Part shown: positions 1-64,000 of the stretch, in pieces
Numbering within the stretch: position 1 is the stretch's first letter
How the letters are laid out: each line of letters begins with the position of its first letter
Source of the DNA: Nannocystis sp. RBIL2
Lineage (GTDB): Bacteria > Myxococcota_A > Polyangia > Nannocystales > Nannocystaceae
Length of the DNA: 64,000 bases
Assembly (NCBI RefSeq): GCF_026626745.1
Contig: NZ_JAPNJW010000001.1
Span: 652,311-716,310 of the forward strand
Direction: 5' to 3'
Notes under the pieces: generated by a model
What the model saw: the letters and a program-made list of their open reading frames with translations, nothing else
Database searches by the model: none
What the model was told of the DNA's origin: nothing
Program-made: the position numbers and the translations under genes

Positions 1-657
1 GTTGCTGTTCTTCGCCGCCTGCGCCCCGTCGGCGGTGTAGCACGCCCACTGCATGGGCGGGTCGTGCGACAGCTGCCCGTTGGCGTGCATCATCAGCGCG
101 CACTGCTGGGCCTTGGCGTCGAGCCCCGCGTCGTGCTCGACCGCCGGCAGCCCGGCCAGCCAGCGGTACAGGTTGATCAGCTTGAGCGCGTTGTCGCGGC
201 CCGGCGCGCCAGTGTCGCCCGCCTGACAGCCGGCGACCGCCCCGCTCCATGTCCCTTCGGACATGTCCGTTCGGTCCGCCGTCCAGCGCGCGCACACCTC
301 CGCCGCCGGATCGACCGGCTCGCCGGTCGTGGTGGTGATGTCGCCGGTGGTCGTCGAAGCCGCGCCGGACGTCCCGCTGTCGGTCGGACCTGGCCCCGAG
401 GACACCTCGTCCGGCCCCGTGGTCGTGGTCCCGGCGACGCTCGTGCTCGTCGGCTCCTCCGCGGTCGACGCCTCGCTGGGGCCCGCCGCGCTCGCATCGC
501 TCGTCCCCGGTCCGCTGCTCGCCGCGCTCGCGCCGGCGCTCGTCGCCCCGCTCGCGGTCTCGGGCGCGCCGATGCTCTCGGTCACCTCCGCGACGCCCGA
601 ATAGCAGCCGACGACGAGCATGGACATCGACGCGAGGACGACGCGAAACGGCAGCAT
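1..657 (-). CDS. CAP/SCP (PR-1-like) domain lipoprotein; partial, 3' end lies beyond the window start
   Basis: Manual minus-strand translation gives MLPFRVVLASMSMLVVGCYSG (signal peptide plus lipobox), then a Ser/Thr/Gly/Ala-rich linker, then a CAP-like region (...NALKLINLYRWLAGLPAVEHDAGLDAKAQQCALMMHANGQLSHDPPMQWACY...). The frame is GC3-rich. It runs off the window edge, so it is absent from the ORF track. The antisense plus-strand ORF 64..1026 is an Arg/Ala-rich shadow. Confidence 0.5.
   Translation of the reverse strand, partial: MLPFRVVLASMSMLVVGCYSGVAEVTESIGAPETASGATSAGASAASSGPGTSDASAAGPSEASTAEEPTSTSVAGTTTTGPDEVSSGPGPTDSGTSGAASTTTGDITTTTGEPVDPAAEVCARWTADRTDMSEGTWSGAVAGCQAGDTGAPGRDNALKLINLYRWLAGLPAVEHDAGLDAKAQQCALMMHANGQLSHDPPMQWACYTADGAQAAKNSN
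247..274 (+). repeat. CATGYCC-family repeat, 2 units (CCATGTCCC / GGACATGTCC), inside the CAP lipoprotein CDS
   Basis: Seen in the sequence. Confidence 0.7.
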
Positions 658-907
658 CTCCCCCGAATACGACCCAACCGCGGCGACCGTCAACCCGCGC
701 GCCCAGCGGCTCGCGCCCGCTCGTGGGGTCGACGAGCCGCGACGCGATCGCGCGACCCCGCAGTCATATCCTCGCCTCGGTCGACCCGCGATTGCGACCT
801 GCAGCTCGTTCACCTCGGCTTCGCGTCTGCAGACCGTCGACCCGACAGCGAAGTGTGGACCGACGACGCGCTCCGCAGCGCTCGAGCTCGCGTCGCGCGC
901 CGCGCCG

Positions 908-3232
908 TCAACTCGGCGCCGCGACCTTGCGGCTCTCGGCCACGATCCGCACCAGATCGGCCTCGTCCTCGCACAGCGCCACGATCAGGTCGCCCGGCAC
1001 CAGCGCCTCGTCCGGCCGCGGGTTGACGATCAGCCGCCGCCGCAGCTCCGCGTGCGACGTCCCGCCCGCCGGCGCCTTGCCGCCCGGATCGGCAGCGCGA
1101 TACAGCCCCAGGGGCACCGCGCCGCCGCGGCCTTGCACCTCGAGCAGCGCGCGCCGGGCCTTGCGCCACGGCTGTCCGATGAGCCAGGTCGGCGCCGGCG
1201 CCGTGTAGACCTCGGCGTTGTCGTCGGCGAACGCCACCACGCGGTTGAACAGCTCCGCGAACGCGCGGTCGCGGCACGCCATCACCAGCCAGCGGTGCGC
1301 CAGCGCCTGGCAGTCGACCGGCACCAGCCAGGCCGCGAACGGCGAGAACACCTCCTCGCGCTCCGCCTCCGACGTCTCGACCAGAGTCACCGGCAGCGCC
1401 GGCGCAGTGCGGGCGATCTCCACCGACGTCGCCGCCACCCCGAGCGTCCGCGCCCGCTGACCGCCGCCGATCGGGTCGCGCGCGCACGCCTGATGGACCG
1501 CGCGGGCGATCCGCAGCGGATCGTAGCTGGCCCCCGACCCGTCGCCGTCGCCGAGCACGATCACCCGCGACGCCCGCGGCAGCCGCAGCCCCGCCAGGTC
1601 CTCCGGCACCTCCGGGTTCGAGTGGTGGATCGTCAGCGCCTTGACGCGCGCCAGCTGCAGCCGCACCCGCCGCGGCAGCGCGTCGGACACCACCACGTGC
1701 AGCGGCCGGTGCCGCGTCGGCCCCGGGCTGCGCAGCAGACGGATCAGCGGCAGCATGTCCTCGCGGAAGTTCAGCACCACCAGGTGCTTGTTGAGCCGCC
1801 GCCACAGCCGCGTCTGCTCCTGCGCGAAGATGTTGGTCAGCGTCGCGGTGAACCACGCCAAAAGGCCCAGCCCGAGGATCGTCGCCGCCGCCCCGACCAG
1901 CCGCGCCGTCGGCGTCTTCAGCGTCTCGGTCGTGAAGTTGCCGGTGGCGAACGTGTTCATCTCCCAGAACGAGTCGTTCAGCGTCCGCAGCCTGGCGTTC
2001 GAGTCATGTTCCAAAGACCAGACGATGAACGTCGACAGCGTCACCACGCACGCGAACGCGGCGAACGGCACCAGCGGGTTCGACAGCTGGCTCTCGATGC
2101 CCGCGCCCGGGACCCGCCGCCGCCGCAGCGCCCGGCGCACCAGGTACAGCACCACCCCTAGCGCCGCCGCGAACGCCCCGCCCTGCAGCCACGCCTGCCG
2201 GCGCTCGCTGGTCTCGTGCAGCTCGGCCACCGGGTGGAGCGGGATCGGCTCGCGCTCGGCGAACCCGCGCCACTCCACGCGGACCTTGAGGCTCGCGTAC
2301 TGCTCGTCGCGCGCGAGCTTCTTGAGCCCCTGGACCATCGCCTCGACCGCCAACCGGCGGTCGGCCAAAAAGCCCTCGTCTTCCACCCGCTCGCGCGGCG
2401 TCGCCACCAGCACCACCGAGCTCACGCACACCGTCGGCATGCTGTACTCGAGGCCCGGATACGTCCCGGTCTCGATCGGGCAGATCCGGTAGTACGGGTA
2501 GCCGTCGATCAGGCGGTTCAGCACCGCCTCGGGCAGCGGGTTCAGGGTCGCCAGGCCTGACGCCAGCACGTCGCGGATCTCCGCGTGCCCCGGCTCGGTG
2601 GTCCGCAGCATCGTCAGCAGCTCGCGCCGGCTCATCGCCGCCAGCGCCTCGTCGGCCGTGCCCGTGAACAGCGGCAGCTGCTCCGCAGTGTGACCCGCCG
2701 CGCCGAGGATCACCTTCGCCGTCTCGTAGCTGCCCGAGCCGTCCTTGCCCATGAACAGCGGCTCGCGGCCGATGTCGTCGAACTCCTCGAGGCGCACCGG
2801 CCGGCGCACCAGCACGTGGACCGCCGCGTCGGACACCGCCGCGATCACCCGCAGCTCGGCCTTGTCGGCCTCCTCGGGCGACAGCTTGCACATCCAGCCG
2901 CCCTTCGGGATCCCGCTGTCGCCCGCGTCCGCGTCCGCCTGCCCGGCCTTGAACGCCTCCGCCGCCACGTCGTACTGCACCAGCGCCGCGTCGAGCTCGC
3001 CCGACAGCAGCTTGTGGACGTTCTCGCACGAGCCCTTGGTGGACTCCGGCGCGATCGTCACCCGCCCCTCGCCCTGGACCGCCTCGGCCAGGGCGTGCGC
3101 GGTCACGTCGAACCCGCCCTTCTTCGCCCCCGAGCCGAAGCGGACCACGATCGCCTCGCCCGCCTGCGCCGCACCTGTCTGCAGGAACATGCCCAGGAGG
3201 ACAGGCGCCATCGGCCATGTCCGCGAGGACAT
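908..3232 (-). CDS. TAXI-family TRAP-type substrate-binding domain fused to a 2-TM ion-channel pore and RCK (TrkA-N/TrkA-C) domains
   Basis: ORF 908..3763 trimmed to ATG 3232 (MSSRTWPMAPVLLGMFLQTGAAQA, signal peptide); an alternative ATG lies at 3211. TAXI hallmarks are present (IVVRFGSGAKKGGFDVT...ESTKGSCENVHKLLSGELDAALVQYDVA). Then come TM helices and a pore-like loop (FWEMNTFATGNFTTE), followed by a Rossmann-type RCK (HLVVLNFREDMLPLIRLL) and a TrkA-C-like end (VPGDLIVALCEDEADLVRIV). The N-terminal 177 codons of the ORF are Gly/Arg-rich junk. Confidence 0.65.
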   Translation of the reverse strand: MSSRTWPMAPVLLGMFLQTGAAQAGEAIVVRFGSGAKKGGFDVTAHALAEAVQGEGRVTIAPESTKGSCENVHKLLSGELDAALVQYDVAAEAFKAGQADADAGDSGIPKGGWMCKLSPEEADKAELRVIAAVSDAAVHVLVRRPVRLEEFDDIGREPLFMGKDGSGSYETAKVILGAAGHTAEQLPLFTGTADEALAAMSRRELLTMLRTTEPGHAEIRDVLASGLATLNPLPEAVLNRLIDGYPYYRICPIETGTYPGLEYSMPTVCVSSVVLVATPRERVEDEGFLADRRLAVEAMVQGLKKLARDEQYASLKVRVEWRGFAEREPIPLHPVAELHETSERRQAWLQGGAFAAALGVVLYLVRRALRRRRVPGAGIESQLSNPLVPFAAFACVVTLSTFIVWSLEHDSNARLRTLNDSFWEMNTFATGNFTTETLKTPTARLVGAAATILGLGLLAWFTATLTNIFAQEQTRLWRRLNKHLVVLNFREDMLPLIRLLRSPGPTRHRPLHVVVSDALPRRVRLQLARVKALTIHHSNPEVPEDLAGLRLPRASRVIVLGDGDGSGASYDPLRIARAVHQACARDPIGGGQRARTLGVAATSVEIARTAPALPVTLVETSEAEREEVFSPFAAWLVPVDCQALAHRWLVMACRDRAFAELFNRVVAFADDNAEVYTAPAPTWLIGQPWRKARRALLEVQGRGGAVPLGLYRAADPGGKAPAGGTSHAELRRRLIVNPRPDEALVPGDLIVALCEDEADLVRIVAESRKVAAPS

Positions 3233-3238
3233 GCCCCG
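3186..3238 (+). repeat. CATGYCC-family array, ~4 units at 14-bp period, overlapping the start codon of the TAXI-channel gene
   Basis: AACATGCCC...GCCATGTCC..GGACATGCCCC. Confidence 0.65.
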
Positions 3239-3339
3239 ACGGCCAGCCCACCGCGCGGCCCGTCGCGCCCACGACGAGCTCGCTTTTTCGGCGCGCTCGT
3301 CTGGCGCGGCCGCGCCGTCCTGCCTCCGCTCCCCGCGTC

Positions 3340-4128
3340 TCACTCGGCCTCCCCGGTCAGCACCAGCAGCGCGCTCGCGTCGCGCAGCGGGCGGGCGGGC
3401 GACGGGCTCAGCAGCATCGCGTCCGAACCGCCCTCGCCGGGCGCGAACAGCCCGATCAGCGTCACCGGGCGGCCGCGGCGGTCGACCTCCACGTTCAGGC
3501 AGGCCTCGCGGAACGTCCCCGCGCGCAGCTCCGGCGGCACCGGCCAGGTCTCGACGCGCAGGCGCCCGCCGAGCAGCGCCAGCATGAAGCGGAACGCCCC
3601 GAGGTCGACGCACGCGTGGGCCAGCAGCGCCGCCCGCAGAAAGCCCGGGTAGAAGATCGTCGCCACCCCCAGGCCCTCGAACTCGTGGGTGGCCTCCGGG
3701 TCCTCGACCGCCACCACCACGTGCGGCGGCTTGCCCTTGCAGGCGCGCAGGATCGCCGTGCACACTAGGCGCGAGAACGCGTCGGTCTCGCCGTGGCCGC
3801 GCAGCGGCAGCACGATGATCGCGTCGGCCGCCGGCAAGCCGGCGGTGTCGGCGAAGAAGCGCGCCAGCGCCTCGACCCCGCCGCTCGCCGAACCCTGCCA
3901 GTACTTTTGGACATGTCCCGCGGGCAACTCGGCCAGCGCCGCCGCGACCGCGTCGGCGGGCGCCGGCCCGATCAGCGTCAGCTCCGGCGCCGGCTCTGCC
4001 GCCGCGATCGCGCGCACCAGCCCGAGCGCCTCCGGCGTCCAGTGGATCACCACCCAGCGCGGCCTCGTCGGCCCTAAAAGCCCCGTTGCGAGCTCCTCCG
4101 CCGCCGCAGTGTCCCCGCGCTCCGTCAC
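3340..4128 (-). CDS. hypothetical protein with a Rossmann-like fold
   Basis: ORF 3340..4239. The diverse, GC3-rich part starts near ...PRWVVIHWTPEALGLVRAIAAA.... A candidate GTG start at 4128 is in frame. The far N-terminus of the ORF is Arg-rich junk, so the start is uncertain. Confidence 0.4.
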   Translation of the reverse strand: MTERGDTAAAEELATGLLGPTRPRWVVIHWTPEALGLVRAIAAAEPAPELTLIGPAPADAVAAALAELPAGHVQKYWQGSASGGVEALARFFADTAGLPAADAIIVLPLRGHGETDAFSRLVCTAILRACKGKPPHVVVAVEDPEATHEFEGLGVATIFYPGFLRAALLAHACVDLGAFRFMLALLGGRLRVETWPVPPELRAGTFREACLNVEVDRRGRPVTLIGLFAPGEGGSDAMLLSPSPARPLRDASALLVLTGEAE

Positions 4129-4542
4129 GCCGCCGCAGCGTCCGCCCCGGCGCGCCCGCCTGTCAAGCCGACTCCCCGCCTTTCGTCGCCGACACGATCG
4201 CTCGCGCCGATCGACGCGGCCACCTGTCCTGCCCGGCATCGTCGGCCGCGCGCTCCAGCCTCACGCCGATCGTCTGCGCCACTCGTCGCCGCGCGCGTGC
4301 ACCGAGACCTCGCGAATCCATCTCGCGTGGCGACTCGCCGCAGATGAACATGACCTCATCCAGCGCGCGCCCTCGCTTCGCTGCCACCGCCGCGTTGCGG
4401 GCCGCGCCTGGCTCGGCGCGGCCGCCCGGACTCGCCGCGCGCGTGATAGCGTCGGCGCCTGCGCTCCACCGAGATCCTCGCGCTGGCGCTCATCGCGCTG
4501 GTCTCCTTCGGCCTCAGCTACATCGGCGCCACCGTCGGCCTG

Positions 4543-5250
4543 GTGCTCGGTCAGCTGCGGGTGGCCCTCCTCGTCTACGCCCTCGGCAGCCCCGCCGCCG
4601 GGGCCGCCACCAGCCTCGCCATCTCCACCGCCGGCACCCTCACCGGCACCTGGCGCCACGCCCGCGACGGCCGCGTCAGCCTGTGGCTGCTGGCCAGCGT
4701 CGGCGCGCCCTCGGCCGTCGCCGCCTTCGCCACCGCGCGCTGGGCCGGCAGCGTCGACGCCCGCCTCCTCAAGGCCGCCATCGCCGGCGTCCTCCTGCTC
4801 ACCGGCGCCGCCATGCTGCGCCGCCGGCCCGAGCCCGCCGGTCCCTCCGAACATGTCCCTTCGCGCACCTTCGCCGTCCTCGCCGAGGTCGTCGTCGGCG
4901 CCGTCCTCGGCGCGATCTCGGGCCTCGTCGGCCTCCTCCTCGGCAGCCTGCGCCTGCCGGCCATGATCCGCTACGCCCGCGTCCCCCCGCCCGTGGCCGT
5001 CGGCACCAACATGGCGATCGGCGCAGTCACCGGGCTGTCGGCCGGCGTCGCCACCTTCCTCCAAGGACAGGTCGACCTCACCGCCTTCGCGGTCGTCACC
5101 CCGCTCACCCTGCTCGGCGCCAACCTCGGCGCTCGCCGCACCGGCGACCTCGACCCCGACAGCCTGCGCCGCTGGATCGCCTGGATCCTGCTCCTGTCCG
5201 CCGCCCTGATGCTCGGCGAACTCGGCCTCGAGCTCCGGCGCGCGGCTTGA
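4543..5250 (+). CDS. TauE/SafE (DUF81) family membrane protein (putative sulfite/anion exporter)
   Basis: ORF starts at GTG 4543. It is highly hydrophobic with repeated GxxxG TM helices. The in-frame upstream segment (EILALALIALVSFGLSYIGATVG) also looks like a TM helix but has no ATG or GTG, so the true start may be a non-canonical codon or there may be a sequence error. Confidence 0.55.
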   Translation: MLGQLRVALLVYALGSPAAGAATSLAISTAGTLTGTWRHARDGRVSLWLLASVGAPSAVAAFATARWAGSVDARLLKAAIAGVLLLTGAAMLRRRPEPAGPSEHVPSRTFAVLAEVVVGAVLGAISGLVGLLLGSLRLPAMIRYARVPPPVAVGTNMAIGAVTGLSAGVATFLQGQVDLTAFAVVTPLTLLGANLGARRTGDLDPDSLRRWIAWILLLSAALMLGELGLELRRAA

Positions 5251-5421
5251 CCGGCGACTCTCGTCGCCCGGCCGCGCGGCGACGACTCGTCCGCGAGCTC
5301 CGCCGGCTGACTCGACCATCCGCTCGCAGCGCCTGGCCCCGCGCGACGACTCGGACGCGAGCTCCACTCCCGGCTGGACCGGCCGCTTTCGTCGCCCGGT
5401 CCCGCGCGCTACCTTTCGCCC

Positions 5422-7304
5422 GTGTCCGAGCGCGACCGCTTCCTCGCCTTCGCCGCCCGGGCCGTGCCAGTCGCGTTCGGCGCCCGGCCGGCGCCCGGCG
5501 AGCTCGCCGCGCACTGGCGGGCCGCGACCCAGGCGATCGGCGCTCGCCTCGTCCTCGCCTGCGCGCGCGAGCGCCTCGTCGAATTCGACCTCCAGGACAT
5601 GTCCCTTCGCACATGTTCCTTGAGCCTCCCGCTGCGGCGGCGCCGGGCCTTCGAGCTGCACGCCGCCGACCTCGACGGCCCCGACCTCCCCGACCTCCCC
5701 GACCTCCTCCCGCGCCTCTTGCCCGCGCTCGCCCCCGCGGCTCGCGCCCGGATCGCGCGCGAGCTCGCCGACAGCCGCTGGAACCTCGCGCTCGCCCGCC
5801 TCGCCGCCGACCTGCGCCATCGGACATGCTCCGAAGGCCAGGCTTGGCCCGCCCCGCTCGACCCCGAGAACCTGGTCGTCGACGGCCACCCGTGGCACCC
5901 GATGAGCAAGACCCGGCTCGGCCTGCGCGCCTGGGAGAACCTGCGCCACGGCCCCGACCTCCTGGCCCAGGCGGCAGTCCACGCCGTCGACGTCGCCGCC
6001 GACCACGCCCAGCTGGCCGAGCCGGCCCTCTACGCCGACCTCGCGCGCGCCCTGTTCCCGGCCCCCCCGCCCGGCCTCGTCCGCCTGCCCGTCCACCCCC
6101 TCCAGCTGCGCCGCCTCCCGCGCCTGCTCGGCCCGCTGTGGGGCCGCGAGGTCCGTCCGGCCGGCCTGCCTCCGCTCCACGCGCGCGCCCTGCTCAGCCT
6201 GCGCACCGTCGCCCTCGTCGCGCCCGCGCTGCACCTCAAGCTCGCCGTCGACATCCACACCACCAGCGCGCGGCGCCAGGTCTCGCCCGCCTCGGTGCAC
6301 AACGGCCCGGCGATCGCCGCCCTCCTGGCCGCGATCCAGGCCGCCGACCCGCAGACCCGCCGCGGCCTGCAGATCCAGCCCGACCTCGCCGCCGCCGGCC
6401 TGCACCCCCGCCACGGCCCCGGCGCCGGCCAGCTCGGCGTCGTCCTCCGCCCCGACCCCGCCGCCCTCGCCCAAGAGCTCCACGCCGACCTCACCGCACC
6501 CGCCGACCCATCCGGCGCGACGCCGACCGCCCCCGGCACCGCGCCTGCCCCTGAGCACCTGTCCTCCGCGACATATCCCTCGGAACATGCCCCCGAGGAC
6601 CTGTCCCGTGCGACATATTTATTAGAGCATGTCCGATCGCGCACCCCGCAGCTGGTCGTCTGCGCCGCCCTCGGCGAGCGCCGGCCTGGGGGCGACCTCT
6701 TGTTGCGCGAGCTCGCCGCCGACTACCCCGGCGATCCGCGCGCGCGCCTCGCGGCCTTCTTCGCCGACTACCTCGACCTCCTCGTCCCCGCGGCCCTGCG
6801 CCTGCTCACCGCCCACGGCGTCGCCCTCGAGGCGCATCTACAAAACACCCTCCTCGTCCACGCCGGGCGCCCCTGCGGCTTCGTCGTCCGCGACCTCGGC
6901 GGAGTGCGGCTCCACCGCGGGCGGCTGGCCGCGGCCGGCCACGCCCCCGCGCTCGCGCCCGACTCCTTCACCTTGACCTCCGACCTCGCCGAGGCTCAGG
7001 GCAAGCTGTTACACACCCTCGTGCACGCCCACCTCGCGGCTGTGATCGGTTGGGTCGACGACGCCGGCGGCCCCGACCCCGACGCCCTGTGGCCCGCGGT
7101 GCGGCGGATCTGCCAGCGCGAGTGGGACCGCTGGGCCACCGATCCGGCGCTCGCGCGCGCGTGCGCCGACGATCGCGCGTTCTTCTTCGCGGCTACCTGC
7201 CGCAGCAAGGCGCTGCTGCGCATGCGCATCGACGAACGCGTCAGCGATTACGCCTATACCGAGGTCGCCAACGCGCTCGCCGAGGGGTACTCTTCCCCCG
7301 CCGC

Positions 7305-7308
<4 letters not shown>
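5422..7308 (+). CDS. IucA/IucC-family (NRPS-independent siderophore synthetase-like) protein
   Basis: Family hallmarks are present ([28 protein letters not shown]). The stop overlaps the next start as ATGA. Two in-frame insertions of the CATGYCC repeat lie inside the CDS, at 5595..5619 and 6553..6638. Confidence 0.7.
5595..5619 (+). repeat. CATGYCC-family, 2 units, in-frame in the IucA/IucC CDS
   Basis: GGACATGTCCCTTCGCACATGTTCC. Confidence 0.7.
6553..6638 (+). repeat. CATGYCC-family array, 6 units at exact 14-bp period, in-frame in the IucA/IucC CDS, with an AT-rich segment (CGACATATTTATTAGAGCATGTCC)
   Basis: Core positions fall at 6557/6570/6584/6598/6612/6626. Confidence 0.8.
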
Positions 7309-8237
<929 letters not shown>

Positions 8238-8252
<15 letters not shown>

Positions 8253-8273
8253 ACCCTGTCCCCGGAGACATTG
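8238..8273 (+). repeat. CATGYCC-family array, 3 units, between the prs-like gene and the nadE start
   Basis: GGACATGTCC..CCCTGTCCCC..GAGACATTG; the nadE ATG follows at 8275. Confidence 0.7.
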
Positions 8274-8274
8274 A

Positions 8275-10254
8275 ATGCACCTCGTCCGCGTCGCCGCCGC
8301 CGCCCTCAACCAGACGCCGCTCGACTGGGACGGCAACCAGGCCCGGATCGTCGAGGCGATCCGCCTGGCCCGCCGGGAGGGCGTCGCCGTCCTGTGCCTG
8401 CCCGAGCTGTGCATCCCCGGCTACGGCTGCGAGGACGCGTTCTTCGGCCGCGGCACGATCCTCGAGTCGTGGCGGATCTTGCAGGAGCTCCTGCCCGAGA
8501 CGAAGGGCATGGTCGTCGCGCTCGGCCTGCCGATCATGCACCGCGCCGCCAACTACAACGCGGTCTGCCTGGTCGCCGACGGCCACATCGTCGGCATGGT
8601 CGGCAAGCGCTTCCTCGCCGGCGACGGCATCCACTACGAGCCGCGGTGGTTCAAGGGCTGGCCGGCCGGCAAGTTCGTGCAGTGGGAGCACGACGGCCAC
8701 AGCTACCCGCTGGGCGACCAGATCTTCGAGGTCGGCGGCCTGCGGATCGGCTTCGAGATCTGCGAGGACGCGTGGGTCCCGAACCGCCCCGGCGTCGAGC
8801 TCGCCAGCCAGGGCGTCGACGTGATCTGCAACCCCAGCGCCAGCCACTTCGCGTTCGGCAAGCACGAGGTGCGCAAGCAGATCGTCCTCAACGCCTCGCG
8901 CAGCTTCCGCGCCACCTACGTCTACTCCAACTTCATCGGCAACGAGGCCGGCCGCGTCATCTACGACGGCGAGTGCATGATCGCCTCGTCCGGCCACCTG
9001 ATCGCCGAGGGCCCGCGGCTCGGCTACAAGGACGTCTACGTCACCAGCGCCGTGGTCGACGTCGACCTCGCGCGCATGGTCCACGCGCGCACGACCTACG
9101 CGCCCACGGTCGACGACAACGTCCGCCGGATCACCCGGTTCGACATGCAGCTGCCGACCGCCGACCTGCCGCCGCACGCCAACGCCCCCGACGACGCGCT
9201 GCGCAACGACAAGCGCGAGGAGTTCTCGCGCGCCGTCGCCCTCGGCCTGTTCGACTACCTGCGCAAGAGCCGGTCGCGCGGCTTCGTCGTCTCGCTCAGC
9301 GGCGGCGCCGACTCGGCCGCAGTCGCCTACCTCGTCCACCTCATGGTCACTCTGGCCACGCAGGAGCTCGGCGTCGCGGCGACCTGCGCCCGCCTCGGCC
9401 TGCCCGAGGGTTCGTGCACCACCCCGCGGGCGATCGTGCGTGCCCTCCTGACCTGCGTCTACCAGGCGACCGCCAACAGCTCCGACACCACCCGTAATGC
9501 CGCCCGCGCGGTCGCCGAGGCCGTCGGCGCCGAATTCCTCGAGTTCGACGTCGACCCGCTGGTGCGCGCCTACGTGCGCACGGTCGAGGGCGCGATCGGC
9601 CGCGAGCTCGGCTGGAAGAGCGACGACATCGCCCTGCAGAACATCCAGGCCCGCGCCCGCGCCCCTGGCGTGTGGCTGCTGGCCAACTTGCGCGGCGCCC
9701 TCCTGCTGGCCACCAGCAACCGCAGCGAGGCCGCCGTCGGCTACGCCACCATGGACGGCGACACCTGCGGCGGCCTGTCGCCGATCGCCGGCATCGACAA
9801 GGCCTTCCTGCGCCAGTGGCTGCGGTGGGTCGAGCACGAGGGCCCCGCCGGCGTCGGCCCCACGCCCGCCCTGAGCGCCGTCAACGTCCAGGCCCCGACC
9901 GCCGAGCTGCGGCCCGCCGGCGCCAAACAGACCGACGAGGACGACCTGATGCCGTACCCGATCCTCGACGTCATCGAGCGCGCCGCCATCCGCGACAAGC
10001 TCGCGCCGAAAGAGGTCTACCGGGTCCTCGCCAGCCGCTTCCCCGAGCACGGCCGCGACCAGCTGCTGCTGTGGATCAAGCGGTTCTTCCGCCTGTGGAG
10101 CCAGAACCAGTGGAAGCGCGAGCGCTACGCCCCGAGCTTCCACCTCGACGACGAGAACCTCGACCCCAAGACGTGGTGCCGCTTCCCGATCCTCTCGGGC
10201 GGCTTCGCCCGCGAGCTCACCGAGCTCGACAACGTCGTGCCGAAGAGCGGCTGA
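8275..10254 (+). CDS. nadE: glutamine-dependent NAD+ synthetase (N-terminal CN-hydrolase plus NAD synthase domain)
   Basis: A 659-aa ORF with a nitrilase-type N-terminal half (GFEICEDAW) and an NAD synthetase C-terminal half (VVSLSGGADSAAVAYL). Codon usage is clean. Confidence 0.85.
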   Translation: MHLVRVAAAALNQTPLDWDGNQARIVEAIRLARREGVAVLCLPELCIPGYGCEDAFFGRGTILESWRILQELLPETKGMVVALGLPIMHRAANYNAVCLVADGHIVGMVGKRFLAGDGIHYEPRWFKGWPAGKFVQWEHDGHSYPLGDQIFEVGGLRIGFEICEDAWVPNRPGVELASQGVDVICNPSASHFAFGKHEVRKQIVLNASRSFRATYVYSNFIGNEAGRVIYDGECMIASSGHLIAEGPRLGYKDVYVTSAVVDVDLARMVHARTTYAPTVDDNVRRITRFDMQLPTADLPPHANAPDDALRNDKREEFSRAVALGLFDYLRKSRSRGFVVSLSGGADSAAVAYLVHLMVTLATQELGVAATCARLGLPEGSCTTPRAIVRALLTCVYQATANSSDTTRNAARAVAEAVGAEFLEFDVDPLVRAYVRTVEGAIGRELGWKSDDIALQNIQARARAPGVWLLANLRGALLLATSNRSEAAVGYATMDGDTCGGLSPIAGIDKAFLRQWLRWVEHEGPAGVGPTPALSAVNVQAPTAELRPAGAKQTDEDDLMPYPILDVIERAAIRDKLAPKEVYRVLASRFPEHGRDQLLLWIKRFFRLWSQNQWKRERYAPSFHLDDENLDPKTWCRFPILSGGFARELTELDNVVPKSG

Positions 10255-10266
10255 GCCTGGCTCTCG

Positions 10267-10358
10267 GGGCATGTCCCCGAGGACATCCCCGACCCGCGCG
10301 CCCCCCGCGATCACGCCTGAGCCTGCCTGGCGTTTGCGACATGTCCGGGAAGACAGCC
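10267..10358 (+). repeat. two CATGYCC-family sub-arrays (10267..10290 and 10337..10358) between nadE and pcm
   Basis: GGGCATGTCCCCGAGGACATCCCC and GCGACATGTCCGGGAAGACAGCC. Confidence 0.7.
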
Positions 10359-10456
10359 GCCCGACCGCCGGGAAAATCCCCAGGCGTTCGCGCCTGAGAC
10401 CGCCGCGGCGCAGCGCCTGCGCGGGCTTGCAGCCGGGCGCGCGCTAGCCTGCCCGT

Positions 10457-11158
10457 ATGCGCCGATCGAGCCTCCTGCTGTGCCTGCTCGTCGGGTGCGC
10501 CGCCGCCATGGACGAACCGTCACAAGCCCGCAGCCGGATGGTCGAGCAGCAGCTCGTCGCGCGCGACATCACCGACGAGGCCGTCCTCTCCGCCATGCGC
10601 CGGGTCCCGCGCGAGCGCTTCGTCCCGCCGGAGGATCAGCGCTACGCCTTCGGCGATCACCCGCTGCCGATCGGCCACGGGGCCACCATCAGTCAGCCGT
10701 ACGTCGTCGCGCTCATGACCCAGCTGGCCCACGTCAAACGAGGCGACCGCGTCCTCGACATCGGCACGGGCTCCGGCTACCAGGCCGCAGTCCTCGCCGA
10801 GATGGGCGCCGAGGTCTACAGCATCGAGGTCGTCACCGACCTCGCTGAGCGAGCCGCGACCCTGCTCGCAGAGCTCGGCTACGATAACGTCCACGTGCGC
10901 GCGGGCGACGGCTACCGCGGCTGGCCCGAGGCCGCGCCGTTCTCCGCCATCATCGTCGCCGCCGCCGCACCGACCCTCCCACGCCCGCTCACCGAACAGC
11001 TGGCCGTCGGCGGCCGCCTGGTGATCCCCGTCGGCGAGTTCGTGCAGGACCTGCAGGTCCTGGAAAAACGTCCGCGCGGCGACCTCCACGTCGAGACAGT
11101 CCTGCCGGTCCGCTTCGTGCCGATGGTCGGCGAGGTCGAATCGCAGCCGCGCCACTGA
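10457..11158 (+). CDS. pcm: protein-L-isoaspartate O-methyltransferase, with a lipoprotein-type signal
   Basis: MRRSSLLLCLLVGC signal/lipobox. The PCMT core is present (GATISQPYVVALMTQ, VLDIGTGSGYQAAVLAE). Confidence 0.85.
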   Translation: MRRSSLLLCLLVGCAAAMDEPSQARSRMVEQQLVARDITDEAVLSAMRRVPRERFVPPEDQRYAFGDHPLPIGHGATISQPYVVALMTQLAHVKRGDRVLDIGTGSGYQAAVLAEMGAEVYSIEVVTDLAERAATLLAELGYDNVHVRAGDGYRGWPEAAPFSAIIVAAAAPTLPRPLTEQLAVGGRLVIPVGEFVQDLQVLEKRPRGDLHVETVLPVRFVPMVGEVESQPRH

Positions 11159-11205
11159 GCGCCGGCCCGTTGCGAATCACCCCACGGCTCCGCGGAGAGC
11201 CGCCG

Positions 11206-11922
11206 TCAACCGCGGCCCGCGAGCAGTCGCTCGGTCCAGCGCTGCAGCGCCGCGAGCCGGGCACGCTGCCGCCCGTCGCCGCCCTGCAGCGCCGCGCGCG
11301 TCATGCAGAACACGTCGGACGTGATGGGACCGACCTCGGGGTAGTCCTCGTCGATCGCGCCGAGCTCGACCGCGCCGACCGCCGCGAGCAGCGGCCGGGT
11401 GACGAGGTTGCGCACCGGCCGGGCGACCACGGTGGCGAACACCAGGTCGCAGCCGTCCTCGAGCAGCCGCGCCAGCGCCCGCCACGCCAGGGCCGGCGCG
11501 CACAGCCTGTACTTCGGGTCAGGCAGCACCGCGAGCTGATCGAGGTAGCCGAGGCGCAGCCCCTCGAGCGCCGCGAGCTCGCCGGCGCCCAGGCCCCCGC
11601 CCCAGGCGATATGGGCCCGGCGCTGCCACAGCGCGCTCTGGCGCAGCGGCGGATCCGGCAGCGCGGTGACGAAGCCGACCACCCGCGGGCCGTCGAGCAG
11701 GACATCGACCTGCGCCCCGGCCAGCAGCGCCTCGTACTGCGCGCGCGAAGAGCCGAGCAAGAATCCGCCGCGGCTGCTCTCGGCGCCCCCGGGGTCGGGC
11801 TGCATCCGTAGCTGCTGCTTGATCTGCAGCATCGTCTCGGCGTCGCCGAGGACGCCCGCCCGCAGGCGCAACACCGGAGATGGTGTTTGAGACATGTCTA
11901 TTCGGTCAGCTTCTGGATTCAT
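11206..11922 (-). CDS. hypothetical protein, possibly a GNAT-like acetyltransferase
   Basis: C-terminal 238 codons of ORF 11206..12744. The ATG at 11922 overlaps the upstream desaturase stop as ATGA. The first ~15 codons run through a repeat unit (AGACATGTCT) and use atypical low-GC3 codons, so the true start may lie further downstream (MLQIKQQ...). Confidence 0.45.
   Translation of the reverse strand: MNPEADRIDMSQTPSPVLRLRAGVLGDAETMLQIKQQLRMQPDPGGAESSRGGFLLGSSRAQYEALLAGAQVDVLLDGPRVVGFVTALPDPPLRQSALWQRRAHIAWGGGLGAGELAALEGLRLGYLDQLAVLPDPKYRLCAPALAWRALARLLEDGCDLVFATVVARPVRNLVTRPLLAAVGAVELGAIDEDYPEVGPITSDVFCMTRAALQGGDGRQRARLAALQRWTERLLAGRG
11890..11906 (+). repeat. single palindromic unit AGACATGTCT at the 5' end of the GNAT-like gene
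   Basis: Seen in the sequence. Confidence 0.5.
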
Positions 11923-12908
11923 GGCGCCGCCTCCGGGCGGTCGACGAAGACGGGTCCGCGCAGCTGCTGCAGCACCGCGCCGAGGACGGTGCGGACCTCG
12001 CCGGGCGCCGGCCCGCGCAGGCGCCTCGCAGGCAGCATGTACCACGGCAACCGTGGGTCGCCGTGGTGGGTGCTGTGCTCGTGAAAGTTGAGCAGCAGCC
12101 AGCTGAACAGCCGCCCCGGCGCGAGCGAGCGGACGTTGCCGCGGACGTCGGCGCCGAGCGGCGTGCGGTAGTGATAGATGTAGACCAGCAGCGAATAGAT
12201 CCACGCGAACGCGAGCGTGGGCAGCCCGAGAGTCGCGAGGTACACGTCGCGGCCCCAGGCGCGCCACACCAGCGCATGCACTGCGACCCCGAGGCCGAGC
12301 TCGAGCCAGGCGCGCAGCCGATGCCGCCCGCGCCAGCCCTTGAAGGCCGGGGAGATCCGGCAGGCCACGCGGACCGGCATCAGCAAGAAGAGGACGACCG
12401 AGACCAGCCCGTGGATGTAGAAGCCGCCGAAGAACACGCCGAGCAGCCACCCCGCCCAGCCGATCGCCCACGCCAGGCTCCGCCGCCAGCCGGGCGCGCG
12501 CGGCAGCAGCACGACGTCGAGCGTGGCGATCTTGGGCGCGCGCCGGTTGTGCCCGTGATGGAAGGCGTGGATCTTGCGCACGACGGTCAGCGGCGCGAGC
12601 AGCGGCGCGAGCATCAGCGTGCCGACCAGATCGTTCAGGCGGACGTGATCGGGGAACAGCTTGCGATGCACGGCCTCGTGCCCGACCGTGAACATGCGGT
12701 CCATCCACAGCCCGAGCGCGAACACCAGCGGCGCCTGCACCCACGGCCCCGCCCCCGCCTGCGCCGCCCAGGCCGCCGCGCCGAGGAGGACGCCGTAGAG
12801 GCTGACGGTCTCGAACACCAGCGCCGCCGACAGCCAGTTGTGCGCCGGCGACCGTGCCGACGCCCCGAACACCTCATTCGCCATGGAGCCCTCTCCCCGC
12901 CGCATCAC
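11919..12908 (-). CDS. membrane fatty-acid desaturase family protein
   Basis: Three His boxes are present (HEAVHRK, HAFHHGH, HEHSTHH) with multiple TM helices. Confidence 0.8.
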   Translation of the reverse strand: MMRRGEGSMANEVFGASARSPAHNWLSAALVFETVSLYGVLLGAAAWAAQAGAGPWVQAPLVFALGLWMDRMFTVGHEAVHRKLFPDHVRLNDLVGTLMLAPLLAPLTVVRKIHAFHHGHNRRAPKIATLDVVLLPRAPGWRRSLAWAIGWAGWLLGVFFGGFYIHGLVSVVLFLLMPVRVACRISPAFKGWRGRHRLRAWLELGLGVAVHALVWRAWGRDVYLATLGLPTLAFAWIYSLLVYIYHYRTPLGADVRGNVRSLAPGRLFSWLLLNFHEHSTHHGDPRLPWYMLPARRLRGPAPGEVRTVLGAVLQQLRGPVFVDRPEAAP

Positions 12909-13142
12909 GCCGGCCTCCGGAACGTTGTGACGACCGCGTCCGCCGGCGCATGCGCCGAAGTGGAGCGGTCCACGAGGACAGACCGATCGTCTGGGTCATC
13001 ATGTCTCGAGGCTCGAGCGAGGAGTCGCCGGAGCGGCCCGAAAAATTGCCGGGCCTGGCAATTTTCCGCGCGCAGGCAGCAGCCCGGCCGACCCGCACAC
13101 CCGCAGCGGGCGCCGGCCGGCAGGCGCGCCGCCGCTCCGTCG

Positions 13143-13487
13143 TCAGGTCGCGGTCGCCCTGTCCCAATTGCCGAACGGCATCGGCTTGCCGGTCTCGAGG
13201 ACGGTCTTGAGATTCGACAGGATGCCCGGCCACCCGCGCGACACCCCCGCCAGCACCGTCGTCGGCTCGCAGCGCAGCACCTCGCCGGTGATGTCGGTCT
13301 TGCGGCCCTCGTCGTAGCGGTACACGATCGGCGCCCCCGGCTGCCACGTCGATTCGACCCGGCGCCCGCCCCAGTACTTCTCGGTGAAGTCGCCCTGCGT
13401 CAGCGCCTCCCACAGCTTCTCCGCCGTGGTGGTGATGTACGTGACATACACGAAGCTGGGTTTATCCGTCGTCGTCGTCGTCGTCAT
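13143..13487 (-). CDS. SRPBCC/AHSA1-family (polyketide cyclase-like) small protein
   Basis: ORF 13143..13547 trimmed to MTTTTTTDKPSFVYV at 13487, on a diverse GC3-rich frame. Confidence 0.6.
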   Translation of the reverse strand: MTTTTTTDKPSFVYVTYITTTAEKLWEALTQGDFTEKYWGGRRVESTWQPGAPIVYRYDEGRKTDITGEVLRCEPTTVLAGVSRGWPGILSNLKTVLETGKPMPFGNWDRATAT

Positions 13488-13650
13488 GATCGCGTCTCTC
13501 CTCGAGGCTCGTCTTGAGGGCGGACAGGGCCGCCGAGGCCGTCTCATGCCCTCAAAGACAGCTTCAACCGTGAACCAGCGGATGTGCCATCAGCGATGCC
13601 ATCCGCCGCTCACCCGCAAGCGCCGACCTGCAGCCGGCGCCGCGCGCAGC

Positions 13651-14736
13651 TCACTTCGGCGCTTCGGAGCGTCGGTGCCCGCCGAGCTTGAGCTTCATCC
13701 CGCCCTGCCCCGGGTCCTGCGCCGGCTCGCTCGCGGGCGGCGGCGTCGTCTCTTCGCCCGCGCTCGCCGAAGCCTCGACGCTCTCGCTCGGCGTCGCCGC
13801 CGTTTCGGTCTCGCTCGCCCGCGGCTCTGCGATCCCGAGCCCGCGGTCGACCTCTGCCAGGCGGTCTTCGCGGGCCGCCTTCTCTTCCATCAGGACGAGG
13901 TTGATCCAGCGCTCGTCGGCGAACGACACCGTGCCGTCGGTCGCCACCGTGTACTCGACCTGCGGCGAGATCGGGCGGACGAACGAGTTGGGCGCGCGCG
14001 GCATCTGGATGTCGCGGAGCACCACCGACAGGCACTCCTGGACCTTCTGCGGCAGCGAATTGGGCTCGACGCGGCTGACCAGAGTGTTGCCGTCGCGGTC
14101 GACCAGATTGAGGCCCTCGACCGGGTACGTCCCGGCGCCGACGCGGCGCTCGAGGCAGCCCTTGCCGCGGATGGCCGCGATCGCCTGTTGCCGGCGCAGC
14201 TCGGCCTTGGCTTGCGGCGACTTGTCCTCCGAGCCGTCGCCGAGGCTGACCCAGTAGATCACGTCGAGGTACTGCACCACCCCGCTGCGGTTCTTGATCC
14301 ACTTGCGGCCCTGGATCGCCTCCATGATGCACGGCTCGATCTCCGGGTCCTTGAAGCCCGTGTCGAGCACCTCCGTGCGCAGCACTTCGCCGTCGGGCGA
14401 CAGGCGGGTGCGGATCTTGACCTGGCCCTCGGGCACGTCGAGGTACGACTCTTCGCCGTCGCGCTTGCCTCGCTTCATCGTCTCGATCGCCCGGTTGACG
14501 AAGCAGGCCGCGGCGGGCGGCCGCAGGGCCTGGGCGATCTCGTTCAGGCGCTGCAGGTCGAACAGGTTCTCGGCGCGCTTCGACGGCAGGATGATCACGC
14601 CCTCGCTGCTGCTGCGCACCGCCTTTTGGATGTAGCGCGTGCCCTGGCCGAACGAGTTGAGGCCGGTCGGCGGCGCGCCTTTGCGAGCCGCGCACGCGGG
14701 GGCCAAAAGGGCGAGGCAGGACGCCAGCGCGGCCAT
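13651..14736 (-). CDS. hypothetical secreted protein with an acidic low-complexity C-terminus
   Basis: ORF 13651..14898; the likely start is [17 protein letters not shown] (signal peptide) at 14736, with an alternative at 14796. Composition is diverse. The antisense ORFs 13384..14811 and 13610..14896 are shadows. Confidence 0.55.
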
Positions 14737-14867
14737 CGGCGCGAAATGCGCCGCACGCCTTCGCGGTTTGCTTCCGGGTTCCCTCTCGGAGCGCATCGCC
14801 CCGGGGTGTAGCACGCCGCGGCCCTTCCCGCGGCGGCCGAAGTTGGCTATGGGAACGGGGCAGCACC

Positions 14868-15989
<1,122 letters not shown>

Positions 15990-16085
15990 GCCTGCTGTCG
16001 CTCCGTACCTGTCCCCGAGCACCTGTCCCCGAGCACCTGTCCCCGAGCACCTGTCCCCGAGCACCTGTCCCCGACAACCTGCCCC
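15990..16085 (+). repeat. perfect tandem array (GAGCACCTGTCCCC) x4 plus 2 to 3 degenerate flanking units, in the gcvT-gcvH spacer
   Basis: Four identical 14-mers at 16017..16072; related units at 16005..16016 and 16073..16085. Confidence 0.9.
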
Positions 16086-16096
16086 GAAGTTTCACC

Positions 16097-16486
16097 ATGA
16101 GCAAGATCCCGAGCAACCTCCGCTACACCAAAGACCACGAGTGGGCCCGCCTCGAGGGCGACGGCACCGTCGTCGTCGGCATCACCGACTTCGCGGCCAA
16201 CACCCTCGGCGACATCACCTTCATCGACCTGCGGATCGCCCCCGGCGCCAACCTGACCGCCGGCGCTCTGTTCGGCACGGTCGACTCGGTCAAGTCCGTG
16301 AGCGAGCTGTACGCCCCGGTTGAGGGCGAGGTGGTCGAGGTCAACGGCGAGCTCGACGCCACGCCCGAGGACGTCAACACCGACTGCTACGGCGACGGCT
16401 GGATGGTCCGGATCCGTCCGACCGACGCGGCCGCGTTCGAGCGGCTGCTGACCGCCGAGCAGTACGAGGCCCTCCTCAAGGAGTGA
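16097..16486 (+). CDS. gcvH: glycine cleavage system H protein
   Basis: MSKIPSNLRYTKDHEWARLEG start, with the lipoyl-lysine motif SVKSVSELYAP. The start is trimmed from ORF 15638..16486. Confidence 0.9.
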   Translation: MSKIPSNLRYTKDHEWARLEGDGTVVVGITDFAANTLGDITFIDLRIAPGANLTAGALFGTVDSVKSVSELYAPVEGEVVEVNGELDATPEDVNTDCYGDGWMVRIRPTDAAAFERLLTAEQYEALLKE

Positions 16487-17484
16487 CCGCAGTGGTCGCC
16501 TGGCTCGCGTTCGTCGCTGCGCTCGGCCTCGCGCCGCCCGCGACCTCGACGCCGGCCCCGCAGGGCCCGGCGCCCGCGAGCCCGTCGGCTGCTCCTGCTT
16601 CGACGGGCGGCCAGCCCGAGGGCCCGCGGCCGGCGCCCCCGAGCCCGGCCATCCCCGCCGCGCCCGCGCCCGAGAACATCGAGGCCGAGGGCAACGAGCG
16701 CGCCGAGCCTCCGGGCGGGGTGCCGAAGATCCCCTCGCCGCGGTCCCTCCGGACCTACGGGACAGGTGCTTTCAAACCTGTCTCGGAGGACACCCTCGGA
16801 TCGCTCGGCCTCAAGCGCCAGCGCGACGGCACCATGATGTACGTCGACGCCGGCAAGCGGTTCACCGCCGTGTTCAACGCCGACGGCACCGTGCGCTTCG
16901 GCGACCGCTGGAACCGCGACCAGCACGGCAACAAGGTCAAGGGCTCGCGGGCCGCCATGCGCCAGATCAACATGGCCGGCCTCGGCGTCACGGGCCCGTC
17001 GGAGTGGCTGGTCAAGCTGCAGGACCTGCTCGGCGGCCCCGAGACGGACGCCGCCGCCAAGCGCGAGTTCCTCAACCGGACGCGCGAGCTCCGGACGCAG
17101 ATGGCGATCGAGTTCACCCTGCGGACCTTGACCTACCGCCTCGGCACCCTCGAGCGCGAGCTGTTCGAGCTGTGGAACGCCGGCGGCGACCCGGCGAAGA
17201 AGCGCGAGCTGCTGTTTCAGCGCTGGGACGAGTGCGACGAGGCCTACCGCGTCGAGTTCGCCGGCGAGATCCCCGAGGAGGCCATGTCGGAGATCGATCG
17301 CACCCGCGCCGACGTCGCCGAGCAGGCGCGCCGGATCATCGAGACGTTCGTGCGCCGCCAGCTGCCGCGGTCCGGCCCCGACGGCTTCAGCAAGCGCGAG
17401 CTCGCCGACATGAACGGCCGCCGCACCAGCCGGCAAGAGTTCCGCCCCTACGACATCCACGCGACCCAGAGGACCGCCCAGTGA
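16483..17484 (+). CDS. hypothetical secreted protein
   Basis: The GTG start overlaps the gcvH stop. It has a signal-like N-terminus, a Pro/Ala-rich linker, then a diverse C-terminal domain. An internal hairpin-forming repeat lies at 16751..16796. Confidence 0.55.
   Translation: MTAVVAWLAFVAALGLAPPATSTPAPQGPAPASPSAAPASTGGQPEGPRPAPPSPAIPAAPAPENIEAEGNERAEPPGGVPKIPSPRSLRTYGTGAFKPVSEDTLGSLGLKRQRDGTMMYVDAGKRFTAVFNADGTVRFGDRWNRDQHGNKVKGSRAAMRQINMAGLGVTGPSEWLVKLQDLLGGPETDAAAKREFLNRTRELRTQMAIEFTLRTLTYRLGTLERELFELWNAGGDPAKKRELLFQRWDECDEAYRVEFAGEIPEEAMSEIDRTRADVAEQARRIIETFVRRQLPRSGPDGFSKRELADMNGRRTSRQEFRPYDIHATQRTAQ
16751..16796 (+). repeat. CTGTCC-family units forming the hairpin GACAGGTgctttcaaACCTGTC inside a CDS
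   Basis: A 7-bp inverted repeat with an 8-nt AT-richer loop. Confidence 0.55.
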
Positions 17485-18650
17485 CCCCGATCCTTCCCGA
17501 ACTCCAGCCCCAGCTGGCCCGCTACCGCGACGACTATCCGATCCTCGCCCACTCGATCTACATGAACAGCAACAGCATGGGCGCCATGCCGCGGCAGGCC
17601 GCCGACATGCTGCAGAAGTACGCCGACGACTGGGCCAGCGAGGGCGTCGAGGTGTGGCCGCACTGGCTCGACATCATGCGCGACACCGCCGACAGCGCCG
17701 CGCGCTTCCTGAATGCGCCGCCGGGGCAGACGATCCTCAACCAGAACGTCGCCTACTTCCAGGCCGCCATCGCCTCGTGCCTGGACTATTCGCGCGGCAA
17801 GAACCGCGTCGTCGTCGAGTCGCTGCAGTTCCCCAACGTCCTCTACGTGTGGGAGCGCTTCGGCGACCTCGGGGCCGAGCTCGTGCAGGTGCCCTCGGAC
17901 GACGGCATGACGATCCCGCTAGAGCGCATGCTCGCGGCGATCGACGAGCGGACCGCGATCGTCCCGCTGTCGCACGGCATCTACGTCTCGGGCGCGCTGC
18001 AGGACATCACCGCGATCACGCGCAGGGCCCACGAGGTCGGCGCGCTCGTCATGGTCGACGTCTATCAGACCGCCGGCGCCGTCCCGATCGACGTCGCCGA
18101 GTGGGACGCCGACATCGTCGTCGGCGGCAGCCACAAGTGGCTGTGCGGCGGCCCTGGCACCGCCTTCATGTGGATGAAGCCCGAGCTGCGCGAGCGCCTG
18201 CGGCCGCGCCTCACCGGCTGGATGGGCCACCAGGACCCGTTCGCCTTCGAGCCGCCCCCGATCCGCTTCGCCAGCGACCACCGCCACTTCCTCGCCGGCA
18301 CCCCCTCGATCCCCGCCTACTACGTCGCCCTCGCCGCCTACAAGAACCTGCACGAGATCGGCATCGAGCGGATCCGGGCCCACAACCTCGCCCTGTGCCA
18401 GCGCATCATCGACCGGGCGCAGGACGCCGGCCTCGTCGTCCACTCGCCGATCGACCACGAGCGCCGCACCGGATTCGTCGCCGTCGACTTCGAGGGCAGC
18501 GAGGACGCCAGCAAGCAGCTCATCGAGGAGCGCTACAAGCTCGACTGGCGGCCCAACTGCGGCCTCCGGCTCGGCCCGCACTTCTACAACACCGAGGCCG
18601 AGGTCGAGCGCATGATGGACCGCGTCGTCGCCCTCGCCGGCCGCAGCTAG
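17481..18650 (+). CDS. kynU: kynureninase (class V PLP enzyme)
   Basis: GTG start overlaps the upstream stop. Kynureninase-like motifs are present (YMNSNSMGAMP, GGSHKWLCGGPG, GWMGHQDPFAFEP). Confidence 0.75.
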   Translation: MTPILPELQPQLARYRDDYPILAHSIYMNSNSMGAMPRQAADMLQKYADDWASEGVEVWPHWLDIMRDTADSAARFLNAPPGQTILNQNVAYFQAAIASCLDYSRGKNRVVVESLQFPNVLYVWERFGDLGAELVQVPSDDGMTIPLERMLAAIDERTAIVPLSHGIYVSGALQDITAITRRAHEVGALVMVDVYQTAGAVPIDVAEWDADIVVGGSHKWLCGGPGTAFMWMKPELRERLRPRLTGWMGHQDPFAFEPPPIRFASDHRHFLAGTPSIPAYYVALAAYKNLHEIGIERIRAHNLALCQRIIDRAQDAGLVVHSPIDHERRTGFVAVDFEGSEDASKQLIEERYKLDWRPNCGLRLGPHFYNTEAEVERMMDRVVALAGRS

Positions 18651-18651
18651 C

Positions 18652-18972
18652 ATGCACCCCGACTACGCCCGGATCTACGCCACCATCCAGCGGATCCCCC
18701 GCGGCCGCGTCGCCACCTACGGACAGATCGCCGAGCTCGCCGGCCTGCCCGGGCGCGCCCGCCAGATCGGCTACGCCCTCCACGCCTTGCCCGGGGGCAG
18801 CCCCGTGCCGTGGCAGCGGGTCCTCAACGCCCGCGGCGAGATCAGCCTGTCCGGCCCCTCCGGCGACCGCCAGCGCACCCTGCTGATCGCCGAGGGCGTC
18901 GAGTTCGGCGACAACGGCCGCATCGACCTCGCCGACTATCAATGGCGTCCGCGCGCCGCCCGGCGCCGCTGA
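18652..18972 (+). CDS. MGMT-family DNA-binding protein, probably alkyltransferase-like (Atl)
   Basis: 106 aa. It carries PWQRVLNARGEIS, where Trp replaces the catalytic Cys of the PCHRV motif, as is typical of ATL proteins. Confidence 0.65.
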   Translation: MHPDYARIYATIQRIPRGRVATYGQIAELAGLPGRARQIGYALHALPGGSPVPWQRVLNARGEISLSGPSGDRQRTLLIAEGVEFGDNGRIDLADYQWRPRAARRR

Positions 18973-19085
18973 CCTGTCCTTCGCGCCAGGCGACAATGCG
19001 ACAGCCGGGCCCCAGGCGCGGCCCAGGCGCCGGACTGTCCCTCGCTATGTCCGTCACCTGGCCGGCCTGATGCCCGTCCTGTCCC
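18971..19085 (+). repeat. loose cluster of CTGTCC/ATGTCC units in the long leader region upstream of the CCP gene
   Basis: GACCTGTCC, GCGACAGCC, GGACTGTCCC, GCTATGTCC, CCTGTCCC. Confidence 0.5.
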
Positions 19086-19544
19086 GAAAAACCGGTCCAT
19101 CGGGACGTGGCATTTCAGCGACCTGCCGCGAATCGTCTGCGCCGACGGGCGTACTGCCATTCCCTGTGGCCATCGAACGCCGCTCCGATCGATTGCTCAG
19201 ACCATCCCGGCGGTGCGCGAAGGGTCTGTGCAAGACGGTGCGGCGTGTGCAGCGAGCCACGTTCTTACATGATAGGGTTTTCCCCCAATCAAAGAGCATA
19301 CATCCACCGACCACGCGCAGGTGGAGGGACACGCCATCTCCCTTGCGCCCAGATCGGCCCGGAACGCCTGATTCCCGCGAATTCGCCGTTTCGTCCTGGC
19401 GCTGGAGCCGCAGTCCCAATTGACCCTTTGTCTGGCGCGCGCGGGGGCACCCGATACGTCGTTCTTGCGGCGACACCCGTGGCGACCCGAGCCGACATCG
19501 CCGCGATCACAGCTTTCGCCGCGGTCGCCGCGAATGAACGGAGC

Positions 19545-22154
19545 ATGCGTAATCGTCTGTGTGGATGGTTCTCCACGCTCGCATGCATGGGCATAGGGTT
19601 CGGCGCCCTGGCGACGACTGCATGCGATTTCGTCTTCACCTGGAGCGGCGACGGGGCCCCCGGTCCGGGCGCGCCGCCGGACGAGCCGGACGGGCCGGAC
19701 GAGCCGAACGACGGCATACCCGGCTCTCTGGCGAAGGAGAAGCTCCCGCCGCTGTTCGACAGGATCACCGGCAAGCCCGTCGAGCCCGACCTGATCGTCG
19801 ACAACGACGCCGCGATCGCGCTCGGCAAGGCCCTGTTTTGGGACATGCAGAGCGGCAGCGACGGCCAGGCTTGTGCCAGCTGTCACTTCGCGGCCGGCGC
19901 CGACAACCGCTCGCGCAATCAGCTGTCGCCGGGCCTGCTCGGCGGCAACGGCAAGTTCGATCCGACCCGGACTGGCGGCAAGGGGCCCAATTTGCAGCTA
20001 GTCGCCGGCGACTATCCGTTTCACGTCTTGAAGGACCCCAAGGACCGCGACTCGAAGGTTCTCTTCGACTCCGACGACGTCACCTCCTCGCAGGGCGTCC
20101 GGCGCGCCGACTTCGAGGCCGTCAAGCCCGGCGCGCTCGACGACAAGTGTGAGACCGTCCCGGACCCGCCGTTTCAGGTCGACGGCATCAACGTGCGGCG
20201 GGTCGAGCCGCGCAACGCCCCGACCGTGATCAACGCCGCCTTCAACTTCCGCAACTTCTGGGACGGCCGGGCCAACCGCTGGTTCAACGGCGTCGATCCG
20301 TTCGGCCGCCGCAACAAGGACGCCTTCATCCTCGAGGTCAAGGGCGGCAAGCCGGTCAAGCGCAAGCTAGAGATCGTCAACGGCTCGCTCGCCTCGCAGG
20401 CTGTCGGTCCGGTGCTCAGCCCGTTCGAGGCCTCGTGTCAGGGGCGGACGCTGCCCGACGTCGGCCGCAAGCTGGTGCGCGCGCCCACGGTCCCGCTCGC
20501 GTTCCAGAAGGTCCACCCCGACGATTCGGTGCTCGGCCCGCTGGCCGCGCCGAACAAGGGCCTGGAGACCACCTACGCGAAGATGATCGAGGCCGCCTTC
20601 GCCGCCAAGCTATGGCAGTCGGATCAATGGTTCGACGCCGACAAGAACCTGCTTAAAAACCCGAACTCCGTCCCGGCCGACCAGCGCTTCACCCTGATGG
20701 AGCTCAACTTCAGCCTGTTCTGGGGCCTCGCCATCCAGGCCTACGAGCGCACCCTCGTCTCCGACGACACTCCGTTCGACAAGTACCGCGACGGCCGCGA
20801 CCCCAAGGCGCTCGGCAAGCGCGAGCTCGCCGGCTTCGACGTCTTCCTCAACCAGGGCAAGTGCGTCAATTGCCACAAGACCGCCATGTTCACCGGCGCC
20901 TCGACCCTGCACCTCATCGACGAGGAGGAGGAGGACGGCCTGGTCGAGCGCATGCTGATGACCGAGGAGCAATTTCACTACGGCGTGCGCACCAGCCCGC
21001 CGTTCAAGGTCCTGCCGTTCTCGCAGTGGAAGCCCGGCAAGGGCCAGCGCAGCCTCACGATCGACGTCGAGGCCACCCCCACCGCCAAGAAGGACGACAT
21101 CGTCCCCGGCAAGGCCGTCGGCCAGATCGTCCTCAGCAAGGTCGACGACGACGCCAGCTGCACCTACAAGCCCAAGACCATGACCTTCGGCGCCGACGAC
21201 TCGGCCACTCGCGACATCCGCATCGACGCGGAGCGGGCCGACGGCAAAGGTTGTCCCTCCGCGCTGCGGATCTCCGTCCTCGACGACGTCAAGGTCGCCA
21301 ACGCCTGGCTCGACTTCGTCCTCGTCTACGACGACGAGGGCACCCTCGCGTTCGTCGGCCAGGGCCCCAGCTCGCTGGTCAGGCTGCGTGAGCCGGCCCT
21401 CTACGACAACGGCTTCTACAACATCGGCGTGCGGCCGACCGCCGAGGACATCGGCGTCGGCGGCGAGGATCCGTTCGGCAACCCGCTGTCGTTCACCGAG
21501 CAGTACGTGCAGATGCTGCTCGGCAAGGACGTGCGCGACCCGTTCGAGGTCGACCCGTGCACCTTCGACGTCCCGTGGAACATCGTCGTCGACCGCCCGC
21601 TGTTCCCCGGCGGCTTCAGGGACAAGACCGACTGCAAGGACAAGCTCAAGACCCCGACCGGCGAGCCGAAGAACAACGCCGCCAACAAGCGCTTCATCCA
21701 GAATCTGCGCACCGCCGTCAAGGGCGCCTTCAAGACCCCGACCCTGCGCAACGTCCAGCTCACTGCCCCGTACATGCACAATGGCGGCATGTCGACCCTC
21801 GAGCAGGTCGTCGAGTTCTACAACCGCGGCGGCGATTTCCACCGCAACCTCGAGCTCGACCCCGACATCACCTTCCTCGACCTCGACGCCGACCAGCGCA
21901 AGGACCTTGTGCTGTTCCTGCAGTCGCTCACCGACGCGAACGTCGTCTACCAGCGGGCGCCGTTCGATCACCCGCAGCTGTTCGTCCCCAACGGCCTCGA
22001 CGACGTCGACGACGACAAGCCCGCCGACGGCCGCTCCGACGAGGATCTGCTCAAGGGGGACGGCCTCGAGATCCCCGCCGTCGGCGCCGCCGGCAGCCCG
22101 AAGCCGATCCGCACCTTCCTCAACCTCGAGGGCAACGACCTGCCCCCGCCCTGA
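19545..22154 (+). CDS. di-heme cytochrome c peroxidase (CCP/MauG) family protein, extended (~870 aa), probable lipoprotein
   Basis: Two CxxCH motifs (CASCH, CVNCH), plus PTLRNV and PYMHNGGMSTLEQVVEFY. The start is trimmed from ORF 19107 to ATG 19545 (MRNRLCGWFSTLACMGIGFGALATTAC). Confidence 0.8.
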   Translation: MRNRLCGWFSTLACMGIGFGALATTACDFVFTWSGDGAPGPGAPPDEPDGPDEPNDGIPGSLAKEKLPPLFDRITGKPVEPDLIVDNDAAIALGKALFWDMQSGSDGQACASCHFAAGADNRSRNQLSPGLLGGNGKFDPTRTGGKGPNLQLVAGDYPFHVLKDPKDRDSKVLFDSDDVTSSQGVRRADFEAVKPGALDDKCETVPDPPFQVDGINVRRVEPRNAPTVINAAFNFRNFWDGRANRWFNGVDPFGRRNKDAFILEVKGGKPVKRKLEIVNGSLASQAVGPVLSPFEASCQGRTLPDVGRKLVRAPTVPLAFQKVHPDDSVLGPLAAPNKGLETTYAKMIEAAFAAKLWQSDQWFDADKNLLKNPNSVPADQRFTLMELNFSLFWGLAIQAYERTLVSDDTPFDKYRDGRDPKALGKRELAGFDVFLNQGKCVNCHKTAMFTGASTLHLIDEEEEDGLVERMLMTEEQFHYGVRTSPPFKVLPFSQWKPGKGQRSLTIDVEATPTAKKDDIVPGKAVGQIVLSKVDDDASCTYKPKTMTFGADDSATRDIRIDAERADGKGCPSALRISVLDDVKVANAWLDFVLVYDDEGTLAFVGQGPSSLVRLREPALYDNGFYNIGVRPTAEDIGVGGEDPFGNPLSFTEQYVQMLLGKDVRDPFEVDPCTFDVPWNIVVDRPLFPGGFRDKTDCKDKLKTPTGEPKNNAANKRFIQNLRTAVKGAFKTPTLRNVQLTAPYMHNGGMSTLEQVVEFYNRGGDFHRNLELDPDITFLDLDADQRKDLVLFLQSLTDANVVYQRAPFDHPQLFVPNGLDDVDDDKPADGRSDEDLLKGDGLEIPAVGAAGSPKPIRTFLNLEGNDLPPP

Positions 22155-22188
22155 TCCTCGCGCCTCTGCGAGTTACGATCTGGCTTAT

Positions 22189-22243
22189 GCATGGTTGCCA
22201 GGACATGTCCTTGATGACATGTCCTCGCGGCCATGCGAATTCT
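22189..22243 (+). repeat. CATGYCC-family array, 4 units at 14-bp period
   Basis: Cores at 22190/22204/22218/22232 (GCATGG, GGACATGTCC, GACATGTCC, GCCATGCG). Confidence 0.8.
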
Positions 22244-22352
22244 TGACGCCGGCCGACCGCGCGCGGCTGCTCGCCCCGGGGCGCACGGCGCGCGGTCCGC
22301 TGCGACCGGCGCCGGCGGTCGCCGTCTGCGCTAGGATGGATCCGGTCCGACG

Positions 22353-23447
22353 ATGCCGTCCGCGCTCCTCGCCGCAGTGCTCGCGTTCCAGGTGCCCCAG
22401 CCCCCGTCTGCCGGCGCGATCGAGTGGCAGGCGCCGGCGGGCTGCCCCGATCGCCGCGCGCTGGCCGGGGCGATCGCCGGCCGCCTCGGCCGCGAGCCCG
22501 CCGCCGACGAGGTCTCTCTGGTCGGGCGGGTCGAGCGGGACGGCGCCTCGCAGTACCACCTCGACCTGCGCCTCACCGTCGGCGGTCACGCCCAGACCCG
22601 GCGCCTCAGCGCTCGTCGCTGCGCCGCGCTGGTCGACGCCGCTGCGCTCCTGACCGCCCTCGCGCTCGACCCCACCGCCGCCGAGCGCGGCGGGCCGACC
22701 GATCTGGTCGCGCCGGAGGTCGAGTCCACGCCGACCGAGCCCGAGCCGCCTCCCGGCCCTGAGCCGGCCCCTGGCTCCGAACCCGCCCCGCCCGTCACCC
22801 TCGCCCCCGAGGCCGTCGTCGACGACCCTGCCGCGCCGCTCCAACCGCCCGAACCCGCGCCCGCGCCCGAGCCCGCCGTCGTCACCGCCGACGAGCCGCT
22901 CGCCCCGGCCCCGCCGCCGCGCAAGCGAGGTCCCGGCGCGCTGCTCCGCCTCTCGGCCGGCTTCGAGGTCGGCACCGTCCCCGCGCCCACCGCCGCGCTC
23001 GAGCTCGTCGCCGGCGTCCTGTGGCGGCGCGCTCGCCTCGAGTTCCACGGCGTCCACCTCGTCCCCCAGACCGAGGCGCGCCTGCCCAACGAGGTCCGCG
23101 TCTACCTGCTCGGCGGCGGCGCCCGCGGCTGCGCTCGCCTGTCGCGCGGCCGCTTCGAGTTCCCCCTGTGCGGCGGCGCCGAGCTCGGCGGCCTGCGTGG
23201 CCAGGGTCGCGGTCCGGGCGCGCGCGCGGCCACCGGCCTGTGGGCGGCGGTGCTCGTCTCGGCCGGCGCCACCTGGCGGTTTCACCGGCTGCTCGGCCTC
23301 AGCCTGGCCGCCCAGGGCCTCGTCCGCCTGGCCGCCCCGAGCTTCGACCTGGAGGACACCCCGGAGCCGGTCAACCTGTTCACCAGCGCGCCGGCGAGCC
23401 TGCGCCTGCTCCTCGGCCTCGAATTGCGCCTCGGAGACCCGCGGTGA
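22353..23447 (+). CDS. hypothetical Pro/Ala-rich protein
   Basis: ORF with MPSALLAAVLAF start; it has a central PEPAP-type low-complexity region and a C-terminal hydrophobic region. It is coding-like but has no recognisable domain. Confidence 0.4.
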   Translation: MPSALLAAVLAFQVPQPPSAGAIEWQAPAGCPDRRALAGAIAGRLGREPAADEVSLVGRVERDGASQYHLDLRLTVGGHAQTRRLSARRCAALVDAAALLTALALDPTAAERGGPTDLVAPEVESTPTEPEPPPGPEPAPGSEPAPPVTLAPEAVVDDPAAPLQPPEPAPAPEPAVVTADEPLAPAPPPRKRGPGALLRLSAGFEVGTVPAPTAALELVAGVLWRRARLEFHGVHLVPQTEARLPNEVRVYLLGGGARGCARLSRGRFEFPLCGGAELGGLRGQGRGPGARAATGLWAAVLVSAGATWRFHRLLGLSLAAQGLVRLAAPSFDLEDTPEPVNLFTSAPASLRLLLGLELRLGDPR

Positions 23448-23485
23448 CGGAAACCGTCTCGGCCGGGGACAGCCCCCACGGCCCC

Positions 23486-24979
23486 ATGCTGCTCGCCACC
23501 GACCGAGACGCGCGCTTTCGCGCCATCTACGACCGAGAGTTCCACTTCGTGTGGTCGGCCGCGAAGTACTTCGGCGTCCCCGTGGCCGCCCGCGACGACG
23601 TGGTCCAGGACGTCTTCCTCACCGCCTACCGCCGCTTCGACCAGGTCCACTACCAGGTCTCGGCGCGCGCCTGGCTGTACGGCGTCACCCGCCGCGTCGC
23701 CTCGCACTGGCACCGCGGCGTCGCCCGTCGGACCCGCCGGATCGCCGCCCTCGGCGACCTCACCGGCCACGTCGGCGAGGCCCCGCAGGAGCGCCACGAC
23801 GCCGCCCGCCTGCTCGAGCGCCTGCTCGCCGGCCTGCCTCGCGGCACCCGCGAGGTGTGGGAGCTGACCGAGCTGCTCGGCATGAGCGGCCCCGAGATCG
23901 CCGCCGAGCTCGAGCTGCCGCTCAACACCGTCTACTCGCGGCTCCGCCTCGCGCGCGCCCGCCTGCTCGAGCTGGCCGCCAGCCCCGAGCTGCTGGCCTC
24001 CGAGGTCGCCGAAGGCCGCCGCCGCGAGGCGCCGCCGGCCGACGCCGCCTCGCGCACCTGGGCCGTGATGGTCCCGCTGTTCGGGCACGGCAAGCTCGCC
24101 ACCGTGGCCGCCGCCTGGACCACCGCGCGCGCCGGCGTCATGACCACCCTCGTCGTCGCCGGCGCCACCACCGTCGTCGCGGTCGCCCCGCGCCAGGCCC
24201 CGGGCCGGGCCACCACCGCGCACGTCGAGGACCTGTCCGCAAAGCCATCTGCAGCTCGATCCAGCGGTGACATGTCCCGAGAGACAGCCTCTCTCCCGCC
24301 CGCCGGCATGTCCCGAGAGACAGCGACACTCCCGCCCCCCGACATGTCGCGAGAGACAGCCTCTCTCCCGCCCGCCGGCATGTCCCGAGAGACAGCCTCT
24401 CCCCCGCCCGCCGGCATGTCCCGAGAGACAGCCTCGCCCGCGATCGCCGTCACGTCTCGAGAGACAGCCTCGCTAGCGATCGCCGTCCCGCTCCAGTCCC
24501 ACGCCTCCCCGTTCTCGTTCGCCCACCTCCGCGCGCAGGTCGCCGGCGTGTGGACCCGCGCGACCGCCCCCCTGTCGCCGGGCCCGGCGGCCGACCTATC
24601 CCCGAGGACAGCCTCCCCCGCGCCCGCCGGCCGGGTGACGCGCCCGGCTTACGATCAGCTGCTGTCCCGAGAGACATCCGCGCGCTCGCCCGCCCGCGAC
24701 GACCTCGCCCTCGAGGTCGGCCTCCTCGACCGCGCCCGCGCCCGCCTCGACGCCCGCGACCCGGCAGGCGCCGCCCAGCTCCTCGACGCTCACGCGCGCC
24801 AGTTCCCGCGCGGCGCCCTCGTCGACGCCCGCGAGGCCGCCGCGGTCGAGCTCCTGTGCCTGCAAGGCCGCCCCGCCGACGCCGCGACCGCCGCCCTGCG
24901 CCTGGCCGCGCGCCTGCCCGACTCGGTGCTCGCCCGCCGCTTCGAGCGCTTCGTCTGCCCCGACGACGAGCCGCGCTGA
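23486..24979 (+). CDS. ECF sigma factor fused to (or read through into) a TM segment and a repeat-containing C-terminal domain
   Basis: Sigma-70 region 2 (DVVQDVFLTAYRRFDQ) and region 4 (GMSGPEIAAELELPLNTVYSRLRLARARL) are present. Then comes a TM-like stretch (VMVPLFGHGKLATVAAAWTTARAGVMTTLVVAGA). After that comes 6 x 12-aa tandem repeats MSRETASLPPAG, with no stop before 24979. Confidence 0.65.
   Translation: MLLATDRDARFRAIYDREFHFVWSAAKYFGVPVAARDDVVQDVFLTAYRRFDQVHYQVSARAWLYGVTRRVASHWHRGVARRTRRIAALGDLTGHVGEAPQERHDAARLLERLLAGLPRGTREVWELTELLGMSGPEIAAELELPLNTVYSRLRLARARLLELAASPELLASEVAEGRRREAPPADAASRTWAVMVPLFGHGKLATVAAAWTTARAGVMTTLVVAGATTVVAVAPRQAPGRATTAHVEDLSAKPSAARSSGDMSRETASLPPAGMSRETATLPPPDMSRETASLPPAGMSRETASPPPAGMSRETASPAIAVTSRETASLAIAVPLQSHASPFSFAHLRAQVAGVWTRATAPLSPGPAADLSPRTASPAPAGRVTRPAYDQLLSRETSARSPARDDLALEVGLLDRARARLDARDPAGAAQLLDAHARQFPRGALVDAREAAAVELLCLQGRPADAATAALRLAARLPDSVLARRFERFVCPDDEPR
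24272..24487 (+). repeat. 6 x 36-bp in-frame tandem repeats (ATGTCCCGAGAGACAGCCTCTCTCCCGCCCGCCGGC), each with a CATGTCCC core and a GAGAGacagcCTCTC hairpin
   Basis: Seen in the sequence. They encode a 6 x MSRETASLPPAG-like repeat in the ECF sigma CDS. Confidence 0.9.
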
Positions 24980-25210
24980 GCTCCGAACCCGCAGAGAGCC
25001 GCGCCGCGAGATCGCCGCGGACCGACGCGCTCGTCCGCTGGTCTGCGCGCCAGGGGTGCCCGACCACGTTCTGCGGTGCTCCAGCCCCCGAGCCCCTCGC
25101 GGCGAAGCATCGGAACACCCCGCGAGCACCATCGCCGTGCGTGACCGATGCGAGCGCGTACGAGTCCGCTGTCCGCGCCCTCACAGCCGCACCTCGAGCG
25201 CAGCCCAATC

Positions 25211-25232
25211 CACCTGTCCCTCAGGACATCTC
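25211..25232 (+). repeat. 2 units (CACCTGTCCC / GGACATCTC) next to a lower-GC stretch upstream of the SnoaL gene
   Basis: Seen in the sequence. Confidence 0.5.
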
Positions 25233-25459
25233 ATCTTTGATATCTTTTCCAAGAACGCCCTGCCAGCCGCGGCCGGTGGCGGCCAACTGTCCGCAGCGCC
25301 CGAGGTCGCCCGCAGGCCGCTGCGCCGCGCTCGCCGGGCCGGTCGCGCCTCTTGCGCTCACGCCTCCAAACGCGCTCCTCGGGCCCCGATCGCCGCTTTC
25401 GCCGGCGTGCGAGCCACCGGCGGCTTGCCCTGTCCGGAGGCCCGCTCAATGCCTCGAGC

Positions 25460-25864
25460 ATGACGGCACCGACGAACCCGGAGCGTGACCGCGAGGTCGA
25501 CGCGTTCTTGCACCTCCTCGGGCGCGCGCTGGTGGAAGGCGACGCCCTCACGGTGGCGACGCTGTACGAGACCCCGGCCTTCGTGCTGGCGGACTCCGGC
25601 GCGCAGGCCGTCGCCCGGCGCGAGGAGATCGAGCGCTTCTTCGCCGGTGCGCGGGCGCAGTACCTCGAGCGCGGCGTGACGATGACGCGCCCGGAGGTCG
25701 AGTCGCGCGAGTGGGTCGGCGACCGCGTCGTCCTCGTCCGCGTGGCCTGGCCCTACATCGACCGCGACGGCCGCGAGGTCGGCCTCGAGCGCTCGACCTA
25801 CGCCCTCCGCCGCGACGACTCCGGCGCCCTGCGGATCCGCGTGGTCATGGCCCACCGCGACTGA
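25460..25864 (+). CDS. SnoaL-like/NTF2-like domain protein
   Basis: ATG 25460 (MTAPTNPERD), trimmed from ORF 25352. Confidence 0.5.
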   Translation: MTAPTNPERDREVDAFLHLLGRALVEGDALTVATLYETPAFVLADSGAQAVARREEIERFFAGARAQYLERGVTMTRPEVESREWVGDRVVLVRVAWPYIDRDGREVGLERSTYALRRDDSGALRIRVVMAHRD

Positions 25865-26369
25865 CCTGTCCCCGAGGACATCCATCGCCGGACCCGTCGG
25901 GCGTGAACTTTCCCCACGAATAATCCGGGTGGTCCACCGCGATCATGGTCCACGCTTCCACGCCGGTGTCCTCGTCGACCTCGAACAGCAGGCGGGCGCC
26001 GCCTGGGATCGCCAGCATGCGGCGCTTCTCGCGGTCGCGTCCGGTGATGAAGGGCACCTGCTCGGCGTTGAGCCGCTCGACGACGTCGTCGTAATCGGGC
26101 GCCTCCGAGTCGCCGAGGATCCACGCGTCGATCTCGCGCTCCCCATCCGCTTCGAGCTGGATCAGATAATCGTGATAGAGCGTGTAGACGAGGTCCCCGT
26201 CGAGGAACAGCTCGAAGTTGCCGTAGCGCCAGACCTCGGTGCCGCCGCCGCTGGCCATACGCTCGCTGGGCGGGCCCAGCCGCTCGAGGACGATGTCGCG
26301 GGTGTCGCCGGGTCGCACGCCGCCGAGCTGACCTTCGACCACGAGGCTGCGGATCGAGAACGCGATCAT
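25845..26369 (-). CDS. hypothetical protein
   Basis: Diverse composition (MIAFSIRSLVVEGQLGG...). The C-terminal ~20 codons read through a repeat unit (25863..25883). Confidence 0.5.
   Translation of the reverse strand: MIAFSIRSLVVEGQLGGVRPGDTRDIVLERLGPPSERMASGGGTEVWRYGNFELFLDGDLVYTLYHDYLIQLEADGEREIDAWILGDSEAPDYDDVVERLNAEQVPFITGRDREKRRMLAIPGGARLLFEVDEDTGVEAWTMIAVDHPDYSWGKFTPDGSGDGCPRGQVSRGGP
25863..25883 (+). repeat. 2 units (GACCTGTCCCC / GAGGACATCC) at a convergent gene junction
   Basis: Seen in the sequence. Confidence 0.55.
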
Positions 26370-26427
26370 GGTCCGTCGACGCTACCACGGAGCCGCGAGC
26401 GCGCCGCGAGCCCCACGCGACCGGCCC

Positions 26428-26940
26428 TCAGAACCGCAGCGCGCAGCCGCCTGGATCGCACTGCACCCGCTTCCGCTTGAGCCGCATCGCCCCGATCGAC
26501 GCCGTGAAGAGCAGCGCGCTCGAGATCAGGAGCAGCGACACGCTCACCCCGAGGCCCTGACGGGTCAGGCGCAGCTCGGCGTCCTCGCGCGGGCTCACCG
26601 GCTCGCGCATCGTCACCGCCGCGGCCACCCCTCCGGCCGCGAGCGCGAGCCCCGGCAGCCCGAACGCCGCGAGCCACTTCAGCTTGCGCCGGGCCAGCTG
26701 CGCGTCGCTCTCGTCGCAGCCCCACGCCGCCTGGATCTTCGCCGCCATCTCCTCGTCGGTGGGCGTCGGCGGCGACACGGTGACATCGGGCCGCGGCACC
26801 CTGGGCGGCGGGCACGGCTCCCCCCCCGGCATGCAGCCGCCCGCGCACATCGTCGCCCCCTCCGGACAGGACTCCGGCGCCTCGAGACCCGCCGGCGGCT
26901 GCAGCAGCAGGGCGACCGAGACCAGCGCGGCGACGACCAT
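26428..26940 (-). CDS. hypothetical Cys-rich membrane protein
   Basis: N-terminal TM (MVVAALVSVALLL), a Cys-rich segment and a C-terminal TM. Confidence 0.45.
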   Translation of the reverse strand: MVVAALVSVALLLQPPAGLEAPESCPEGATMCAGGCMPGGEPCPPPRVPRPDVTVSPPTPTDEEMAAKIQAAWGCDESDAQLARRKLKWLAAFGLPGLALAAGGVAAAVTMREPVSPREDAELRLTRQGLGVSVSLLLISSALLFTASIGAMRLKRKRVQCDPGGCALRF

Positions 26941-26987
26941 CCCGCCCAGAGTACCTCACCGGCGGCCGCCCGTCACCGGTCCCTCGG

Positions 26988-27050
26988 ACCATGCCCTCTC
27001 GGCCATGTCCTGGCAGACATGTCCCCGACGACATGTCGCCGAGGCCATCC
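26988..27050 (+). repeat. CATGYCC-family array, 5 units at exact 14-bp period
   Basis: CAT at 26990/27004/27018/27032/27046. Confidence 0.85.
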
Positions 27051-27058
27051 AGAACGAC

Positions 27059-28408
27059 TCACACCGCGTCGCTGACGCTGGCGAAGTGGAAGTCCTTCGC
27101 CACCAGCGGCGGCACCACCGCGACCATCCCGTCGTCAGCCGTGCGCTCGGGCTTGCCGATCGCCACCAGGTTCTTCAGCAGCGCCGCCGGGCTCTCGTTG
27201 TAGCGCATGTTCTTGACCGGCCGCGCGATCTTCCCCTGCTCGATGAGGAACGTGCCGTCGCGGGTCAGCCCGGTCGCCAGGATCTGCCGCGGGTCGAGCA
27301 TGCGGTTGTAGAAGAAGCGCGTCACCAGCACCCCGCGCTCGACCCCGCGGACCAGCTCGAGCAGGTCCTTGCCCTCGGCCGGGTCGGCGGGCGCGAGGAA
27401 GATCGAGCGCGGCCCCGGCAGCGGCGGCTTGCTCTGCTTGTGGGCCCAGAACCGGCTGTAGGCCAGCGCCTTCAGCGTCCCGCGGTCGATCCACGTCGTC
27501 GCCGGCAGCGGCAGCCCGTCGCCCGCGAACGGGATCGACGGCCAGCGCGGGTCGGCCGGGTCGGAGCGCAGCGTCACCCGCGGGTCGAACAGCGCCTCGC
27601 CGATCGCGTTGCCGCCGGGTCGGCTGAAGAAGCTGCGGCCCTCGTCGGCCGCGCGGGCCTGCAGCGCCGACACCAGGAAGCCGAGCAGGTCGGCCACCGC
27701 CTGCGCCTCGAGCACCACGGTGTACGCCCCGGGCGCCAGCGCGTCCGCGCCCTGGCTCGACATCGTCGCCTTGTCGGCCGCTCGCCGCGCCAGCGCCGGC
27801 GCGTCGAGCTCGGCTAGGCGGTGTGACGCGCCGCCGGCCCAGCCGCTGCCCTTGCCGTCGGGCGTGCGCATCGTCGTCGTCAGCGACGCCTCGGTCGCCG
27901 CGTGGAGCGCGAACAGACCTGTCCGATTGGCCAGGACAGTCACCCCGTCCTCGTGCTCGACGATCCCCGAAGCCACCAGCTTGGCCTCGCGCGCCACCTT
28001 CAGCACCCGCGCCACCACCTCGGTGCGCCCCTCGGGCCCGACCTCCGCCGTCTTCGCGTCGCGGGCCGCCACCTTCGCGTACTGCTGCGGCCCCAGCGGC
28101 GGCTCGTGCTCCGGGTCCTTCGGCGCCAGCTTGGCCAGCGCCTCCGCCTCGCGCACCAGCGCCTGCAGCGACGCCGCGTCGCGCCCGGTGCCTGACACCG
28201 TCGCCACCCGCCCGTCCTTCGCCGCAGTCACCGACACCTCGAAGCGCGCCGCCTCGCCGGACGTCGTCGGCGCGCCCGCGGCGAACCGCAGGTACGCAGT
28301 GCGCCGCGCGGTCACTCGCAGGCTCACGTCTTCGAAGCTCGCGGCGGCCAGCGCCGACTTGACCAGCGCCCGCGCCTCGGCCGGGCTCAACGGAGACTGC
28401 GCGCTCAC
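27059..28408 (-). CDS. pmbA: PmbA/TldE-family metallopeptidase modulator
   Basis: TldD/PmbA family architecture. The GTG start overlaps the tldD stop (GTGA). Confidence 0.8.
   Translation of the reverse strand: MSAQSPLSPAEARALVKSALAAASFEDVSLRVTARRTAYLRFAAGAPTTSGEAARFEVSVTAAKDGRVATVSGTGRDAASLQALVREAEALAKLAPKDPEHEPPLGPQQYAKVAARDAKTAEVGPEGRTEVVARVLKVAREAKLVASGIVEHEDGVTVLANRTGLFALHAATEASLTTTMRTPDGKGSGWAGGASHRLAELDAPALARRAADKATMSSQGADALAPGAYTVVLEAQAVADLLGFLVSALQARAADEGRSFFSRPGGNAIGEALFDPRVTLRSDPADPRWPSIPFAGDGLPLPATTWIDRGTLKALAYSRFWAHKQSKPPLPGPRSIFLAPADPAEGKDLLELVRGVERGVLVTRFFYNRMLDPRQILATGLTRDGTFLIEQGKIARPVKNMRYNESPAALLKNLVAIGKPERTADDGMVAVVPPLVAKDFHFASVSDAV
27914..27943 (+). repeat. inverted pair ACCTGTCC-gattggcca-GGACAGT inside the pmbA CDS
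   Basis: Seen in the sequence; possibly a chance occurrence. Confidence 0.35.
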
Positions 28409-30054
28409 TTGTCACCCCCGGTGTTGAGGATGTTGACGACGAAGCGCGCCGGCGGGCACCCGTGGCTGACCGCGTTGCTCTGCGACGGCTCGCCCTTGCC
28501 GTCGCTCATGCTGCCGCCGAGGCGGTACGTGTCTGTCCCTCCGAGCATGTCACACGAGCTCCAGAATTCGACCGTGTTGGCCTGATACGCCACGTCTCGC
28601 AGCGGCCGCGTCAACCGCCCGTTCTTGATCTCCCAGAAGAACTGGCCCGAGAACTGGAAGTTGTAGCGCTGCTGATCGATCGACCAACTGCCGCGGCCCG
28701 TGATCAGCACCCCGTCGTCGGTCGCCGAGATCAGGTCCTCCGTCGTGTAGCCCTCGGTGCCCGGCTGCAGGCTCACGTTCGGCATGCGCTGGAACGGCAC
28801 GCTCGCGTAGCTGTCGGCGTAGCTGCAGCCGCGGCTCGCCTGCTCGCCGGCCGCCGCCGCCAGGTCGCGCGTCGTCTGCCAGCCGACGAACGTCCCCTTC
28901 TTCACCAGGTCCCAGCGCTGCGACGCCACCGCCTCGTCGTCCCACGCGGTCGTCGCCAGACCGCCCGGCTGCGTGCGATCGGCCGCGAGGTTCACGATCT
29001 CGCTGCCGATCTTGACCTTGCCCGCCCTGTCGGGCCCGAGGAAGCTCGTGCCGGCGTAGTTCGCCTCGTAGCCGAGCGCCCGGTCGAGCTCCGTCGAGTG
29101 GCCGATGCTCTCGTGGATCGTCAGCCACAGGTTCGACGGCGCCAGGATCGCGTGCTTTTTGCCCGGCACCGCCGGCGCCGCGTGCAGCTTCTGCAGCGCC
29201 TCCTCGGCGATCTTCGGCGCGCTGCCGACCAGGTCCGCCGCGGTCACGTGCTCCCAGCCGGCCAGCATCGGCGCCACCTCGTGATCACGCCCCGCGAAGC
29301 GACCGCGCCGGCGATCGATCGCCGTCGCGGTCAGCCCGGGAATCACGCGGAAGAAGATCTGGTGGACCCGCGAGCCCTCGCTCGTCATCACCAGCTTCTC
29401 CTCGCGCACGCACGCCACGTTCGCGTCCACGTGGGCCACCCCGGGCACCGCCAGCGCCGCGCGGGCCGCCGCCAGCAGCAGCTCCGCCTTCTCGGCCGGC
29501 GCGATCGAGAACGGGTCGACCTGGAACGGCGACACCCAGCCGCCCTGCAGCACCGGCGCCGGCGCCAGAGTCACCGGCTGCGGCATCAGCAGCGCGCTCT
29601 GGCGAGCCATCGCCACCGCCGCCTTGGCGATCCCCTCGACCGCCTTCGCGCTGCGCTCCGCCGTCGCCGCGAAGCCCCAGCCGCCGTCCGCGATCACCCG
29701 CAGACCGACCCCGTAGTCCTCGCTGCGACCGATCCCGCTCACGTGGTCGTCGCGCACGCCGACCCGCTCGCGGCGCATCAGCACCAGGCGCGCGTCGGCG
29801 TAGCTCGCCCCGGCCTTCGTCGCCGCCGCGAGCGCAGTGCGCAGCAGCGACTCGTCGGCCAGCAAGCGGCTCGCGGCCAGCAGGGCCATGCCCGCGTCTG
29901 CGCTCGCGGGCGCCGACTTCGGCGCCGGGATCCGGCTCGGCGCCGGACCGGCCCACGCCGCGCGCGAGCCGTGGAGCAGCGCCTCGGCCCCACAGAGCCC
30001 CGTGAGCGCGAGGAAGGAGCGGCGAGAGCTCGACATCGGCGCGATGATACCCAT
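28405..30054 (-). CDS. tldD: TldD-family metallopeptidase with a Tat signal peptide
   Basis: Start is trimmed to MGIIAPMSSSRRSFLALTGLCGAEALL (twin-arginine motif), and the HESIGH zinc motif is present. The N-terminal remainder of ORF 28405..30651 is junk. Confidence 0.8.
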   Translation of the reverse strand: MGIIAPMSSSRRSFLALTGLCGAEALLHGSRAAWAGPAPSRIPAPKSAPASADAGMALLAASRLLADESLLRTALAAATKAGASYADARLVLMRRERVGVRDDHVSGIGRSEDYGVGLRVIADGGWGFAATAERSAKAVEGIAKAAVAMARQSALLMPQPVTLAPAPVLQGGWVSPFQVDPFSIAPAEKAELLLAAARAALAVPGVAHVDANVACVREEKLVMTSEGSRVHQIFFRVIPGLTATAIDRRRGRFAGRDHEVAPMLAGWEHVTAADLVGSAPKIAEEALQKLHAAPAVPGKKHAILAPSNLWLTIHESIGHSTELDRALGYEANYAGTSFLGPDRAGKVKIGSEIVNLAADRTQPGGLATTAWDDEAVASQRWDLVKKGTFVGWQTTRDLAAAAGEQASRGCSYADSYASVPFQRMPNVSLQPGTEGYTTEDLISATDDGVLITGRGSWSIDQQRYNFQFSGQFFWEIKNGRLTRPLRDVAYQANTVEFWSSCDMLGGTDTYRLGGSMSDGKGEPSQSNAVSHGCPPARFVVNILNTGGDK

Positions 30055-30623
30055 CCCGCCCGCGGCGCCGCGCCCGAAATGCACGCCTCTACAGCCGCCC
30101 GCGGACCCGAGCCACGCGGAGGATCCCCTGCCCGCGGCGCCTCCCGGGTCGTCCAGCCCCGACGGTCCCCGGATCGACGCCTGGGTCCTCGCCCTGCGCG
30201 CGACCCACCCCGGCGGGCAGCCCCTGCGGAGATCCCCGCGTCCGGCCGCGCCCCCGACGCCGGTCCCCCGCGCCGGTTCGCAATGCATCGACCGTCCGCC
30301 CTCCCTGCAATCACCACTGCCGCCCGGACTCTCCGCGAACCTCGCCACAAGTCCTCCTGTCGCCCTCTCGCGGCCTCTCCTCGCATTCGCCCGCCCCCCG
30401 GGCCTCCGCGCATTCGCATGGCGCCCGTCGCCTCGCGACCCCGCCTCTCGTCTCGTTCCTCGTGCCGGACACATGCTCGTAGCGAGCGCGTCGTCGACGC
30501 GACATCGGACCCCCGCATGCGAAGCCCCTCGGCGCTCCCCCGACGATGGATCCGAACATCCCCGTCCCGATCGCTTCGGTCGGGTACTTGCCCTCATGAG
30601 GGTGATCGTGCGTTCATCGCCCC

Positions 30624-32069
30624 ATGGTCTCCCCTCGTTTTCCGGTCGCATCCATGGCCGTCGCCGGTCTCCTCGTCGCCTGCGGGGACAGCGGGCGCGC
30701 CGACTCGGCCAGCGCCACGGCTCCGACCACCGTGGCGACCAGCATCGGCAGCCTCACCCTGCCGCCCGAGACCACGATGACGGACCCCACGCAGGGCGGT
30801 TCGATGAGCGCCAGCGAGGGCACCGACGGCACCGTCGGTCAGACCGAGGGCGCCACCGGCGACCCGCCGACCACCACCAACGGTTCGATGTCGGGTCCGA
30901 CCACCAACGGCGGCCCCAAGTTCGACCTCGGCGTCACGCCTGACGGCGGCATGGGCTGCGGGGGCGACATGGACATCGACGAGAGCTTCATCTGGATCCC
31001 CGCCACCAGCGACGGCCTCGTCTCCAAGATCAACACCCGCACGATGGTCGAGGAGGCGCGCTACCTCACCGGTCCGAGCGGCGGAACCGAGAGCGTCTCG
31101 CGAACCGCCGTCTCGGGCGACGGTCGGTTCGTCGTCGTCAACGCGCGCGGCACCGGGCGTTCCACCGCCGTCGCCGCCAACATCGCCGATTGCATCGACT
31201 TCAACGGCGACGGCCAGATCACCACCTCCACCAGCGTCGCCGACATCAAGCCGTGGGGCACCGACGAGTGCGTCGTGTGGACCCTCGTCCACGCCAACTG
31301 GTCGGGCCAGTACGTCGAGGGTCCGCGCGGCATCACCTGGACCATCGGCGACTACGACAAGGCCACCTGCACGTACAAGAACCAGAAGGTCTGGCTCGGC
31401 TTCGGCGCCCTCCAGGCCGGCTCTGCCAACATGGTCCGGCTCGACGGCGCCACCGGCGTCATGGAGCAGTCGATGGAGGCCGTCGCGTGGAACGGCAGCG
31501 GCTACGCCCCTTACGGCGGCGCCCTCGACCCGCTGGGCAACGCCTGGTTCACCGGCTTGCGCGGCGAGCTCGCGCGCGTCAACGCCAACGAGAACCCGAT
31601 CACCCTCACCCGGATCCCCCAGCCCGCCAACATCCAGTCCTACGGCATGACCGTCGACCGCAACGGCAACCCGTGGCTCGCCGGCTGCTCCGGCCCGGTC
31701 TCGACCTACGACGTCGCCACCAACCAGTGGATCTCGGTCGCCGGCACCAACGCCTGCCACCGCGGCATGGCCATCGACCACGACGACCACGCCTGGGTCG
31801 CCTCCAACAGCCCGTGCGGCCTCGTCGAGATCGACGTCCCCACCCGCACCCTCGTCGCCCAGCACACCCTCGCCCAGTGCTCGACCCCGATCGGCGTCAG
31901 CGTCGACGTCGACGGCTTCGTGTGGCTGGTCGACCAGGCCGGCTGGGCCTGGAAGATCGACCCGCTCAACGTCCCGGCCATGCAGAACATCCCCGTCGCC
32001 GGCGACCACTATGTATATAGCGACATGACGGGCGGCCAGCTCAAGAGCGTCACCCCCCCGCCGGGCTGA
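30624..32069 (+). CDS. hypothetical lipoprotein (beta-propeller-like)
   Basis: MAVAGLLVACG lipobox (an alternative start lies at 30654) and a Thr/Gly-rich linker. The C-terminal domain has repeated G..W/..D.DG.. motifs. Confidence 0.6.
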   Translation: MVSPRFPVASMAVAGLLVACGDSGRADSASATAPTTVATSIGSLTLPPETTMTDPTQGGSMSASEGTDGTVGQTEGATGDPPTTTNGSMSGPTTNGGPKFDLGVTPDGGMGCGGDMDIDESFIWIPATSDGLVSKINTRTMVEEARYLTGPSGGTESVSRTAVSGDGRFVVVNARGTGRSTAVAANIADCIDFNGDGQITTSTSVADIKPWGTDECVVWTLVHANWSGQYVEGPRGITWTIGDYDKATCTYKNQKVWLGFGALQAGSANMVRLDGATGVMEQSMEAVAWNGSGYAPYGGALDPLGNAWFTGLRGELARVNANENPITLTRIPQPANIQSYGMTVDRNGNPWLAGCSGPVSTYDVATNQWISVAGTNACHRGMAIDHDDHAWVASNSPCGLVEIDVPTRTLVAQHTLAQCSTPIGVSVDVDGFVWLVDQAGWAWKIDPLNVPAMQNIPVAGDHYVYSDMTGGQLKSVTPPPG

Positions 32070-32213
32070 TCGCCCATTCGCAACGCCGAGCCCGCGCAAC
32101 GCCACCGCTCGGCGGGTCGATCGCGGCGCCGCCCAGGCGGCCGAAACACCGCCGCCTGCGGCCGAACAGCGACCACGCGCCTTGCCCGCGCCTACGCGGC
32201 GGTCCACCCCGAA

Positions 32214-32453
32214 GTGCTCTCCGGTCTACCCGCGGAGTTCAAGCCGACTCAGTACGTTCGCTACGCCGGCCGTCTCGTCGCCCTCCTCATCTGGGCCGGC
32301 CTGTACTTCCGCATGCGCGACGAGTACCGGGCCGCGCGGCTGCAGGACGCGCACCTCCCGGGCTGGCGCGAGGCGCTGATGTGGATGCTCGTCGGCTGGG
32401 TGGTCTCGTTCGCTGCCGTGATGGCGCTCGTGGTGATCTTCAAGGCGCTATGA
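32214..32453 (+). CDS. small membrane protein
   Basis: 79 aa, two predicted TM helices, GTG start. It is coupled to the next gene by an ATGA overlap. Confidence 0.4.
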   Translation: MLSGLPAEFKPTQYVRYAGRLVALLIWAGLYFRMRDEYRAARLQDAHLPGWREALMWMLVGWVVSFAAVMALVVIFKAL

Positions 32454-33328
32454 GCGAGCTGCACGGCCTCCAGCACCAGATCGGCAGGCTGCTCGAGGTC
32501 CGGCGGCCGCATGACGCGCGGGCATTGGTCGGCGAGGCGCTCGCGCTCGACCCTGCCGATCCGGACACCCTCTGCCTCGCGGGCCGCGTCGAGCTCGCGC
32601 AGCAGCAGCGCGCAGAGGCCGAGCGGCGCGCCCACGAGGCGCTCGCGCGGGCGCCCGGGCACGACGGCGCCCGCTCGCTCCTGTTCGACATCCTGCTCGC
32701 CGACAAGCGCCACGCCGAAGCCGAGGCCGTCGTGCTCGAGCGGCTGCGCGACGACCCGGCCGATCCGGTCGCCCTCACCGACTACGCCCGGCTGCTCCTC
32801 CACGTCTTTCAGCTCGACAAGGCCCGCGCCCTGGTCGCCGAGGCCCTGCGCTGCGCTCCCGACGACGCGGCCGCGCAGGTGCTCGACGCCGTCCTGCACG
32901 TGATCCAGGGCGACGATCGAGCCGCCGCCGACCGCCTCGCGCGGCTGGTCGCCGCCGACCCCGAGGCCGCGCACGTGGCGTGGACGGCGATGCTCGTGCT
33001 CAGCGAGCGCGGTCATCCCCGGCAGGCGCTCGAGATCGGCCGCCAATTGCTGCGCACGAGCCCCGACAATCCCCGGCTGGTCGACGCGGTGATCGAGCTG
33101 CGACTCGCCAGCCACTGGTCGATGCTGCCGCTGTGGCCGATCCTCCGCGGAGGGTGGGTCGCCAGCGCGGTCCTGTGGGCCGTGGCGGTGTTTGGCCTCA
33201 TCCTCCTGCGGCCGTTCGTCCACGAGGTCGTGCTCCTCGTCCTCGCCCTCCTCTACCTCGCCCTGCTCCTCTATTCTTACGTCGGGCCGCCGCTGCTGCG
33301 CCGGTGGCTGCGCTGGAGGGGATTCTGA
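32450..33328 (+). CDS. TPR-repeat protein with C-terminal TM helices
   Basis: ATG 32450 (MSELHGL). It has repeated A-rich helical TPR-like units and a C-terminal hydrophobic region. Confidence 0.55.
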   Translation: MSELHGLQHQIGRLLEVRRPHDARALVGEALALDPADPDTLCLAGRVELAQQQRAEAERRAHEALARAPGHDGARSLLFDILLADKRHAEAEAVVLERLRDDPADPVALTDYARLLLHVFQLDKARALVAEALRCAPDDAAAQVLDAVLHVIQGDDRAAADRLARLVAADPEAAHVAWTAMLVLSERGHPRQALEIGRQLLRTSPDNPRLVDAVIELRLASHWSMLPLWPILRGGWVASAVLWAVAVFGLILLRPFVHEVVLLVLALLYLALLLYSYVGPPLLRRWLRWRGF

Positions 33329-34536
33329 TGACCAGGAGCCGCCCCGAGCTCGAGCGGGCGCTCGCCGAAGATCCCTTCGACCTCGCCACCCGCAAGGAGT
33401 ACGCGCGTGCGCTCGAGGACGACGGTCAAGCGGCGGCCGCGTTGCGTCAATGGGAGTTGGTCTGCCGACAACAGCCCGACTCGGCTGCGGGGTTCCTCGG
33501 GGCCATGCGCTGCCATCGCGCGCTCGGGGCCCTCGAGCGCGCCGAGGCCTGCCTGCGGGAGGCAGAGGCCAAGCAGGATTTCTCGCCCGAGATCAGGCCG
33601 GCGCGGCCCGCCCCGGCCTTGCAGGTCCTCACGGGCGGCGGCGACGTGCGGCCGGCGGCGGTCGTCCCGTTGCGCCCGGCCGCGGTCCGCTTCGACGACG
33701 TGATCGGGCACGCCGCGCTGAAGAAGACCCTCGAAGTGCGGATCATCGCCCCGTTCGTGCGCCCCGGCCTGTTCGCGCGGTTCGGCAAGCGCGCCGGCGG
33801 CGGCGTCCTCCTGTACGGGCCGCCCGGCTGCGGCAAGACGATGATCGCCCGCGCGATCGCCTCGGAGTGTCGGGCCTCGTTCATCGCCGTCGGGATCAGC
33901 GAGATCCTCGACATGTGGCTCGGCCGGAGCGAGCGCAACCTCGCCGCGGCGTTCGACCGGGCCCGCGAGCAGCGGCCCGCCGTGCTGTTCTTCGACGAAC
34001 TCGACGCGCTCGCCTTCTCGCGCTCCAAGGCCCACACCGATCACACGCGGACCCTGGTCAACGAATTCCTCAACCAGCTCGACGGCGTCGCCCACGACAA
34101 TCAGGGCGTCCTCGTCCTCGGCGCGACCAACATGCCGTGGGACGTCGATCCAGCGATGAAGCGGCCGGGGCGGTTCGATCGCCAGGTGTTCGTCCCGCCG
34201 CCCGACGACGACGCCCGCGCCGAGATGTTCCGCGTCAAGCTGGCCGACGCGCCGACCGGCCCCATCGACGTCCTGCGGGTCGCCCGGGCCACGCCGCACT
34301 GCTCGGGCGCCGACGTCGACGGCGTCATCGAGGCGGCCAAGGAGCGGGTGCTGACAGAGATCCTCGCCGGCGGGCCCGAGCGGCCGATCGCCGAGTCCGA
34401 CCTGCTGGCCGCCGCCAAGGAGGTCCAGCCGTCGACCCTGGAGTGGTTGCGGACCGCGAGGAACCTGGTCAAGTACGCGGGCGACGGCAGCTACCGCGAC
34501 GTCGAGGACTACCTCAAGTCTGCGCGACTGCTGTGA
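33328..34536 (+). CDS. AAA+ ATPase (CDC48/FtsH-like ATPase module) with an N-terminal TPR-like region
   Basis: Walker A (LLYGPPGCGKTM), Walker B (VLFFDELDAL) and a second region of homology (NMPWDVDPAMKRPGRFD). The start ATG overlaps the upstream stop. Confidence 0.8.
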   Translation: MTRSRPELERALAEDPFDLATRKEYARALEDDGQAAAALRQWELVCRQQPDSAAGFLGAMRCHRALGALERAEACLREAEAKQDFSPEIRPARPAPALQVLTGGGDVRPAAVVPLRPAAVRFDDVIGHAALKKTLEVRIIAPFVRPGLFARFGKRAGGGVLLYGPPGCGKTMIARAIASECRASFIAVGISEILDMWLGRSERNLAAAFDRAREQRPAVLFFDELDALAFSRSKAHTDHTRTLVNEFLNQLDGVAHDNQGVLVLGATNMPWDVDPAMKRPGRFDRQVFVPPPDDDARAEMFRVKLADAPTGPIDVLRVARATPHCSGADVDGVIEAAKERVLTEILAGGPERPIAESDLLAAAKEVQPSTLEWLRTARNLVKYAGDGSYRDVEDYLKSARLL

Positions 34537-34676
34537 CCCGGCGGGCGCTCGCGCCGCCTCGATCGCTAGCGATCGCATCACTCCACGCCGAGTCGCGCGA
34601 TCGTCACGCATCCGCGTTCTTCGCGGCGCGCCCCGACGCTCACCGCTCGCACCCGGCTGCTAAGGTGGCCGCGCCG

Positions 34677-36366
<1,690 letters not shown>

Positions 36367-36441
36367 CGGCGCATGGTAACCGCCGGCGCGGCGCGCAACC
36401 AGGCCGCCCGCGCCTGCGCAAACGCCTCCGACCCGCGCGGA

Positions 36442-36822
36442 TCAGCCCCACACCACCATCGAGCGCGACGCGCCGAGGCTGCACGTGATGCGGTCGGAGC
36501 CCGGACCGGACCGCCACGGCCCCAGGCGCTCGCCCTGCCACCTGCAGCGCACCTGCAGCCGCCACTTCACCCCGGGCGTGCCGCCGCAATTCGTGGCCCC
36601 CCAATCGTCGGCCCAGCGGTTGCTGCACGTCATGCCGTGCTGCGATTGCATCGAGCTGCCGCCGCGCGGGGCCACCGGCTCGGCCTCCTCGATCTCGCTC
36701 GTCGCCCCGTCCCATTCGTCCGCCTCGTCGACGAATGTCTGTACCTCCTCGCAACCCGGCGACACCATCAATGGCAGCAGTCCGACGAACACGAGCCCGC
36801 GACGACAGCGACGAATCTCCAT
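36442..36822 (-). CDS. hypothetical lipoprotein
   Basis: MEIRRCRRGLVFVGLLPLMVSPGCEE (lipobox). Trimmed from ORF 36442..36909. Confidence 0.45.
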   Translation of the reverse strand: MEIRRCRRGLVFVGLLPLMVSPGCEEVQTFVDEADEWDGATSEIEEAEPVAPRGGSSMQSQHGMTCSNRWADDWGATNCGGTPGVKWRLQVRCRWQGERLGPWRSGPGSDRITCSLGASRSMVVWG

Positions 36823-37119
36823 GCGTGGCCTCCTCCCCGGCCGCCTCGCGCTCGCGCCTCGCCCCGCGACGTCGCCAGCGCCTCGGCGAAAGCTATCGAG
36901 GCTCTCCACGCGTGCCAGTCCGCCCTCGCCGCCTCACGACCGGCGGACGACCCGCCGGCGCCTCGGCCCCGACATCGACCCACTTCCTCCCCGGCTCGCG
37001 CGCACGCGTCTGCCCGCGAGGCCCCGGCGCTCGGCCCCACGCCGCACTGAGCGGCCCGCGCCGCCCCGCCGTCGAGCGGCCCCGCGCCCGCGGTGCACCG
37101 ATGATGCGTCATCCTCTCG

Positions 37120-37180
37120 ACATGCCGTTCAGGACATGTCCCTATTCACAGGTCTATTCGGACATGTCACCCGACCATCC
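37120..37180 (+). repeat. CATGYCC-family array, 5 units at 14-bp period, between divergent genes
   Basis: CAT at 37121/37135/(CAC 37149)/37163/37176. Confidence 0.85.
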
Positions 37181-37332
37181 AGCCCGCTCCTGACCCGCCG
37201 CCACCGGCCTCGTCGCGTCAGGGCGGGGGCGGCGGGCCCGCCCGCCGGTCGGCGTCGCGCCCGCGAGGACACGGGCGCAGACGGCCTCGTTCCTGCTGCC
37301 CGCTTCGAACAACCTGCCCGCCTCACGTATTC

Positions 37333-40300
37333 TTGGCGAGCGTGCTGCCGGGGGCCGAGTTCACCGAACTGATGGACGACGCGCTCCTCGTCGTCTCGCC
37401 GGCCGGCGCCGTCGAGGCCGCCAACGCCGCGGCCGAGCGTTTGCTCGGGGCCTCGCGCGCCGCCCTGATCGGCCGCGACCTCGCCGCCCTGCTGCCCGTC
37501 TCGGCGCTCGGCCAGGCCTGTCGGGGCGCCGTCGAGGCCCGCTTCACCACCGACGACGGCCGCGGCGCCCGGCTCGCCGTGCGCGTCGTCCCCCGTCCCG
37601 AGGGCGCCTGGATCGTCCTCCGCCCCGAGCCCGCCGCGCTCGTCGCTCCCGACTTGAAGTCGGACCAGCACCTCCGCGCGCTCCTCAGCCAGGCCCCGGT
37701 CGTGCTGTTCGCCTGCGACGCCCGCGGCGTCATCACCTTGAACGAGCCCCACGGCCTCAGCCCGCTGCGCCCGCACCCCGGCAACGACGTCGGCCGCTCG
37801 CTGTTCGAGATCTACGGCGACATCCCATGGGTGGTCGACGCCGCCCGCCGGGCGCTCGCCGGCGAATCGCTGACGGCGGTCGGCCCCCTGCGCGGCGTGC
37901 TCTACGAGGCCCACTACAGCCCGATCCGCGTCGACGGCCAGTTGCAAGGCTTCATCGGCGTCGCCCTCGACGTCACCGAGCGCGAGCAGACCATCGCGCG
38001 CTACGCCAGCCAGCAGGCGGTGTTCAAGTACGTGCTGGCCAACGTCCCGCAGTCGATCTTCTGGAAGGACCGCGACTCGCGCTACCTCGGCTGCAACCAG
38101 CACTTCCTCCAGAGCACCCGCTTCACCAGCCTCGAGGAGGTGATCGGCAAGACTGACTACGAAGTCTGCACCTCGCGCGAGGAGGCCGATTTCTTCCGCA
38201 TGATGGACGACAGGGTCATGCGGAGCGGCGTCCCGATCTTCAACATCGAGGAGCCGTTGCGCCTGTCCGACGGCACCGACACCTACCTCTTGACCAGCAA
38301 GGTCCCGATCCGCGACGACCGCGGCGAGGTCACCGGCCTCCTCGGCATTCACGTCGACATCACCGAGCGCAAGCGCATGGAGCTCGAGCTGCAGCGGGCC
38401 AAGGAGGCCGCCGACGCCGCGCTGCGAGCCAAGAGCGAGTTCCTCACCACCATCAGCCACGAGCTGCGGACCCCGCTCGCGCTGATCCTCGGCCCGCTCG
38501 AGTCGTTGCTCGCCGGCGCCGACGAGCTGCGCGGCGAGCAGGCGCGGGCCGCCTTGACCCGCATGTGGCGCAACGCCTCGCGGCTCGGCAGGCTCGTCGA
38601 CGACATCCTCGACTATCAAAAGCTCGAGGCCGGCAAGCTGCGGCCCACCTGGGAGCCAATCGACGTCCACGGCCTCGTGCTCGACATCGTCCTCGACGCC
38701 GAGCCGGCCGCCCAGGCCGCGGGCATCGACCTGCAGCAAGCCCTGGCGGACGACCTCGGAGTCGTCCCGCTCGACCGGCGCATGTTCGAGAAGATCCTGC
38801 TCAACCTCCTCGGCAACGCCCTCAAGTTCACCCCCGCCGGCGGCACCGTCACCGTCGCGCTCGCCGGCGATCGCAAGCGGCTGCGCCTCACCGTCCGCGA
38901 CACCGGCCCCGGCATCGCCCCCGACGAGCACGAGCGGGTGTTCCAGCGCTTCGAACAGCTCGACAGCTCGATCAGCCGCAAGCACGAGGGCACCGGCCTC
39001 GGCCTGGCGCTCGTGCGCGAGTTCGCCGCGAAGCTCGGCGGCGCCGTCGAGCTCCACAGCGCCCTCGGCGAGGGCGCCTGCTTCGTCGTCGACCTGCCGA
39101 TCGACGCCGATCGCCTCGTCGACCTCGCCGCCGCGCGCGAGCCCGTCGTCACCCGCCGCGGCCGCTTCGACGTCGTCGCCGACGACGTCCTACCCGAGCC
39201 CGCGCCCGACCTGCCGCGCCTCCTCGTCGCCGAAGACAACCCCGACATGCGCGCCTACATCGCCGCGGTCCTCGGCCCCGACTACGCCGTCGAGCTGACC
39301 GCCAACGGCATCGACGCCCTGCAGGCCGCCCGCGCGCGCCCGCCCGACGTCATCCTCGCCGACGTCATGATGCCGGAGATGGACGGCTACGAGCTCGTCA
39401 CGCGGCTCAAGCGCGACGACGACCTGCGCCACGTCCCCGTCGTCCTCCTCAGCGCCAAGGCCAGCCGCGAGGAGACCGCGCGCGGCCTCGACGTCGGCGC
39501 CGACGACTACTTGCCCAAGCCGTTCGCCGCCGTCGAGCTGCGCTCGCGCGTCCGCGCCGCGCTCCGCCTGCACCGCACCCACCTCGAGGTCGTGCGCCAG
39601 AAGCAGGCGCTCGAGCAGGCCCTGCAGGCCCTCCAGGACACCCAGGAGCAGCTGGTCCAGTCGAGCAAGATGGCGGCCGTCGGCGCCCTCGTGGCCGGCC
39701 TGTCGCATGAGCTCAACAACCCGGTCGCGGTGATCCGCATGAGCGCGCAGATGCTGCTGCGCCGCAGCCCCCGCGACCCGTTCGTGCGCCGCGCCCTCGA
39801 GCGGATCGAGCGTCACTCGCAGCGCTGCGCCGCCCTCGTCGACGCCCTGCTCGCCTACACCCGCCGGCGCCCGCCCAGCGCCGAGCGCTGCGAGCTCGCC
39901 CAGGTGCTCCGCTGGCTGGTCGAGCTCGTGAGGCCCGAGGCCGACGAGCGCGGCGTCCGACTGATCGCCGGGTTCACCGGCGCCTCGCTGCCCGCGCTGG
40001 TGGTCCACCGCCCCTCGCTCGAGTCCGCCCTCCTCAACGTGTTCGGCAACGCCGCCGACGCCACCGGCCCCGGCGGTGCGATCGAGATCGAGGCCCGCGG
40101 CGCGCCCGGCGGCGACGGCCGCGAGGGCGCCGAGATCGTCATCCGCGACAGCGGCGCCGGCATCGCCGCCCACGATCTCCCGCACGTGTTCGAGCCGTTT
40201 TACACCACCAAGCCGCCCGGCAAGGGCACCGGCCTCGGCCTGTCGATGGCGCAGAAGTTCGTTCGCGCCCACGGCGGCACCATCCGCATCGACAGCGAGC

Positions 40301-40401
40301 TCGGTCGCGGCACCGTCGTGCGCATGTGGCTGCCCCTGATCCCCCCCGACGCGGCCACGGCCGACGGCCCCGCCACCGCCGCGGCGGCCGAGCCAGCCTG
40401 A
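37333..40401 (+). CDS. hybrid sensor histidine kinase: PAS domains, kinase core, receiver domain, and a second kinase core
   Basis: HisKA boxes at ISHELRTPL and LSHELNNPV. Two HATPase_c regions (GTGLGLALV, GTGLGLSMA). A receiver domain (LLVAEDNPDMR...ILADVMMPEMDGYEL...LLSAKAS). The start is uncertain, with TTG 37333, GTG 37342 or ATG 37372 possible. Confidence 0.85.
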   Translation: MASVLPGAEFTELMDDALLVVSPAGAVEAANAAAERLLGASRAALIGRDLAALLPVSALGQACRGAVEARFTTDDGRGARLAVRVVPRPEGAWIVLRPEPAALVAPDLKSDQHLRALLSQAPVVLFACDARGVITLNEPHGLSPLRPHPGNDVGRSLFEIYGDIPWVVDAARRALAGESLTAVGPLRGVLYEAHYSPIRVDGQLQGFIGVALDVTEREQTIARYASQQAVFKYVLANVPQSIFWKDRDSRYLGCNQHFLQSTRFTSLEEVIGKTDYEVCTSREEADFFRMMDDRVMRSGVPIFNIEEPLRLSDGTDTYLLTSKVPIRDDRGEVTGLLGIHVDITERKRMELELQRAKEAADAALRAKSEFLTTISHELRTPLALILGPLESLLAGADELRGEQARAALTRMWRNASRLGRLVDDILDYQKLEAGKLRPTWEPIDVHGLVLDIVLDAEPAAQAAGIDLQQALADDLGVVPLDRRMFEKILLNLLGNALKFTPAGGTVTVALAGDRKRLRLTVRDTGPGIAPDEHERVFQRFEQLDSSISRKHEGTGLGLALVREFAAKLGGAVELHSALGEGACFVVDLPIDADRLVDLAAAREPVVTRRGRFDVVADDVLPEPAPDLPRLLVAEDNPDMRAYIAAVLGPDYAVELTANGIDALQAARARPPDVILADVMMPEMDGYELVTRLKRDDDLRHVPVVLLSAKASREETARGLDVGADDYLPKPFAAVELRSRVRAALRLHRTHLEVVRQKQALEQALQALQDTQEQLVQSSKMAAVGALVAGLSHELNNPVAVIRMSAQMLLRRSPRDPFVRRALERIERHSQRCAALVDALLAYTRRRPPSAERCELAQVLRWLVELVRPEADERGVRLIAGFTGASLPALVVHRPSLESALLNVFGNAADATGPGGAIEIEARGAPGGDGREGAEIVIRDSGAGIAAHDLPHVFEPFYTTKPPGKGTGLGLSMAQKFVRAHGGTIRIDSELGRGTVVRMWLPLIPPDAATADGPATAAAAEPA

Positions 40402-40483
40402 TGAACCGCCCCGCGCTCGTGTCGCCGCCCCGGACCGCCTATCCTCGAGCGAGCGCTGCGACCTCCCTTCGCCGCCGCCCGCG

Positions 40484-41101
40484 ATGAGGAAGAAGACCGT
40501 CCCCCTGCTGCCGAGCCCGGGCAGCGCCCTCGTCCGGTCCCCCGAGGACGCGCTCGCATATTACGAGCCCGGCCGTCCCGCCCCGCCCGCGCCCGGCGCC
40601 TCCGACTGCGAGTGGCGGCCCTGCGACGCCGAGCTCCCGGTGGTGATGGACGCCCTCGAGTCGCTGGCCGAGAGCCTCGAGCTGCACGACCACTCGTCGG
40701 CCGCCGGCCTGCACTGGCACCTCGACGCCAGCGACATCGGTATCTGGGTCGACGTCACCGCCGTGGCGACCGACAGCGGCACCTCCGTGGGCCTGCAGAT
40801 CCGCCCCGCCAACGGCTATTTCGCCGACAGCCCGTGGTGGCACAACGACTCCTACTTCTGGGGCGAGATCGTGTTCGGCGCGGCCATGCTGCTGGCCCTG
40901 TTCCTCGTCACCGGCGACCTGTGGGTGCTCGCCTTCATCGGCCTCATGACCAGCGCCTTCTTCGTCAGCGTCCTGCTGCTCCTGGTCGTGATCCCCGAGC
41001 ACCGGCGGGCCCTCGCCCAGCGGGCCTGGACCGACCGCTGGCGCCGCGACTTCTGGCCGGCCCTCGAGGCCCGCCTCCACCAGCGCGCGCTCTACCGCTG
41101 A
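40484..41101 (+). CDS. hypothetical membrane protein
   Basis: 205 aa, with C-terminal TM helices (IVFGAAMLLALFLV..., FVSVLLLLVVI). Confidence 0.5.
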   Translation: MRKKTVPLLPSPGSALVRSPEDALAYYEPGRPAPPAPGASDCEWRPCDAELPVVMDALESLAESLELHDHSSAAGLHWHLDASDIGIWVDVTAVATDSGTSVGLQIRPANGYFADSPWWHNDSYFWGEIVFGAAMLLALFLVTGDLWVLAFIGLMTSAFFVSVLLLLVVIPEHRRALAQRAWTDRWRRDFWPALEARLHQRALYR

Positions 41102-41102
41102 A

Positions 41103-41186
41103 AGGACATGTCCTCATGGACATGCCCCCGAGGGCATGCCCGTACGAACATGCCCATGAGGCCATGTCCCTCAGGACACCTCACAG
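41103..41186 (+). repeat. CATGYCC-family array, 6 units at exact 14-bp period, between convergent genes
   Basis: CAT at 41107/41121/41135/41149/41163 and CAC at 41177. Confidence 0.9.
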
Positions 41187-41864
41187 CACGCACCCGAGCT
41201 GCACCAGCTCGGGCGGCGCCGACAGCGTCACCAGGGCGTCGACCGCCAGCGGTCCGTCGGGCGTCTCGACCTCGACGTGCACCTGGGCCGCCAGCCCGTC
41301 GACCTCGGACAGCTTGGCCAGCTCGTCGGGCGGGAACACCGGCACCACTCCCGTCACCCCGCCGTCGAGCTCCTCGCAGCCGATGTAGTACGACTCGCCG
41401 TCGCGCTGGTAGAAGTGCCCGGTCGGCCCGATGTCGTAGCCCTCGACGTCGACCACCACCGACACGTGCGGGTAGTACCCGCCCGGGTCGAAGCCGCCGA
41501 GCGACGGGTACAGGCCGAACATCCACGCTCCCTGCCCGCCGCACTCGAGCGGCAGCACCGCGCCGTCGACCAGCGGCGCCCCGCCCATCACCGCCAGCTC
41601 GAAGAACGGCGCCGGCGCGTCGCGCTCGAACCCCTGGCAGTACACCACCGGCTCCGACGTCGTCGACGCCACCCCGGTCGACGTCGTCGGCGCCGGCTCG
41701 GTCGACGAATCGCCGCTCGTCGTCGAACTCGTCCCCGCGGTCGTCGCCGCAGTCTCGCCCGTGCCAGCCGTCGCCTCGGAGGTCGCCTCGCTCGCCCCCG
41801 GCGACGCCGGCCCGCCCGAACATCCCACCACCACCACGACCCCCAGGACCTGCAACCGGCGCAT
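41181..41864 (-). CDS. hypothetical lipoprotein
   Basis: MRRLQVLGVVVVVGCSG lipobox, a Thr/Ser-rich linker, then a diverse C-terminal domain. Confidence 0.55.
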   Translation of the reverse strand: MRRLQVLGVVVVVGCSGGPASPGASEATSEATAGTGETAATTAGTSSTTSGDSSTEPAPTTSTGVASTTSEPVVYCQGFERDAPAPFFELAVMGGAPLVDGAVLPLECGGQGAWMFGLYPSLGGFDPGGYYPHVSVVVDVEGYDIGPTGHFYQRDGESYYIGCEELDGGVTGVVPVFPPDELAKLSEVDGLAAQVHVEVETPDGPLAVDALVTLSAPPELVQLGCVL

Positions 41865-41969
41865 GCGTCCACCCTATCCGCCGCCCGGCCTCCCGACCAC
41901 CCGCGCGGACGCGAGCGCGACGAGAACTCGGGTTCGTCCGTCGTCCTCGCGCTATCCTGATCCCTCAGC

Positions 41970-43067
41970 GTGCGACGATCCTCCGCCACCGCCTGGCTCG
42001 CCGCGCTCTTCGCCTGCAGCGGCCCGCAAGTGCCCGAGCGGCCGCAGCCGCCCCCGATCTCGGAGTGCGCCGCGATCCTGGTCACGATCCCCTACGCCGC
42101 CACCGCGATGCCCCTGCAGCTCGACGGCGACGGCGCCGCCGAGCTCGACGAGTGGATCGCCCGCCTGCGCGCCGACCCGCAGGTGCGCGTCGAGCTCGGC
42201 GTCCACATGGCCGCGGCCGCGCGCGCCGGCGCCGATCCAGCGCAGGTCTCCGCGCAGATGCGGGCCCTCGGCGCCGACCTGCTCGCGCGCGTGCGCGCCG
42301 AGATCCGGCCTGCGGCGCGGATCGGCCTGGTCGTCCACGGCGTCCCGGGCGGTCCCGCCGACGATCTGTGGGCCGGCAGCTGGGTCCAGCTGCGGCGCGT
42401 CTGCCCGCCCTTCGCCCCTGACCGCGACGCCGACGGCCTCGCCGATGCCGTCGATCGCTGCCGCGACGTTCCCGAGGATCACGACCGCTTCGCCGACGAC
42501 GACGGCTGCCCCGATCGCGACAACGACGGCGACGGTGTCCTCGACGCCGCGCGCTGGACCGGCAGCGAGTGGGTCAACTGCGACGGCAAGCTCGAGCGCG
42601 GCATCCACCGCCGCGACTGTCGCGACCAGCCCGAGACGATCAACGGCGAGCAGGACGACGACGGCTGCCCCGAGGCCTTCGTCGCCGACTGCGGGCGCTT
42701 CGTCGTCCGCCTCGCCTACGACCCGGGCACCCGCGAGCTCGACCCCGAGGGCTTCCGCGAGCTCGACGCGCGGCGCAAGCAGCTCGGCGAGCGCCTCTCC
42801 ACCCGCGGCGTGTTCGTGCTCGAGGGCCACACCGCCGCCGGCATGCCGCCCGCCGAGGCGCGCCAGCTCGGCCTCGACATGGCCGACAAGGCGCGCGCCG
42901 CCCTGATCGATCGCGGCTTCGTCCACCACACCCTCGAGGTGAAGAGCCGCGGCGCCGACCAGCCGATCGCCGACAACGACAGCGAGGAGGGCCGGCGCGC
43001 CAACCATCGCGTCGAGATCGTCGCCGGCCTCGCCTGCCTCGAACCGTCGAGCCCGCTGTGCCCGTGA
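41970..43067 (+). CDS. OmpA-family lipoprotein with thrombospondin type 3 (TSP3) repeats
   Basis: LFACSG lipobox. Asp-rich calcium-binding TSP3 repeats (DRDADGLADAVDRC, DDDGCPDRDNDGDGV). OmpA C-terminal domain (NRRVEIV). Confidence 0.75.
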   Translation: MRRSSATAWLAALFACSGPQVPERPQPPPISECAAILVTIPYAATAMPLQLDGDGAAELDEWIARLRADPQVRVELGVHMAAAARAGADPAQVSAQMRALGADLLARVRAEIRPAARIGLVVHGVPGGPADDLWAGSWVQLRRVCPPFAPDRDADGLADAVDRCRDVPEDHDRFADDDGCPDRDNDGDGVLDAARWTGSEWVNCDGKLERGIHRRDCRDQPETINGEQDDDGCPEAFVADCGRFVVRLAYDPGTRELDPEGFRELDARRKQLGERLSTRGVFVLEGHTAAGMPPAEARQLGLDMADKARAALIDRGFVHHTLEVKSRGADQPIADNDSEEGRRANHRVEIVAGLACLEPSSPLCP

Positions 43068-43265
43068 GCCCGGGGGACTCGCCGGGTGCGGACAGCGAGG
43101 CCCTCGCTCGCCTCTCCTTCATCCACGAAGCGCCGTGCGCCACCGCCTCGTCAGCGAGGCCCCCAGCCCCCGCGCGTGCACGGCGCCGGGCGACGAATTG
43201 CCGGCGATCGGCTGGCGCCGCGCGGCCCGCCCGGCCAATATGGCCGCCACTCGGAGGAAGAACCC

Positions 43266-43967
43266 ATGCTCACCACTCGTTCGAGCCTCGCCCTCGCCGT
43301 GCTCCTCGCTGCTGCTTGCGGCGGCGAGGCGGCCACCAAGCCTGCCCCCGTCGAGGCCGCCAAGCCGGCCGCGCCCGCGCCCGCCGACAAGCCCGTCGAG
43401 GCCGCCCCGGCCAAGCCCGCCGAGGCGCCCGTCCTCGCCGACAGCGGCCTCGGGGTCGGCGGCAAGTTCAAGCCGTTCGAGATCGTCAACTGCGACAGCG
43501 GCGAGAAGTACTGCCAGGTCTGCAAGTTCGGCGGCAGCCCCAAGATCATGGCCGTCGGCACCCTCGAAGACGAGGCCTTCCGCAACGACATCAAGAACCT
43601 CGACGCCCTGGTCCAGAAGTACGGCGAGGACAAGATCAAGGCGTTCGCGGTCATCACCGACATCAAGGACGGCAAGGCCACCACGCCCACCGGTGACCGC
43701 GCGGCGCTCGAGGCCAAGGTCAAGGCCCTGCGCAGCGAGCTCGGCGTCACCATCCCGGTCGTCGTCCCGGCCGACGAGGGCGGCAAGAACGACGCCTTCG
43801 ACGGCTGGTACAACATCACCAAGAGCCGCACCGTCATGTTCGCCGACGGCCGCAACGCCGTGAAGTACTCCGGCGTCGCCCCGGCCGACCTCTCCGGCCT
43901 CAACACCGCCATCCAGGAGGTCCTCGGCGTCCCCGCCGACGCCGCCGAGCCCCCCAAGGCCGGCTGA
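43266..43967 (+). CDS. hypothetical lipoprotein
   Basis: SD GGAGGA 8 nt upstream. MLTTRSSLALAVLLAAACGG lipobox and an Ala/Pro/Lys-rich linker. Confidence 0.55.
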   Translation: MLTTRSSLALAVLLAAACGGEAATKPAPVEAAKPAAPAPADKPVEAAPAKPAEAPVLADSGLGVGGKFKPFEIVNCDSGEKYCQVCKFGGSPKIMAVGTLEDEAFRNDIKNLDALVQKYGEDKIKAFAVITDIKDGKATTPTGDRAALEAKVKALRSELGVTIPVVVPADEGGKNDAFDGWYNITKSRTVMFADGRNAVKYSGVAPADLSGLNTAIQEVLGVPADAAEPPKAG

Positions 43968-43988
43968 GCGCTCGCACGAGCTGCCCTG

Positions 43989-44029
43989 AAAGACATGTCG
44001 CCCGGGCCATGCCCTGGCGACATGTCTTT
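43989..44029 (+). repeat. perfect 14-bp inverted repeat AAAGACATGTCGCC...GGCGACATGTCTTT flanking GGGCCATGCCCT (3 units at 14-bp period)
   Basis: Seen in the sequence. Confidence 0.85.
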
Positions 44030-44140
44030 TTAAAGGGCCGCATCTCGGACCGCGCCCCGTCGGCCCATCTCCGCGAGATCCTCCGCCCCGATCGCAACGC
44101 CCGCCGTCGGCCGGTCGCCGCAAGATCGCGCTCGCTCTTG

Positions 44141-44224
44141 CGAGCATGCCCCTCACGCCATGCCCCTCGTGCCATGTCCCTCGCGCCATGTCCCCGAGGA
44201 CATGCCCCGATCGACATGCCCTTC
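44141..44224 (+). repeat. CATGYCC-family array, 6 units at exact 14-bp period, between convergent genes
   Basis: CAT at 44145/44159/44173/44187/44201/44215. Confidence 0.9.
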
Positions 44225-44233
44225 AGGCCAGCC

Positions 44234-45037
44234 TCAAGGCACCAGGTACGGCAGCCCCGGCGGCGGCGCGTACCCGGGCAGCTCGCCGAGCGTGAGCACG
44301 GCGCGGAGCACCTGCGTCGCGGCGAACATCGCCGCTGGCACCAGCGCGACCACGAACCCGCGGATCGCCGGGATCTGGTGCGTCCCCGTGAGCGCGTTGC
44401 CGGCGACCACGAACGTCAGCAGGGTCAGCGCCCCCAGCCCGCCGAGGTAGACCGGCAGCGTCAGCTGCCCCAGGTACAGCGGCAAGTCGAGCAGCGCCAC
44501 CCCCAGCAGCGCGGGCGCCAGGGCGTAGCCGACGGCCCGCAGGGTCGCGGCGATCGAGCGCGGCGCTCCGCCGGTCAGCGCCAGGGCCACGTGGGTGGCG
44601 ATCCCCAGGCTCGCGTACAGGAGCGGCACCCCGACCGGCGCCATCAACAGCAGCCACAGCGACAGCGCCTCGACCAGGTGCGCGTCGAACAGCGGGATCC
44701 CCTCGTAGATCGCGGCTGTCGGGCCTGCAATCCCCAGCGTCACCAGCAGCGCCGCCCACAGCGGCAATCTCACCGTCAGCAGCAGCCGCAGCGCCGCTCC
44801 GTGGTCGACTGGTTCATGGACGTGTTGAAAGCTCCGCCGCGGCCGCAGCAGCAGCGCCGCCAGCGAGCGACGCACCCGCCAGCCCCAGCCCGGCAGCGCC
44901 GCGGCCGACCCGCCTTCGGCCTCGCGCGGCCACTCTACCGGCAGCGCGCTCCAGAGCACGCCCGAGTCGGCCAGCAGCTCGCGACCCTTCGCTTCCTGGC
45001 GGACGCGCGCCGCGCTCGCTGTTCCAGGCTCAGCCAT
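44234..45037 (-). CDS. putative Yip1-domain membrane protein
   Basis: Trimmed to MAEPGTASAARV at 45037, with five predicted TM helices in the C-terminal part. Confidence 0.45.
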   Translation of the reverse strand: MAEPGTASAARVRQEAKGRELLADSGVLWSALPVEWPREAEGGSAAALPGWGWRVRRSLAALLLRPRRSFQHVHEPVDHGAALRLLLTVRLPLWAALLVTLGIAGPTAAIYEGIPLFDAHLVEALSLWLLLMAPVGVPLLYASLGIATHVALALTGGAPRSIAATLRAVGYALAPALLGVALLDLPLYLGQLTLPVYLGGLGALTLLTFVVAGNALTGTHQIPAIRGFVVALVPAAMFAATQVLRAVLTLGELPGYAPPPGLPYLVP

Positions 45038-45125
45038 CGGCCGCGGAGTGTAGCCGACTCGGGCCGTCCTCGAACTGGCCTCGGGCACTTCCCGCGGGGC
45101 CGGGCTCGCGCGTAAGCTGACGGAC

Positions 45126-45788
45126 ATGTACCGCCCCCTCCTCGCCGCCGTGCTCGTGGTCGCTGCCGTCGGGTGTCGCAAGCGCGAGGTCGTCGCCGAC
45201 ATGGACTACGACGACCCCAAGGCGGCGATCGCCACCATGGAGAGCGAGGGGCGCGAGTCGTGGGAGATGCCCGACCGGATCGTCCGCGCCCTCCCGATCC
45301 CCGACAAGGGCGCAGTGATCGCCGACATCGGCGCCGGCTCCGGCTACTTCTCGCGCCGGCTGGCCCAGCAGGTCCCGACCGGCACCGTCTACGCCGTCGA
45401 CATCGACGACGAGTTCCGGTCCCACATCGAGTCGCAGCGCGAGAGCTGGGGCACCCCCAACATCCAGCCGCACCTCGCTTTCTACGACGACCCGGCGCTG
45501 CCCGAGAAGGCCATCGACCTGGTGTTCGTCGCCAACACCTACGCCTATCTGCGCGACCGCGTGCGCTACTTCAAGAAAGTCCACCAGGCGCTCAAGCCCG
45601 GCGGTCGCCTCGCTATCGTCGACTTCCGGCCCGACGCTCAGCCGCCGGAGAAGTTCGCACCTGACCCGAAGTACAGGCTCTCGCGCGACGCCATCGTCGC
45701 CGAGCTCGCCCAGGCCGGCTTCGCCCTCGAGCGCGAGGAGGACTTCCTCCCGCACCAGTACTTCCTCATCTTCGCCATGAACCCTTGA
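45126..45788 (+). CDS. class I SAM-dependent methyltransferase, lipoprotein-type signal
   Basis: Motif I is present (VIADIGAGSGYFSRRLA). The start codon sits inside a repeat unit (GGACATGTACC). Confidence 0.65.
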   Translation: MYRPLLAAVLVVAAVGCRKREVVADMDYDDPKAAIATMESEGRESWEMPDRIVRALPIPDKGAVIADIGAGSGYFSRRLAQQVPTGTVYAVDIDDEFRSHIESQRESWGTPNIQPHLAFYDDPALPEKAIDLVFVANTYAYLRDRVRYFKKVHQALKPGGRLAIVDFRPDAQPPEKFAPDPKYRLSRDAIVAELAQAGFALEREEDFLPHQYFLIFAMNP

Positions 45789-45790
45789 CC

Positions 45791-46603
45791 ATGCCCGCGC
45801 AGCGTCCGCCCCGTTTCCCTGGCCTCGTCGACACCCACTGCCACCTCGACTACCCGCCGATGATCGACGACCTCGCCGCCACCTTGCAGCGGGCCGCCGA
45901 CGCCGGCGTCGTGCAGATGATCCACGTCGGCTGCTCGCGTGCCAGCGCCCCGCGGGCCGTCGCCCTGGTCGCCCCGCACGCCCACCTGTTCGCCGCCGTC
46001 GGCATCCACCCGCACGACGCCAAAGAGGCCGACGAGGCCGCCCTGGCCGAGATCGCCGCCCTCGCCCGCGACGCCAAGGTCGTCGCCGTCGGCGAGACCG
46101 GCCTCGACTACCACTACAACAACAGCACCCCCGAAGCGCAGAAACGCGCGCTGGCCGCCCACCGTGAGATCGCCCGCGACCTCGACAAGCCGCTGGTCCT
46201 GCACATCCGCGACGCCCACGCCGACGCCCTCGCCATCCTCGACGACGCCCCGGCCCTCCCCCGCGGCGGCGTCGTCCACTGCTTCACCGGCACCCCCGCC
46301 GAGGCCGAGCAGTGGCTTCAGCGCGGCTACCTCCTGTCCTTCTCCGGCATCGCCACCTTCCCCCAGGCCGAGGGCCTGCGCGACGCGGCCCGCCTGTGCC
46401 CCGCCGATCGCCTGCTGCTCGAGACCGACGCCCCCTACCTCGCCCCGGTGCCCGTGCGCGGCCGCAAGAACGAGCCGGCCAACGTCGCCTTCACCTGCGC
46501 GCACCTCGCCGGCGTCCGGCGCGAAGATCCGGCCGCTCTGGCCGTGCAGGCCGGGGCCAACGCCCGCGCCTTCTTCCGCCTGCCCGCCCCCGCCAGCGCG
46601 TGA
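45791..46603 (+). CDS. tatD: TatD-family metal-dependent hydrolase/DNase
   Basis: TatD motifs are present (VDTHCHLD, AVGETGLDYHY, LETDAPYL). ATG 45791; an alternative TTG lies at 45785. Confidence 0.8.
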   Translation: MPAQRPPRFPGLVDTHCHLDYPPMIDDLAATLQRAADAGVVQMIHVGCSRASAPRAVALVAPHAHLFAAVGIHPHDAKEADEAALAEIAALARDAKVVAVGETGLDYHYNNSTPEAQKRALAAHREIARDLDKPLVLHIRDAHADALAILDDAPALPRGGVVHCFTGTPAEAEQWLQRGYLLSFSGIATFPQAEGLRDAARLCPADRLLLETDAPYLAPVPVRGRKNEPANVAFTCAHLAGVRREDPAALAVQAGANARAFFRLPAPASA

Positions 46604-46746
46604 GGCAAATCCGCCGCCGCCCCCTCCCCGGCGCGTACGCAGGTTGACGCCCGGCGCGATCGCGGGCACCTTCCCCGTCCCTGCGGCGCCTCGCTCTTCG
46701 CTGATTCCAACGTGAAGGAAGCCGCGCTGCAGACCTCCGGAGCCAC

Positions 46747-47418
46747 ATGAATTTCCAGATCGGTCTCATCGCCAAAAAGCTTGGAATGACGCAGGTGTTC
46801 AAGGACGAGGGCGACCGCGTCCCCGTCACCGTCCTGCACGTCACCGGCAACACCGTCACCGCTCACCGTACCGACGAGCGCGACACGTACACCGCCCTGC
46901 AGGTCGGCTTCGCCGAGAAGAAGGCCAACCGCGCCAGCAAGCCCGAGAAGGGCGCCGCCGAGGCCGCCAAGGTCGGCACCTTCTACGTCCACAAGGAGTT
47001 CCGCGTCCCCGCCGCGGCGCTCGCCGCCCACCCGGTCGGCAGCCAGCTCGGCGCCGACCTGTTCAAGGAGGGCACCCGCGTCGACATCACCGGCACCTCC
47101 AAGGGCAAGGGCTACCAGGGCGTCATCAAGCGCCACAACATGGAGGGCGAGAAGAACAGCCACGGCCAGCACGAGTTCTTCCGCCACGGCGGTTCGATCG
47201 GCTGCCGCAAGACCCCCGGCCGCGTCCACCGCGGCAAGCGCATGACCGGCCACATGGGCCACGAGCGCGTCACCCTGCAGAACCTCGAGGTCGTCAAGAT
47301 CGACGCCGAGCGCGGCCTGGTCCTGGTGCGCGGCCCGATCCCCGGCCCCAACAACGGCTTCGTGACCATCCGCGCCGCCGTCAAGCCCGCCATCAAGGCC
47401 GGCAACAACAAGGGCTGA
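46747..47418 (+). CDS. rplC: 50S ribosomal protein L3 (divergent, stand-alone copy)
   Basis: MNFQIGLIAKKLGMTQVF... matches L3. A GGAG lies 7 nt upstream. It is not flanked by rpsJ or rplD. Confidence 0.8.
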   Translation: MNFQIGLIAKKLGMTQVFKDEGDRVPVTVLHVTGNTVTAHRTDERDTYTALQVGFAEKKANRASKPEKGAAEAAKVGTFYVHKEFRVPAAALAAHPVGSQLGADLFKEGTRVDITGTSKGKGYQGVIKRHNMEGEKNSHGQHEFFRHGGSIGCRKTPGRVHRGKRMTGHMGHERVTLQNLEVVKIDAERGLVLVRGPIPGPNNGFVTIRAAVKPAIKAGNNKG

Positions 47419-47434
47419 AACCCCGGTTCCGAAG

Positions 47435-47460
47435 GCCCTGTCCTTCGGGACAGGCTCTTG
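47435..47460 (+). terminator. stem-loop downstream of rplC (CCCTGTCC-TTCG-GGACAGG), weak T tail
   Basis: Inverted repeat seen directly in the sequence, though without a strong U-tract. The stem is itself a CTGTCC/GGACAG repeat-family unit. Confidence 0.35.
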
Positions 47461-47515
47461 GAGCCACATCCTTCGAGCCGGCCACGCGCCGGCTCGGCTG
47501 CTTAAGCCCCACGTC

Positions 47516-48136
47516 ATGACCCGCCACCGCCTCAGCGACAAGGCCCACCGCAACGACGCCGCCTACCTGCGCGCCAAGCAAGAGAACTACGCCGCGCGCG
47601 CGGTCTACAAGCTCGAGGAGATCGACAAGCGGTTCCACATCCTGCGCCAGGGCGCGCGGGTGCTCGACCTCGGCTGCTGGCCCGGCTCGTGGATCCAGTA
47701 CGCCGGCGACCGCGTGACCGAGACCGGCTACGTCCTCGGCATCGACCTCAAGCCGGTCGTCCTCAGCTTCCCCGCGCACGTCGAGCACCGCGTCGCCGAC
47801 GTGTTCGAGTGGACCCCCGCCCCCGAGCTGCAGCCGTTCGACGTCGTCCTCAGCGACATGGCCCCGCACACCACCGGGGACCGCCACACCGACGTCGTCC
47901 GCAGCGAGGGCCTGGCCGAGCGCGCCCTCGACATCGCCTGCATGGTTTTGCGCCCCGGCGGCCACTGCGTCGCCAAGGTGTTCCAGGGCGGCGGCTTCGG
48001 CGAGCTGCTCAAGCGCTTCCGCGCCACCTTCCAGGAGGCGCGCCCCTACCACGCCAAGAACTCGCGCACCACCAGCACCGAGCAGTACCTGGTCGGCCGC
48101 GGCCTCAAGGCCAACGCCACCGTCCGCCGGCCCTGA
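47516..48136 (+). CDS. rlmE: 23S rRNA (uridine2552-2'-O)-methyltransferase RlmE/FtsJ
   Basis: FtsJ motifs are present (VLDLGCWPGSWIQY, VVLSDMAP). Confidence 0.85.
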   Translation: MTRHRLSDKAHRNDAAYLRAKQENYAARAVYKLEEIDKRFHILRQGARVLDLGCWPGSWIQYAGDRVTETGYVLGIDLKPVVLSFPAHVEHRVADVFEWTPAPELQPFDVVLSDMAPHTTGDRHTDVVRSEGLAERALDIACMVLRPGGHCVAKVFQGGGFGELLKRFRATFQEARPYHAKNSRTTSTEQYLVGRGLKANATVRRP

Positions 48137-48146
48137 CAGGGCGTGG

Positions 48147-48220
48147 GGGACATGTCTTCCGCGACATGTCCCAAAGCACCTTGCCGCCGGGACATGTCCT
48201 CCACGACATGCCCGAGCGCC
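48147..48220 (+). repeat. CATGYCC-family array, 5 units at 14-bp period, between rlmE and the pseudogene
   Basis: CAT at 48151/48165/(CAC 48179)/48193/48207. Confidence 0.85.
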
Positions 48221-48226
48221 CGCCCG

Positions 48227-48763
48227 TCACAGCCCGGTCGGCAGCGGCCACGACTGCAGCGCCCCGACGTTCAGGTACTTCACCGGCGTGAACCACAGCG
48301 CCCCGCTCGGGCTGACCGCCACCCGACCCTTCGCCGGCATGGTCTCGAACGACCAGGCCGCGCCGGTGAACGGGTGGACCCGCACCACCTCGAGCGTCGA
48401 CAGGCTCGCGTACACGTGGCCGTCGCGTCCTGGCTGAGGCCCGTGACGTCCGCCATCAAGTCGACCACGAACTCGGCCTCGTGGGTGACCACGTTGAAGC
48501 GGTACAGCTCGCCCCCGAGCAGCGCCACCAGGTTGTGCACCGGGCTGACCGGCGCGCTCGCGCTGACCCGGGCGTCGAAGGTGTAGAGCGAGTCGACCGT
48601 CCCGGCTCCGAGGTCGGCGCTGCTGTAGTCGCCGTCGCCGACGGCGTTGCCGGGCTGCTCGCCGAACCAGTCGCCCCGGTATCCCCCGCCCGTCGTCGCC
48701 GCAGCCCGGCACCGCCCAGGCCGCCGCCACCACCACCCCTGTCCGAACCCTGTTCATCGCCAT
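48227..48763 (-). pseudogene. frameshifted lipoprotein gene
   Basis: Three minus-strand frames each carry a coding-like segment. These are a signal/lipobox (MAMNRVRTGVVVAAAWAVPGCG), then GGGYRGDWFGEQPGNAVGDGDYSSADLG...NLVALLGGELYRFNVVTHEAEFVVDLMADVTG, then VYASLSTLEVVRVHPFTGAAWSFETMPAKGRVAVSPSGALWFTPVKY. They are separated by Arg/Gly-rich junk, which implies at least two frameshifts. Confidence 0.4.
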
Positions 48764-49094
48764 CGAGCGCTGCTAGCGGGCCCGACGCTCGCGCCGCCCA
48801 TCGCTTTCGTCAGCTCGCCCGCTGAGCCGCGGCGGCCCGCGCTTCCATTCGCGTAACCCTGCGCCCCTGACCCGGCGGCCGCGGCGCCCTACGAGGCGAT
48901 CTCCCTGTCCCGAAGACCAGCTCGGCGCGCTGCCGCGCCCCGCCGGTCGCGCCGTTGCACGCGCGTCTCCGCCCCGGCCCCGAAACGGCCCACGGGCCGC
49001 TACAGGGGCTTATCTGCTCGTCCGCGCAGTTTTGCGCCGCGCGATTTAGTTTGTCTCCCTCTGATCAAGAGTTCAGGGCAGCCTCGGTGATCGC

Positions 49095-49122
49095 TGGACA
49101 CTGATTGGGTGTTCAGTACAAA
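49095..49122 (+). promoter_or_regulatory. sigma70-like promoter candidate TGGACA-N16-TACAAA
   Basis: Seen in the sequence in a locally lower-GC stretch. An ATG lies at 49132, about at the predicted +1 (a leaderless small ORF 49132..49449, Pro/Arg-rich and of doubtful reality); otherwise this is a long leader for typA. Confidence 0.3.
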
Positions 49123-49551
49123 TCCGATCCCATGCAACGCCGTCGCCGACTGCGGATCACCCCCACGCCGGTCCGTGAACTACCGTCTCCGGACGACCCT
49201 GGGCTGCCGGACGTGGCGCCGCGGCCCGAGCCCGAGCCGGAGCGCGCGCCGCCCGAGCCGAGCGGGCCGGATCTGCCCGCCCCGGTGCCTCCGCGCGATC
49301 CCCGCGACTGCCTGGGCGCGACCGGGGCCGAGCCGCACCTATGGGCGGTCATGCGGGCCCAGATCGACGCCGATCGCCGGAGGACGGCCGCTTTTGCGGC
49401 TGCGCGGCGACCGAACCGACCCCTGTTCGCCCCCGATTCACTCCTGTGACCGTCCTGTCGCCCGAAAATAAGCCCGCGCCGCTCACATCGGCGCGACTTG
49501 CCAGCGCAGCGCCGCCGGGTTTACTTCCCGCCGCCGCCCAAAACGGCGTCT

Positions 49552-51417
<1,866 letters not shown>

Positions 51418-51443
51418 GCCGACGTCGAGCCTCGCCTGCGACG

Positions 51444-51488
51444 AAGCGCGGCCCCTTTGAAAAAGGGGGTCGCGCTTTTTCTTTGCGA
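51444..51488 (+). terminator. rho-independent terminator after typA
   Basis: GCGCGGCCCCTTTG-AAAA-AGGGGGTCGCGC stem-loop followed by TTTTTCTTT. Confidence 0.6.
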
Positions 51489-51503
51489 TGCGTGCGACGC
51501 CGA

Positions 51504-51596
51504 CCCCATCGCAGCGAAGCACCGCGCCTCTCCGGAAGTCGCCGCGGGTTCTTCGTGCAGCGAGCGACGGCGTCATCGCAGCGAAGCACCACGCCT
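51504..51596 (+). repeat. two 24-bp direct repeats CATCGCAGCGAAGCACCRCGCCTC (51504..51527, 51573..51596) downstream of typA
   Basis: Seen in the sequence. A third partial copy (CATCGCAGATG) overlaps the start of the next gene at 51797. Confidence 0.6.
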
Positions 51597-51803
51597 CACC
51601 AGCGCTCCTCGACAGCCCGGCCGCGCGGGCCGGAGCGCCGCCTTCCGATGCTCCTCGCGCCATGTCGGCCGACCTTGCCGCCCCGGAAGCGCGTCCGATT
51701 CGTCGGCCCCGCGAGCGCCCGGATTCGCCGCGTCCGGCCCCCTCCCGCGACCCGCGGCCTCGTCCGTGCGCCTCCGTCCCGGCCGTTGTATCGTCCATCG
51801 CAG

Positions 51804-53150
51804 ATGTTCGCTTCGAACCCGTTCGCGCCGCGCCGTCGCTCGCAAGGCACGGGTCGAAGCCTGGTGCTCCTCCTCGTCCTCCTCGCGGCCTGCCGACGCA
51901 GCACCGAGACCACGGCTCCTGCCAGCGTCGACGCCCCGCAGGACAAGCCGACGAGCGAGCTGCGGCGGACCTACGACCTCCCGCCCGCCGACGCCCCCTG
52001 GACCGCGCAGGACTATCAAAAAGTCCGCGACGCCTTCGTCCGCCTCGAGCGCGAGCGCCCCGAGCTGCTGCCGCGGCTCGACGGACCCGACGGCGAATGG
52101 CTCCGGCGCCTCGTCGCCCTCGACGGCATCGAGGCCGCCGTCCGGAGCACCACCGGCCCCGACGAGCTCACCGCATTGCACCTGGCCCTCGCCGACATCC
52201 TTCAGCTCTACGCCGCCCGGGCCCTCACGCGCGGCGAATACGGACACGAGTACCTCGCCGTCGCCGCGGCCTTTTTCAAAGAGTCCGCCCTTCGCATCGA
52301 CCGGCTCACAAGTGACGACGCCTCTCGCCGCACCTTCGTCGAGGCCCGCTTTCACCTCGCGCGCGGCGTCCACGACGTCCTCGCCAGCGCCCTCTCCCTC
52401 CCGGACACCATCGATCCCGCTGTCGCGGTCGCCACCTTCGGCCCGCTCGGCGACCTCCTCGCTCCGTGGTTCCTCCCCGAGGAGCGCGACCGGATCCTCG
52501 ACCTCGCCGATCGCCTCGCCGCAGTCGACGTCCCCCCCGCCGAGCTCGCCGCCCTGCGCACCGCCTTCGCCCCCGATCGCGAGCCCCACCCGCGCGTCGA
52601 CGCGCTCGCCGAAGAGCTCCGCGAGCACCTCGAGCAGCAGGAGGCCGTGCTCGCCGCGGTCGCGGCCGGGGCGCTCCAGCCGGTCGAGGTCGGGCGCGAG
52701 GGCTCGCAGGTCCGCTGGGCCTTCCCCGACGTCGGCTTCTCTGCCGTCTTCCCCCGGCGGCCCAACGCGCAGCGCCAGAGCTTCACCACCGCCGACGGCG
52801 TGGCCATGACCACCCGCATGCTCGCGCTCAAGCAGCCCGGCGACCTCTCGCGGCTCGTCACCTGCAGCGCGCGCGCCAGGCCGATCGCCGGCCGCACGCC
52901 CGCCGACGAGCTGCGCGGGATCGCCGACACCATGCGCCTCCAGGGCGTGCGTGCGCTCGACGTCGAGGGCACCGCCGGCCTCGAGGGCACCCTCACCACC
53001 GACAATGCCCACGGCCTCGTCCGCGTCGTCACCGTCGCCGACGCCACCTGCGTGATCGTCGGCGAAGTCCCGCGAGCGCAGGCCCGCGAGCGCGCCGACG
53101 AGCTGCGCCGCTTCGTCGATTCGTTCCGCCCGGTCTCCAGCGGCCGCTGA
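51804..53150 (+). CDS. hypothetical lipoprotein
   Basis: MFASNPFAPRRRSQGTGRSLVLLLVLLAACR lipobox. Trimmed from the 991-aa ORF 50175..53150, whose N-terminus is junk. Confidence 0.55.
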   Translation: MFASNPFAPRRRSQGTGRSLVLLLVLLAACRRSTETTAPASVDAPQDKPTSELRRTYDLPPADAPWTAQDYQKVRDAFVRLERERPELLPRLDGPDGEWLRRLVALDGIEAAVRSTTGPDELTALHLALADILQLYAARALTRGEYGHEYLAVAAAFFKESALRIDRLTSDDASRRTFVEARFHLARGVHDVLASALSLPDTIDPAVAVATFGPLGDLLAPWFLPEERDRILDLADRLAAVDVPPAELAALRTAFAPDREPHPRVDALAEELREHLEQQEAVLAAVAAGALQPVEVGREGSQVRWAFPDVGFSAVFPRRPNAQRQSFTTADGVAMTTRMLALKQPGDLSRLVTCSARARPIAGRTPADELRGIADTMRLQGVRALDVEGTAGLEGTLTTDNAHGLVRVVTVADATCVIVGEVPRAQARERADELRRFVDSFRPVSSGR

Positions 53151-53173
53151 CTGGCCCCGCCCCTCCGCTCGAG

Positions 53174-53243
53174 CTTGTCCTCGGGGACATGCCCGATCGA
53201 GCATGTCCATGAGACCATGTTCGAGAGGACATGCCCGCCATCG
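53174..53243 (+). repeat. CATGYCC-family array, 5 units at 14-bp period
   Basis: TTG 53174, then CAT at 53188/53202/53216/53230. Confidence 0.85.
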
Positions 53244-53381
53244 CCGTGCTTCGCAGCGCAGGCCCCGAAGATTCGACGCGTCAACGTCCCTCGCTCGAGC
53301 CACCCCGCCGTCCACGCGTGGACGCCTGCGTATGGCGGCCTCCAGACCTCCGCGCCATTCACGCATCCCTCACATTTAATT

Positions 53382-53410
53382 TTGACAGCGCAGTCAAGAA
53401 CGCTTAGCTT
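53382..53410 (+). promoter_or_regulatory. TTGACA-N17-TAGCTT promoter that contains the palindrome TTGACagcgcaGTCAA (candidate TetR operator); it would give a leaderless tetR mRNA
   Basis: Seen in the sequence. The -35 hexamer is part of a 5-bp-arm inverted repeat. The ATG of the TetR gene lies 8 nt after the -10. Confidence 0.45.
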
Positions 53411-53417
53411 TCCAGCC

Positions 53418-54020
53418 ATGCCCCGGCCACGCGAGTTCGATCGAGACGAGGCCATCGAGCGGGCCATGGCCGTGTTCTGGGAGCACGGCTTCGACGGCAC
53501 CTCGACCGAGCAGCTCCTCCAGGCCATGGGGATCGGGCGCCAGAGCATGTACGCCGCCTTCGGCGACAAGCACGGCCTCTACCTCGCCGCGCTGGAGCGC
53601 TACCAGGCGCGTCAGGGCGCCGACCTGCTGGAGCGGCTACGAGCCGTCGCCTCGCCGCTGGGCGCGATCGAGGACATCCTGCTCGGCGTGGCCGGAGACA
53701 CCGCCGAGGGGCGGTCGCGCGGCTGTTTCGGCATCCAGTCGATCATCGAGATGGCCGGGCGCGACCCCGAGGTCGTGACCCTGGCCCGCAGCGCCACCGC
53801 CCTGTGCGAGGCCGCCTTCGAGCGCATGGTCGCCGAGGCCAAGCGCCGCGGCGAGGTCGGCGCGCACGTCGACGAGCGCAGCGCCGGCCGCTTCCTCCTC
53901 TCCACCCTGCAAGGCCTGCGGGTCAGCGCCCGCACGGGCGCCGCGCCCGAGGCCCTGCGGGCCGTCGCCGGCTTCGCCATCGCCGCCCTCCGGGCCGCGC
54001 CGCCCTCCACCAGTTCTTGA
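53418..54020 (+). CDS. TetR/AcrR-family transcriptional regulator
   Basis: N-terminal HTH (TSTEQLLQAMGIGRQSMYAAFGDKHGLYL). Trimmed from ORF 53175. Confidence 0.8.
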   Translation: MPRPREFDRDEAIERAMAVFWEHGFDGTSTEQLLQAMGIGRQSMYAAFGDKHGLYLAALERYQARQGADLLERLRAVASPLGAIEDILLGVAGDTAEGRSRGCFGIQSIIEMAGRDPEVVTLARSATALCEAAFERMVAEAKRRGEVGAHVDERSAGRFLLSTLQGLRVSARTGAAPEALRAVAGFAIAALRAAPPSTSS

Positions 54021-54043
54021 CTACATAGTCCACAACCTATCGC

Positions 54044-54216
54044 CCCTGGCAACCTGCGACGCACCGCGTGAGCGGCCGTCGTCGACTGCACCGTTCCCAA
54101 CTCACCGCTCGTGACAGCCCGCGACGCACCGCACGAGCGGCCGTCGTCGACCGCATCGTCCACAACCCATCGTGACAGTCCGCGACGCGCCGCCCGGGGC
54201 GGCCGTCGTCGACAGG
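54044..54216 (+). repeat. three direct ~46-bp repeats (core GCGACGCRCCGCNNGRGCGGCCGTCGTCGAC) with ~61-66 bp period between tetR and the AKR gene
   Basis: Seen in the sequence at 54044..54089, 54110..54155 and 54171..54216. Confidence 0.6.
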
Positions 54217-54227
54217 AGTGATTCGCC

Positions 54228-55313
54228 ATGTCTCTCGATCAGTACTACCTGCTCGGCCGCTCCGGCCTGCGGGTCAGCCCGTTCGCGCTCGGCACCTTGA
54301 CCTTCGGCACCGACGGCCCGTACGGCGCCTGGGGCTCGAGCAAGCAGGCCGCGCGCGCCGTGTTCGACCGCTACCTCGCGGCCGGCGGCAACTTCATCGA
54401 CACCGCCGACCTGTACACCCGCGGCACCAGCGAGTCGCTGCTGGGCGAGTTCATCGCCGACGGCAACCGCGATCGCCTCGTGCTCACCAGCAAGTACAGC
54501 TACAACCTCGCCGAGCGCGACCCCAACGCCGGCGGCAACGGCCGCAAGAACATGATCCGCGCGCTCGAGGCCTCGCTGAAGCGCCTGCGGACCGACTACC
54601 TCGATCTCTACCTGCTCCACACCTGGGACCGGATCACCCCCGCCGAGGAGGTCGTGCGCGCCTTCGACGACCTCGTGCGCGCCGGCAAGATCCGCTACGC
54701 CGGCCTGTCCGACGTCCCCGCCTGGTACGCCGCGCGGGCCCATACCTACGCCGAGGCTCATGCCCTCGCGCCGATCGTCAACCTGCAGCTGCAGTACTCG
54801 CTGGTCGAGCGCGGCATCGAGGCCGAGTTCACCTCGCTCGCCACCAACCTCGGCATGGGCATCACCGCCTGGAGTCCGCTCGCCAGCGGCCTCCTGTCGG
54901 GCAAGTACCGCCCCAACAGCGACGGCGGCAGCGGCAGGCTCAGCACCGGCACTGGCAAGTCGCTCAGCCTCTTCACCGAGCGCAACTGGCAGATCGTCGG
55001 CGCGCTCGAGGCAGTCGCCGGCGAGCTCGGGCGCAGCATGGCCCAGGTCGCGCTGCAGTGGGTGCTCACGCGTCCGGGCGTCACCTCGGTGATCCTCGGC
55101 GCCACGCGGCCGGAGCAGCTCGAGGACAACCTCGGCGCGCTCGACCTCCAGATCCCGCCCGAGCTCCTGCGTCGCCTCGACGAGGCCAGCGCGCCGCCCG
55201 TCACCACCCCGTACGCGATGTTCGGCGACCGCTACCAGGCCGCGGTGCACGGCGCCGCAGTCAGCGATCGCCCGCCCGCCTTTGCCCCGCCGGTCCGCGT
55301 CAGCCTCGGGTGA
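54228..55313 (+). CDS. aldo/keto reductase family oxidoreductase
   Basis: SD AGGAGTG. AKR motifs are present (LGTLTFG, NFIDTADLY, LDLYLLHTWD). Confidence 0.85.
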   Translation: MSLDQYYLLGRSGLRVSPFALGTLTFGTDGPYGAWGSSKQAARAVFDRYLAAGGNFIDTADLYTRGTSESLLGEFIADGNRDRLVLTSKYSYNLAERDPNAGGNGRKNMIRALEASLKRLRTDYLDLYLLHTWDRITPAEEVVRAFDDLVRAGKIRYAGLSDVPAWYAARAHTYAEAHALAPIVNLQLQYSLVERGIEAEFTSLATNLGMGITAWSPLASGLLSGKYRPNSDGGSGRLSTGTGKSLSLFTERNWQIVGALEAVAGELGRSMAQVALQWVLTRPGVTSVILGATRPEQLEDNLGALDLQIPPELLRRLDEASAPPVTTPYAMFGDRYQAAVHGAAVSDRPPAFAPPVRVSLG

Positions 55314-55503
55314 AATCATTCGTGTCGGTCGAGGTGGGCCGTCGCCGCGGAACGTCGATTACCGCGGCGCACGGCCGTCGCCCGCGACCCGGGCGAGCCG
55401 CCGACGGGCACGACGAACCACCACGAATCGCACCGGTTCGCGGCGTCATCGATCGCCGCGCGGAATCGTCGCCCCGTGCACCGACGTGGTACCTCTCGTC
55501 GCC

Positions 55504-56004
55504 ATGGGATTCTTCGACAAGGCCAAGCAGTTCCTCGGCGGCAAGAACATGGCGAGCGTCGCCATCACCGTCATCGAGCGTCAACCGGCGGAGACCGCCA
55601 CCTTCCCGGTCACCGACTCGGTCCTCAAGGGCACGATGGTGATCACCGCGCAGCAGGAGTGCACCTTGCTGGCGACCAAGTACGAGGTGTGGCTGTACAT
55701 CAAGAAGGACGACATCGACTCGCCGAACCTCGCCCGCGCCGAGAAGGATCCCGATCCGAACGTCAGCTACTCGGACAGCTGCCTCAAGATGCCCTGCGAC
55801 CTCAAGCCCGGGCAGGTCATCACCCAGCCGTGGCTGGTGAGCGAGGTCGACCTCGCCGGCATCCTCGCGCGCAACGGCTTCCCCGATCCGAACGCCGCCA
55901 CGCGTGATCCGCGGGTGCGGCTCGTCGTCAAATGCATCGCCGACGTCAAGGGCTCGCCCTTCGATCCGAGCGCAGAGGTCACCGTCCGCCTCGCGCCGAC
56001 CTGA
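55504..56004 (+). CDS. hypothetical protein
   Basis: MGFFDKAKQFLGG..., diverse composition. Trimmed from ORF 55282. Confidence 0.5.
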   Translation: MGFFDKAKQFLGGKNMASVAITVIERQPAETATFPVTDSVLKGTMVITAQQECTLLATKYEVWLYIKKDDIDSPNLARAEKDPDPNVSYSDSCLKMPCDLKPGQVITQPWLVSEVDLAGILARNGFPDPNAATRDPRVRLVVKCIADVKGSPFDPSAEVTVRLAPT

Positions 56005-56072
56005 ATCGCGCGCGCCGGCACATGGGCCGCGCGCGCCCCTGCGCGCCGGCCCGTGGCACATTCGCCGGCACG

Positions 56073-56678
56073 ATGAACATCGACCTCGCCAAATTTTTGT
56101 CCGTCGCCGCCCTCATGAGCCAGGGCGTCGCCACAGCCGGCTGCACGATCAACCTCGGCGGTCTCTCCGATACCAACATCGGCCCCGAGACGACCACGAC
56201 CGAGAGCACCGCCGGCACCACGGACGACACGACCAGCACCGGCACGGCGGGCGAGACGACCGACGGCACCGACACCGGCACCAGCGCGCCGACGACCACC
56301 GAAACCCCGACCAGCACCACCGAGGCCACCGCGGGCACCACCGAGGCCACCGCGGGCACCACCGGCGAGGGCTTCGTCTGCAGCGACGGTACCGCACTCG
56401 AGAACCCGGCGTGGGTCTGCGACGAGAACCCCGACTGTCCTGACGGCTCCGACGAGGTCAGCGGCTGCGGCCTCGAGGCCTTCACCTGCACCGACAAGAA
56501 GGAGATCCCCGCGACCTGGGCCTGCGACGAGGTCCCCGACTGCCTCGACAACTCCGACGAGGTCACCGGCTGCGGCCTCGAGGCCTTCCTCTGCACCAAC
56601 GGCACCGAGATCCCGGCGACCTGGAAGTGCGACATGGCCGACGACTGCCCCGACGGCGCCGACGAGGCCGACTGCTGA
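56073..56678 (+). CDS. lipoprotein with three LDL-receptor class A (LDLa) repeats
   Basis: Lipobox (ATAGC) and a Thr-rich linker, followed by 3 LDLa-like units (C.DG..IP..W.CD...DC.DGSDE). Confidence 0.65.
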   Translation: MNIDLAKFLSVAALMSQGVATAGCTINLGGLSDTNIGPETTTTESTAGTTDDTTSTGTAGETTDGTDTGTSAPTTTETPTSTTEATAGTTEATAGTTGEGFVCSDGTALENPAWVCDENPDCPDGSDEVSGCGLEAFTCTDKKEIPATWACDEVPDCLDNSDEVTGCGLEAFLCTNGTEIPATWKCDMADDCPDGADEADC

Positions 56679-56688
56679 GATGATTGTA

Positions 56689-56782
56689 TGGACATGCCCG
56701 AAAGGGCATGTCACCCGCGCGGCCGCCCCCGGCGACCTGAAAATCCACATGACCTCTCGGTCATGTCCCTTCAGGCACATGC
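56689..56782 (+). repeat. two hairpin-forming sub-arrays: GGACATGCCC-GAAA-GGGCATGTCA (56689..56713) and ACATGACC-TCTC-GGTCATGT (56747..56766), plus a further unit
   Basis: Perfect 10-bp and 8-bp stems seen in the sequence, lying between convergent genes. Confidence 0.85.
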
Positions 56783-57963
56783 CAACCTTCGACGAGCCGC
56801 CGCACCTCAGCGACGTCGGAGAACGGCCGCGTCTGCCCGCGCGCCGTCTGCCCCTCCTCGTGGCCCTTGCCGGCGATCACCACCACGTCGCCAGCCCCGG
56901 CCGCCGCGACCGCCTCGGCGATCGCCCGCCCGCGGTCGAGAACGATCGACCACCCCGCGCGACCGCCCTGCAGCCCTTCCACCACTGCGGCCGCGATCGC
57001 CTCCGGCGCCTCGTCGCGCGGGTTGTCGCTCGTCACCAGCGCCACGTCGGCCAGCGCGCCGACTGCCGCGCCCATCGGCGCGCGCTTCTCTGGCGTCGAG
57101 TTGCCACCTGCGCCGAACACCACCAACACTCGCCCCTGCGGCCCCGCCAGCCGCCGCGCCGTCGCGCACGTATGCGTCAGCGCGTCGGGCGAGTGCGCAT
57201 AGTCGACCGCGATCGTCGGCCGGCCAGGCCCGTGGGCCAGCACTTCGAAGCGTCCCGGCACGATCGGGCACTCGGCGATCCCGCGCGCCACCGCCTCGCC
57301 CGGCAGCCCGGCCGCGAGCCCCGCGAGCGCGGCCGTCAGCGCGTTCTCGGCGAACACCTCGCCCACCATCCTCGTAAAGAGCGCCCCGCCGAGCGCAGTC
57401 GCGGCCGGCGACGGGCGCAGCACCACCCGCGTCCCGGTCGCCTCGACCTCGATCGCCTCGGCCTCGAGGTCCGCCGCGCGCAGCCGCGGCCCGCGACCTG
57501 GCGCCGCGAACCACCGCCGCTCCACGTCGGCGGGGATCGCCTGGTCGACGAACAGCGCGTGCTTGTCGGCCGCGTTGAGCACCGCCACGCGTCCGGGCCC
57601 CAGGTGCATGAACAGCTGGGCCTTGGCCGCCAGGTAGTGCTCCCAGCTGCCGTGCGTGCCGAAGTGATCGACCGACAAGTTGGTAAACACCCCGAGGTCG
57701 AACCGCCAGCTGCGCGCGTAGCCCTGCGCCAGCGCGTGGCTGGTGGTCTCGATCACCGCGTGCCTGGCCCCGCGCTCGTGCGCCCGCGCGAGCGTGGCCA
57801 CGAAGTCGGTGAACCGCTTGCCGCGCGGCCACGCCTCGTCGTCGAACGCGACCCCGAGCGTCGACACCCGCAGCACCGACATCCCGGCCGCCCGCACCGC
57901 CGCCGCCAGCATCCACGTCGTCGAAGTCTTGCCGTTGGTGCCGGTGACCCCGAACGAGAACAT
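56761..57963 (-). CDS. Mur ligase family protein (MurE-like, lacking the N-terminal domain)
   Basis: GVTGTNGKTST P-loop two residues after the start, plus DYAHSPDAL and GKGHE motifs. GGAG lies 8 nt upstream of ATG 57963. Confidence 0.65.
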   Translation of the reverse strand: MFSFGVTGTNGKTSTTWMLAAAVRAAGMSVLRVSTLGVAFDDEAWPRGKRFTDFVATLARAHERGARHAVIETTSHALAQGYARSWRFDLGVFTNLSVDHFGTHGSWEHYLAAKAQLFMHLGPGRVAVLNAADKHALFVDQAIPADVERRWFAAPGRGPRLRAADLEAEAIEVEATGTRVVLRPSPAATALGGALFTRMVGEVFAENALTAALAGLAAGLPGEAVARGIAECPIVPGRFEVLAHGPGRPTIAVDYAHSPDALTHTCATARRLAGPQGRVLVVFGAGGNSTPEKRAPMGAAVGALADVALVTSDNPRDEAPEAIAAAVVEGLQGGRAGWSIVLDRGRAIAEAVAAAGAGDVVVIAGKGHEEGQTARGQTRPFSDVAEVRRLVEGWHVPEGT

Positions 57964-58135
57964 CGACTCCGCCCACGGAGCCGCCGCCGGCACCGGCCGC
58001 GAGACGCTCGTCACCCGGCGAGCATACCCGGACCGCCGACGCTCGTCTCGCGCGAGGCCCGAGCGCAGCGCTCGCACGCAGCGGCATCACCCGCGTGCGC
58101 GGCCACGACCCAGCTCCCGGGCGCTTCAGCGGCGT

Positions 58136-58219
58136 CCAACATGCCCATTCGAGCATGCTCTATTAAACATGCCCCGGCAGACATGCCCTTCCGAGCATGC
58201 CCGATCGTTCATGTTGCCG
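58136..58219 (+). repeat. CATGYCC-family array, 6 units at exact 14-bp period (includes the AT-rich unit CTCTATTAAACATGCCCC), between trpF and the Mur ligase gene
   Basis: CAT at 58140/58154/58168/58182/58196/58210. Confidence 0.9.
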
Positions 58220-58838
58220 CGCGACAGGCCGCCAGCAGCGCCACGATCGCCGCGCGGTCCTTCTCTCCGCGGCGCGCCCCCGCCAGCTCCGTCCCGCTGG
58301 CGACGTCGAGCCCGGCCGGGCGGACCTGCGCGATCGCCTGCGCCGCGTTCTCCGGCGTGATCCCGCCGGCCAGCCACACCTCGAGCCCTGCGAGCTGCTG
58401 CACCGCCGCCGCGGCCCAGCCCCAGTCGGTCGTCTGGCCTGCCCCGCCGTAGCCGGGCACCGCCGCGTCGAGCAGCGCGCGCGCTGGCCGGGGCTTCGGC
58501 GGCAGCAGTTCGGCCAGGGCAGGCGTGCCGCGGATCACCCACAGGTACGGCAGCCCGTAGCCCGTCACCTCTTCGGCGCCGACGATCTGCACGAGGTCGA
58601 GCGCCAGCGTCTCGGCCGCGCGGCGGACCTCGTCGGCCGACGGCTCGACGAACACTCCCACGCGCTCGAGCGAGCGCGGCGGGTCGACCGCGCGCAGCAG
58701 CGCCTCTGCCTCGGCCAGCGACAGGCCGCGGCGCGACCCGCTCCACAGGTTGATCCCGACCGCGTCGACTCCGAGCTCGACGCAGGCCGCCAGATCCTCG
58801 GCGCGGGTCACCCCGCACACCTTGAGCTTCACCACCAT
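58209..58838 (-). CDS. trpF: phosphoribosylanthranilate isomerase
   Basis: MVVKLKVCGVT start. Trimmed from ORF 58209..58880. Confidence 0.8.
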   Translation of the reverse strand: MVVKLKVCGVTRAEDLAACVELGVDAVGINLWSGSRRGLSLAEAEALLRAVDPPRSLERVGVFVEPSADEVRRAAETLALDLVQIVGAEEVTGYGLPYLWVIRGTPALAELLPPKPRPARALLDAAVPGYGGAGQTTDWGWAAAAVQQLAGLEVWLAGGITPENAAQAIAQVRPAGLDVASGTELAGARRGEKDRAAIVALLAACRAAT

Positions 58839-58891
58839 GCGGGTACCGACCTGTCCTTCTCGCCCTGTCCAGAAGAACATGTCCCCGAAGC
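58832..58891 (+). repeat. CATGYCC/CTGTCC-family array, 4 units, overlapping the trpF start
   Basis: Cores at 58836/58851/58865/58878. Confidence 0.7.
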
Positions 58892-58944
58892 CAGGCGCTG
58901 CGCGCCCTCGCCTCGCCTCGCCGCACCGCGTCTGAAGGCCAGCC

Positions 58945-59751
58945 TCACAGCGCCATCACCAGGTCGCGCAGCGCCTCGCCCGGCTGGTCGGCGGTCATGA
59001 AGTAGCTGCCGATCAGCAGCGCGTCGGCCCCCGAGTCGCGCAGGCGGAGCGCGTCGTCGATGGTCCGGACCCCGCTCTCGGCCACGTACGTGAAGCTCTT
59101 GGGCACGTACTTGCGCAGCTTGGCCGCGCGGTCGGGGTCGAGCTCGAACGTCTGCAGGTCGCGCGAGTTGACCCCGATCAGCTTCGCCCCGGCTGCCATG
59201 GCGCGATCGATCTCCGCCTCGTCGCGGGTCTCGCACAGCACCTGCATCTCGAGCGTGTGGGAGAACTCGATCAGGTTGCGCAGCTGCGGCGCCGGCAGGG
59301 CGGCGACGATCAGCAGCACGCAGTCGGCCCCGACCCGCTTGGCCTCGACGATCTGGGTCTTCTCGAGGATGAAGTCCTTGGCCAGGAGCGGCAGCGCCAC
59401 GCTCTGGCGCACCGTCCGGAGGTCTTCGAGCGAGCCCTGGAAGTGCCGGTCGCACAGCACGCTCATGCAGGTCGCGCCGCCGGCCGCGTAGAGCATCGCG
59501 ATCTGGCGCGCGTCGGCGCCTTCGCGCAGGACGCCGGCGCTGGGCGACGCGCGCTTGAACTCGGCGATGATCCCCGGGCGCGGGCCCTCGCGCAGCGCGC
59601 CGATGAAGTCGCGCGGGCGCGGGAGGCGGGCGCCGAGCTCGATCAGCTCGCGGTCGGTCAGCGCTCCCGAGCGGGTCGCCCGGGGGGCGGCGAGCTCGGC
59701 CCGCTTGGCGGCCAGGATCTTGTCGAGGTACGTGCTGCCTTTGTCGCTCAT
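58945..59751 (-). CDS. trpC: indole-3-glycerol phosphate synthase
   Basis: ILAAKRAEL... and EFKRASPS motifs. Confidence 0.85.
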   Translation of the reverse strand: MSDKGSTYLDKILAAKRAELAAPRATRSGALTDRELIELGARLPRPRDFIGALREGPRPGIIAEFKRASPSAGVLREGADARQIAMLYAAGGATCMSVLCDRHFQGSLEDLRTVRQSVALPLLAKDFILEKTQIVEAKRVGADCVLLIVAALPAPQLRNLIEFSHTLEMQVLCETRDEAEIDRAMAAGAKLIGVNSRDLQTFELDPDRAAKLRKYVPKSFTYVAESGVRTIDDALRLRDSGADALLIGSYFMTADQPGEALRDLVMAL

Positions 59752-59760
59752 GTCCTGCCC

Positions 59761-60828
59761 TCAGGGTAGCGCAGCGCGGCTGGCGGCGACGAGCCGGTCG
59801 AGCACCGCCGCGGCCCGGCCGTCTTCGAGCGCGGCGCCGATCGCCCGCGCCTTGGCCGGCAGCGTCTCGATGCCGTCGTCGCCGGCCGCCAGCAGGGCCA
59901 GCGCCCCGCTGTACTGCACACTTGTACGGTAGGCCCCCGGCTCGCCGGCCAGGACGGCCCGCAGCGCGCTCGCGTTGCCGGCCGCGTCGTCGCCGGCGAT
60001 CGCCGCGATCGGCACCTCCGGCAGCTCGGCGTCGGCCGGGCGCAGCGTGTACGTGCGCAGCGCGCCGCGGTGCCACTCGGCCACCGTGCTCGGCCCCTCG
60101 GGGCTGAGATCGTCGATCCCGGGCCGGTCCGCGCCGGCGAAGAAGCCGTGGACCACGAACACGCGCTCGCTGCCGAGGGCGCCCAGGGCGGCCGCCATCG
60201 CCTCGACCTTGCCCGGGTCGAACACGCCGATCACCTGCCGGCGCACCCCCGCGGGGTTGCACATCGGCCCGACCAGGTTGAACAGGGTGCGCAGCCCCAG
60301 CGCCTTGCGCGGGCCGGCCGCGTGGCGCATCGCCGGGTGCAGGCTGGGCGCGAACATGAAGCCGACGCCGACCTCGTCGACGCACTGGCCGACGCGCTCG
60401 GGCGGCGCAGTGATGTCGACGCCGAGGGCGGCCAGCACGTCGGCCGAGCCGCACGGGCTCGAGATCCCGCGGTTGCCGTGCTTGGCCACCCGCGCCCCGC
60501 AGGCCGCCGCCGCGATCGCCACCGCGGTCGACACGTTGCGTCGGGCCACCCCGCTGCCGCCGGTCCCGCAGGTGTCGATCGCCCCGCCCTCGCGCAGCGG
60601 CACCGGCACCACCGCCTCTCGCATCGCCCGCACCGCGCCCGCGATCACCGGCGCCGTCTCGCCGCGGATCGCCAGGGCCACCAGGAGCCCGCCGATCTGC
60701 GCCGGGTCGGCCGCGCCGGCCACGATCTCGCGGAAGATCGCCAGCGCCTCGGCCTCGTCGAGCGCCTCGGCGCGGACCAGCCGGCCCAGCCCGCGCCGCA
60801 GCGCCTCGTCGTCTGCCCCTTCGGTCAT
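59761..60828 (-). CDS. trpD: anthranilate phosphoribosyltransferase
   Basis: GTGGSG and KHGNRGISSPCGSADVL motifs. Start is trimmed to MTEGADDE at 60828. Confidence 0.85.
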   Translation of the reverse strand: MTEGADDEALRRGLGRLVRAEALDEAEALAIFREIVAGAADPAQIGGLLVALAIRGETAPVIAGAVRAMREAVVPVPLREGGAIDTCGTGGSGVARRNVSTAVAIAAAACGARVAKHGNRGISSPCGSADVLAALGVDITAPPERVGQCVDEVGVGFMFAPSLHPAMRHAAGPRKALGLRTLFNLVGPMCNPAGVRRQVIGVFDPGKVEAMAAALGALGSERVFVVHGFFAGADRPGIDDLSPEGPSTVAEWHRGALRTYTLRPADAELPEVPIAAIAGDDAAGNASALRAVLAGEPGAYRTSVQYSGALALLAAGDDGIETLPAKARAIGAALEDGRAAAVLDRLVAASRAALP

Positions 60829-61532
60829 GTCGTCACCGCCATGTTCGATGGGACAGGTATCTCGAGGAAGGTGCGCAGCATCGCGTGGCCGTGCTCGCTG
60901 AGCACCGACTCGGGGTGGAACTGGACCCCGTGCAGCGGCCGCGTCGCGTGGCGCACGCCCATCAGCTCGCCGGCGTCGGTGCGGGCGTTGGGGATCAGCG
61001 AAGCCGGCAGCGTGCTCTCGACCGCGACCAGGCTGTGGTAGCGCGTGGCCATGAACGGCGACGGCAGCCCGGCGAACACCCCCGTGGCGTCGTGCAGCAT
61101 CGGCGACAGCTTGCCGTGCATGATCCGCCCGGCCCGCTCGACCCGCGCGCCCAGCACCTCGCACAGCGTCTGGTGGCCGAGGCACACCCCGAGCACCGGG
61201 ATCGCCGGCGCGTCGGCCTCGGCCAGCCGGCGGCACAGGTCCTGGCACACCCCGCTCTCGGCCGGCGTACCTGGCCCCGGGGACAGGACGATGTGGCTCG
61301 GCGCGTCGGCCAGCACCTGCTCGAGCTTGACCGCGTCGTTGCGGTGGACGTCGACCACCGCGCCGAGCTGCAGCAGGTACTGCACCAGGTTGAAGGTGAA
61401 CGAGTCGTAGTTGTCGATCACCAGCACGCGGCAGCCTGGCCGCGGCGCGCCGGCCGGTCGCAGGCGTTGGCCGCCGGGCAGCGGCGGGGCCGCGTCGACG
61501 GCAGTGACCGCGGGGTTGTCGTTCGCGCTCAC
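60825..61532 (-). CDS. trpG: anthranilate synthase component II (glutamine amidotransferase)
   Basis: GTG start with SD GGAGGTG, overlapping the trpE stop (GTGA). Motifs VLGVCLGHQ and HPES are present. Confidence 0.8.
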   Translation of the reverse strand: MSANDNPAVTAVDAAPPLPGGQRLRPAGAPRPGCRVLVIDNYDSFTFNLVQYLLQLGAVVDVHRNDAVKLEQVLADAPSHIVLSPGPGTPAESGVCQDLCRRLAEADAPAIPVLGVCLGHQTLCEVLGARVERAGRIMHGKLSPMLHDATGVFAGLPSPFMATRYHSLVAVESTLPASLIPNARTDAGELMGVRHATRPLHGVQFHPESVLSEHGHAMLRTFLEIPVPSNMAVTT

Positions 61533-63142
61533 GCTGCACCTCCTTCGGCCGCCGCCGCGATCGCGCGCAGCACCGCGCTCGCCTTGACGTGGCACTCGTT
61601 GTCCTCGCCCTCCGGCGACGAGTCGTACACGACCCCCGCGCCGGCCTGGACCCGGAACTCCTCGCCGACGGCGACCAGCGAGCGGATGCAGATGGCGAAG
61701 TCGGCCCCGCCGTCGTAGCCGAGGTAGCCGACGGCGCCGCCGTACCAGCCGCGCGGCGCCGGCTCGAGCGCGTCGATGATCTGCAGCGCGCGGATCTTCG
61801 GCGCCCCGCTCAGCGTGCCGGCGGGGAACGTCGCGCGCAGGGCGTCGAGCGCCGTCAGCTCCGGCCGCAGCTCGCCCTGCACCTCGCTGACGATGTGCAT
61901 CACCCGGCTGTAGCGCTCGATCGAGAACGACTCCGACACCCGCACGCTGCCGGCCACGCTGACGCGCCCGAGGTCGTTGCGCCCGAGGTCGACCAGCATG
62001 AGGTGCTCGGCGCGCTCCTTCGGATCGGCCAGCAGCTCGCTGGCCAGCGCCTCGTCCTCGATCGCGTCGCGCCCGCGCGGCCGGGTGCCCGCGATCGGCC
62101 GCACAGTCACGCGCAGGCCCGACTGCGGGCCCACCTCGCTGCTCGAGGCCCCCGTCACCGCGGGCGCCAGCGCGTCGCGGTCGCAGCGGACCAGCACCTC
62201 CGGCGACGCGCCCGTCAGCGCCGCCGCCGGCAGGTCGAACAGGTACATGTACGGCGCCGGGTTGCCGACCCGCAGCATGCGGTAGACGTCGAGCAGGTCG
62301 ATCCCGTCGCGCTGGCTCACGAACCGCTGCGACAGCACGACCTGGAAGATGTCGCCGGCCATGATGTGCTCGCGCGCGGCCGCGATCGACGCCCGGTACT
62401 TCTCGCGCGACCACGGCGCCGCCACCTCGGTCGCCGGCGGCGCGACGTCGGGAACCCGCCGCGGACCCAGCACCGAGGGTCCGTGCAGCGCCCGCGCCAC
62501 CGCGTCGACGCGGGCCCGCGCGGCCGCCTCCGCCGCCTCCGCCCCGCCCTCGCTCTCGGCGCACGCGGTCGCCAGCACGCGCACGCGGTTCGAGAAGTTG
62601 TCGAACACCACCAGAGTGTCGCTCGCCACCAGCTCGACCGCCGGCAGATCGCTCGACATGACCGAAAGGCCAGGTACGGCCGGGATGGGATCGAACACCC
62701 GCGCCGCGTCGTGGCCCCACACGCCGACCAGGCCGCCCCAGAAGCGCGGCAGATCGGGCCGCGGCGGGCTCTCGTAGGCCCGCTGCAGCGCGGCGATGCC
62801 GGCCAGGCCGCGGCTCTTCGTCTCGACCCCGGGCGGCAGCGAGAAGCCGGGCCCCGGGGTGATCGTCACGTCGAGGTCGTAGCCGTTCCACACCCCGCGC
62901 ACGTGGGCTCGCGCGCCGACGCCGACCACGCTGTAGCGGGCCCACCGTTCGCCGGCCCCGCCCGCGCTCTCGAGCAGGAAGCTGACGCCGGGCAGGTCGG
63001 GCGGCCCCGAGCCGCCGCCGCGCGCGTAGGCCCGCAAGCGGGCGTAGACCTCGACGGGGGTGATGCCGTCGCACAGCAGCTCGCGCCACACCGGCACCAG
63101 CCGCGGCGACGCCGGCTCAATCAAGGGCGGGCCCGCGATCAT
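61529..63142 (-). CDS. trpE: anthranilate synthase component I
   Basis: MIAGPPLIEP start. Chorismate-binding motifs are present (LESAGGA, GTLSGAPKIRA, GYLGYDG). Confidence 0.85.
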   Translation of the reverse strand: MIAGPPLIEPASPRLVPVWRELLCDGITPVEVYARLRAYARGGGSGPPDLPGVSFLLESAGGAGERWARYSVVGVGARAHVRGVWNGYDLDVTITPGPGFSLPPGVETKSRGLAGIAALQRAYESPPRPDLPRFWGGLVGVWGHDAARVFDPIPAVPGLSVMSSDLPAVELVASDTLVVFDNFSNRVRVLATACAESEGGAEAAEAAARARVDAVARALHGPSVLGPRRVPDVAPPATEVAAPWSREKYRASIAAAREHIMAGDIFQVVLSQRFVSQRDGIDLLDVYRMLRVGNPAPYMYLFDLPAAALTGASPEVLVRCDRDALAPAVTGASSSEVGPQSGLRVTVRPIAGTRPRGRDAIEDEALASELLADPKERAEHLMLVDLGRNDLGRVSVAGSVRVSESFSIERYSRVMHIVSEVQGELRPELTALDALRATFPAGTLSGAPKIRALQIIDALEPAPRGWYGGAVGYLGYDGGADFAICIRSLVAVGEEFRVQAGAGVVYDSSPEGEDNECHVKASAVLRAIAAAAEGGAA

Positions 63143-63294
63143 GCCGTCAAGGATACACCGCGTCGGCCGACGCGATCGACGGCGTAGATCGAGCTCCGAG
63201 GTAGGACACGCGTCCGCCCCTGGGGGACGCATCGCGCGGCCGCGCATCGGAGCCTGTCCGATCGCGCAGCCGCCGAGGTCCGCCCGCGCCGACG

Positions 63295-63930
63295 CTAGCG
63301 GCGCCGGGCGCTCGCGCCGGAGTCGGTGTCGACGACCCGGACGTTGCCGAGCGTGTAACCCGCGGACGCCGTCGACGAGGTGTCGAAGCGGACGCTGCCC
63401 GACACCACCGCGGTGCCGGTGGCGTCGACGAAGGCGTAGTTGACGATCAGGGAGTTGTCGGTCGCCGTGCCGACGGCCTGATTCACGACGTAGCCGGCCT
63501 CGGCCTTGGCCCGGATGTCGATCTTGGCCACGTTGTCGACCACCTGGACCCGCGAGTTGTTGACCGCCTGCCGCCACACCCGCTCGAAGGTGTCGTCGGC
63601 CGGGTCGAGCAGGGTCACGGTGCCGGTGGTGGCCGTCGGATCGGTGGTCTGGCGGGCCGTCTTGGTCACCGTCGCCGGCACGTCGGGGCACGGGTTGCCG
63701 ACCAGCTTGATGGTGAGGGCGCCGACGTTCGCGCCGCCGACGTTGAGGAAGGACATCTTGAACTTGGTCTGCTCCTCGGGATCGCTCGAGCTCTCGTCCT
63801 CCCACTTGATCGTCGTCCCGGTCAGCTCGGTCGTGAACGACGCGTTCAGGTCGATGTCGAGGTTGGCCACGGGCCCCGCCGCGACCCCCGTCTTCAGGAC
63901 CAGATCTCGCCTCAGCTTCGGTGTCGGCAT
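63295..63930 (-). CDS. hypothetical secreted protein
   Basis: MPTPKLRRDLVLKTGVAAG..., diverse Thr/Val/Asn-rich beta-like sequence. Trimmed from ORF 63295..63996. Confidence 0.5.
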   Translation of the reverse strand: MPTPKLRRDLVLKTGVAAGPVANLDIDLNASFTTELTGTTIKWEDESSSDPEEQTKFKMSFLNVGGANVGALTIKLVGNPCPDVPATVTKTARQTTDPTATTGTVTLLDPADDTFERVWRQAVNNSRVQVVDNVAKIDIRAKAEAGYVVNQAVGTATDNSLIVNYAFVDATGTAVVSGSVRFDTSSTASAGYTLGNVRVVDTDSGASARRR

Positions 63931-64000
63931 GCTGTCTCTCGCCCGGGCGCAAGTTGCCCGGATCCCCCGCTGAATGAGCGTAGCCCGGGCGGCCAATGGA

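Follow-up and report, generated by a model that had tools for sequence, protein, structure and literature searches.

Strictly phased 14-bp palindromes at gene 3' ends in Nannocystis and their possible role as transcript-end hairpins

Short extragenic palindromes of very high copy number are known from enterobacteria and pseudomonads as REP, BIME and REPIN elements, and the arrays found in Nannocystis resemble them in several respects: both often form regularly spaced clusters, can fold into hairpins, are specific to a species or genus, lie in the transcribed 3' regions of convergent and tandem genes and are occasionally inserted in frame within genes. However, the Nannocystis unit measures 14 bp, with 5- to 7-bp arms (20-40 nt in REP), carries neither the GT[AG]G (GTAG) nor the CGTC tag of REP elements, and abuts its neighbor at an exact 14-bp phase, whereas REP and BIME alternate in orientation with defined linkers; its loops show no constraint, and identical copies are hardly in excess. 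Inverted DUS pairs, which form terminators in Neisseria, are likewise built from a consensus-driven genome-wide motif of ~10 bp that makes post-gene hairpins, but they are not known to form phased multi-unit arrays, and Nannocystis gives no evidence of uptake specificity. Ribbon-helix-helix operator arrays (MetJ met-boxes with an 8-bp period, omega heptads with 7 bp) and the ParR centromere repeats are read cooperatively by dimers. They share with the Nannocystis arrays short dyad or direct repeats abutting at a fixed period, yet they are found at a handful of promoters or on plasmids rather than at the 3' ends of thousands of genes. Hairpin terminators of the non-canonical kind in GC-rich bacteria (tandem, or lacking a U-tract) are similar in their post-stop position, strong hairpins and weak or absent U-tract; ordinary terminators, however, have idiosyncratic sequences, while a single dyad consensus is reused everywhere in Nannocystis. 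Mycobacterial MIRU and intergenic minisatellites (VNTR) are also intergenic tandem repeats of strain-variable copy number, but MIRU units are 40-100 bp long, operon-oriented and not dyad-symmetric.

Anatomy and statistics of the element

An earlier note on the window (the whole stretch of 64,000 nucleotides analyzed here) had described CATG-centered units at 25 or more loci. All of the arrays that it located were recovered in place, and our own definition gives 28 loci plus a CCTG variant array at 16007-16087. The repeats themselves are real, and their register is better captured by a 14-bp dyad, TGYCC-N4-GGRCA, with a free 4-bp center and head-to-tail repetition, in which CATG is the junction of two adjoining elements. 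CATGYCC occurs 79 times in the window (16.9 +/- 4.6 expected), the dyad 65 times (9.8 +/- 3.3 expected from shuffles) and the two-unit pattern CATGYCC-N7-CATGYC 24 times (0.00 expected in shuffles). The 14-bp phase was likewise confirmed: it accounts for 31 of the 255 CATG-to-CATG gaps in the window and for 185 of 189 intervals (98%) between neighboring good units in ~395 kb of Nannocystis DNA. Within GGR-NNNN-YCC the core is CATG in 90 cases and the second most frequent 4-mer accounts for 10, and the Y of one arm is independent of the R in its partner (TA 42, TG 31, CA 26, CG 20). Arrays end in half-units, have a geometric size distribution and are poorer in gaps than other intergenic DNA.

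Identical 14-mers common to different loci numbered 5 (2.2 +/- 1.4 by chance). Among 116 element loops, CCGA/TCGG was found in 11, where about 1.5 are expected by our own estimate from column frequencies, and loops reading GNRA or UUCG on at least one strand in 22, where the same kind of estimate gives ~13%; no clear enrichment of stable tetraloops was found among these loops. The commonest flank pair other than CA..TG on both sides is CC..GG (7 against about 3 expected, our own estimate from marginal frequencies), and there is a modest excess of isolated elements bearing a complementary extension (CCTGTCC...GGACAGG). A Nannocystis genome holds roughly two to three thousand arrays. The data support a family of dispersed, REP/BIME-like extragenic palindromes with an unusually strict 14-bp phase, in keeping with the resemblance suggested before. 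It appears to be new, as a search of a limited literature collection yielded no description of the family and an Rfam search of the element returned no match. The strict phase, the unique preference for CATG and the absence of coupling between Y in one arm and R in the other fit a sequence-reading protein, a possibility already raised, and the strict 14-bp spacing hints at such a putative partner. The likeness of the core to a p53 half-site is a coincidence of the consensus.

Arrays at gene ends, their folding and their turnover

The following features were located in the window (strand given where one was assigned).

3185..3245, three CATG units and a decayed unit, overlapping the 5' end of an NMT1_3-like gene on the - strand
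6556..6643, + strand, six in-phase units (84 bp, 28 codons) in frame in a siderophore-synthetase gene
8238..8270, perfect GGACATGTCC at the end of a PRPP-synthetase-like gene, then TGTCC-CCGG-AGACA just ahead of the nadE start
10258..10290, abutting elements TGGCT-CTCG-GGGCA then TGTCC-CCGA-GGACA, beginning 4 nt past the nadE stop
10337-10355, further unit near the preceding pair
16007..16087, + strand, variant array (ACCTGTCCCCGAGC) x 5.9, between gcvT and gcvH
22187..22238, four-unit array 32 nt past the stop of a cytochrome c peroxidase-like gene (+ strand), fold z -7.2
25212..25230, isolated CCTGTCC-CTCA-GGACAT, then a T-rich tail
25864..25882, isolated CCTGTCC-CCGA-GGACAT, at the stop of gene 25460-25864
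26987..27049, four units and a half-unit, 20 nt past the stop of a PmbA/TldD-like gene (- strand), fold z -2.2
37118..37169, three CATG units and one decayed, in a long non-coding stretch upstream of a histidine kinase gene
41104..41178, five CATG units and a terminal half-unit, filling the 79-bp spacer between the convergent stops of genes 40484-41101 (+) and 41181-41672 (-)
43986..44034, + strand, long terminator-like hairpin with CATG in its arms, then TTTTT, at gene 43266-43967
44142..44230, six-unit array 12 nt from the stop of - strand gene 44234-45037
47436..47455, isolated element without CATG, CCTGTCC-TTCG-GGACAGG, beginning 17 nt past a stop codon
48148..48213, four units with one decayed in-phase unit mid-array, between an FtsJ-like gene (stop 48136) and a convergent small - strand ORF (stop 48227), fold z -5.7 and -3.9
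53176..53236, one leading element and four units, 26-38 nt past the stop of gene 51864-53150
56690..56713, two-unit perfect hairpin GGACATGCCC-GAAA-GGGCATGTC, 11 nt past the stop of gene 56022-56678
56736..56775, second hairpin CCTGAA...CATGACC-TCTC-GGTCATG...TTCAGG, at the stop of a Mur-ligase-like gene (- strand)
58137..58219, six-unit array overlapping the trpF stop codon, nested hairpin, z -6.8
59746..59755, single unit in the 9-bp trpD-trpC gap, its CAT being the trpC start codon (- strand)

The arrays had been taken to occur in every gene context alike, and hence not to be simply terminators. Placement is in fact far from indifferent: arrays of at least three units comprise 57 intergenic cases (30 convergent, 25 tandem and 2 divergent) and 6 intragenic ones, whereas intergenic length predicts 8.9 convergent, 29.3 tandem and 18.8 divergent (chi-square p = 5e-15). 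Divergent spacers make up the largest share of intergenic DNA, yet only 2 of the 57 lie there. The stop-to-array distance is at most 40 nt in 60 of 122 cases, the arrays sitting 2-40 nt past stop codons, and nearly all distances to the next start exceed 100 nt. The argument against terminators is not supported: the arrays are strongly linked to gene 3' ends. In the window, the array at 22187..22238 has its next start 114 nt away, that at 53176..53236 lies ~180 nt ahead of a TetR-family gene start, that at 58137..58219 is placed between trpF and the Mur-ligase-like gene (both - strand), and the hairpins 56690..56713 and 56736..56775 share one convergent spacer. The array at 37118..37169 (fold z -2.2), whose region showed no coding signal, is the window's one divergent case.

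Of 36 array folds compared with shuffles, covering both strands, 34 reached z values from -2.0 to -7.5. The array at 41104..41178 folds with z -4.8 on the + strand and -5.8 on the - strand, and that at 44142..44230, whose left halves are strongly degenerate, with -4.8 on the - and -2.0 on the + strand. The two hairpins named previously, 56689..56713 and 43989..44029, are indeed strong (z -4.5 and -7.5), the latter reaching -41.6 kcal/mol over 43986..44034 as a canonical-looking predicted terminator for gene 43266-43967. Most arrays have no U-tract, and the window holds few canonical hairpin-plus-T terminators. According to PMC3993855, intrinsic termination by mycobacterial RNA polymerase depends on a U-tract.

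Comparison with N. pusilla genomes (95-97% identity to the window), N. exedens and N. punicea revealed arrays at matching 3' ends that differ in unit number and spacers, and all six comparable positions were retained in every strain or species covering them. Location, core and phase thus persist, whereas spacer sequences and unit counts turn over, the unit content being hypervariable between strains of ~95-97% identity; between-strain divergence was 3.7% in CATG, 34% in spacers and 11% in other intergenic DNA. The ortholog of 41104..41178 in another strain has four units with different spacers, and the trpF array, found in six related contigs, varies in unit number and sequence, so that copy number does vary at orthologous loci. 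Among three strains, the array at 53176..53236 is more conserved than its flanks and does not overlap the TetR promoter/operator, which is itself conserved. The family is confined to Nannocystis: a relative with 80% TatD identity had only one small array in 20 kb, none was found in Pseudenhygromyxa, and the FtsJ 3' end in Pseudenhygromyxa and another relative carries an ordinary GC hairpin in place of the array.

A strand bias had been claimed for nearly all clearly oriented units and linked to chromosome organization. The tendency exists (CATGYCC, 56 on the + strand and 23 on the - strand in the window) but does not extend to nearly all units, and it tracks local GC skew irrespective of gene direction; a role in chromosome organization read from it is not supported. 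Across loci, array orientation agrees with local skew in 34 cases and disagrees in 11. Degenerate positions carry the substitutions predicted by skew, G changing to A or C on the C-rich strand, with no effect of the sense transcript on mismatch types. The per-position odds ratio, from a sample biased towards asymmetry, is 2.35 (CI 1.67-3.32), where intergenic composition by itself predicts 1.67. The bias is largely a by-product of the strong genomic GC skew, composition explaining most of it.

Possible explanations for the arrays

Tentatively, we favor the reading that the arrays are Nannocystis-specific, REP/BIME-like 3'-end elements acting at the RNA level as transcript-end hairpins. An array would form the transcribed tail of the gene upstream of it, or of both genes if these converge, and would fold in either orientation into one long nested hairpin or a hairpin stack because every element is complementary to every other. 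As most arrays lack a U-tract, they would mainly supply a stable fold to define and protect the 3' end of the transcript once termination has occurred, and not so much act as canonical intrinsic terminators. Units would be gained and lost in 14-bp steps by replication slippage, for which the unit numbers at gcvT-gcvH and trpF speak, and replication-linked mutational skew would erode the G-rich arm on the C-rich strand, giving the apparent strand bias. This reading is consistent with the 3'-end location and its conservation, folding on both strands, the scarcity of canonical terminators, the GC hairpins at the FtsJ 3' end of relatives, the CCTGTCC...GGACAGG excess, the low divergence of CATG relative to other intergenic DNA and the one array that outconserves its flanks. 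On the other hand, pairing alone explains neither the unique CATG core nor a near-absolute phase amid scrambled spacers; the arms vary independently, mismatches follow GC skew and not the sense transcript, stable tetraloops are not clearly enriched, the U-tract requirement reported for mycobacteria argues against it, and arrays occur where a terminator would be harmful (gcvT-gcvH and in-frame coding sequence), both of them decayed.

Several of these difficulties favor a close, if somewhat doubtful, rival, in which a putative Nannocystis-specific dimeric protein would bind each 14-bp dyad in double-stranded DNA (5-bp arms, free 4-bp center) and polymerize along abutting sites, each rotated by ~120 degrees relative to the one before, to mark or insulate transcription-unit ends as a read-through roadblock, a topological barrier or a nucleoid-associated protein, the hairpin potential being a by-product of dyad symmetry. 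The half-units at array edges are expected of a dyad operator, and the unconstrained loops, the rarity of gaps and the persistence of location, core and phase across species also suit it. However, no candidate protein was found, the number of arrays per genome is far above that of an ordinary regulator, hugging stop codons is no known habit of bacterial operators, and the hypervariable unit content also weighs against it. The quick unit turnover at fixed sites, geometric array sizes, strain-variable copy number, confinement to one genus and presence in a protein linker would instead suit selfish or neutral repeats, an unlikely origin, propagated or renewed by a dedicated enzyme such as a RAYT-like single-strand transposase, or simply through slippage and template switching that hairpins promote; templated correction would keep stems alike while loops mutate fast, and 3' ends would accumulate copies because insertions are tolerated there. 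The CCGA/TCGG excess hints at a master copy, yet identical 14-mers hardly exceed chance, the REP tags are lacking, 14 bp is far below the size of any known mobile unit, the proximity to stop codons goes beyond mere promoter avoidance, and all six comparable positions were kept. It is very improbable that the arrays are DNA-uptake signals like Neisseria DUS or Haemophilus USS, enriched by biased uptake and recombination and secondarily paired as terminators: the motif is consensus-driven rather than copied, genus-specific and present in thousands of tolerated places, protein linkers included, but strictly phased tandem arrays are not known for such signals, the units occur in clumps instead of being spread evenly, and evidence of sequence-specific uptake is lacking in Nannocystis. 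A product of chance from base composition or codon usage has virtually no probability. It accounts for some single intragenic units, which read GAC-ATG-TCC (Asp-Met-Ser) or Met-Ser/Met-Pro starts; for the arrays it is already refuted by the shuffles and by recurrence at orthologous sites of other strains and species.

Units were also said to lie in frame within genes, which holds for the array at 6556-6643 (cores CCTG, CATA, CATG, CCTG, CATA, CATG, in order), located in the linker that joins the IucA_IucC and FhuF domains and containing TTA TTA codons; its 14-residue motif (EDMS...GHA/EHV) is shared by orthologs with as little as 65% identity, and the N. pusilla group carries it in duplicate. 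Some other matches within genes, among them 5598/5612 (encoding DMSLRTCS), are conserved protein sequence. The 36-bp repeat at 24271-24507 was rejected as a member array, being a coding 12-residue repeat. The gcvT-gcvH array, in which the CATG core is changed to CCTG, does not fold (z +0.96) and has four units in N. pusilla Na p29 and six in the window, so that slippage by 14-bp steps is visible there. Single units supply or adjoin start codons, as had been noticed, for example at trpC (59749), where the overlap may be incidental. The array at 3185..3245 is nearly identical, spacers included, in three species, and the called start codon lies in its last unit, which fits coding constraint. The position of 10258..10290 is also occupied in N. 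exedens, N. punicea and N. pusilla.

Anatomy and phase of the element

The arrays, 14-bp-phased runs of units with a CATG core, occur in the window far beyond chance: CATGYCC is found 79 times, compared with 16.9 ± 4.6 in shuffled sequence, and the two-unit pattern CATGYCC-N7-CATGYC 24 times, compared with 0.00 in 100 dinucleotide shuffles. All of the arrays quoted in the earlier note were recovered at their positions. Of the 255 gaps between successive CATGs in the window, 31 measure exactly 14 bp. In ~395 kb of Nannocystis DNA, the step from one good unit to the next is exactly 14 bp in 185 of 189 cases (13 bp in two, 15 bp in none), and the number of in-phase pairs declines geometrically (185, 95, 48, 18, 4, 1). 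By our own definition the window holds 28 loci, plus a variant array between gcvT and gcvH (16007-16087) in which the CATG core is changed to CCTG. Arrays comprise two to seven units, each 14-bp period including a 4-bp variable part, and units are clumped in arrays and not evenly spread.

A weight matrix built from 51 in-array units reads GGA-CATG-YCC, followed by four nearly free positions. The centre of GGR-NNNN-YCC decamers is CATG 90 times, with CAGG (10) and CCTG (9) as runners-up; the palindromic centres favoured by composition, CGCG and CCGG, occur six and seven times, respectively. Array edges are half-units: the in-phase 4-mer past the left end is xxTG in 37 cases and CAxx in nine, and that past the right end is CAxx in 42 and xxTG in eight. 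The half-unit ends imply that the repeat is better written as a 14-bp dyad, TGYCC-N4-GGRCA, arranged head-to-tail with CATG as the junction. With at most one mismatch, this dyad occurs 65 times in the window versus 9.8 ± 3.3 in shuffles. Isolated copies lacking CATG exist (for example, CCTGTCC-TTCG-GGACAGG at 47436), and the central four bases are diverse, with no marked preference for stable tetraloops among the 4-nt centres. In loci retrieved by way of their proteins, arrays of at least two units number 1.8-2.7 per 10 kb, which extrapolates to ~2-3 thousand arrays in a 12-Mb genome. CATG is found 9.6 times per kb of intergenic DNA versus 3.1 times per kb of coding DNA. A 44-bp spacer between two minus-strand genes (11875-11918), with 48% G+C versus 72% for the genome, contains one CATG unit.

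Placement at gene ends and folding

Genes in the window and in 34 Nannocystis loci were called with our own codon-usage caller. Among arrays of at least three units, 30 were located between convergent genes, 25 between tandem genes, two between divergent genes and six within genes, whereas intergenic length predicts 8.9 convergent, 29.3 tandem and 18.8 divergent (chi-square p = 5e-15). This split contradicts the earlier claim that arrays are used alike in all gene contexts. The gene ends facing arrays are stop codons in 122 cases and start codons in 49; the distance from stop to array is at most 40 nt in 60 of the 122, and that from array to start almost always exceeds 100 nt. Four of the five convergent spacers of the window hold an array, and by our own count ~40% of its spacer-followed gene ends have a dyad after them.

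Arrays and matches within genes of the window:
6556-6643: 84-bp array of six in-phase units (28 codons, TTA TTA among them) in the IucA_IucC-FhuF interdomain linker
5598/5612: in-gene match, in conserved protein sequence
3185-3245: in-gene array, in a coding N-terminus

Three units of the 6556-6643 array encode a 14-residue motif, which orthologs with as little as 65% identity share and which the N. pusilla group carries in duplicate; because orthologs at 65% identity already hold the motif, they offer no empty site for comparison with this array. A 36-bp repeat (24271-24507; 5.6 copies) was considered as a member array and rejected, since it is a coding repeat that encodes MSRETASLPPAG units, although every copy contains the dyad TGTCC-CGAG-AGACA with one mismatch. 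The MSRETASLPPAG repeats sit downstream of the N-terminal region in a single ORF (23444-24979), and by our own reading this region looks like an ECF sigma factor.

When folded as RNA, 34 of 36 arrays or strands were more stable than dinucleotide shuffles (z -2.0 to -7.5, on both strands); the two that were not are the CCTG variant array (z +0.96) and a single strand of an asymmetric array. The 14-bp element has 5-bp arms and a 4-nt centre, two abutting units yield a 24-nt hairpin, and arrays often form a single long nested hairpin in which the first unit is paired to the last. Neighbouring units displayed no compensatory pairing beyond the marginals (0.41 observed versus 0.40 expected, 155 pairs), and a weak compensatory signal was limited to the CC..GG flanks of isolated elements. 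A wobble test for pairing of the sense-strand RNA gave no sign of it, as G.U-compatible and C.A mismatches tracked GC skew and not gene direction.

Arrays share with canonical terminators a GC-rich hairpin shortly past the stop codon, but a clear T run accompanies CATG-type elements only at 43986-44034; an isolated element at 25212-25230 has a T-rich tail. Arrays were absent from the matches of a hairpin-plus-T scan of the window, in which such terminators are scarce. The sole textbook intrinsic terminator of the window (51443-51478; 16-bp stem, GAAA loop and T run) follows bipA. To our knowledge, myxobacteria with very GC-rich genomes of 12-13 Mb have few canonical terminators. The 3' end of the FtsJ-like gene carries an array in N. 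pusilla versus ordinary GC hairpins in Pseudenhygromyxa and another relative. Intrinsic termination in mycobacteria requires U-tracts, according to one study (PMC3993855).

Strand asymmetry and turnover

The window has a G+C content of 72.5% and a negative GC skew in every 2-kb bin (-0.04 to -0.22; mean -0.12), regardless of gene direction, and its gene content is that of an ordinary chromosome (nadE, gcvT/gcvH, bipA, the trp operon and a hybrid histidine kinase). An identical copy of its TrpC is encoded by three ~12-Mb genomes, to which the window DNA shows 94-97% identity across most aligned stretches and 89-93% in three; the closest of these, in a pattern scan of species-representative genomes, is Nannocystis pusilla Na p29. 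In 34 arrays the asymmetry between the arms matches the local GC skew in sign, and in 11 it opposes it (p = 0.0008); the agreement is present for both gene orientations, and eight of ten pattern matches in Na p29 carry the local skew sign. Degenerate positions change from G to A and from G to C on the C-rich strand, whichever strand is transcribed. The between-arm odds ratio per position is 2.35 (CI 1.67-3.32) versus 1.67 expected from intergenic composition, in a sample biased to asymmetry through the search pattern. The strand bias reported in the earlier note thus exists as an asymmetry, but as a tendency that follows GC skew, with composition accounting for most of it; we conclude that the bias is real but largely an effect of strong replication-linked skew on a palindrome. 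The lesson is that GC skew acting upon a palindrome can generate a striking strand bias. The skew sign switches along the chromosomes of N. pusilla Na p29 and N. punicea, as for two replichores. By skew sign the plus strand of the window is C-rich (lagging), yet it carries ~36 of the 57 called genes.

The scan of species-representative genomes found the family abundant in N. pusilla, N. exedens, N. punicea, N. bainbridge and N. radixulma; a relative with 80% TatD identity has a single two-unit array in 20 kb, and Pseudenhygromyxa has none. The same 3' ends are occupied across strains and species, with varying unit counts and spacers. Copy-number variation at orthologous arrays, a point raised in the earlier note, was observed: the CCTG variant array has four units in Na p29 versus six in the window, which shows that unit number changes by slippage in 14-bp steps.

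Mismatch rates of the window against five related loci (~95-97% identity)
CATG: 3.7%
Flanking arm bases: 18.7%
Spacers: 34% (partly inflated, because unit gain and loss aligns non-orthologous units in register)
Other intergenic DNA: 11%
Coding DNA: 3.3%

The array at 53176-53236 is better conserved than its own flanks. Recent copy-and-paste was rejected, as identical 14-mers are scarcely common to different loci. The nadE-pcm spacer in N. exedens and N. punicea (comparison loci L125, 14750-15250, and L126, 14780-15240) has expanded from ~200 to ~460-500 bp through duplicated blocks of ~70-110 bp, each with a two-unit element. N. pusilla Na p29 harbors an extra block (comparison locus L001, 13200-17500, versus window 54000-56700), missing from the window and two other strains, which encodes a TPR protein, a Ser/Thr kinase and an ECF sigma factor; the synteny break adjoins an array.

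Known repeat classes and candidate roles

The arrays, at an extrapolated ~2-3 thousand, share with REP/BIME elements a high extragenic copy number (>100 per genome). A REP/BIME unit is a stem-loop made by an imperfect palindrome of 20-40 nt; the present element measures 14 bp, and two abutting units yield a 24-nt hairpin. The defining mark of REP sequences, according to two reports, is a GT[AG]G (or CGTC) tetranucleotide at the hairpin foot (PMC3733652, PMC6006769). Of 102 arrays, 2-3% had GTAG/CTAC no more than 25 nt away, compared with 13% of random 90-nt windows, and the CGTC tag was likewise depleted near arrays. REP/BIME repeats also flank a cognate RAYT gene, which encodes a Y1 transposase; no transposase-like proteins were found among 30 window proteins scanned against Pfam, and the DNA analysed covers ~4% of any one Nannocystis genome. 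The many identical or near-identical copies typical of REP/BIME are also lacking, with five repeated identical 14-mers versus 2.2 ± 1.4 expected from independent columns. The missing GTAG tag and the missing identical copies exclude the arrays from the REP family proper. CRISPR arrays, with 23-55-bp repeats, unique spacers of similar size and usually cas genes, were rejected on the 14-bp period, the 4-bp variable part, the two to seven units per array and the thousands of loci. MITEs, which span 50-500 bp, have inverted repeats at their termini and show target-site duplication, were rejected likewise, as no unit exceeds 14 bp and arrays change in whole 14-bp steps. DUS/USS are competence-recognised motifs that are fairly evenly spread, including in genes, unlike the clumped units described here.

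No match came from Rfam (gathering thresholds) or from a tRNA scan, a viral-contig scan with a stringent palindromic pattern gave 0 matches, and a literature search for the family found no description, the sole matches for GGACATGTCC concerning p53. Matches in other phyla (cyanobacteria, Bacteroidales, Gemmatimonadota and others) were rejected as family members; for the most part they are plain (CATGCCC)n heptamers or 14-mers repeated perfectly in tandem. The tandem heptamers, with AATGCCC and TATGCCC variants, occur in many filamentous cyanobacteria (L012, L013, L016, L020, L022, L049, L087), and (CATGCCC)n also in Vicinamibacterales, Gemmatimonadota, Bacteroidales and Victivallales MAGs (L017, L060, L094, L110). 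They are distinct from three cyanobacterial STRR heptamers.

Position, folding and the presence of arrays where orthologous sites carry ordinary hairpins favour a putative REP/BIME-like 3'-end element. An array may act as the hairpin tail of transcripts and, because U-tracts are absent, would more likely be an end-defining, protecting structure than a true intrinsic terminator. Only slightly less probable than such a hairpin is a candidate dimeric DNA-binding protein that reads abutting 14-bp operators, which fits several features that pairing alone does not account for: the unique CATG core, the exact 14-bp phase in 98% of cases, the independent choice of Y and R in the two arms, the mismatches without sense-strand effect and the half-unit array edges. 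It is possible, though less likely than not, that arrays are phased landing pads for a putative Nannocystis-specific protein polymerising in 14-bp steps at transcription-unit ends, with hairpin potential secondary; this would amount to dedicated bacterial marking or insulation of gene ends, for instance through termination at a roadblock or through a barrier to supercoils where genes converge. The third option is an origin as selfish elements or through slippage.

The arrays are apparently undescribed, and their strict phase is the unexplained and most interesting feature; any protein that read it would represent a new type of genome-wide boundary factor. One reusable 14-bp dyad would offer a concrete, testable handle on the poorly known ending of transcripts in myxobacteria. 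Arrays differ in copy number between close strains, which makes them potential typing markers. Nannocystis is a natural-product producer, and arrays are possible ready-made 3'-end parts for its engineering.

A gene at 56022-56678 of the window encodes three repeats of the LDL-receptor class A domain, which is characteristic of animals; they are made up of a 105-bp tandem repeat (56412-56667). The block TCACATTTAATTTTGACAGCGCAGTCAAGAACGCTTAGC, upstream of a TetR-family gene (~53370-53410), is one base from identity in two related strains and contains a TTGACA hexamer within the palindrome TTGACAGCGCAGTCAA; it is probably the promoter and operator of the TetR-family gene itself.

Follow-up and report, generated by a model that had tools for sequence, protein, structure and literature searches.

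A gene pair from Nannocystis encoding a TAXI–pore–RCK fusion protein and a soluble RCK protein: a candidate ligand-gated channel

A gene of Nannocystis sp. RBIL2 encodes, in one unbroken polypeptide, a solute-binding domain of the TAXI class, a pore module and an RCK domain, and is preceded by a second gene for a soluble RCK protein. By its make-up the fusion appears to be a bacterial equivalent, so far undescribed, of glutamate receptors and other ligand-gated channels. We consider it probable, at roughly 0.6, that this two-gene operon specifies a channel of the tetrameric P-loop class that is coupled to a binding protein and regulated by RCK domains. An earlier reading made from the letters alone (the sequence-only reading) had placed all three modules in a single chain, where they are indeed found. 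Its description of the protein as a candidate ligand-gated channel architecture is supported; gating by a ligand, the ion selectivity and the ligand itself are put forward conditionally below. All coordinates refer to the window, that is, the whole stretch of 64,000 nucleotides that was analysed, and its relevant features are as follows.

908..3232 (-), complete TAXI/pore/RCK fusion gene, 774 aa, stop codon 908-910
3161..3232 (-), signal-peptide-like N-terminus, residues 1-24, MSSRTWPMAPVLLGMFLQTGAAQA followed by GE, read from sequence
2213..3157 (-), periplasmic TAXI solute-binding domain, residues 26-340 (PF16868, TIGR02122, solved structures)
2138..2194 (-), TM0 linker helix, residues 347-365 (hydropathy peak; helix in the model)
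2009..2080 (-), M1 outer pore helix, residues 385-408 (hydropathy; model helix 48-72 in C-terminal-part numbering)
1910..2008 (-), turret, pore helix and filter loop, residues 409-441 (model helix 79-90, then loop)
1823..1909 (-), M2 inner pore helix, residues 442-470 (hydropathy, model helix 102-140, alignment)
911..1786 (-), tethered cytoplasmic RCK domain, residues ~483-774 (Rossmann-type N-lobe and C-lobe, two disordered insertions)
3340..4128 (-), upstream partner gene, soluble RCK protein, 262 aa (hhalign, fold, synteny)
4543..5250 (+), divergent gene for a TauE/SafE-family membrane transporter (PF01925, 4e-34)

The fusion gene and its TAXI domain

Translation shows the fusion gene (908-3232, minus strand) to be open throughout, giving 774 aa and a stop; the single intact reading frame of the sequence-only reading therefore stands, its length of 775 aa having included the stop. 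The codon-position GC of 0.73/0.50/0.96, in a genome of 73% GC, is the mark of a true coding frame. At this base composition, frames of 300-950 codons are found here in all six frames, and in another N. pusilla assembly (P0083) the gene is split into out-of-frame pieces, as would be expected if the ORF were a chance GC-rich frame or two genes joined by sequencing error. Against this, the third-position value of 0.96 compares with 0.49-0.80 for the long overlapping ORFs in other frames, and with only 0.58 for the in-frame extension upstream to 3763, so that these are spurious as coding sequence. Orthologues of 774-775 aa, 89-93% identical, align over 100% of its length, which excludes a frameshift; for the C-terminal part, identity to N. 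pusilla Na p29 is 99%. The architecture recurs in more than 100 full-length homologues, and the same arrangement is present in 38 genome loci. An artefact of either kind is thus scarcely credible, and was ruled out on the third-position GC, the full-length homologues and the recurring loci.

The first 24 residues resemble a signal peptide, with an h-region and then AQA before G, and would probably be cleaved at that point. Identity across the family is low here (0.22); signal peptides are generally poorly conserved. The TAXI-type solute-binding fold proposed earlier for the following domain was borne out by both profiles and structures. PF16868 (NMT1_3) matched at 3e-24 (86.6 bits, cut-off 27) and TIGR02122 at 88.6 bits (cut-off 84.35). 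The TAXI structure 1us4, the first of its class to be solved and deposited as a 'putative GluR0 ligand binding core', matches residues 11-337 over both lobes (E 1.6e-14 to 1.8e-15), and with the family profile the solved TAXI structures reached 1.8e-28, with further matches to 8s4j, 9oz4 and 8u79.

The binding loops carry the motifs TxGSC, VQYD and GSGS, conserved to 90% or more among 49 family sequences. In fold and family the domain belongs with the TRAP-linked TAXI proteins TtGluBP (1us4/1us5) and VcGluP (8s4j), but the fusion differs from known TAXI proteins in having a channel-type pore partner, a family-specific insertion near GGWMC and four conserved cysteines (69, 115, 251 and 269), for which we propose disulfides. 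In VcGluP, glutamate binding depends most on Y45, with Q93 also key (PMC12344293). Alignment to 8s4j, at a constant offset of 28 that accommodates both positions, shows that the glutamine is kept and conserved (Q86), whereas the tyrosine is replaced by F41, which is also phenylalanine in the family consensus.

Pore module, RCK domains and the upstream gene

Hydropathy reveals three hydrophobic segments (347-365, 385-408 and 442-470), giving the order TM0, M1, pore helix and loop, M2. TM0 is the lowest-conserved segment (0.29) and is followed by an arginine-rich cytoplasmic loop, residues 366-384, with six Lys/Arg. The positive charge of this loop, together with the three segments, orients the chain so that the P-loop is external and the RCK domain cytoplasmic. 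The same topology follows from the count of helices: with an odd number of membrane passes and a cytoplasmic RCK domain, the N-terminal domain must be outside, and with that domain in the periplasm and three helices, the P-loop faces the periplasm.

Between M1 and M2, at residues 422-436, lies the motif FWEMNTFATGNFTTE, whose F, W, M, F, A, T, G, N and F are invariant in the 49 sequences. The filter, ATGNF, occupies residues 429-433. Conservation peaks in the turret, pore helix and filter region (0.90, the highest of the protein) and is 0.80 in M2. M1 aligns with M1 of K channels, the LGLG motif of M2 with the hinge glycine of MthK, and FATGNF with TTVGYG after a one-residue deletion. The structure model of the pore segment matches MthK, KcsA and NaK, and phmmer searches of 1.8 billion proteins linked the fusion to P0143 (E=1.5e-8) and P0145 (E=3.6e-8), both of which carry Ion_trans_2 (2.5e-17 in P0143) and Slo-like_RCK. 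Hydropathy, the model and this link to Ion_trans_2 proteins agree with the earlier description of membrane helices flanking a pore loop that is not TVGYG, and the assignment of a K-channel-type pore module with such a filter is supported. The Ion_trans_2 search that had been suggested as a check gave no match in the fusion protein itself, where the single pore-related Pfam hit was Lig_chan, below threshold (E 0.011-0.05). This Lig_chan similarity is weak but recurrent (27 of 49 family members, best 7.7e-4). When compared with PDB sequences, the family profile reached TAXI proteins only and not K channels.

A filter that is one residue short and without GYG makes K+ selectivity unlikely. With the T-V/I-G-Y/F-G signature absent and FATGNF invariant in its place, we rejected a K+ channel as such; judged from its sequence, the pore is probably a non-K+-selective cation pathway.

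The C-terminal model, a monomer of moderate confidence (mean pLDDT 65.6, pTM 0.43), shows a helix, pore helix, loop and helix, followed by two lobes, the first of Rossmann type and the second the C-lobe. In Foldseek searches with it, full-length MthK came top (7.9e-15), with Slo2.2, BK, GsuK and CASTOR also found; TM-scores against the full channels were low (0.27-0.30). Fold matches of the RCK regions include solved RCK rings and also TrkA and KtrC. The RCK part of the sequence-only reading holds by fold, profile comparison and transitive homology, but not in its Pfam terms: TrkA_N, TrkA_C and Slo-like_RCK gave no hit in the fusion protein, and among the 49 family members sub-threshold matches were seen to Slo-like_RCK in 15 and TrkA_C in six. 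Both assignments, the pore as well as the RCK domain, rest on these three lines of evidence.

The gene immediately upstream had been described as Rossmann-like. The ORF is real, an annotated N. pusilla protein sharing 98% identity with its product, but the description understated it: it encodes a complete RCK domain and is a constant partner gene. The model (pLDDT 82) is built of six beta-alpha units with two helices and a C-lobe rich in beta structure, and Foldseek matched it to the MthK RCK domain (1.2e-9) and to CASTOR, DMI1 and Slo rings; the Pfam match to TrkA_N was below threshold (E=0.05). Comparison of the upstream and fusion families with hhalign gave a probability of 96.6% (E=6e-10 over 259 columns), whereas BLASTP of the upstream protein against the fusion C-terminal region gave nothing significant (E=0.41), so the relationship is visible only by profile–profile comparison. 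The upstream protein is soluble and, over its full length, paralogous to the RCK region of the fusion.

In every locus with enough flanking DNA, the RCK gene lies directly 5' of the fusion gene, and the pairing is kept even in the relative L044 (32% identity). The stop and start codons of the pair usually overlap, often by 4 bp; in the RBIL2 locus the genes do not overlap but are separated by 107 bp. Paralogy together with constant pairing suggests a ring of four tethered and four free RCK domains, an eight-domain assembly that would lie under the pore.

Neighbourhood, relatives and known systems

The fusion gene has as neighbours the RCK gene and genes for a TauE protein, an IucA/IucC protein and a lipoprotein. 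No TRAP membrane component is encoded beside it, nor near the fusion gene in four other genera, and no GltS membrane component is encoded near it. A TRAP transporter subunit was accordingly rejected: the TAXI domain is present, but its TRAP membrane partner is not alongside. The TauE gene adjoins the pair in 33 retrieved loci and in L044; whether it is part of the same system is uncertain, the link being one of adjacency. Searches of 600-4700 found no sigma-70-like promoter or intrinsic terminator, and 3150-4650 gave no Rfam match, hence no riboswitch pointing to a ligand.

A genome scan with the Nannocystaceae alignment found the FATGNF subfamily only in Nannocystaceae/Myxococcota genomes. 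The combination itself is wider. Of 40 long distant relatives, 39 pair NMT1_3 with channel domains, the latter being Slo-like_RCK (33), Castor_Poll_mid (22), TrkA_N (18) and Ion_trans_2 (9). The amino-acid composition of the distant TAXI fusions points to source organisms of widely differing GC content. Databases label the family 'TAXI family TRAP transporter solute-binding subunit'. A literature search on TAXI with channel, RCK, MthK, potassium channel or fusion returned no account of this architecture, and a survey of prokaryotic glutamate-receptor relatives mentions neither TAXI nor RCK (PMC2950845).

The closest structural parallel to the C-terminal module as a whole, judged by fold matches, is MthK. 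The 2TM-RCK channels share with the fusion the order M1, pore helix, filter, M2 and one tethered RCK domain; in MthK a free RCK copy completes the ring, as we suppose here from the paralogous upstream gene. Both MthK and the fusion lack the dinucleotide motif GxGxxG, which in the Nannocystis proteins is absent after the first strand (VVLNFREDM in the fusion, VVIHWTPEA in the upstream protein). However, MthK obtains its free RCK domain by starting translation internally within the channel gene, whereas here that domain has a separate, diverged gene; the MthK filter is the K+-selective TVGYGD rather than ATGNF with its deletion; and MthK has neither extracellular domain nor TM0. In Trk and Ktr (TrkH-TrkA, KtrB-KtrA/C) a membrane P-loop unit is likewise combined with a ring that includes separately encoded RCK/KTN proteins, but the membrane subunits are four fused M-P-M repeats without tethered RCK or binding domain, and their RCK proteins bind nucleotides through the glycine-rich motif that is missing here.

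The CASTOR/POLLUX/DMI1 channels of plant nuclei, with their bacterial 2TM-RCK relatives, also have a non-TVGYG filter with Gly-Asn, which in CASTOR reads ADS(A)GNHA (PMC6697748); only the Gly-Asn is shared with FATGNF. With the alignment anchored on it, alanine takes the place of Asp265, on which CASTOR depends for both conduction and Ca2+ selectivity; as this essential residue is absent, we did not carry the Ca2+ selectivity of CASTOR over to the fusion pore. CASTOR has two RCK domains per chain, four transmembrane helices and no binding domain, as against one tethered RCK domain plus a separate gene. Castor_Poll_mid, seen in 22 of the 40 distant TAXI-fused relatives, is found in only four of the 49 FATGNF-subfamily members, and weakly.

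GluR0 and the ionotropic glutamate receptors, to which the sequence-only reading had likened the protein, combine a bilobed binding-protein-type domain and a tetrameric P-loop pore in one chain, as the fusion presumably does, and embody the same working idea of an extracellular ligand controlling a cation pore. The analogy holds at this level but not as family kinship. The GluR0 binding domain is SBP_bac_3 and is split (S1/S2) by the pore, and the pore is inverted, its loop entering from the cytoplasm. In the fusion the domain is TAXI/NMT1_3 and contiguous, preceding all membrane segments, and the P-loop enters from outside in the K-channel orientation; linkage through an extra helix and a cytoplasmic loop, and a predicted RCK ring, are added. 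Membership of the glutamate-receptor family was rejected on topology and on the unsplit domain. As in TAXI-GltS (PMC12344293), a TAXI protein has here been joined by gene fusion to a membrane partner other than TRAP.

Proposed working, rival explanations and meaning

The data show which domains are present, the logic of the topology, that the modules are homologous to channels and RCK rings, that the partner gene is paralogous and that the two genes are conserved as a pair. From this we infer the oligomeric state and ring composition, conduction and selectivity, the nature of both ligands and the coupling of binding to gating. The N-terminal signal would export the protein, leaving the TAXI domain in the periplasm, and the weakly conserved TM0 would return the chain to the cytoplasm. 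M1, pore helix, filter and M2 would form the pore, presumably as a tetramer, with the C-terminal RCK domain suspended beneath it; co-assembly of the free paralogue with the tethered domains would then complete the predicted 4+4 gating ring. Ligand-induced closure of the TAXI domain might act either on TM0 or on the highly conserved surface of turret and pore helix, and so bias opening, whilst the RCK ring would exert cytoplasmic control through M2. Between TAXI domain and pore the chain passes through a helix of low conservation and then a cytoplasmic loop; the pull on a pore helix that operates in glutamate receptors is absent.

Gating by the cytoplasmic ring only, the TAXI domain serving instead to concentrate solute at the mouth, to anchor or assemble the complex in the envelope, or to relay a signal to another protein, is unlikely. 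It would fit the low conservation of TM0, the sole covalent link between binding domain and pore, and the existence of stand-alone 2TM-RCK proteins of ~360 aa, without binding domain, as kin of the channel module of one distant fusion; the two tandem TAXI domains of some relatives are also awkward for a scheme in which a clamshell pulls the gate. However, across the family strong conservation extends to the TAXI domain, binding-loop motifs included, as well as to the pore, the fusion recurs in nearly all of the long distant relatives, and the turret and pore helix are unusually conserved, as would fit a surface on which the binding domain docks. Distinctly unlikely, too, is an uptake system in which the TAXI domain hands a small solute or ion to a Trk/Ktr-like pore set by the RCK ring, perhaps with TauE. 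TAXI proteins are otherwise transporter parts and were recently found fused or coupled to the non-TRAP carrier GltS (PMC12344293), in Trk and Ktr the P-loop membrane units are combined with free RCK proteins assembled in rings, the fold matches include TrkA and KtrC, and the TauE/SafE gene is a conserved divergent neighbour. Yet the known TAXI ligands, amino and keto acids (PMC12344293), are oversized for a K-channel-type filter, a single M1-P-M2 unit per chain is channel-like and differs from the four fused units of Trk/Ktr, and TauE is tied to the pair by adjacency. That the pore is non-conducting, the protein being a membrane receptor which relays periplasmic binding to the RCK domains and thence to other targets, seems highly improbable, as the invariant filter and hinge-glycine region and the peak of conservation in pore helix and M2 argue for a working pore under selection.

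A more specific version of the channel reading can be offered only tentatively, namely an independently evolved, glutamate-receptor-like class in which a TAXI-bound metabolite, possibly an amino or organic acid, opens a non-K+-selective pore, with a hetero-octameric RCK ring setting the sensitivity. Were this so, the pore may pass Na+ or Ca2+, the tethered and separately encoded RCK domains would tune it from inside, the conserved TauE neighbour would belong to the same physiological circuit, and these social, predatory myxobacteria would gain a direct chemo-electrical sense.

The origin of GluR0 and the glutamate receptors is usually explained as the joining of a binding protein to a K+ channel. 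The fusion family would be a second, independent solution to the problem of a binding-protein-gated tetrameric channel, with another class of binding protein, the K-channel orientation kept, an extra linker helix and the RCK ring retained. It would thereby provide a natural experiment on how clamshell closure is coupled to a pore, and on how signals from outside and inside are integrated. The separately encoded RCK paralogue opens ring composition to genetics, and the invariant ATGNF is a new filter sequence for the study of ion selectivity, without precedent of known selectivity. TAXI proteins were held to be parts of TRAP transporters only, until the TAXI-GltS report of 2025 (PMC12344293). 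The present family widens their roles further, and hundreds of entries under the TRAP subunit label are therefore mis-described. For the myxobacteria, the gene pair represents a candidate sensor coupling extracellular metabolites to membrane potential.

Reading frame and gene order

The fusion gene lies in the following setting (window coordinates, strand, assignment):

1-~660, (-): start of a predicted lipoprotein (MLPFRVVLASMSMLVVGC...), running off the window end (GC3 0.90 and translation)
908-3232, (-): fusion gene, 774 residues then a stop (translation)
3340-4128, (-): upstream RCK gene (profile-profile comparison and model fold)
4543-5250, (+): TauE/SafE-family membrane transporter, divergent beside the RCK gene (PF01925, 4e-34)
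5422-7308, (+): IucA/IucC and FhuF-like siderophore-synthetase-type gene
7299-8252, (+): ribose-phosphate pyrophosphokinase-like gene
8275-10254, (+): long ORF, NAD-synthetase-like by sequence alone

The window has a GC content of 73%, at which stop codons are rare, and very long spurious ORFs arise as a result. An ORF scan of window 600-4300 gave long open frames in all six frames around the fusion gene, for example 620-2161(+), of 513 aa, and 908-3763(-), of 951 aa. Third-position GC separates these frames, the real ones lying at 0.95-0.96 and the false, overlapping ones at 0.49-0.80. The fusion gene, with 0.73/0.50/0.96 by codon position, has the same pattern as genuine neighbour genes, whereas its in-frame extension to 3763 has a GC3 of only 0.58; the 951-aa ORF was therefore rejected as spurious. 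In addition, orthologues of 774-775 aa in Nannocystis exedens and N. pusilla are 93% and 89% identical over 100% of the fusion protein, and the C-terminal half shares 99% identity with that of N. pusilla Na p29, which places the window in N. pusilla or a very close relative. The frame chosen in the sequence-only reading, 908-3232(-), is thus a real gene by its GC3 and full-length orthologues. Since there is no internal stop and the orthologues span the whole length, it is also a single ORF, and the hidden frameshift is excluded. In another N. pusilla assembly the orthologue (P0083) is annotated at 474 aa, with only residues 1-231 in frame (97%); beyond residue 231 it is out of frame, so that frameshifts interrupt this copy of the gene, which could reflect sequencing error or a pseudogene. 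The predicted lipoprotein gene, 3' of the fusion gene and in the same orientation, encodes a long linker rich in Ser, Thr and Gly and a C-terminal domain that contains Cys. None of the three genes at 5422-10254(+) encodes a TRAP membrane component.

TAXI domain, membrane part and pore

The fusion protein is ordered as follows (residues):

26-340: TAXI domain (PF16868, NMT1_3, 3e-24; NCBIfam TAXI model above its curated cut-off)
347-365: TM0 (hydropathy)
385-408: M1 (hydropathy)
442-470: M2 (hydropathy)

The TAXI fold proposed earlier is borne out by these models and by alignment across both lobes to the solved structures 1us4/1us5 (1.8e-15, or 1.8e-28 using the family profile); the solved TAXI proteins 8s4j and 9oz4 match likewise. 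The TAXI-motif loops TxGSC, VQYD and GSGSxET are at least 90% conserved among the 49 family members, and cysteines 69, 115, 251 and 269, together with an insertion around GGWMC, are specific to the family. In VcGluP, Y45 and Q93 are the two most influential glutamate-binding residues (PMC12344293). By alignment to 8s4j, where a single offset of 28 places them at chain positions 17 and 65, they correspond to F41 and Q86 of the fusion protein; the Gln is retained, and the family consensus has Phe in place of the Tyr. This comparison leaves a glutamate-like ligand possible but does not support it.

With the N-terminal domain exported, the chain runs outside, TM0, inside, M1, outside, M2, inside; the loop at 366-384 contains six Arg/Lys. 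The 409-441 segment then faces the periplasm and the C-terminus is cytoplasmic, which is the orientation of a K channel. In an AlphaFold model of residues 340-774, built from 49 sequences (mean pLDDT 65.6), a first helix is followed by a short pore helix (418-429), a loop and then a long helix; beyond M2 come a lobe of Rossmann type and then a C-lobe, with two disordered insertions. The GxGxxG motif is absent from the cytoplasmic part of the fusion protein, as it is from MthK.

Although the only Pfam match to the C-terminal module was Lig_chan at E=0.05 (the same weak match being found in 27 of the 49 family members), and no Pfam pore model was otherwise matched, two other comparisons point to a channel. 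Foldseek of the model against the PDB placed full-length MthK at the top (7.9e-15), then Slo2.2, BK, GsuK and CASTOR, and an exhaustive search of 1.8 billion representatives with phmmer linked the module at ~1e-8 to stand-alone proteins of ~360-400 aa with Ion_trans_2 (2.5e-17) and Slo-like_RCK. The earlier pore assignment therefore stands on fold and on distant homology.

In the pore alignment (in which the MthK and KcsA sequences agree with their known numbering), TTVGYG lies opposite FATGNF, with one residue deleted in the latter, and the MthK hinge glycine lies opposite the M2 motif LGLG. Nine pore residues (F, W, M, F, A, T, G, N and F) are invariant in the 49 family members. Conservation is highest at the outer mouth, in the turret and pore helix (0.90), and in M2 (0.80), and lowest in TM0 (0.29). 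As had been noticed from the sequence, the filter is not TVGYG; it fails the K+ signature test, and identity as a K+ channel was rejected. We conclude that the pore is of the P-loop type and probably not K+-selective.

The likeness to GluR0 drawn at the outset holds for the way of working; both of the structural tests that define the glutamate-receptor family gave a negative result for the fusion protein, and membership of that family was rejected. MthK has the same build, but the fusion differs from it by its filter, its extracellular domain and its separately encoded free RCK. CASTOR is similar in its ring and in the Gly-Asn of the filter, but the fusion is without the tandem RCKs and the key Asp. 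The CASTOR filter is ADS(A)GNHA, and its Asp is needed for conduction (PMC6697748); the corresponding position in the fusion protein is Ala.

The upstream RCK gene

Pfam assigned no family to the upstream ORF, and the 98 homologues found for it are all annotated as 'hypothetical'. The Rossmann-like character suggested for it earlier proved correct: the model (pLDDT 82.3) consists of six beta-alpha units and two crossover helices, with a C-lobe rich in beta strands, and its fold is matched by the RCK domain of MthK (1.2e-9), by the rings of CASTOR and DMI1, and by Slo and TrkA. When the profile of the upstream family was compared with that of the fusion family, 259 columns aligned with the cytoplasmic region of the latter at a probability of 96.6% (E=6e-10). 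The match and the fold together make the upstream protein a free paralogue of the tethered RCK domain.

Every fetched locus with enough upstream DNA has the RCK gene directly 5' of the fusion gene and in the same orientation, as does the 32%-identity relative. The RCK stop and fusion start overlap by 4 bp in Paraliomyxa, Plesiocystis and strain ST9, and by one base in a metagenome contig; in the window the gap is 107 bp, in which no terminator-like site was found. In MthK, translation from an internal start codon supplies the free RCK that completes the ring, and by analogy a ring with four RCK domains tethered and four free would be the natural reading. One JGI metagenome protein (P0407, 426 aa) is 78% identical to the upstream RCK protein over 43% of the latter and also carries PF16868; it could be a natural fusion of both genes or a gene-calling error.

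The divergent TauE/SafE neighbour is also present in 33 fetched loci (among L004, L005 and L006-L042) and, at L044:2077-2853, beside the 32%-identity metagenome relative. By adjacency, the triad of divergent TauE, RCK and TAXI-channel genes is conserved.

Relatives and proposed mechanism

In the species-representative genome set the FATGNF subfamily was found at 38 loci, each of them in Nannocystaceae or unclassified Myxococcota/Polyangia. Relatives of 1086-1151 aa (P0011-P0014, P0016 and P0035, e.g. L003:5001-8285 and L035), of which those with names are from Enhygromyxa, Plesiocystis and Pseudenhygromyxa, have two complete tandem TAXI domains before the channel. Against the query TAXI domain, the copies score ~1e-62 to 1e-94 each, the first copy of P0016 in two pieces. 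Their extracellular arrangement is two-layered.

Outside the subfamily, 40 long distant relatives have 19-39% identity to P0146, which heads alignment A4; in 39 of them the TAXI domain comes first, with Slo-like_RCK in 33, Castor_Poll_mid in 22, TrkA_N in 18 and Ion_trans_2 in 9. Their filters are also non-canonical, e.g. SGLED and SGFED, and their hosts range from GC-rich to AT-rich by amino-acid composition. The channel half of one distant fusion shares ~50% identity with stand-alone proteins named 'potassium channel family' from cyanobacteria, Planctomycetota, Calditrichaeota and others. The TAXI-pore-RCK architecture is thus recurrent, and derived from MthK/CASTOR-like 2TM-RCK channels. 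At the P0146 locus (L045), whose fusion has clear TrkA_N and Slo-like_RCK domains, both the upstream RCK gene and the TauE neighbour are absent, which on this one distant locus makes the free-RCK partner specific to the FATGNF subfamily; the L045 fusion adjoins a giant (>7000 aa) surface-protein gene.

In the proposed mechanism, four periplasmic TAXI domains of a tetramer would surround the mouth of a cation-conducting pore, with the 4+4 RCK ring beneath it, and the channel would be gated by both a periplasmic and a cytoplasmic ligand. Because TM0 is poorly conserved and the turret unusually so, we speculate that docking of the TAXI domain on the outer mouth is a likelier mode of action than a pull through TM0.

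Three other readings compete with this gated channel. The TAXI domain may play a non-gating role, or the fusion protein may be a non-conducting receptor. Alternatively, the system may be a binding-protein-dependent uptake pathway, perhaps linked to the adjacent TauE. Public annotation calls the family proteins TRAP solute-binding subunits, an RCK N-terminal domain being noted in one UniRef entry. A parallel case is provided by the TAXI-GltS fusions, which were called unprecedented when described in 2025 (PMC12344293). We found no description of a TAXI-channel fusion in the literature; the fusion offers good handles for experiment.

Follow-up and report, generated by a model that had tools for sequence, protein, structure and literature searches.

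The window analysed here is a stretch of 64,000 nucleotides from Nannocystis sp. RBIL2, the genes of which were predicted with a simple codon-usage caller. It includes a gene for an NIS-synthetase-like protein, and the linker between the two domains of this protein carries an in-frame array of 14-bp units. Similar units occur elsewhere in the window, both within genes and between them. The features relevant to the array are as follows:

245-268, minus strand: two-unit copy in a CAP-domain-like gene, encoding DMSEGTW; conserved out to L029.
3171-3236, minus strand: five-unit array over the 5' end of the NMT1_3 gene, providing its start codon and signal-peptide N-terminus; conserved in L001-L005.
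5422-7308, plus strand: host gene, NIS-synthetase-like (IucA_IucC and FhuF-like domains), 628 aa; described by Pfam, an AF2 model, orthologues and dN/dS.
5595-5618, plus strand: two-unit copy GGACATGTCCcttc GCACATGTTC, encoding DMSLRTCS; hairpin of -12.3 kcal/mol, z = -3.4.
5821-5831, plus strand: single core-like copy GGACATGCTCC, encoding RTCS; conserved in orthologues.
6487-6552, plus strand: Pro/Ala/Thr-rich low-complexity part of the linker, roughly 21-bp periodic; TRF row at 6483-6545.
6555-6638, plus strand: six degenerate 14-bp units in the same linker, encoding a peptide of 29 residues (aa 378-406).
6609-6632, plus strand: AT-rich stretch with the codons ACA TAT TTA TTA, made up of the decayed unit 5 and its spacer.
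16005-16070, plus strand: five near-identical units of a non-palindromic variant, GCACCTGTCCCCGA, 15 bp past a stop codon; z = +1.4, no hairpin.
41104-41183, no strand: reference intergenic array of six units filling the gap between convergent genes; folded on both strands.
44142-44221, no strand: intergenic array of six units between convergent genes; family match and folding.
48148-48213, no strand: intergenic array of five units, 11 bp past a stop codon; RNA fold z = -4.8.

Both Pfam domains of the host protein exceed the gathering score. IucA_IucC (PF04183) covers aa 149-350 with 124.7 bits (cut-off 25; 5.9e-36), and FhuF (PF06276) covers aa 445-606 with 93.7 bits (cut-off 25.2; 2.3e-26). 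The AlphaFold (AF2) model of the protein, obtained from an alignment of 18 sequences, is of moderate quality (mean pLDDT 69). In the Foldseek comparison, it matched AsbB (3to3) over the full length with E = 1.6e-17, and IucC, DesD, AcsD, AlcC, IucA and SbnC with E = 1e-13 to 1e-16. As predicted by this model, the protein has the overall NIS-synthetase fold. It also contains the motif H-P-x-H-P-x-x-K-x-R, as in NIS siderophore synthetases, and the catalytic block of 13 residues is invariant in the window and the five closest species. The combination of both Pfam domains, the full-length fold and the HPxHPxxKxR motif is common to the host protein and the NIS siderophore synthetases IucA/IucC, AsbB, DesD and AcsD, but the linker between its domains is about 58 residues longer than that of AsbB (142 residues between the flanking aligned blocks versus 84).

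The neighbours of the host gene are TauE, Prs-like, NadE and NMT1_3 genes. A neighbourhood with TauE, Prs-like and NadE is unlike a typical siderophore cluster, and inspection of the surroundings of the host gene revealed no obvious siderophore precursor or transport genes. The stop codon of the host gene overlaps the start of the Prs-like gene at 7305, and both this overlap and the synteny are kept among relatives. Orthologues of the host gene show a protein identity of 75-94%, and the ORF is unbroken in all six of them, counting the window and the five species.

Each unit of the array at 6555-6638 consists of a degenerate 10-bp palindromic core, GGACATGTCC, and a 4-nt spacer. The units are, in order, GCACCTGTCCtccg CGACATATCCctcg GAACATGCCCccga GGACCTGTCCcgtg CGACATATTTatta GAGCATGTCCgatc; their cores start at 6555, 6569, 6583, 6597, 6611 and 6625, in an exact 14-bp register, and differ from GGACATGTCC by 2, 2, 2, 1, 4 and 2 mismatches. 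The sum of 13 mismatches compares with 26 as the lowest six-unit sum when sequences of 64 kb were simulated 100 times with a first-order Markov model. The two-unit copy at 5595-5618 (GGACATGTCCcttcGCACATGTTC) has 0 and 2 mismatches to the core, and no pair as good was encountered in the 6.4 Mb of simulated sequence. A chance origin of the array and of the two-unit copy is ruled out by these simulations. This confirms the presence of six 14-bp units in frame within the CDS, as claimed in a preceding sequence-only reading; the boundary given there (6553) is 2 nt off the palindromic core, which is immaterial. The residues encoded by the array fall between the IucA_IucC and FhuF domains. No TIR or TSD of the kind that marks a MITE was detected at the flanks of the array, and no transposase gene was found near it.

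The core with at most one mismatch was found 31 times in the window against 1.6 matches expected, and with at most two mismatches 95 times against 26 in simulated sequence; the spacing between copies is often 14, 28 or 42 bp. When 112 in-register units, taken from the window and five Nannocystis loci, were counted position by position, the result was nAGGACATGTCCCn, in which CATG(T/C)CC is near-invariant, while the spacers are variable and relatively AT-rich. Most arrays of the window begin 2-46 bp past a stop codon. The gaps between convergent genes at 41104-41183, 44142-44221, 48148-48213 and 56690-56713 are filled by arrays, the first of which starts 2 bp after the stop codon of the plus-strand gene and abuts that of the minus-strand gene. 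A metagenome scan with a three-unit pattern yielded 11 contigs with a GC content of 67-76%, and in seven of these 11 loci the arrays are situated between convergent genes, 2-20 bp from both stop codons. For the family in general, the usual place of an array is 2-20 bp past a stop codon, often in the gap of a convergent gene pair.

In-register arrays were found in all five Nannocystis loci, with 11-17 units per 22 kb. Among the 12 loci of other Nannocystaceae (Enhygromyxa, Plesiocystis and others), two in-register units were found in L009 and none in the remaining 11. The arrays at positions 245, 3171, 5595, 6555, 8238 and 10267 of the window are matched by position in L001-L005, and the array at 16005-16070, with its five units, corresponds to orthologous arrays of 3, 4 or 2 units. 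A search of the whole window against Rfam 15 gave no matches at the gathering score. The literature on Nannocystis repeats and myxobacterial REP provided no account of the family, and a search with the core sequence returned papers on the p53 response element. A phage-borne repeat was ruled out, as the two-unit pattern occurred in one contig among 2.9 million viral contigs. The density in the window, if extrapolated to a 12-Mb genome, corresponds to about several thousand arrays, a figure that is an extrapolation and not a count.

The self-complementary core allows every unit to pair with any other, and canonical arrays therefore make very stable hairpins on either strand. For the intergenic arrays, the folding energies lie between -39 and -56 kcal/mol on either strand, with z from -4.7 to -5.9 relative to dinucleotide shuffles; the reference array at 41104-41183 gives -40.8 kcal/mol (z = -4.7) on one strand and -55.6 kcal/mol (z = -5.9) on the other. 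The orthologous intragenic array of N. bainbridge, with its near-canonical units, has a z of -6.0, and the window copy of the same array no longer has any hairpin potential (z = -0.9). The arrays have no T-runs. The variant at 16005-16070 expands without a hairpin, and consequently array growth does not need one. Of 12 independent loci, 10 have a C/G polarity of the spacers that tracks the local GC skew, whatever the direction of the genes. This polarity fits better with a DNA-level or replication-linked process than with a purely RNA-level role, and the lack of T-runs and the hairpin-free variant also sit badly with the latter. Judging by position and folding, the arrays of the family may act in a REP-like manner, their hairpins serving gene 3' ends in both directions as transcription terminators or as protection for mRNA. 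The invariant core may be kept either by homogenisation or by a sequence-specific protein, which would recognise the core, as in (GGACATGTCCCCGA)3.

With four of the five common spacers, the canonical unit is free of stop codons in all six frames. Because 14 = 2 mod 3, a canonical array yields the same cyclic 14-mer (GHVPEDMSPRTCPR for the spacer CCGA) in whichever of the three frames it is read, so that only the total length of an insertion must stay a multiple of 3. The mostly stop-free unit and this arithmetic make an insertion into a gene survivable. Besides the genes listed above, a copy of the repeat was found in the TauE gene at 4849, and three arrays lie in predicted loops of an M28-like membrane protein at the metagenome locus L019. 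As copies are present in IucA/IucC, M28-like, NMT1_3, CAP-like and TauE genes, insertion into coding sequence is recurrent. An alignment of synthetic repeat-encoded peptides, compared with a database of 5.8 billion proteins, gave 347 word-sharing candidates and none at E <= 1e-3, the 42-residue profile being too short for significance in a database of this size.

The closest genomes are those of Nannocystis pusilla, N. exedens, N. punicea, N. bainbridge and N. radixulma, with protein identities of 91-76%. Residues encoded by the repeat are present in the inter-domain linker of every Nannocystis orthologue, with the consensus HAPEDMSxxTxPxxHVP. In the DNA alignment, N. punicea and N. bainbridge have six near-canonical units; N. 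exedens and the window have six degenerate ones, N. radixulma has four units at the orthologous site, and N. pusilla has seven, provided that the very degenerate first one is included. Two syntenic metagenome relatives (L029 and L030, 60-65% identity) have exactly three units, that is, 42 bp or 14 codons. In Enhygromyxa P0109 and the Nannocystaceae MAG P0060 the linker is absent, and "VVLRPDP" runs almost straight into "VVCAALGER". The suggestion that the array segment would prove to be extra relative to the IucA/IucC family is upheld by the alignment of homologues, in which P0060 and P0109 are without it and the linker of AsbB is shorter, as given above. In N. pusilla, about 28 codons of the array are read in another frame than in the window, between compensating -1 and -2 indels (the two peptides compared comprise 32 and 28 letters).

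These alignments show that the array predates the genus Nannocystis. The simplest history would be a single acquisition of three units before the Nannocystis radiation, in which a 42-bp copy would have entered the inter-domain linker, followed by gain and loss of units, point changes and decay. It had been proposed that the repeat is mobile or expandable. Expansion agrees with the number of units, three in the distant relatives and four to seven in Nannocystis, but a recent mobile insertion does not agree with an array that five species and two relatives have in common at one site.

The AT-rich stretch within the array, TGCGACATATTTATTAGAGCATGT, is real, as had been pointed out; its GC content is 33% versus 76% for the gene. 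The remaining predicted genes, with 15,345 codons, contain no TTA, which occurs here twice in succession; TAT, ACA and CAT have frequencies of about 1.4-1.5 per 1000 codons. Rare codons had been listed as ATA, TTA and TAT; TTA and TAT are indeed used, but there is no in-frame ATA. The place orthologous to this stretch reads CGACATTCCCCCGAGAACATGTCC in N. punicea, CGGCATTCCCCTTGAAACATGTCC in N. exedens and CGACATTTCTTTAAGCATGTAC in N. pusilla, the last being aligned as CGACATTTCTTT--AAGCATGTAC with CGACATATTTATTAGAGCATGTCC of the window. Close metagenome homologues carry the intermediate peptides RATFPLKHV, RATYFLKHV and RATYLLEHV. By this comparison, the AT-rich stretch arose as point mutations changed one unit and its spacer step by step: a CCCC-like spacer has drifted to TTTATTA, yielding both the AT-rich stretch and the TTA-TTA codons. 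An origin as foreign DNA was rejected in view of the N. punicea sequence at the same place and of the intermediates in homologues.

Pairwise dN/dS values were obtained by the Nei-Gojobori method for the window against the five species, with the frames anchored on the catalytic motif. Outside the linker, dN/dS is 0.21-0.39, and these codon comparisons show the enzyme to be under purifying selection. In the linker, dN is 0.24-0.40 versus 0.02-0.125 in the core of the protein, which is 5-17 times as high, and dS is 0.35-1.2 versus 0.10-0.32; linker omega is about 1 relative to N. pusilla. Since both dN and dS of the linker are above those of the core, the array is unconstrained as a peptide and as DNA. 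In the AlphaFold model, residues 360-405 form a coil with pLDDT below 50. The loop encoded by the array thus looks like a near-neutral passenger in a linker that is predicted to be disordered.

The segment at 5595-5618 is predicted to form beta-strands with a pLDDT of about 80. A second insertion of two units had been placed at 5595-5619. The two-unit copy itself is supported by the simulation, but the homologues do not support an insertion: P0012 has DLQGMVLRAGPV, with no difference in length, and in more distant homologues this part is longer. Degenerate versions of the copy, for example GGGCATGTCCctgcGCGCAGGTCC, are present in L029 and L030. No base differs among the five closest species at positions 5593-5623, and only two other stretches of at least 31 nt share this invariance, one encoding the catalytic motif and the other a C-terminal block; about as conserved are 8% of the 31-nt windows overall. 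The invariance of 5593-5623 may reflect protein constraint, a DNA/RNA-level role or homogenisation to the family consensus. The copy is nearer to the consensus in Nannocystis than in the distant relatives, which simple decay of an old insertion fails to explain.

Taken as a whole, the 84-bp stretch is probably an old, decayed intragenic copy of a dispersed REP-like family, tolerated in the disordered linker of a selected enzyme; in this strain the hairpin potential of the array is gone, and the enzyme is still selected. That the in-frame insertion is tolerated had been suggested together with gene decay as the alternative, and the six orthologues with intact ORFs and the low dN/dS of the core agree with the former and contradict the latter, decay being confined to the repeat. 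The host gene as a decaying pseudogene, with the repeat and the rare codons as signs of relaxed selection, would account for the two otherwise unused TTA codons of the AT-rich stretch and for the fast-evolving linker, but is very improbable given the core dN/dS of 0.21-0.39, the ORF intact in the window and five species with an invariant catalytic block, the conserved synteny with the Prs-like overlap, and the full NIS-synthetase fold of the model. That a currently mobile element was inserted here recently can hardly be reconciled with the data: the presence of the family at many unrelated loci implies that it spread at some time, but the same site is occupied in five species and two distant relatives, the units are degenerate, the neighbouring arrays keep their positions across species, and neither target-site duplication nor terminal inverted repeats nor a nearby transposase was detected.

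Selection may also be thought to act on the encoded peptide, for example as a His/Met/Cys/Asp-rich, metal-binding flexible loop (H..DMS..TC..H). The canonical 14-residue module does contain His, Met, Cys and Asp/Glu, the loop has long been retained, being found in every orthologue down to 60% identity, and the window copy keeps His in all three EH motifs. Nevertheless, this copy reads DLS and TY where the canonical module has DMS and TC and is thus without Met and Cys, N. pusilla reads the same DNA in another frame, the number of units ranges from 3 to 7, and the loop is predicted to be disordered; together with the elevated dN of the linker (5-17 times that of the core) and an omega of about 1 against the closest species, these features make a selected peptide quite improbable. 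It is unlikely, but less so, that the intragenic copies act as DNA or RNA, whether as a pause or processing hairpin, as a binding site for a core-recognising protein or as a slippage frameshift switch uncoupling the C-terminal domain. The near-canonical N. bainbridge array with its z of -6.0 speaks for such a role, as does the hairpin at 5588-5626 (z = -3.4), which lies in an invariant stretch of at least 31 nt; moreover, 14 bp is not a multiple of 3, and gain or loss of one unit shifts the frame. On the other side, the array of the window no longer folds (z = -0.9), with units too diverged for slippage, the excess of linker dS over core dS indicates no DNA-level constraint on the array, and the invariance of 5593-5623, matched by 8% of 31-nt windows, can equally be explained by the encoded beta-hairpin.

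Comparison with known systems shows that the old, decayed copy belongs to a family best described as one of REP-like extragenic palindromes with RPE-like in-frame copies. Like the REP, BIME and REPIN elements of proteobacteria, which are mobilised by RAYT, the Nannocystis repeats are short G+C-rich palindromes of high copy number, mostly extragenic, placed at 3' ends and between convergent genes, able to form hairpins and persisting vertically at orthologous sites for a long time. However, REP units are imperfect palindromes of about 20-40 nt, whereas the Nannocystis unit has 14 bp with a perfect 10-bp palindrome; REPs come in inverted doublets and the Nannocystis units head to tail with a fixed 14-bp period; and hairpins form within one unit in the REP type but between units in Nannocystis. 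Besides, a non-palindromic variant of the Nannocystis family also forms arrays. No mobilising enzyme came to light, and none of the 12 proteins scanned is a RAYT-type Y1 transposase.

Cyanobacterial STRR heptamer arrays, with a period of 7 bp, and the HIP1 palindrome pervade the genomes of their lineage and are found within genes as well. HIP1 does not occur in tandem, and the sequences, period and lineage of STRR and HIP1 differ from those of the Nannocystis repeat.

Rickettsia palindromic elements (RPEs) are dispersed palindromes found recurrently in frame within unrelated genes, where the encoded peptide is compatible with fold and function (PMC10969869). Recurrent in-frame insertion with retention of the host ORF is common to the RPEs and the Nannocystis repeat. 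An RPE is a single element of about 100-150 bp, and its host is an alphaproteobacterial parasite, whereas the Nannocystis insertions are multiples of 14 bp in a free-living myxobacterium with a 12-Mb genome; frame neutrality in Nannocystis comes from 3 x 14 = 42 bp, and there is no sequence similarity to RPEs. Membership in the RPE family was rejected because of the Nannocystis host and the 14-bp unit, the resemblance being behavioural only.

A broader and rather doubtful picture would be that of thousands of strand-polarised 14-bp arrays, with a core fixed by a dedicated (RAYT-like or DNA-binding) protein, acting as bidirectional 3'-end elements and, being free of stops and frame-cyclic (3 x 14 bp = 14 aa), repeatedly seeding peptide modules, start codons and signal-peptide segments. 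If true, it would provide a counterpart of the Rickettsia RPEs in a free-living organism with a large genome, with another architecture. The host gene represents a dated example of a non-coding hairpin repeat carried for a long time in an enzyme without killing it, and three features explain this tolerance: the linker is disordered, the unit is stop-free, and 3 x 14 bp makes a whole number of codons. Two misreadings are corrected at the same time, that of the AT-rich stretch as foreign DNA and that of the gene as a pseudogene. The family is very abundant and will affect gene calling, through spurious or extended ORFs and repeat-borne start codons, as well as assembly and possibly 3'-end biology, in natural-product producers with genomes of 11-13 Mb.

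Two further observations concern the surroundings of the array. A 19-nt inverted match pairs 5813-5831 with 6625-6643; as termini of a larger element around the catalytic domain these segments were rejected, the extension beyond the cores being missing in L003-L005. The low-complexity part of the linker at 6487-6552 corresponds to gaps in L002, L003 and L005 and is present only in the window, in N. pusilla and, partly, in N. bainbridge.

The spacers of the repeat arrays, both in the window and on the 11 metagenome contigs that match the three-unit pattern (L018-L028), share the base bias of the strand on which they are read, being rich in C where the strand is C-rich and rich in G where it is G-rich. 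The following arrays exemplify this polarity, as do loci L018-L028:

26987-27038 (window), array with spacer polarity
41104-41183 (window), array with spacer polarity
44142-44221 (window), array with spacer polarity

The sign of the local GC skew matches that of spacer C minus G in 10 of the 12 independent loci (the window and the 11 contigs), and the direction of the flanking genes makes no difference to this agreement in the same loci. The orientation of the arrays may be set relative to replication, rather than transcription.

One array of the window consists of non-palindromic units:

16005-16070, 15 bp past a stop codon, variant array of five near-identical units GCACCTGTCCCCGA

No RNA hairpin is predicted for this array (fold z = +1.4), and the orthologous arrays of other species contain 2-4 units. 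It looks like a recent slippage expansion that is independent of palindromy.

Repeats were also found within reading frames other than that of the IucA/IucC-like gene:

L019 1621-4206 (-), M28-peptidase-like membrane protein, metagenome
24271-24471, within ORF 23444-24979 (+), tandem repeat with a period of 36 bp, 5.6 copies and 87% matches, including CATGTCCCGAGAGACAG

The L019 protein carries three separate in-frame repeat-derived segments (RHVLKDMPRGTGP once and KDMSAWPGPAA twice), which fall between predicted hydrophobic stretches. ORF 23444-24979 has an ECF sigma factor (Sigma70_r2 and r4_2) at its N-terminus and continues into a long C-terminal extension, where the 36-bp repeat is located. 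Either a second repeat of a related kind may be translated in frame here, or the ORF may be mis-extended.

In the IucA/IucC-like gene, two TTA codons stand back to back at 6618-6623, while TTA does not occur among the 15,345 other codons of the region. Should their cognate tRNA be scarce, the pair could act as a translational bottleneck, by analogy with Streptomyces bldA; the window contains no tRNA genes. The catalytic domain of the same gene lies between the arms of a 19-nt inverted match (5813-5831 and 6625-6643, 95% complementary), which reaches 9 nt past both cores. It is probably due to chance, judging from its lack of conservation in N. punicea, N. bainbridge and N. radixulma.

The gene itself belongs to a conserved block:

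1-10254 (window), also in the syntenic metagenome relatives L029 and L030, block around the IucA/IucC-like gene

Its members are a CAP-domain protein, an NMT1_3 binding protein, an unknown gene, TauE, IucA/IucC, a Prs-like phosphoribosyltransferase, whose start overlaps the IucA/IucC stop, and NadE. This composition differs from that of a typical siderophore cluster, and therefore the product of the enzyme may be something besides a siderophore. The likely NMT1_3 start coincides with the ATG of a repeat core at 3227-3236 (- strand), and for the gene at 45126 the predicted start codon likewise coincides with the ATG within a palindromic core (45122-45131). Repeat units may donate start codons.

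Follow-up and report, generated by a model that had tools for sequence, protein, structure and literature searches.

Does the perfect tandem repeat lying between gcvT and gcvH in Nannocystis sp. RBIL2 regulate this operon, or is it a passenger? We analyzed a window of 64,000 nt of this genome, with a GC content of 72.5%, and all coordinates given below are positions within this window. The upstream gene, gcvT (14868 to 15989, plus strand), encodes an aminomethyltransferase (Pfam GCV_T, 8.6e-95; GCV_T_C, 1.1e-21) that is an exact match to WP_267701861.1 of Nannocystis sp. RBIL2 and is 97% identical to its N. pusilla counterpart. Its stop codon TGA occupies 15987 to 15989 and the plus-strand gcvH (16097 to 16486; Pfam GCV_H, 8.6e-40) starts with the ATG at 16097, leaving a non-coding spacer of 107 bp (15990 to 16096), which is C-rich and G-poor on the plus strand (51 C and 22 G). 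In this spacer, GAGCACCTGTCCCC forms four mismatch-free tandem copies (16017 to 16072, 56 bp), while the perfect 14-bp periodicity spans 68 bp (16007 to 16074) and TRF delimits 5.9 copies of period 14 with 95% matches and a score of 141 (16007 to 16087). Seven in-register units in all occupy 15990 to 16087, from the gcvT stop codon to the gcvH ribosome-binding region. They begin with two degenerate 5' units on the plus strand, gcctGCTGTCGctc and cgtaCCTGTCCcc (15990 to 16016), delimited by the unit register and by strain comparison and unchanged between strains; the weak unit gcctGCTGTCGctc lies directly 3' of the stop codon, and the degenerate flanking unit gtACCTGTCCCC is found at 16005 to 16016, 5' of the perfect copies. 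The four perfect units follow, then a degenerate 3' unit, GAcaACCTG-CCCC (16073 to 16085), kept in all close strains, and finally the ribosome-binding region GAAGtttcacc (16086 to 16096), likewise conserved in close strains, with a weak SD-like GAAG 7 nt 5' of the ATG. The sequence-only reading of this DNA, which had described a perfect fourfold 14-mer array with degenerate flanks in a 107-bp gcvT-gcvH spacer, is thus borne out by the sequence, by TRF, and by Pfam.

The array stands at the sole uncoupled junction of the operon. Downstream of gcvH lie an unknown 333-aa protein (16483 to 17484), a class V aminotransferase that also gives a weak GDC-P match (17481 to 18650), and an MGMT-like protein (18652 to 18972), and from gcvH onward these genes follow one another with 4-nt overlaps or a 1-nt gap. 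No sigma-70-type promoter and no intrinsic terminator were found in or around the spacer, no gcvP was found adjacent to gcvT or gcvH (14737 to 14867 and 16483 to 18972), and no tRNA was found in the window. Rfam returned no gathering-threshold match over the whole window, including no glycine riboswitch, and none 5' of gcvT (14737 to 14867). The possibility that the spacer is coding was rejected: the reading frame of gcvH extends without a stop across the array (ORF 15638 to 16486), but the length differences between strains are not multiples of 3. As a separate observation, TGAGCCTG, that is, a stop codon followed by GCCTG, occurs 7 times in the window versus 2.2 expected, a mild enrichment, and is tied to arrays in only three of these seven cases (10252, 10318, and the gcvT stop at 15987), each immediately 5' of cores of the repeat family described below.

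To place the array in time, orthologous gcvT-gcvH junctions were compared over graded relatives, whose GcvT identity to the window runs from 97% to 67%. Spacers of 107, 79, 79, 67, and 82 bp, with 3 to 6 units, were found in five close genomes: RBIL2 itself (107 bp; a gta unit, the GAGCA unit four times, and a gacaa unit), N. pusilla GCA_026626665 (GcvT 97%; 79 bp, 4 units), N. pusilla GCA_051105105 (79 bp, 4 units, the gcgta unit being the duplicated one), N. exedens (67 bp, 3 units), and N. punicea (82 bp, 4 units). Farther out, the array is present in the metagenome relative L082 (GcvT 88%; 117 bp, about 7 decayed units), in L089 (84%; 65 bp, 4 units), in L083 to L088 (80%; 75 bp, 4 to 5 units), and in L090 (79%; 69 bp, 3 units), and it is absent from the Nannocystis MAG L091 (72%; 30 bp) and from Enhygromyxa (L092, 67%; 9 bp). 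Because it is present in relatives down to 79% GcvT identity and absent at 72% and 67%, the comparison indicates that the gcvT-gcvH junction acquired the array within the genus, growing from 9 to 30 nt to 65 to 117 nt, and that the array has been kept since with changes of length by whole units.

The gain and loss of whole units, as read from these alignments, fit replication slippage, i.e., VNTR behavior. The window differs from N. pusilla by an indel of exactly 28 bp (two units), located in the perfect copies, the internal part of the array that expanded recently, and the remaining region is 93 to 96% identical; in the two N. pusilla strains, both with 79 bp, a different internal unit is duplicated in each. 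Terminal units and the ribosome-binding region are stable between close strains, and it is the internal units that expand, contract, and are homogenized. In a set of 34 distinct units drawn from nine genomes, conservation is 76 to 85% for the core A-CCTGTCC and 29 to 53% for the linkers. A perfect tandem of 56 bp is far beyond chance, and the array is not an assembly artifact, since the same array is found with other unit numbers in independent Nannocystis assemblies. The proposal of a recent, VNTR-like slippage expansion made from the sequence alone is upheld by these whole-unit differences, and the opposite outcome that it had envisaged, an array length fixed across strains, does not hold among the related genomes compared. 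The spacer repeat could serve as a strain-typing marker for Nannocystis. One of the N. pusilla records (GCA_051105105, L215, 4202 to 4590) leaves gcvH uncalled, with the ORF and its start context (caccATGTCCaag) intact.

What the sequence-only reading missed is that the gcv array is a local copy of a lineage-specific repeat family dispersed in Nannocystis; by itself the array is ordinary, and the interest lies in the family behind it. In addition to the gcv array, TRF picked up further arrays of period 14 with similar units in the window. The heptamer CATGTCC occurs 49 times in the window versus 6.4 +/- 2.5 expected, often as part of the palindrome GGACATGTCC. Fifty family units, with the gcv array left out, give the consensus aGGACATGYCCyyn, a 14-bp unit made of the 10-bp quasi-palindrome GGACATGYCC and about 4 free bases. 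Of 84 same-strand pairs of C[AC]TG[TC]CC lying within 60 bp of each other, 78 are spaced by 14, 28, 42, or 56 bp, a pattern left unchanged by masking the gcv array; when CATG cores only are measured, a distance of 13 or 15 bp is seen in about 10% of adjacent pairs, which makes the phasing strong and not absolute. In the family register, the gcv unit reads AGCACCTGTCCCCG, departing from the consensus by two substitutions, G to C and A to C; over the first 11 bases it is identical to the unit at 6558, the two having AGCACCTGTCC in common. That CCTG and CATG cores belong to one family is argued by their presence in the same arrays and in the same phase (6544 to 6634, 8238 to 8261, and 58850 to 58884).

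The family lies predominantly outside genes. Using a GC3-based gene map of the window to split coding from non-coding DNA, we found that the 14% non-coding share holds 53% of all cores, and that about half of the intergenic gaps contain family arrays; by gap type, arrays occupy 2 of the 4 between convergent genes, about 13 of the 27 between tandem genes, and 1 of the 6 between divergent genes. About 19 of the 56 genes, on either strand, have a core or an array within 70 nt past the stop codon; many arrays start 0 to 50 nt past stop codons and some are fused to the stop itself, e.g., TGA-CCTGTCC. Orthologous arrays are present in N. pusilla, while in the 84% relative L089 some are present and some absent, from which we infer that arrays have been gained over time. 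The phasing was absent from 80 control loci, including many high-GC Myxococcota. Genuine 14-bp arrays were also found in high-GC metagenome contigs, one of which comes from an uncultured lineage with no named relatives other than Nannocystis, at 35 to 37% identity. Any genome-wide statement on the family is drawn from these 64 kb and a handful of other loci. Our literature search found no description of the motif, of the family, or of Nannocystis repeats, and this class of 14-bp-phased intergenic arrays in Nannocystis and at least one uncultured relative is apparently undescribed.

Two apparent extensions of the family were discarded. Matches to three phased cores in low-GC metagenomes were mostly (CATGCCC)n heptamer microsatellites, which match since 14 is twice 7, and a link to viral DNA came down to one trivial two-unit match to the family and none for the gcv unit. 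The (CATGCCC)n microsatellites of many low-GC contigs (40 to 50% GC; e.g., L095, L098, L119, L125, L134, and L148), with TATGCCC and AATGCCC variants and often intergenic, are unrelated to the Nannocystis arrays and form a conspicuous repeat class of their own.

Several members lie close to gene boundaries on the plus strand. In front of the NAD synthase gene, GGACATGTCC and CCCTGTCCCC lie 13 nt 5' of the start (8238 to 8261), and this member is conserved in L089, the 84% relative, as well as in N. pusilla; an array 3' of a CCP_MauG gene (22201 to 22224) is conserved in N. pusilla. One member, with mixed CCTG and CATG cores in a single 14-bp phase (6544 to 6634, plus strand), is inserted in frame in an IucA/IucC-FhuF siderophore-synthetase ORF (5422 to 7308), where it lies in the inter-domain linker (aa 375 to 405) and reads as a 14-aa repeat; L089 has just two units there, and the indels of N. 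pusilla sum to 3 bp, so that the frame is kept. In the same ORF, a palindrome at 5595 to 5604 is also coding (QDMSLRTCS) and conserved. In an uncultured Nannocystis-related organism (75% GC, skew of +0.12 to +0.15), 14-bp arrays are found inside very long ORFs of a simple GC3 gene model (L106, 1352 to 6655; L126, 9127 to 12654), which may represent mis-merged genes or additional in-frame insertions.

The orientation of the arrays follows the chromosome strand. GC skew, (G-C)/(G+C), is -0.12 over the window and -0.15 in its non-coding part, uniform and unusually strong, and lies between -0.07 and -0.21 in the syntenic loci of relatives. GC3 skew is -0.35 in plus-strand genes and, in plus-strand terms, still negative for minus-strand genes; as the third-position skew keeps its sign in both gene orientations, a large component of it is tied to the strand, as with replication. 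Nevertheless, 63% of the coding bases are on the C-rich strand. Non-palindromic cores are distributed 90:18 between the plus and minus strands overall and 45:7 in non-coding DNA, where composition alone predicts about 2:1. All asymmetric arrays of the window are plus oriented, including those between minus-strand genes, such as 26990 to 27024, with its cores on the plus strand, and those starting at 58140 and 58850. At independent loci (L099, L106, L126, and L157), the CATGYCC strand is again the C-rich strand, even with flanking genes in the opposite orientation, which brings the asymmetric arrays concordant with the skew to about 20 of 21. Polarity thus follows strand composition and not transcription, which counts against a function of the asymmetric forms as sense RNA, and its excess over what skew alone predicts hints at a DNA-level process. 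A region of N. punicea (CP114040.1, 9.22 to 9.24 Mb; L216), meant as a replichore flip comparison, was uninformative in this respect, with a skew of +0.01 and zero phased arrays; it has a GC content of 69.7% and carries rve_3 integrase fragments, and DNA that is unskewed or of recent acquisition may lack arrays.

The sequence of the core has direct consequences for folding. A direct repeat of a self-complementary core is an inverted repeat too, and CATG arrays are predicted to form strong hairpins from both strands. Compared with their own shuffles, on the plus and minus strands, respectively, z scores of -4.8 and -5.8 were obtained for the canonical CATG-core array that fills the gap between convergent genes at 41104 to 41169 (no orientation assigned), -2.0 and -4.8 for the six CATGYCCC cores with exact 14-bp spacing and divergent linkers between convergent genes at 44145 to 44221 (plus strand), and -2.5 and -6.3 for the array between two minus-strand genes at 58140 to 58202, whose cores are on the C-rich plus strand. 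The palindromic-core array 11 nt past a stop codon at 48148 to 48213 (no orientation assigned) gave -5.7, and a further CATG array gave -3.9. Replacing CATG by CCTG weakens canonical arrays by 10 to 13 kcal/mol. As for the gcv units, their two differences from the family consensus leave them not self-complementary: the gcv array alone has a z score of +1.35 on the sense strand, and the sense spacer in its context has a z score of +2.27, none of 200 shuffles folding less well. The minimum free energy (MFE) of the spacer, -11.4 kcal/mol, falls to -23.6 kcal/mol when each gcv core is changed from C to A and to -46.1 kcal/mol when the consensus GGACATGTCC is restored in the four perfect units. These predictions argue that the gcv array is a disarmed, structure-less derivative of a hairpin-forming repeat. 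Its unfolded state could reflect counter-selection of a hairpin inside an operon or inheritance from the founding unit, and the sequence data fit either. Hairpin stability was rejected as the cause of the strict phasing, 1-nt indels in the linkers costing at most 1 to 2 kcal/mol. Inverted CCTGTCC cores at 47437 to 47454, 18 nt past a stop codon, make a tight hairpin (gcCCTGTCCttcgGGACAGGc), so that the non-self-complementary core variant can still form a terminator-like stem when inverted.

Would the number of units matter for gcvH translation? The opening energy, computed from -20 to +12 around the gcvH start, is predicted to be 3.8 to 4.4 kcal/mol with the native flanks and 0 to 8 internal units, versus 8.2 kcal/mol with the array deleted, 8.8 +/- 3.1 kcal/mol with a mononucleotide-shuffled array, and 11.1 +/- 3.0 kcal/mol with random filler of 72.5% GC. 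Being flat with unit number and higher with shuffle or filler, these values predict no effect of unit number and an effect of G-poor composition. At natural junctions, values spread from 2.2 to 11.3 kcal/mol among the other relatives with an array and are 8.0 and 11.6 kcal/mol where the array is lacking; the idea of the array as a conserved opener of the gcvH ribosome-binding site, true for RBIL2 and N. pusilla, fails in these other relatives and was discarded. The sequence-only reading had proposed that the array modulates translational coupling between gcvT and gcvH and had called for structure prediction around the gcvH ribosome-binding site; as modeled, accessibility does not depend on unit number, and 65 to 117 nt would leave no termination-reinitiation coupling. 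Nor does a regulatory role specific to gcv find support, the array belonging to a family dispersed over about half of the gaps of the window and the outgroup junctions being 9 to 30 bp long and array-less.

Altogether, we consider it probable that the array belongs, as a slippage-prone member, to a lineage-specific REP/BIME-like family, and that it was put into a once-tight operon junction and is transcribed as an unstructured C-rich linker, with a copy number that is near-neutral. Folding in silico shows the transcribed gcv copy as an unstructured, C-rich and G-poor linker and gives long hairpins for canonical members, whichever strand is folded. Transcription would still read through from gcvT into gcvH, gcvH would be translated by independent initiation at its own weak ribosome-binding site and not by coupling to gcvT, and unit number would be close to neutral, while canonical arrays probably act as REP/BIME-like 3'-end hairpins that stabilize or terminate transcripts. 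We therefore read the array as most probably a passenger VNTR and not a gcv regulator. Nevertheless, this explanation does not account for everything: the polarity exceeds the skew, hairpin energy does not explain the phasing, and a low opening energy at the ribosome-binding site is not general in relatives. Moreover, the contrast between conserved cores and divergent linkers in the gcv units is not obviously expected of a neutral passenger, though slippage turnover could maintain it.

Part of these residual features would be accommodated if an abundant dimeric protein, nucleoid-associated or linked to replication or termination, bound GGACATGTCC, i.e., TGTCC-N4-GGACA, as head-to-tail operators and loaded cooperatively in the 14-bp register, the tandem forms at issue being (GGACATGTCCNNNN)n and the gcv-type (GAGCACCTGTCCCC)n, the latter as a half-site array of the same putative system. 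The protein-binding platform that the sequence-only reading had also envisaged would then be a property of the whole family. The palindromic core with its free linkers, the conservation of core and register across lineages while linkers diverge, spacings at multiples of the unit, the inability of hairpin energetics to account for phasing, a polarity set by the chromosome strand and not by transcription, and the location of arrays 3' of genes in either orientation and between convergent genes would all be compatible with such binding. We nonetheless regard it as unlikely: the motif matches none that is known and no candidate protein emerged, about 10% of adjacent pairs are off phase by the CATG-only measure, and the asymmetric decay of one half-site and the tolerance of arrays in frame inside ORFs look like drifting repeats; furthermore, a 14-bp step sets successive dimers 120 degrees apart, an arrangement for which we know of no precedent. 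In its broadest form, 14-bp-phased GGACATGYCC arrays would make up, across the genomes of Nannocystaceae, a recognition system whose orientation is set by the replication strand, with a putative dedicated dimeric protein polymerizing at gene ends, a speculation to which we attach rather little credence. If it were true, the arrays might serve to insulate supercoiling or converging transcription, or else to steer a process linked to replication or segregation in the strongly skewed chromosomes of 12 to 13 Mb, and half-site-only arrays such as that of gcv would be functional polar variants and not decayed copies.

Explanations acting on the gcv transcript are weaker. The spacer RNA could recruit Rho as a tunable rut site, a longer array giving a stronger attenuation of gcvH and the downstream genes and thereby setting the T:H ratio. 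The untranslated 107-nt spacer does have the features of a rut site (at least about 70 nt, unstructured, with C in large excess over G), its length is within the range that Rho needs, its sense RNA is less structured than shuffles, and it is free of an intrinsic terminator. However, members downstream of minus-strand genes give G-rich RNA, which excludes Rho loading as the family's function, the strong skew makes every plus-strand transcript in this window C-rich, and attenuation has no obvious rationale where GcvH is needed stoichiometrically with GcvT; we thus hold Rho loading to be quite improbable. A contingency switch, in which slippage would change spacer length and turn gcvH translation on or off via coupling or the context of the ribosome-binding site, could draw on the copy-number differences between strains and on the end of the array 12 nt from the ATG. 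Yet the unit proximal to the ribosome-binding site and GAAGtt(t/c)cacc are constant, the variation being limited to internal units; accessibility is predicted not to change between 0 and 8 units, the non-coding array is apparently promoterless, the spacers are far too long for termination-reinitiation coupling, and gcvH, a housekeeping gene, is not a typical contingency locus. Phase variation at this locus therefore seems very improbable to us.

Returning to the passenger reading that we favor, REP/BIME elements of enterobacteria and pseudomonads offer the closest comparison in several respects. Like them, the Nannocystis family is dispersed, short, palindromic, clustered, extragenic yet transcribed, concentrated past stop codons and between operon genes, and probably neutral or mildly useful as 3'-end structures. 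Stable stem-loops, as in REP elements, are predicted on either strand for the canonical CATG arrays but not for the gcv array on the sense strand. Unlike REP, an imperfect palindrome of 20 to 40 bp in alternating orientation, the family has a 10-bp core in a strict 14-bp tandem register, its asymmetric forms are polar to the C-rich strand, and the gcv copy is devoid of a palindrome. REP elements have a cognate RAYT (Y1 transposase) and a conserved 5' tetranucleotide; no GTAG-like 5' flank was evident in the unit profile of the family. The MIRU-VNTRs of Mycobacterium resemble the gcv array as tandem units between operon genes of a high-GC genome, at many loci and with strain-variable copy number. 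MIRU units, of about 46 to 100 bp, are oriented with the operon and contain small ORFs overlapping the flanking stops and starts, whereas the Nannocystis arrays have a 14-bp unit, which is not a multiple of 3, are oriented by chromosome strand, and show no coding or coupling logic.

Simple-sequence contingency loci of Haemophilus and Neisseria, as well as ordinary bacterial minisatellites, share with the gcv array whole-unit slippage and perfect internal units between degenerate flanks. The gcv unit, however, is longer than the usual 1 to 9 nt, stands at a housekeeping operon junction, has no predicted effect on expression through its number, and contains a core motif that recurs at dozens of further loci. 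Operator arrays bound in tandem by cooperative repressors (MetJ met-boxes, Fur hexamer arrays, and omega/ParR heptad or iteron arrays) have short palindromic or direct units placed head to tail, a fixed register, and conserved cores like the family, but they are found at a few specific promoters or centromeres, whereas the Nannocystis arrays occupy about half of the intergenic gaps, including convergent gene ends.

For the gcv operon, our result is deflationary, in that the length of the repeat probably matters little. For the family, the strict 14-bp register, the self-complementary core, the polarity to the C-rich strand, and the occasional in-frame insertion into protein linkers are traits that together make it a REP-like system of different architecture, suited to asking how dispersed repeats arise, spread, and get disarmed in operons. 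The Nannocystis group is known for very large genomes and natural products. Gene callers read through family arrays, which affects the resulting gene calls, and assembly is made harder by them as well; the arrays are also candidates for shaping mRNA 3' ends.

Other repeats of the window lie inside ORFs or stand apart from the family. A related 36-bp composite repeat (CATGTCCCGAGAGACAGCC...) is present in 5.6 copies at 24271 to 24471 (plus strand), in the C-terminal extension of an ECF sigma ORF (23444 to 24979) whose sigma domains end at aa 174; it contains the family core and RGACAGCC, and the composite CMTGTCC-N4-RGACAGCC is also found at 10340 and 13551 and in relatives. At 56412 to 56667, TRF detected 2.4 copies of a 105-bp repeat (score, 321) whose consensus resembles a Cys/Asp-rich module of calcium-binding type (WDCDEDPDCLDGSDE...), a Pfam scan of one frame giving no match, and close to it, at 56314 to 56364, TRF detected a perfect 21-bp repeat in 2.4 copies.
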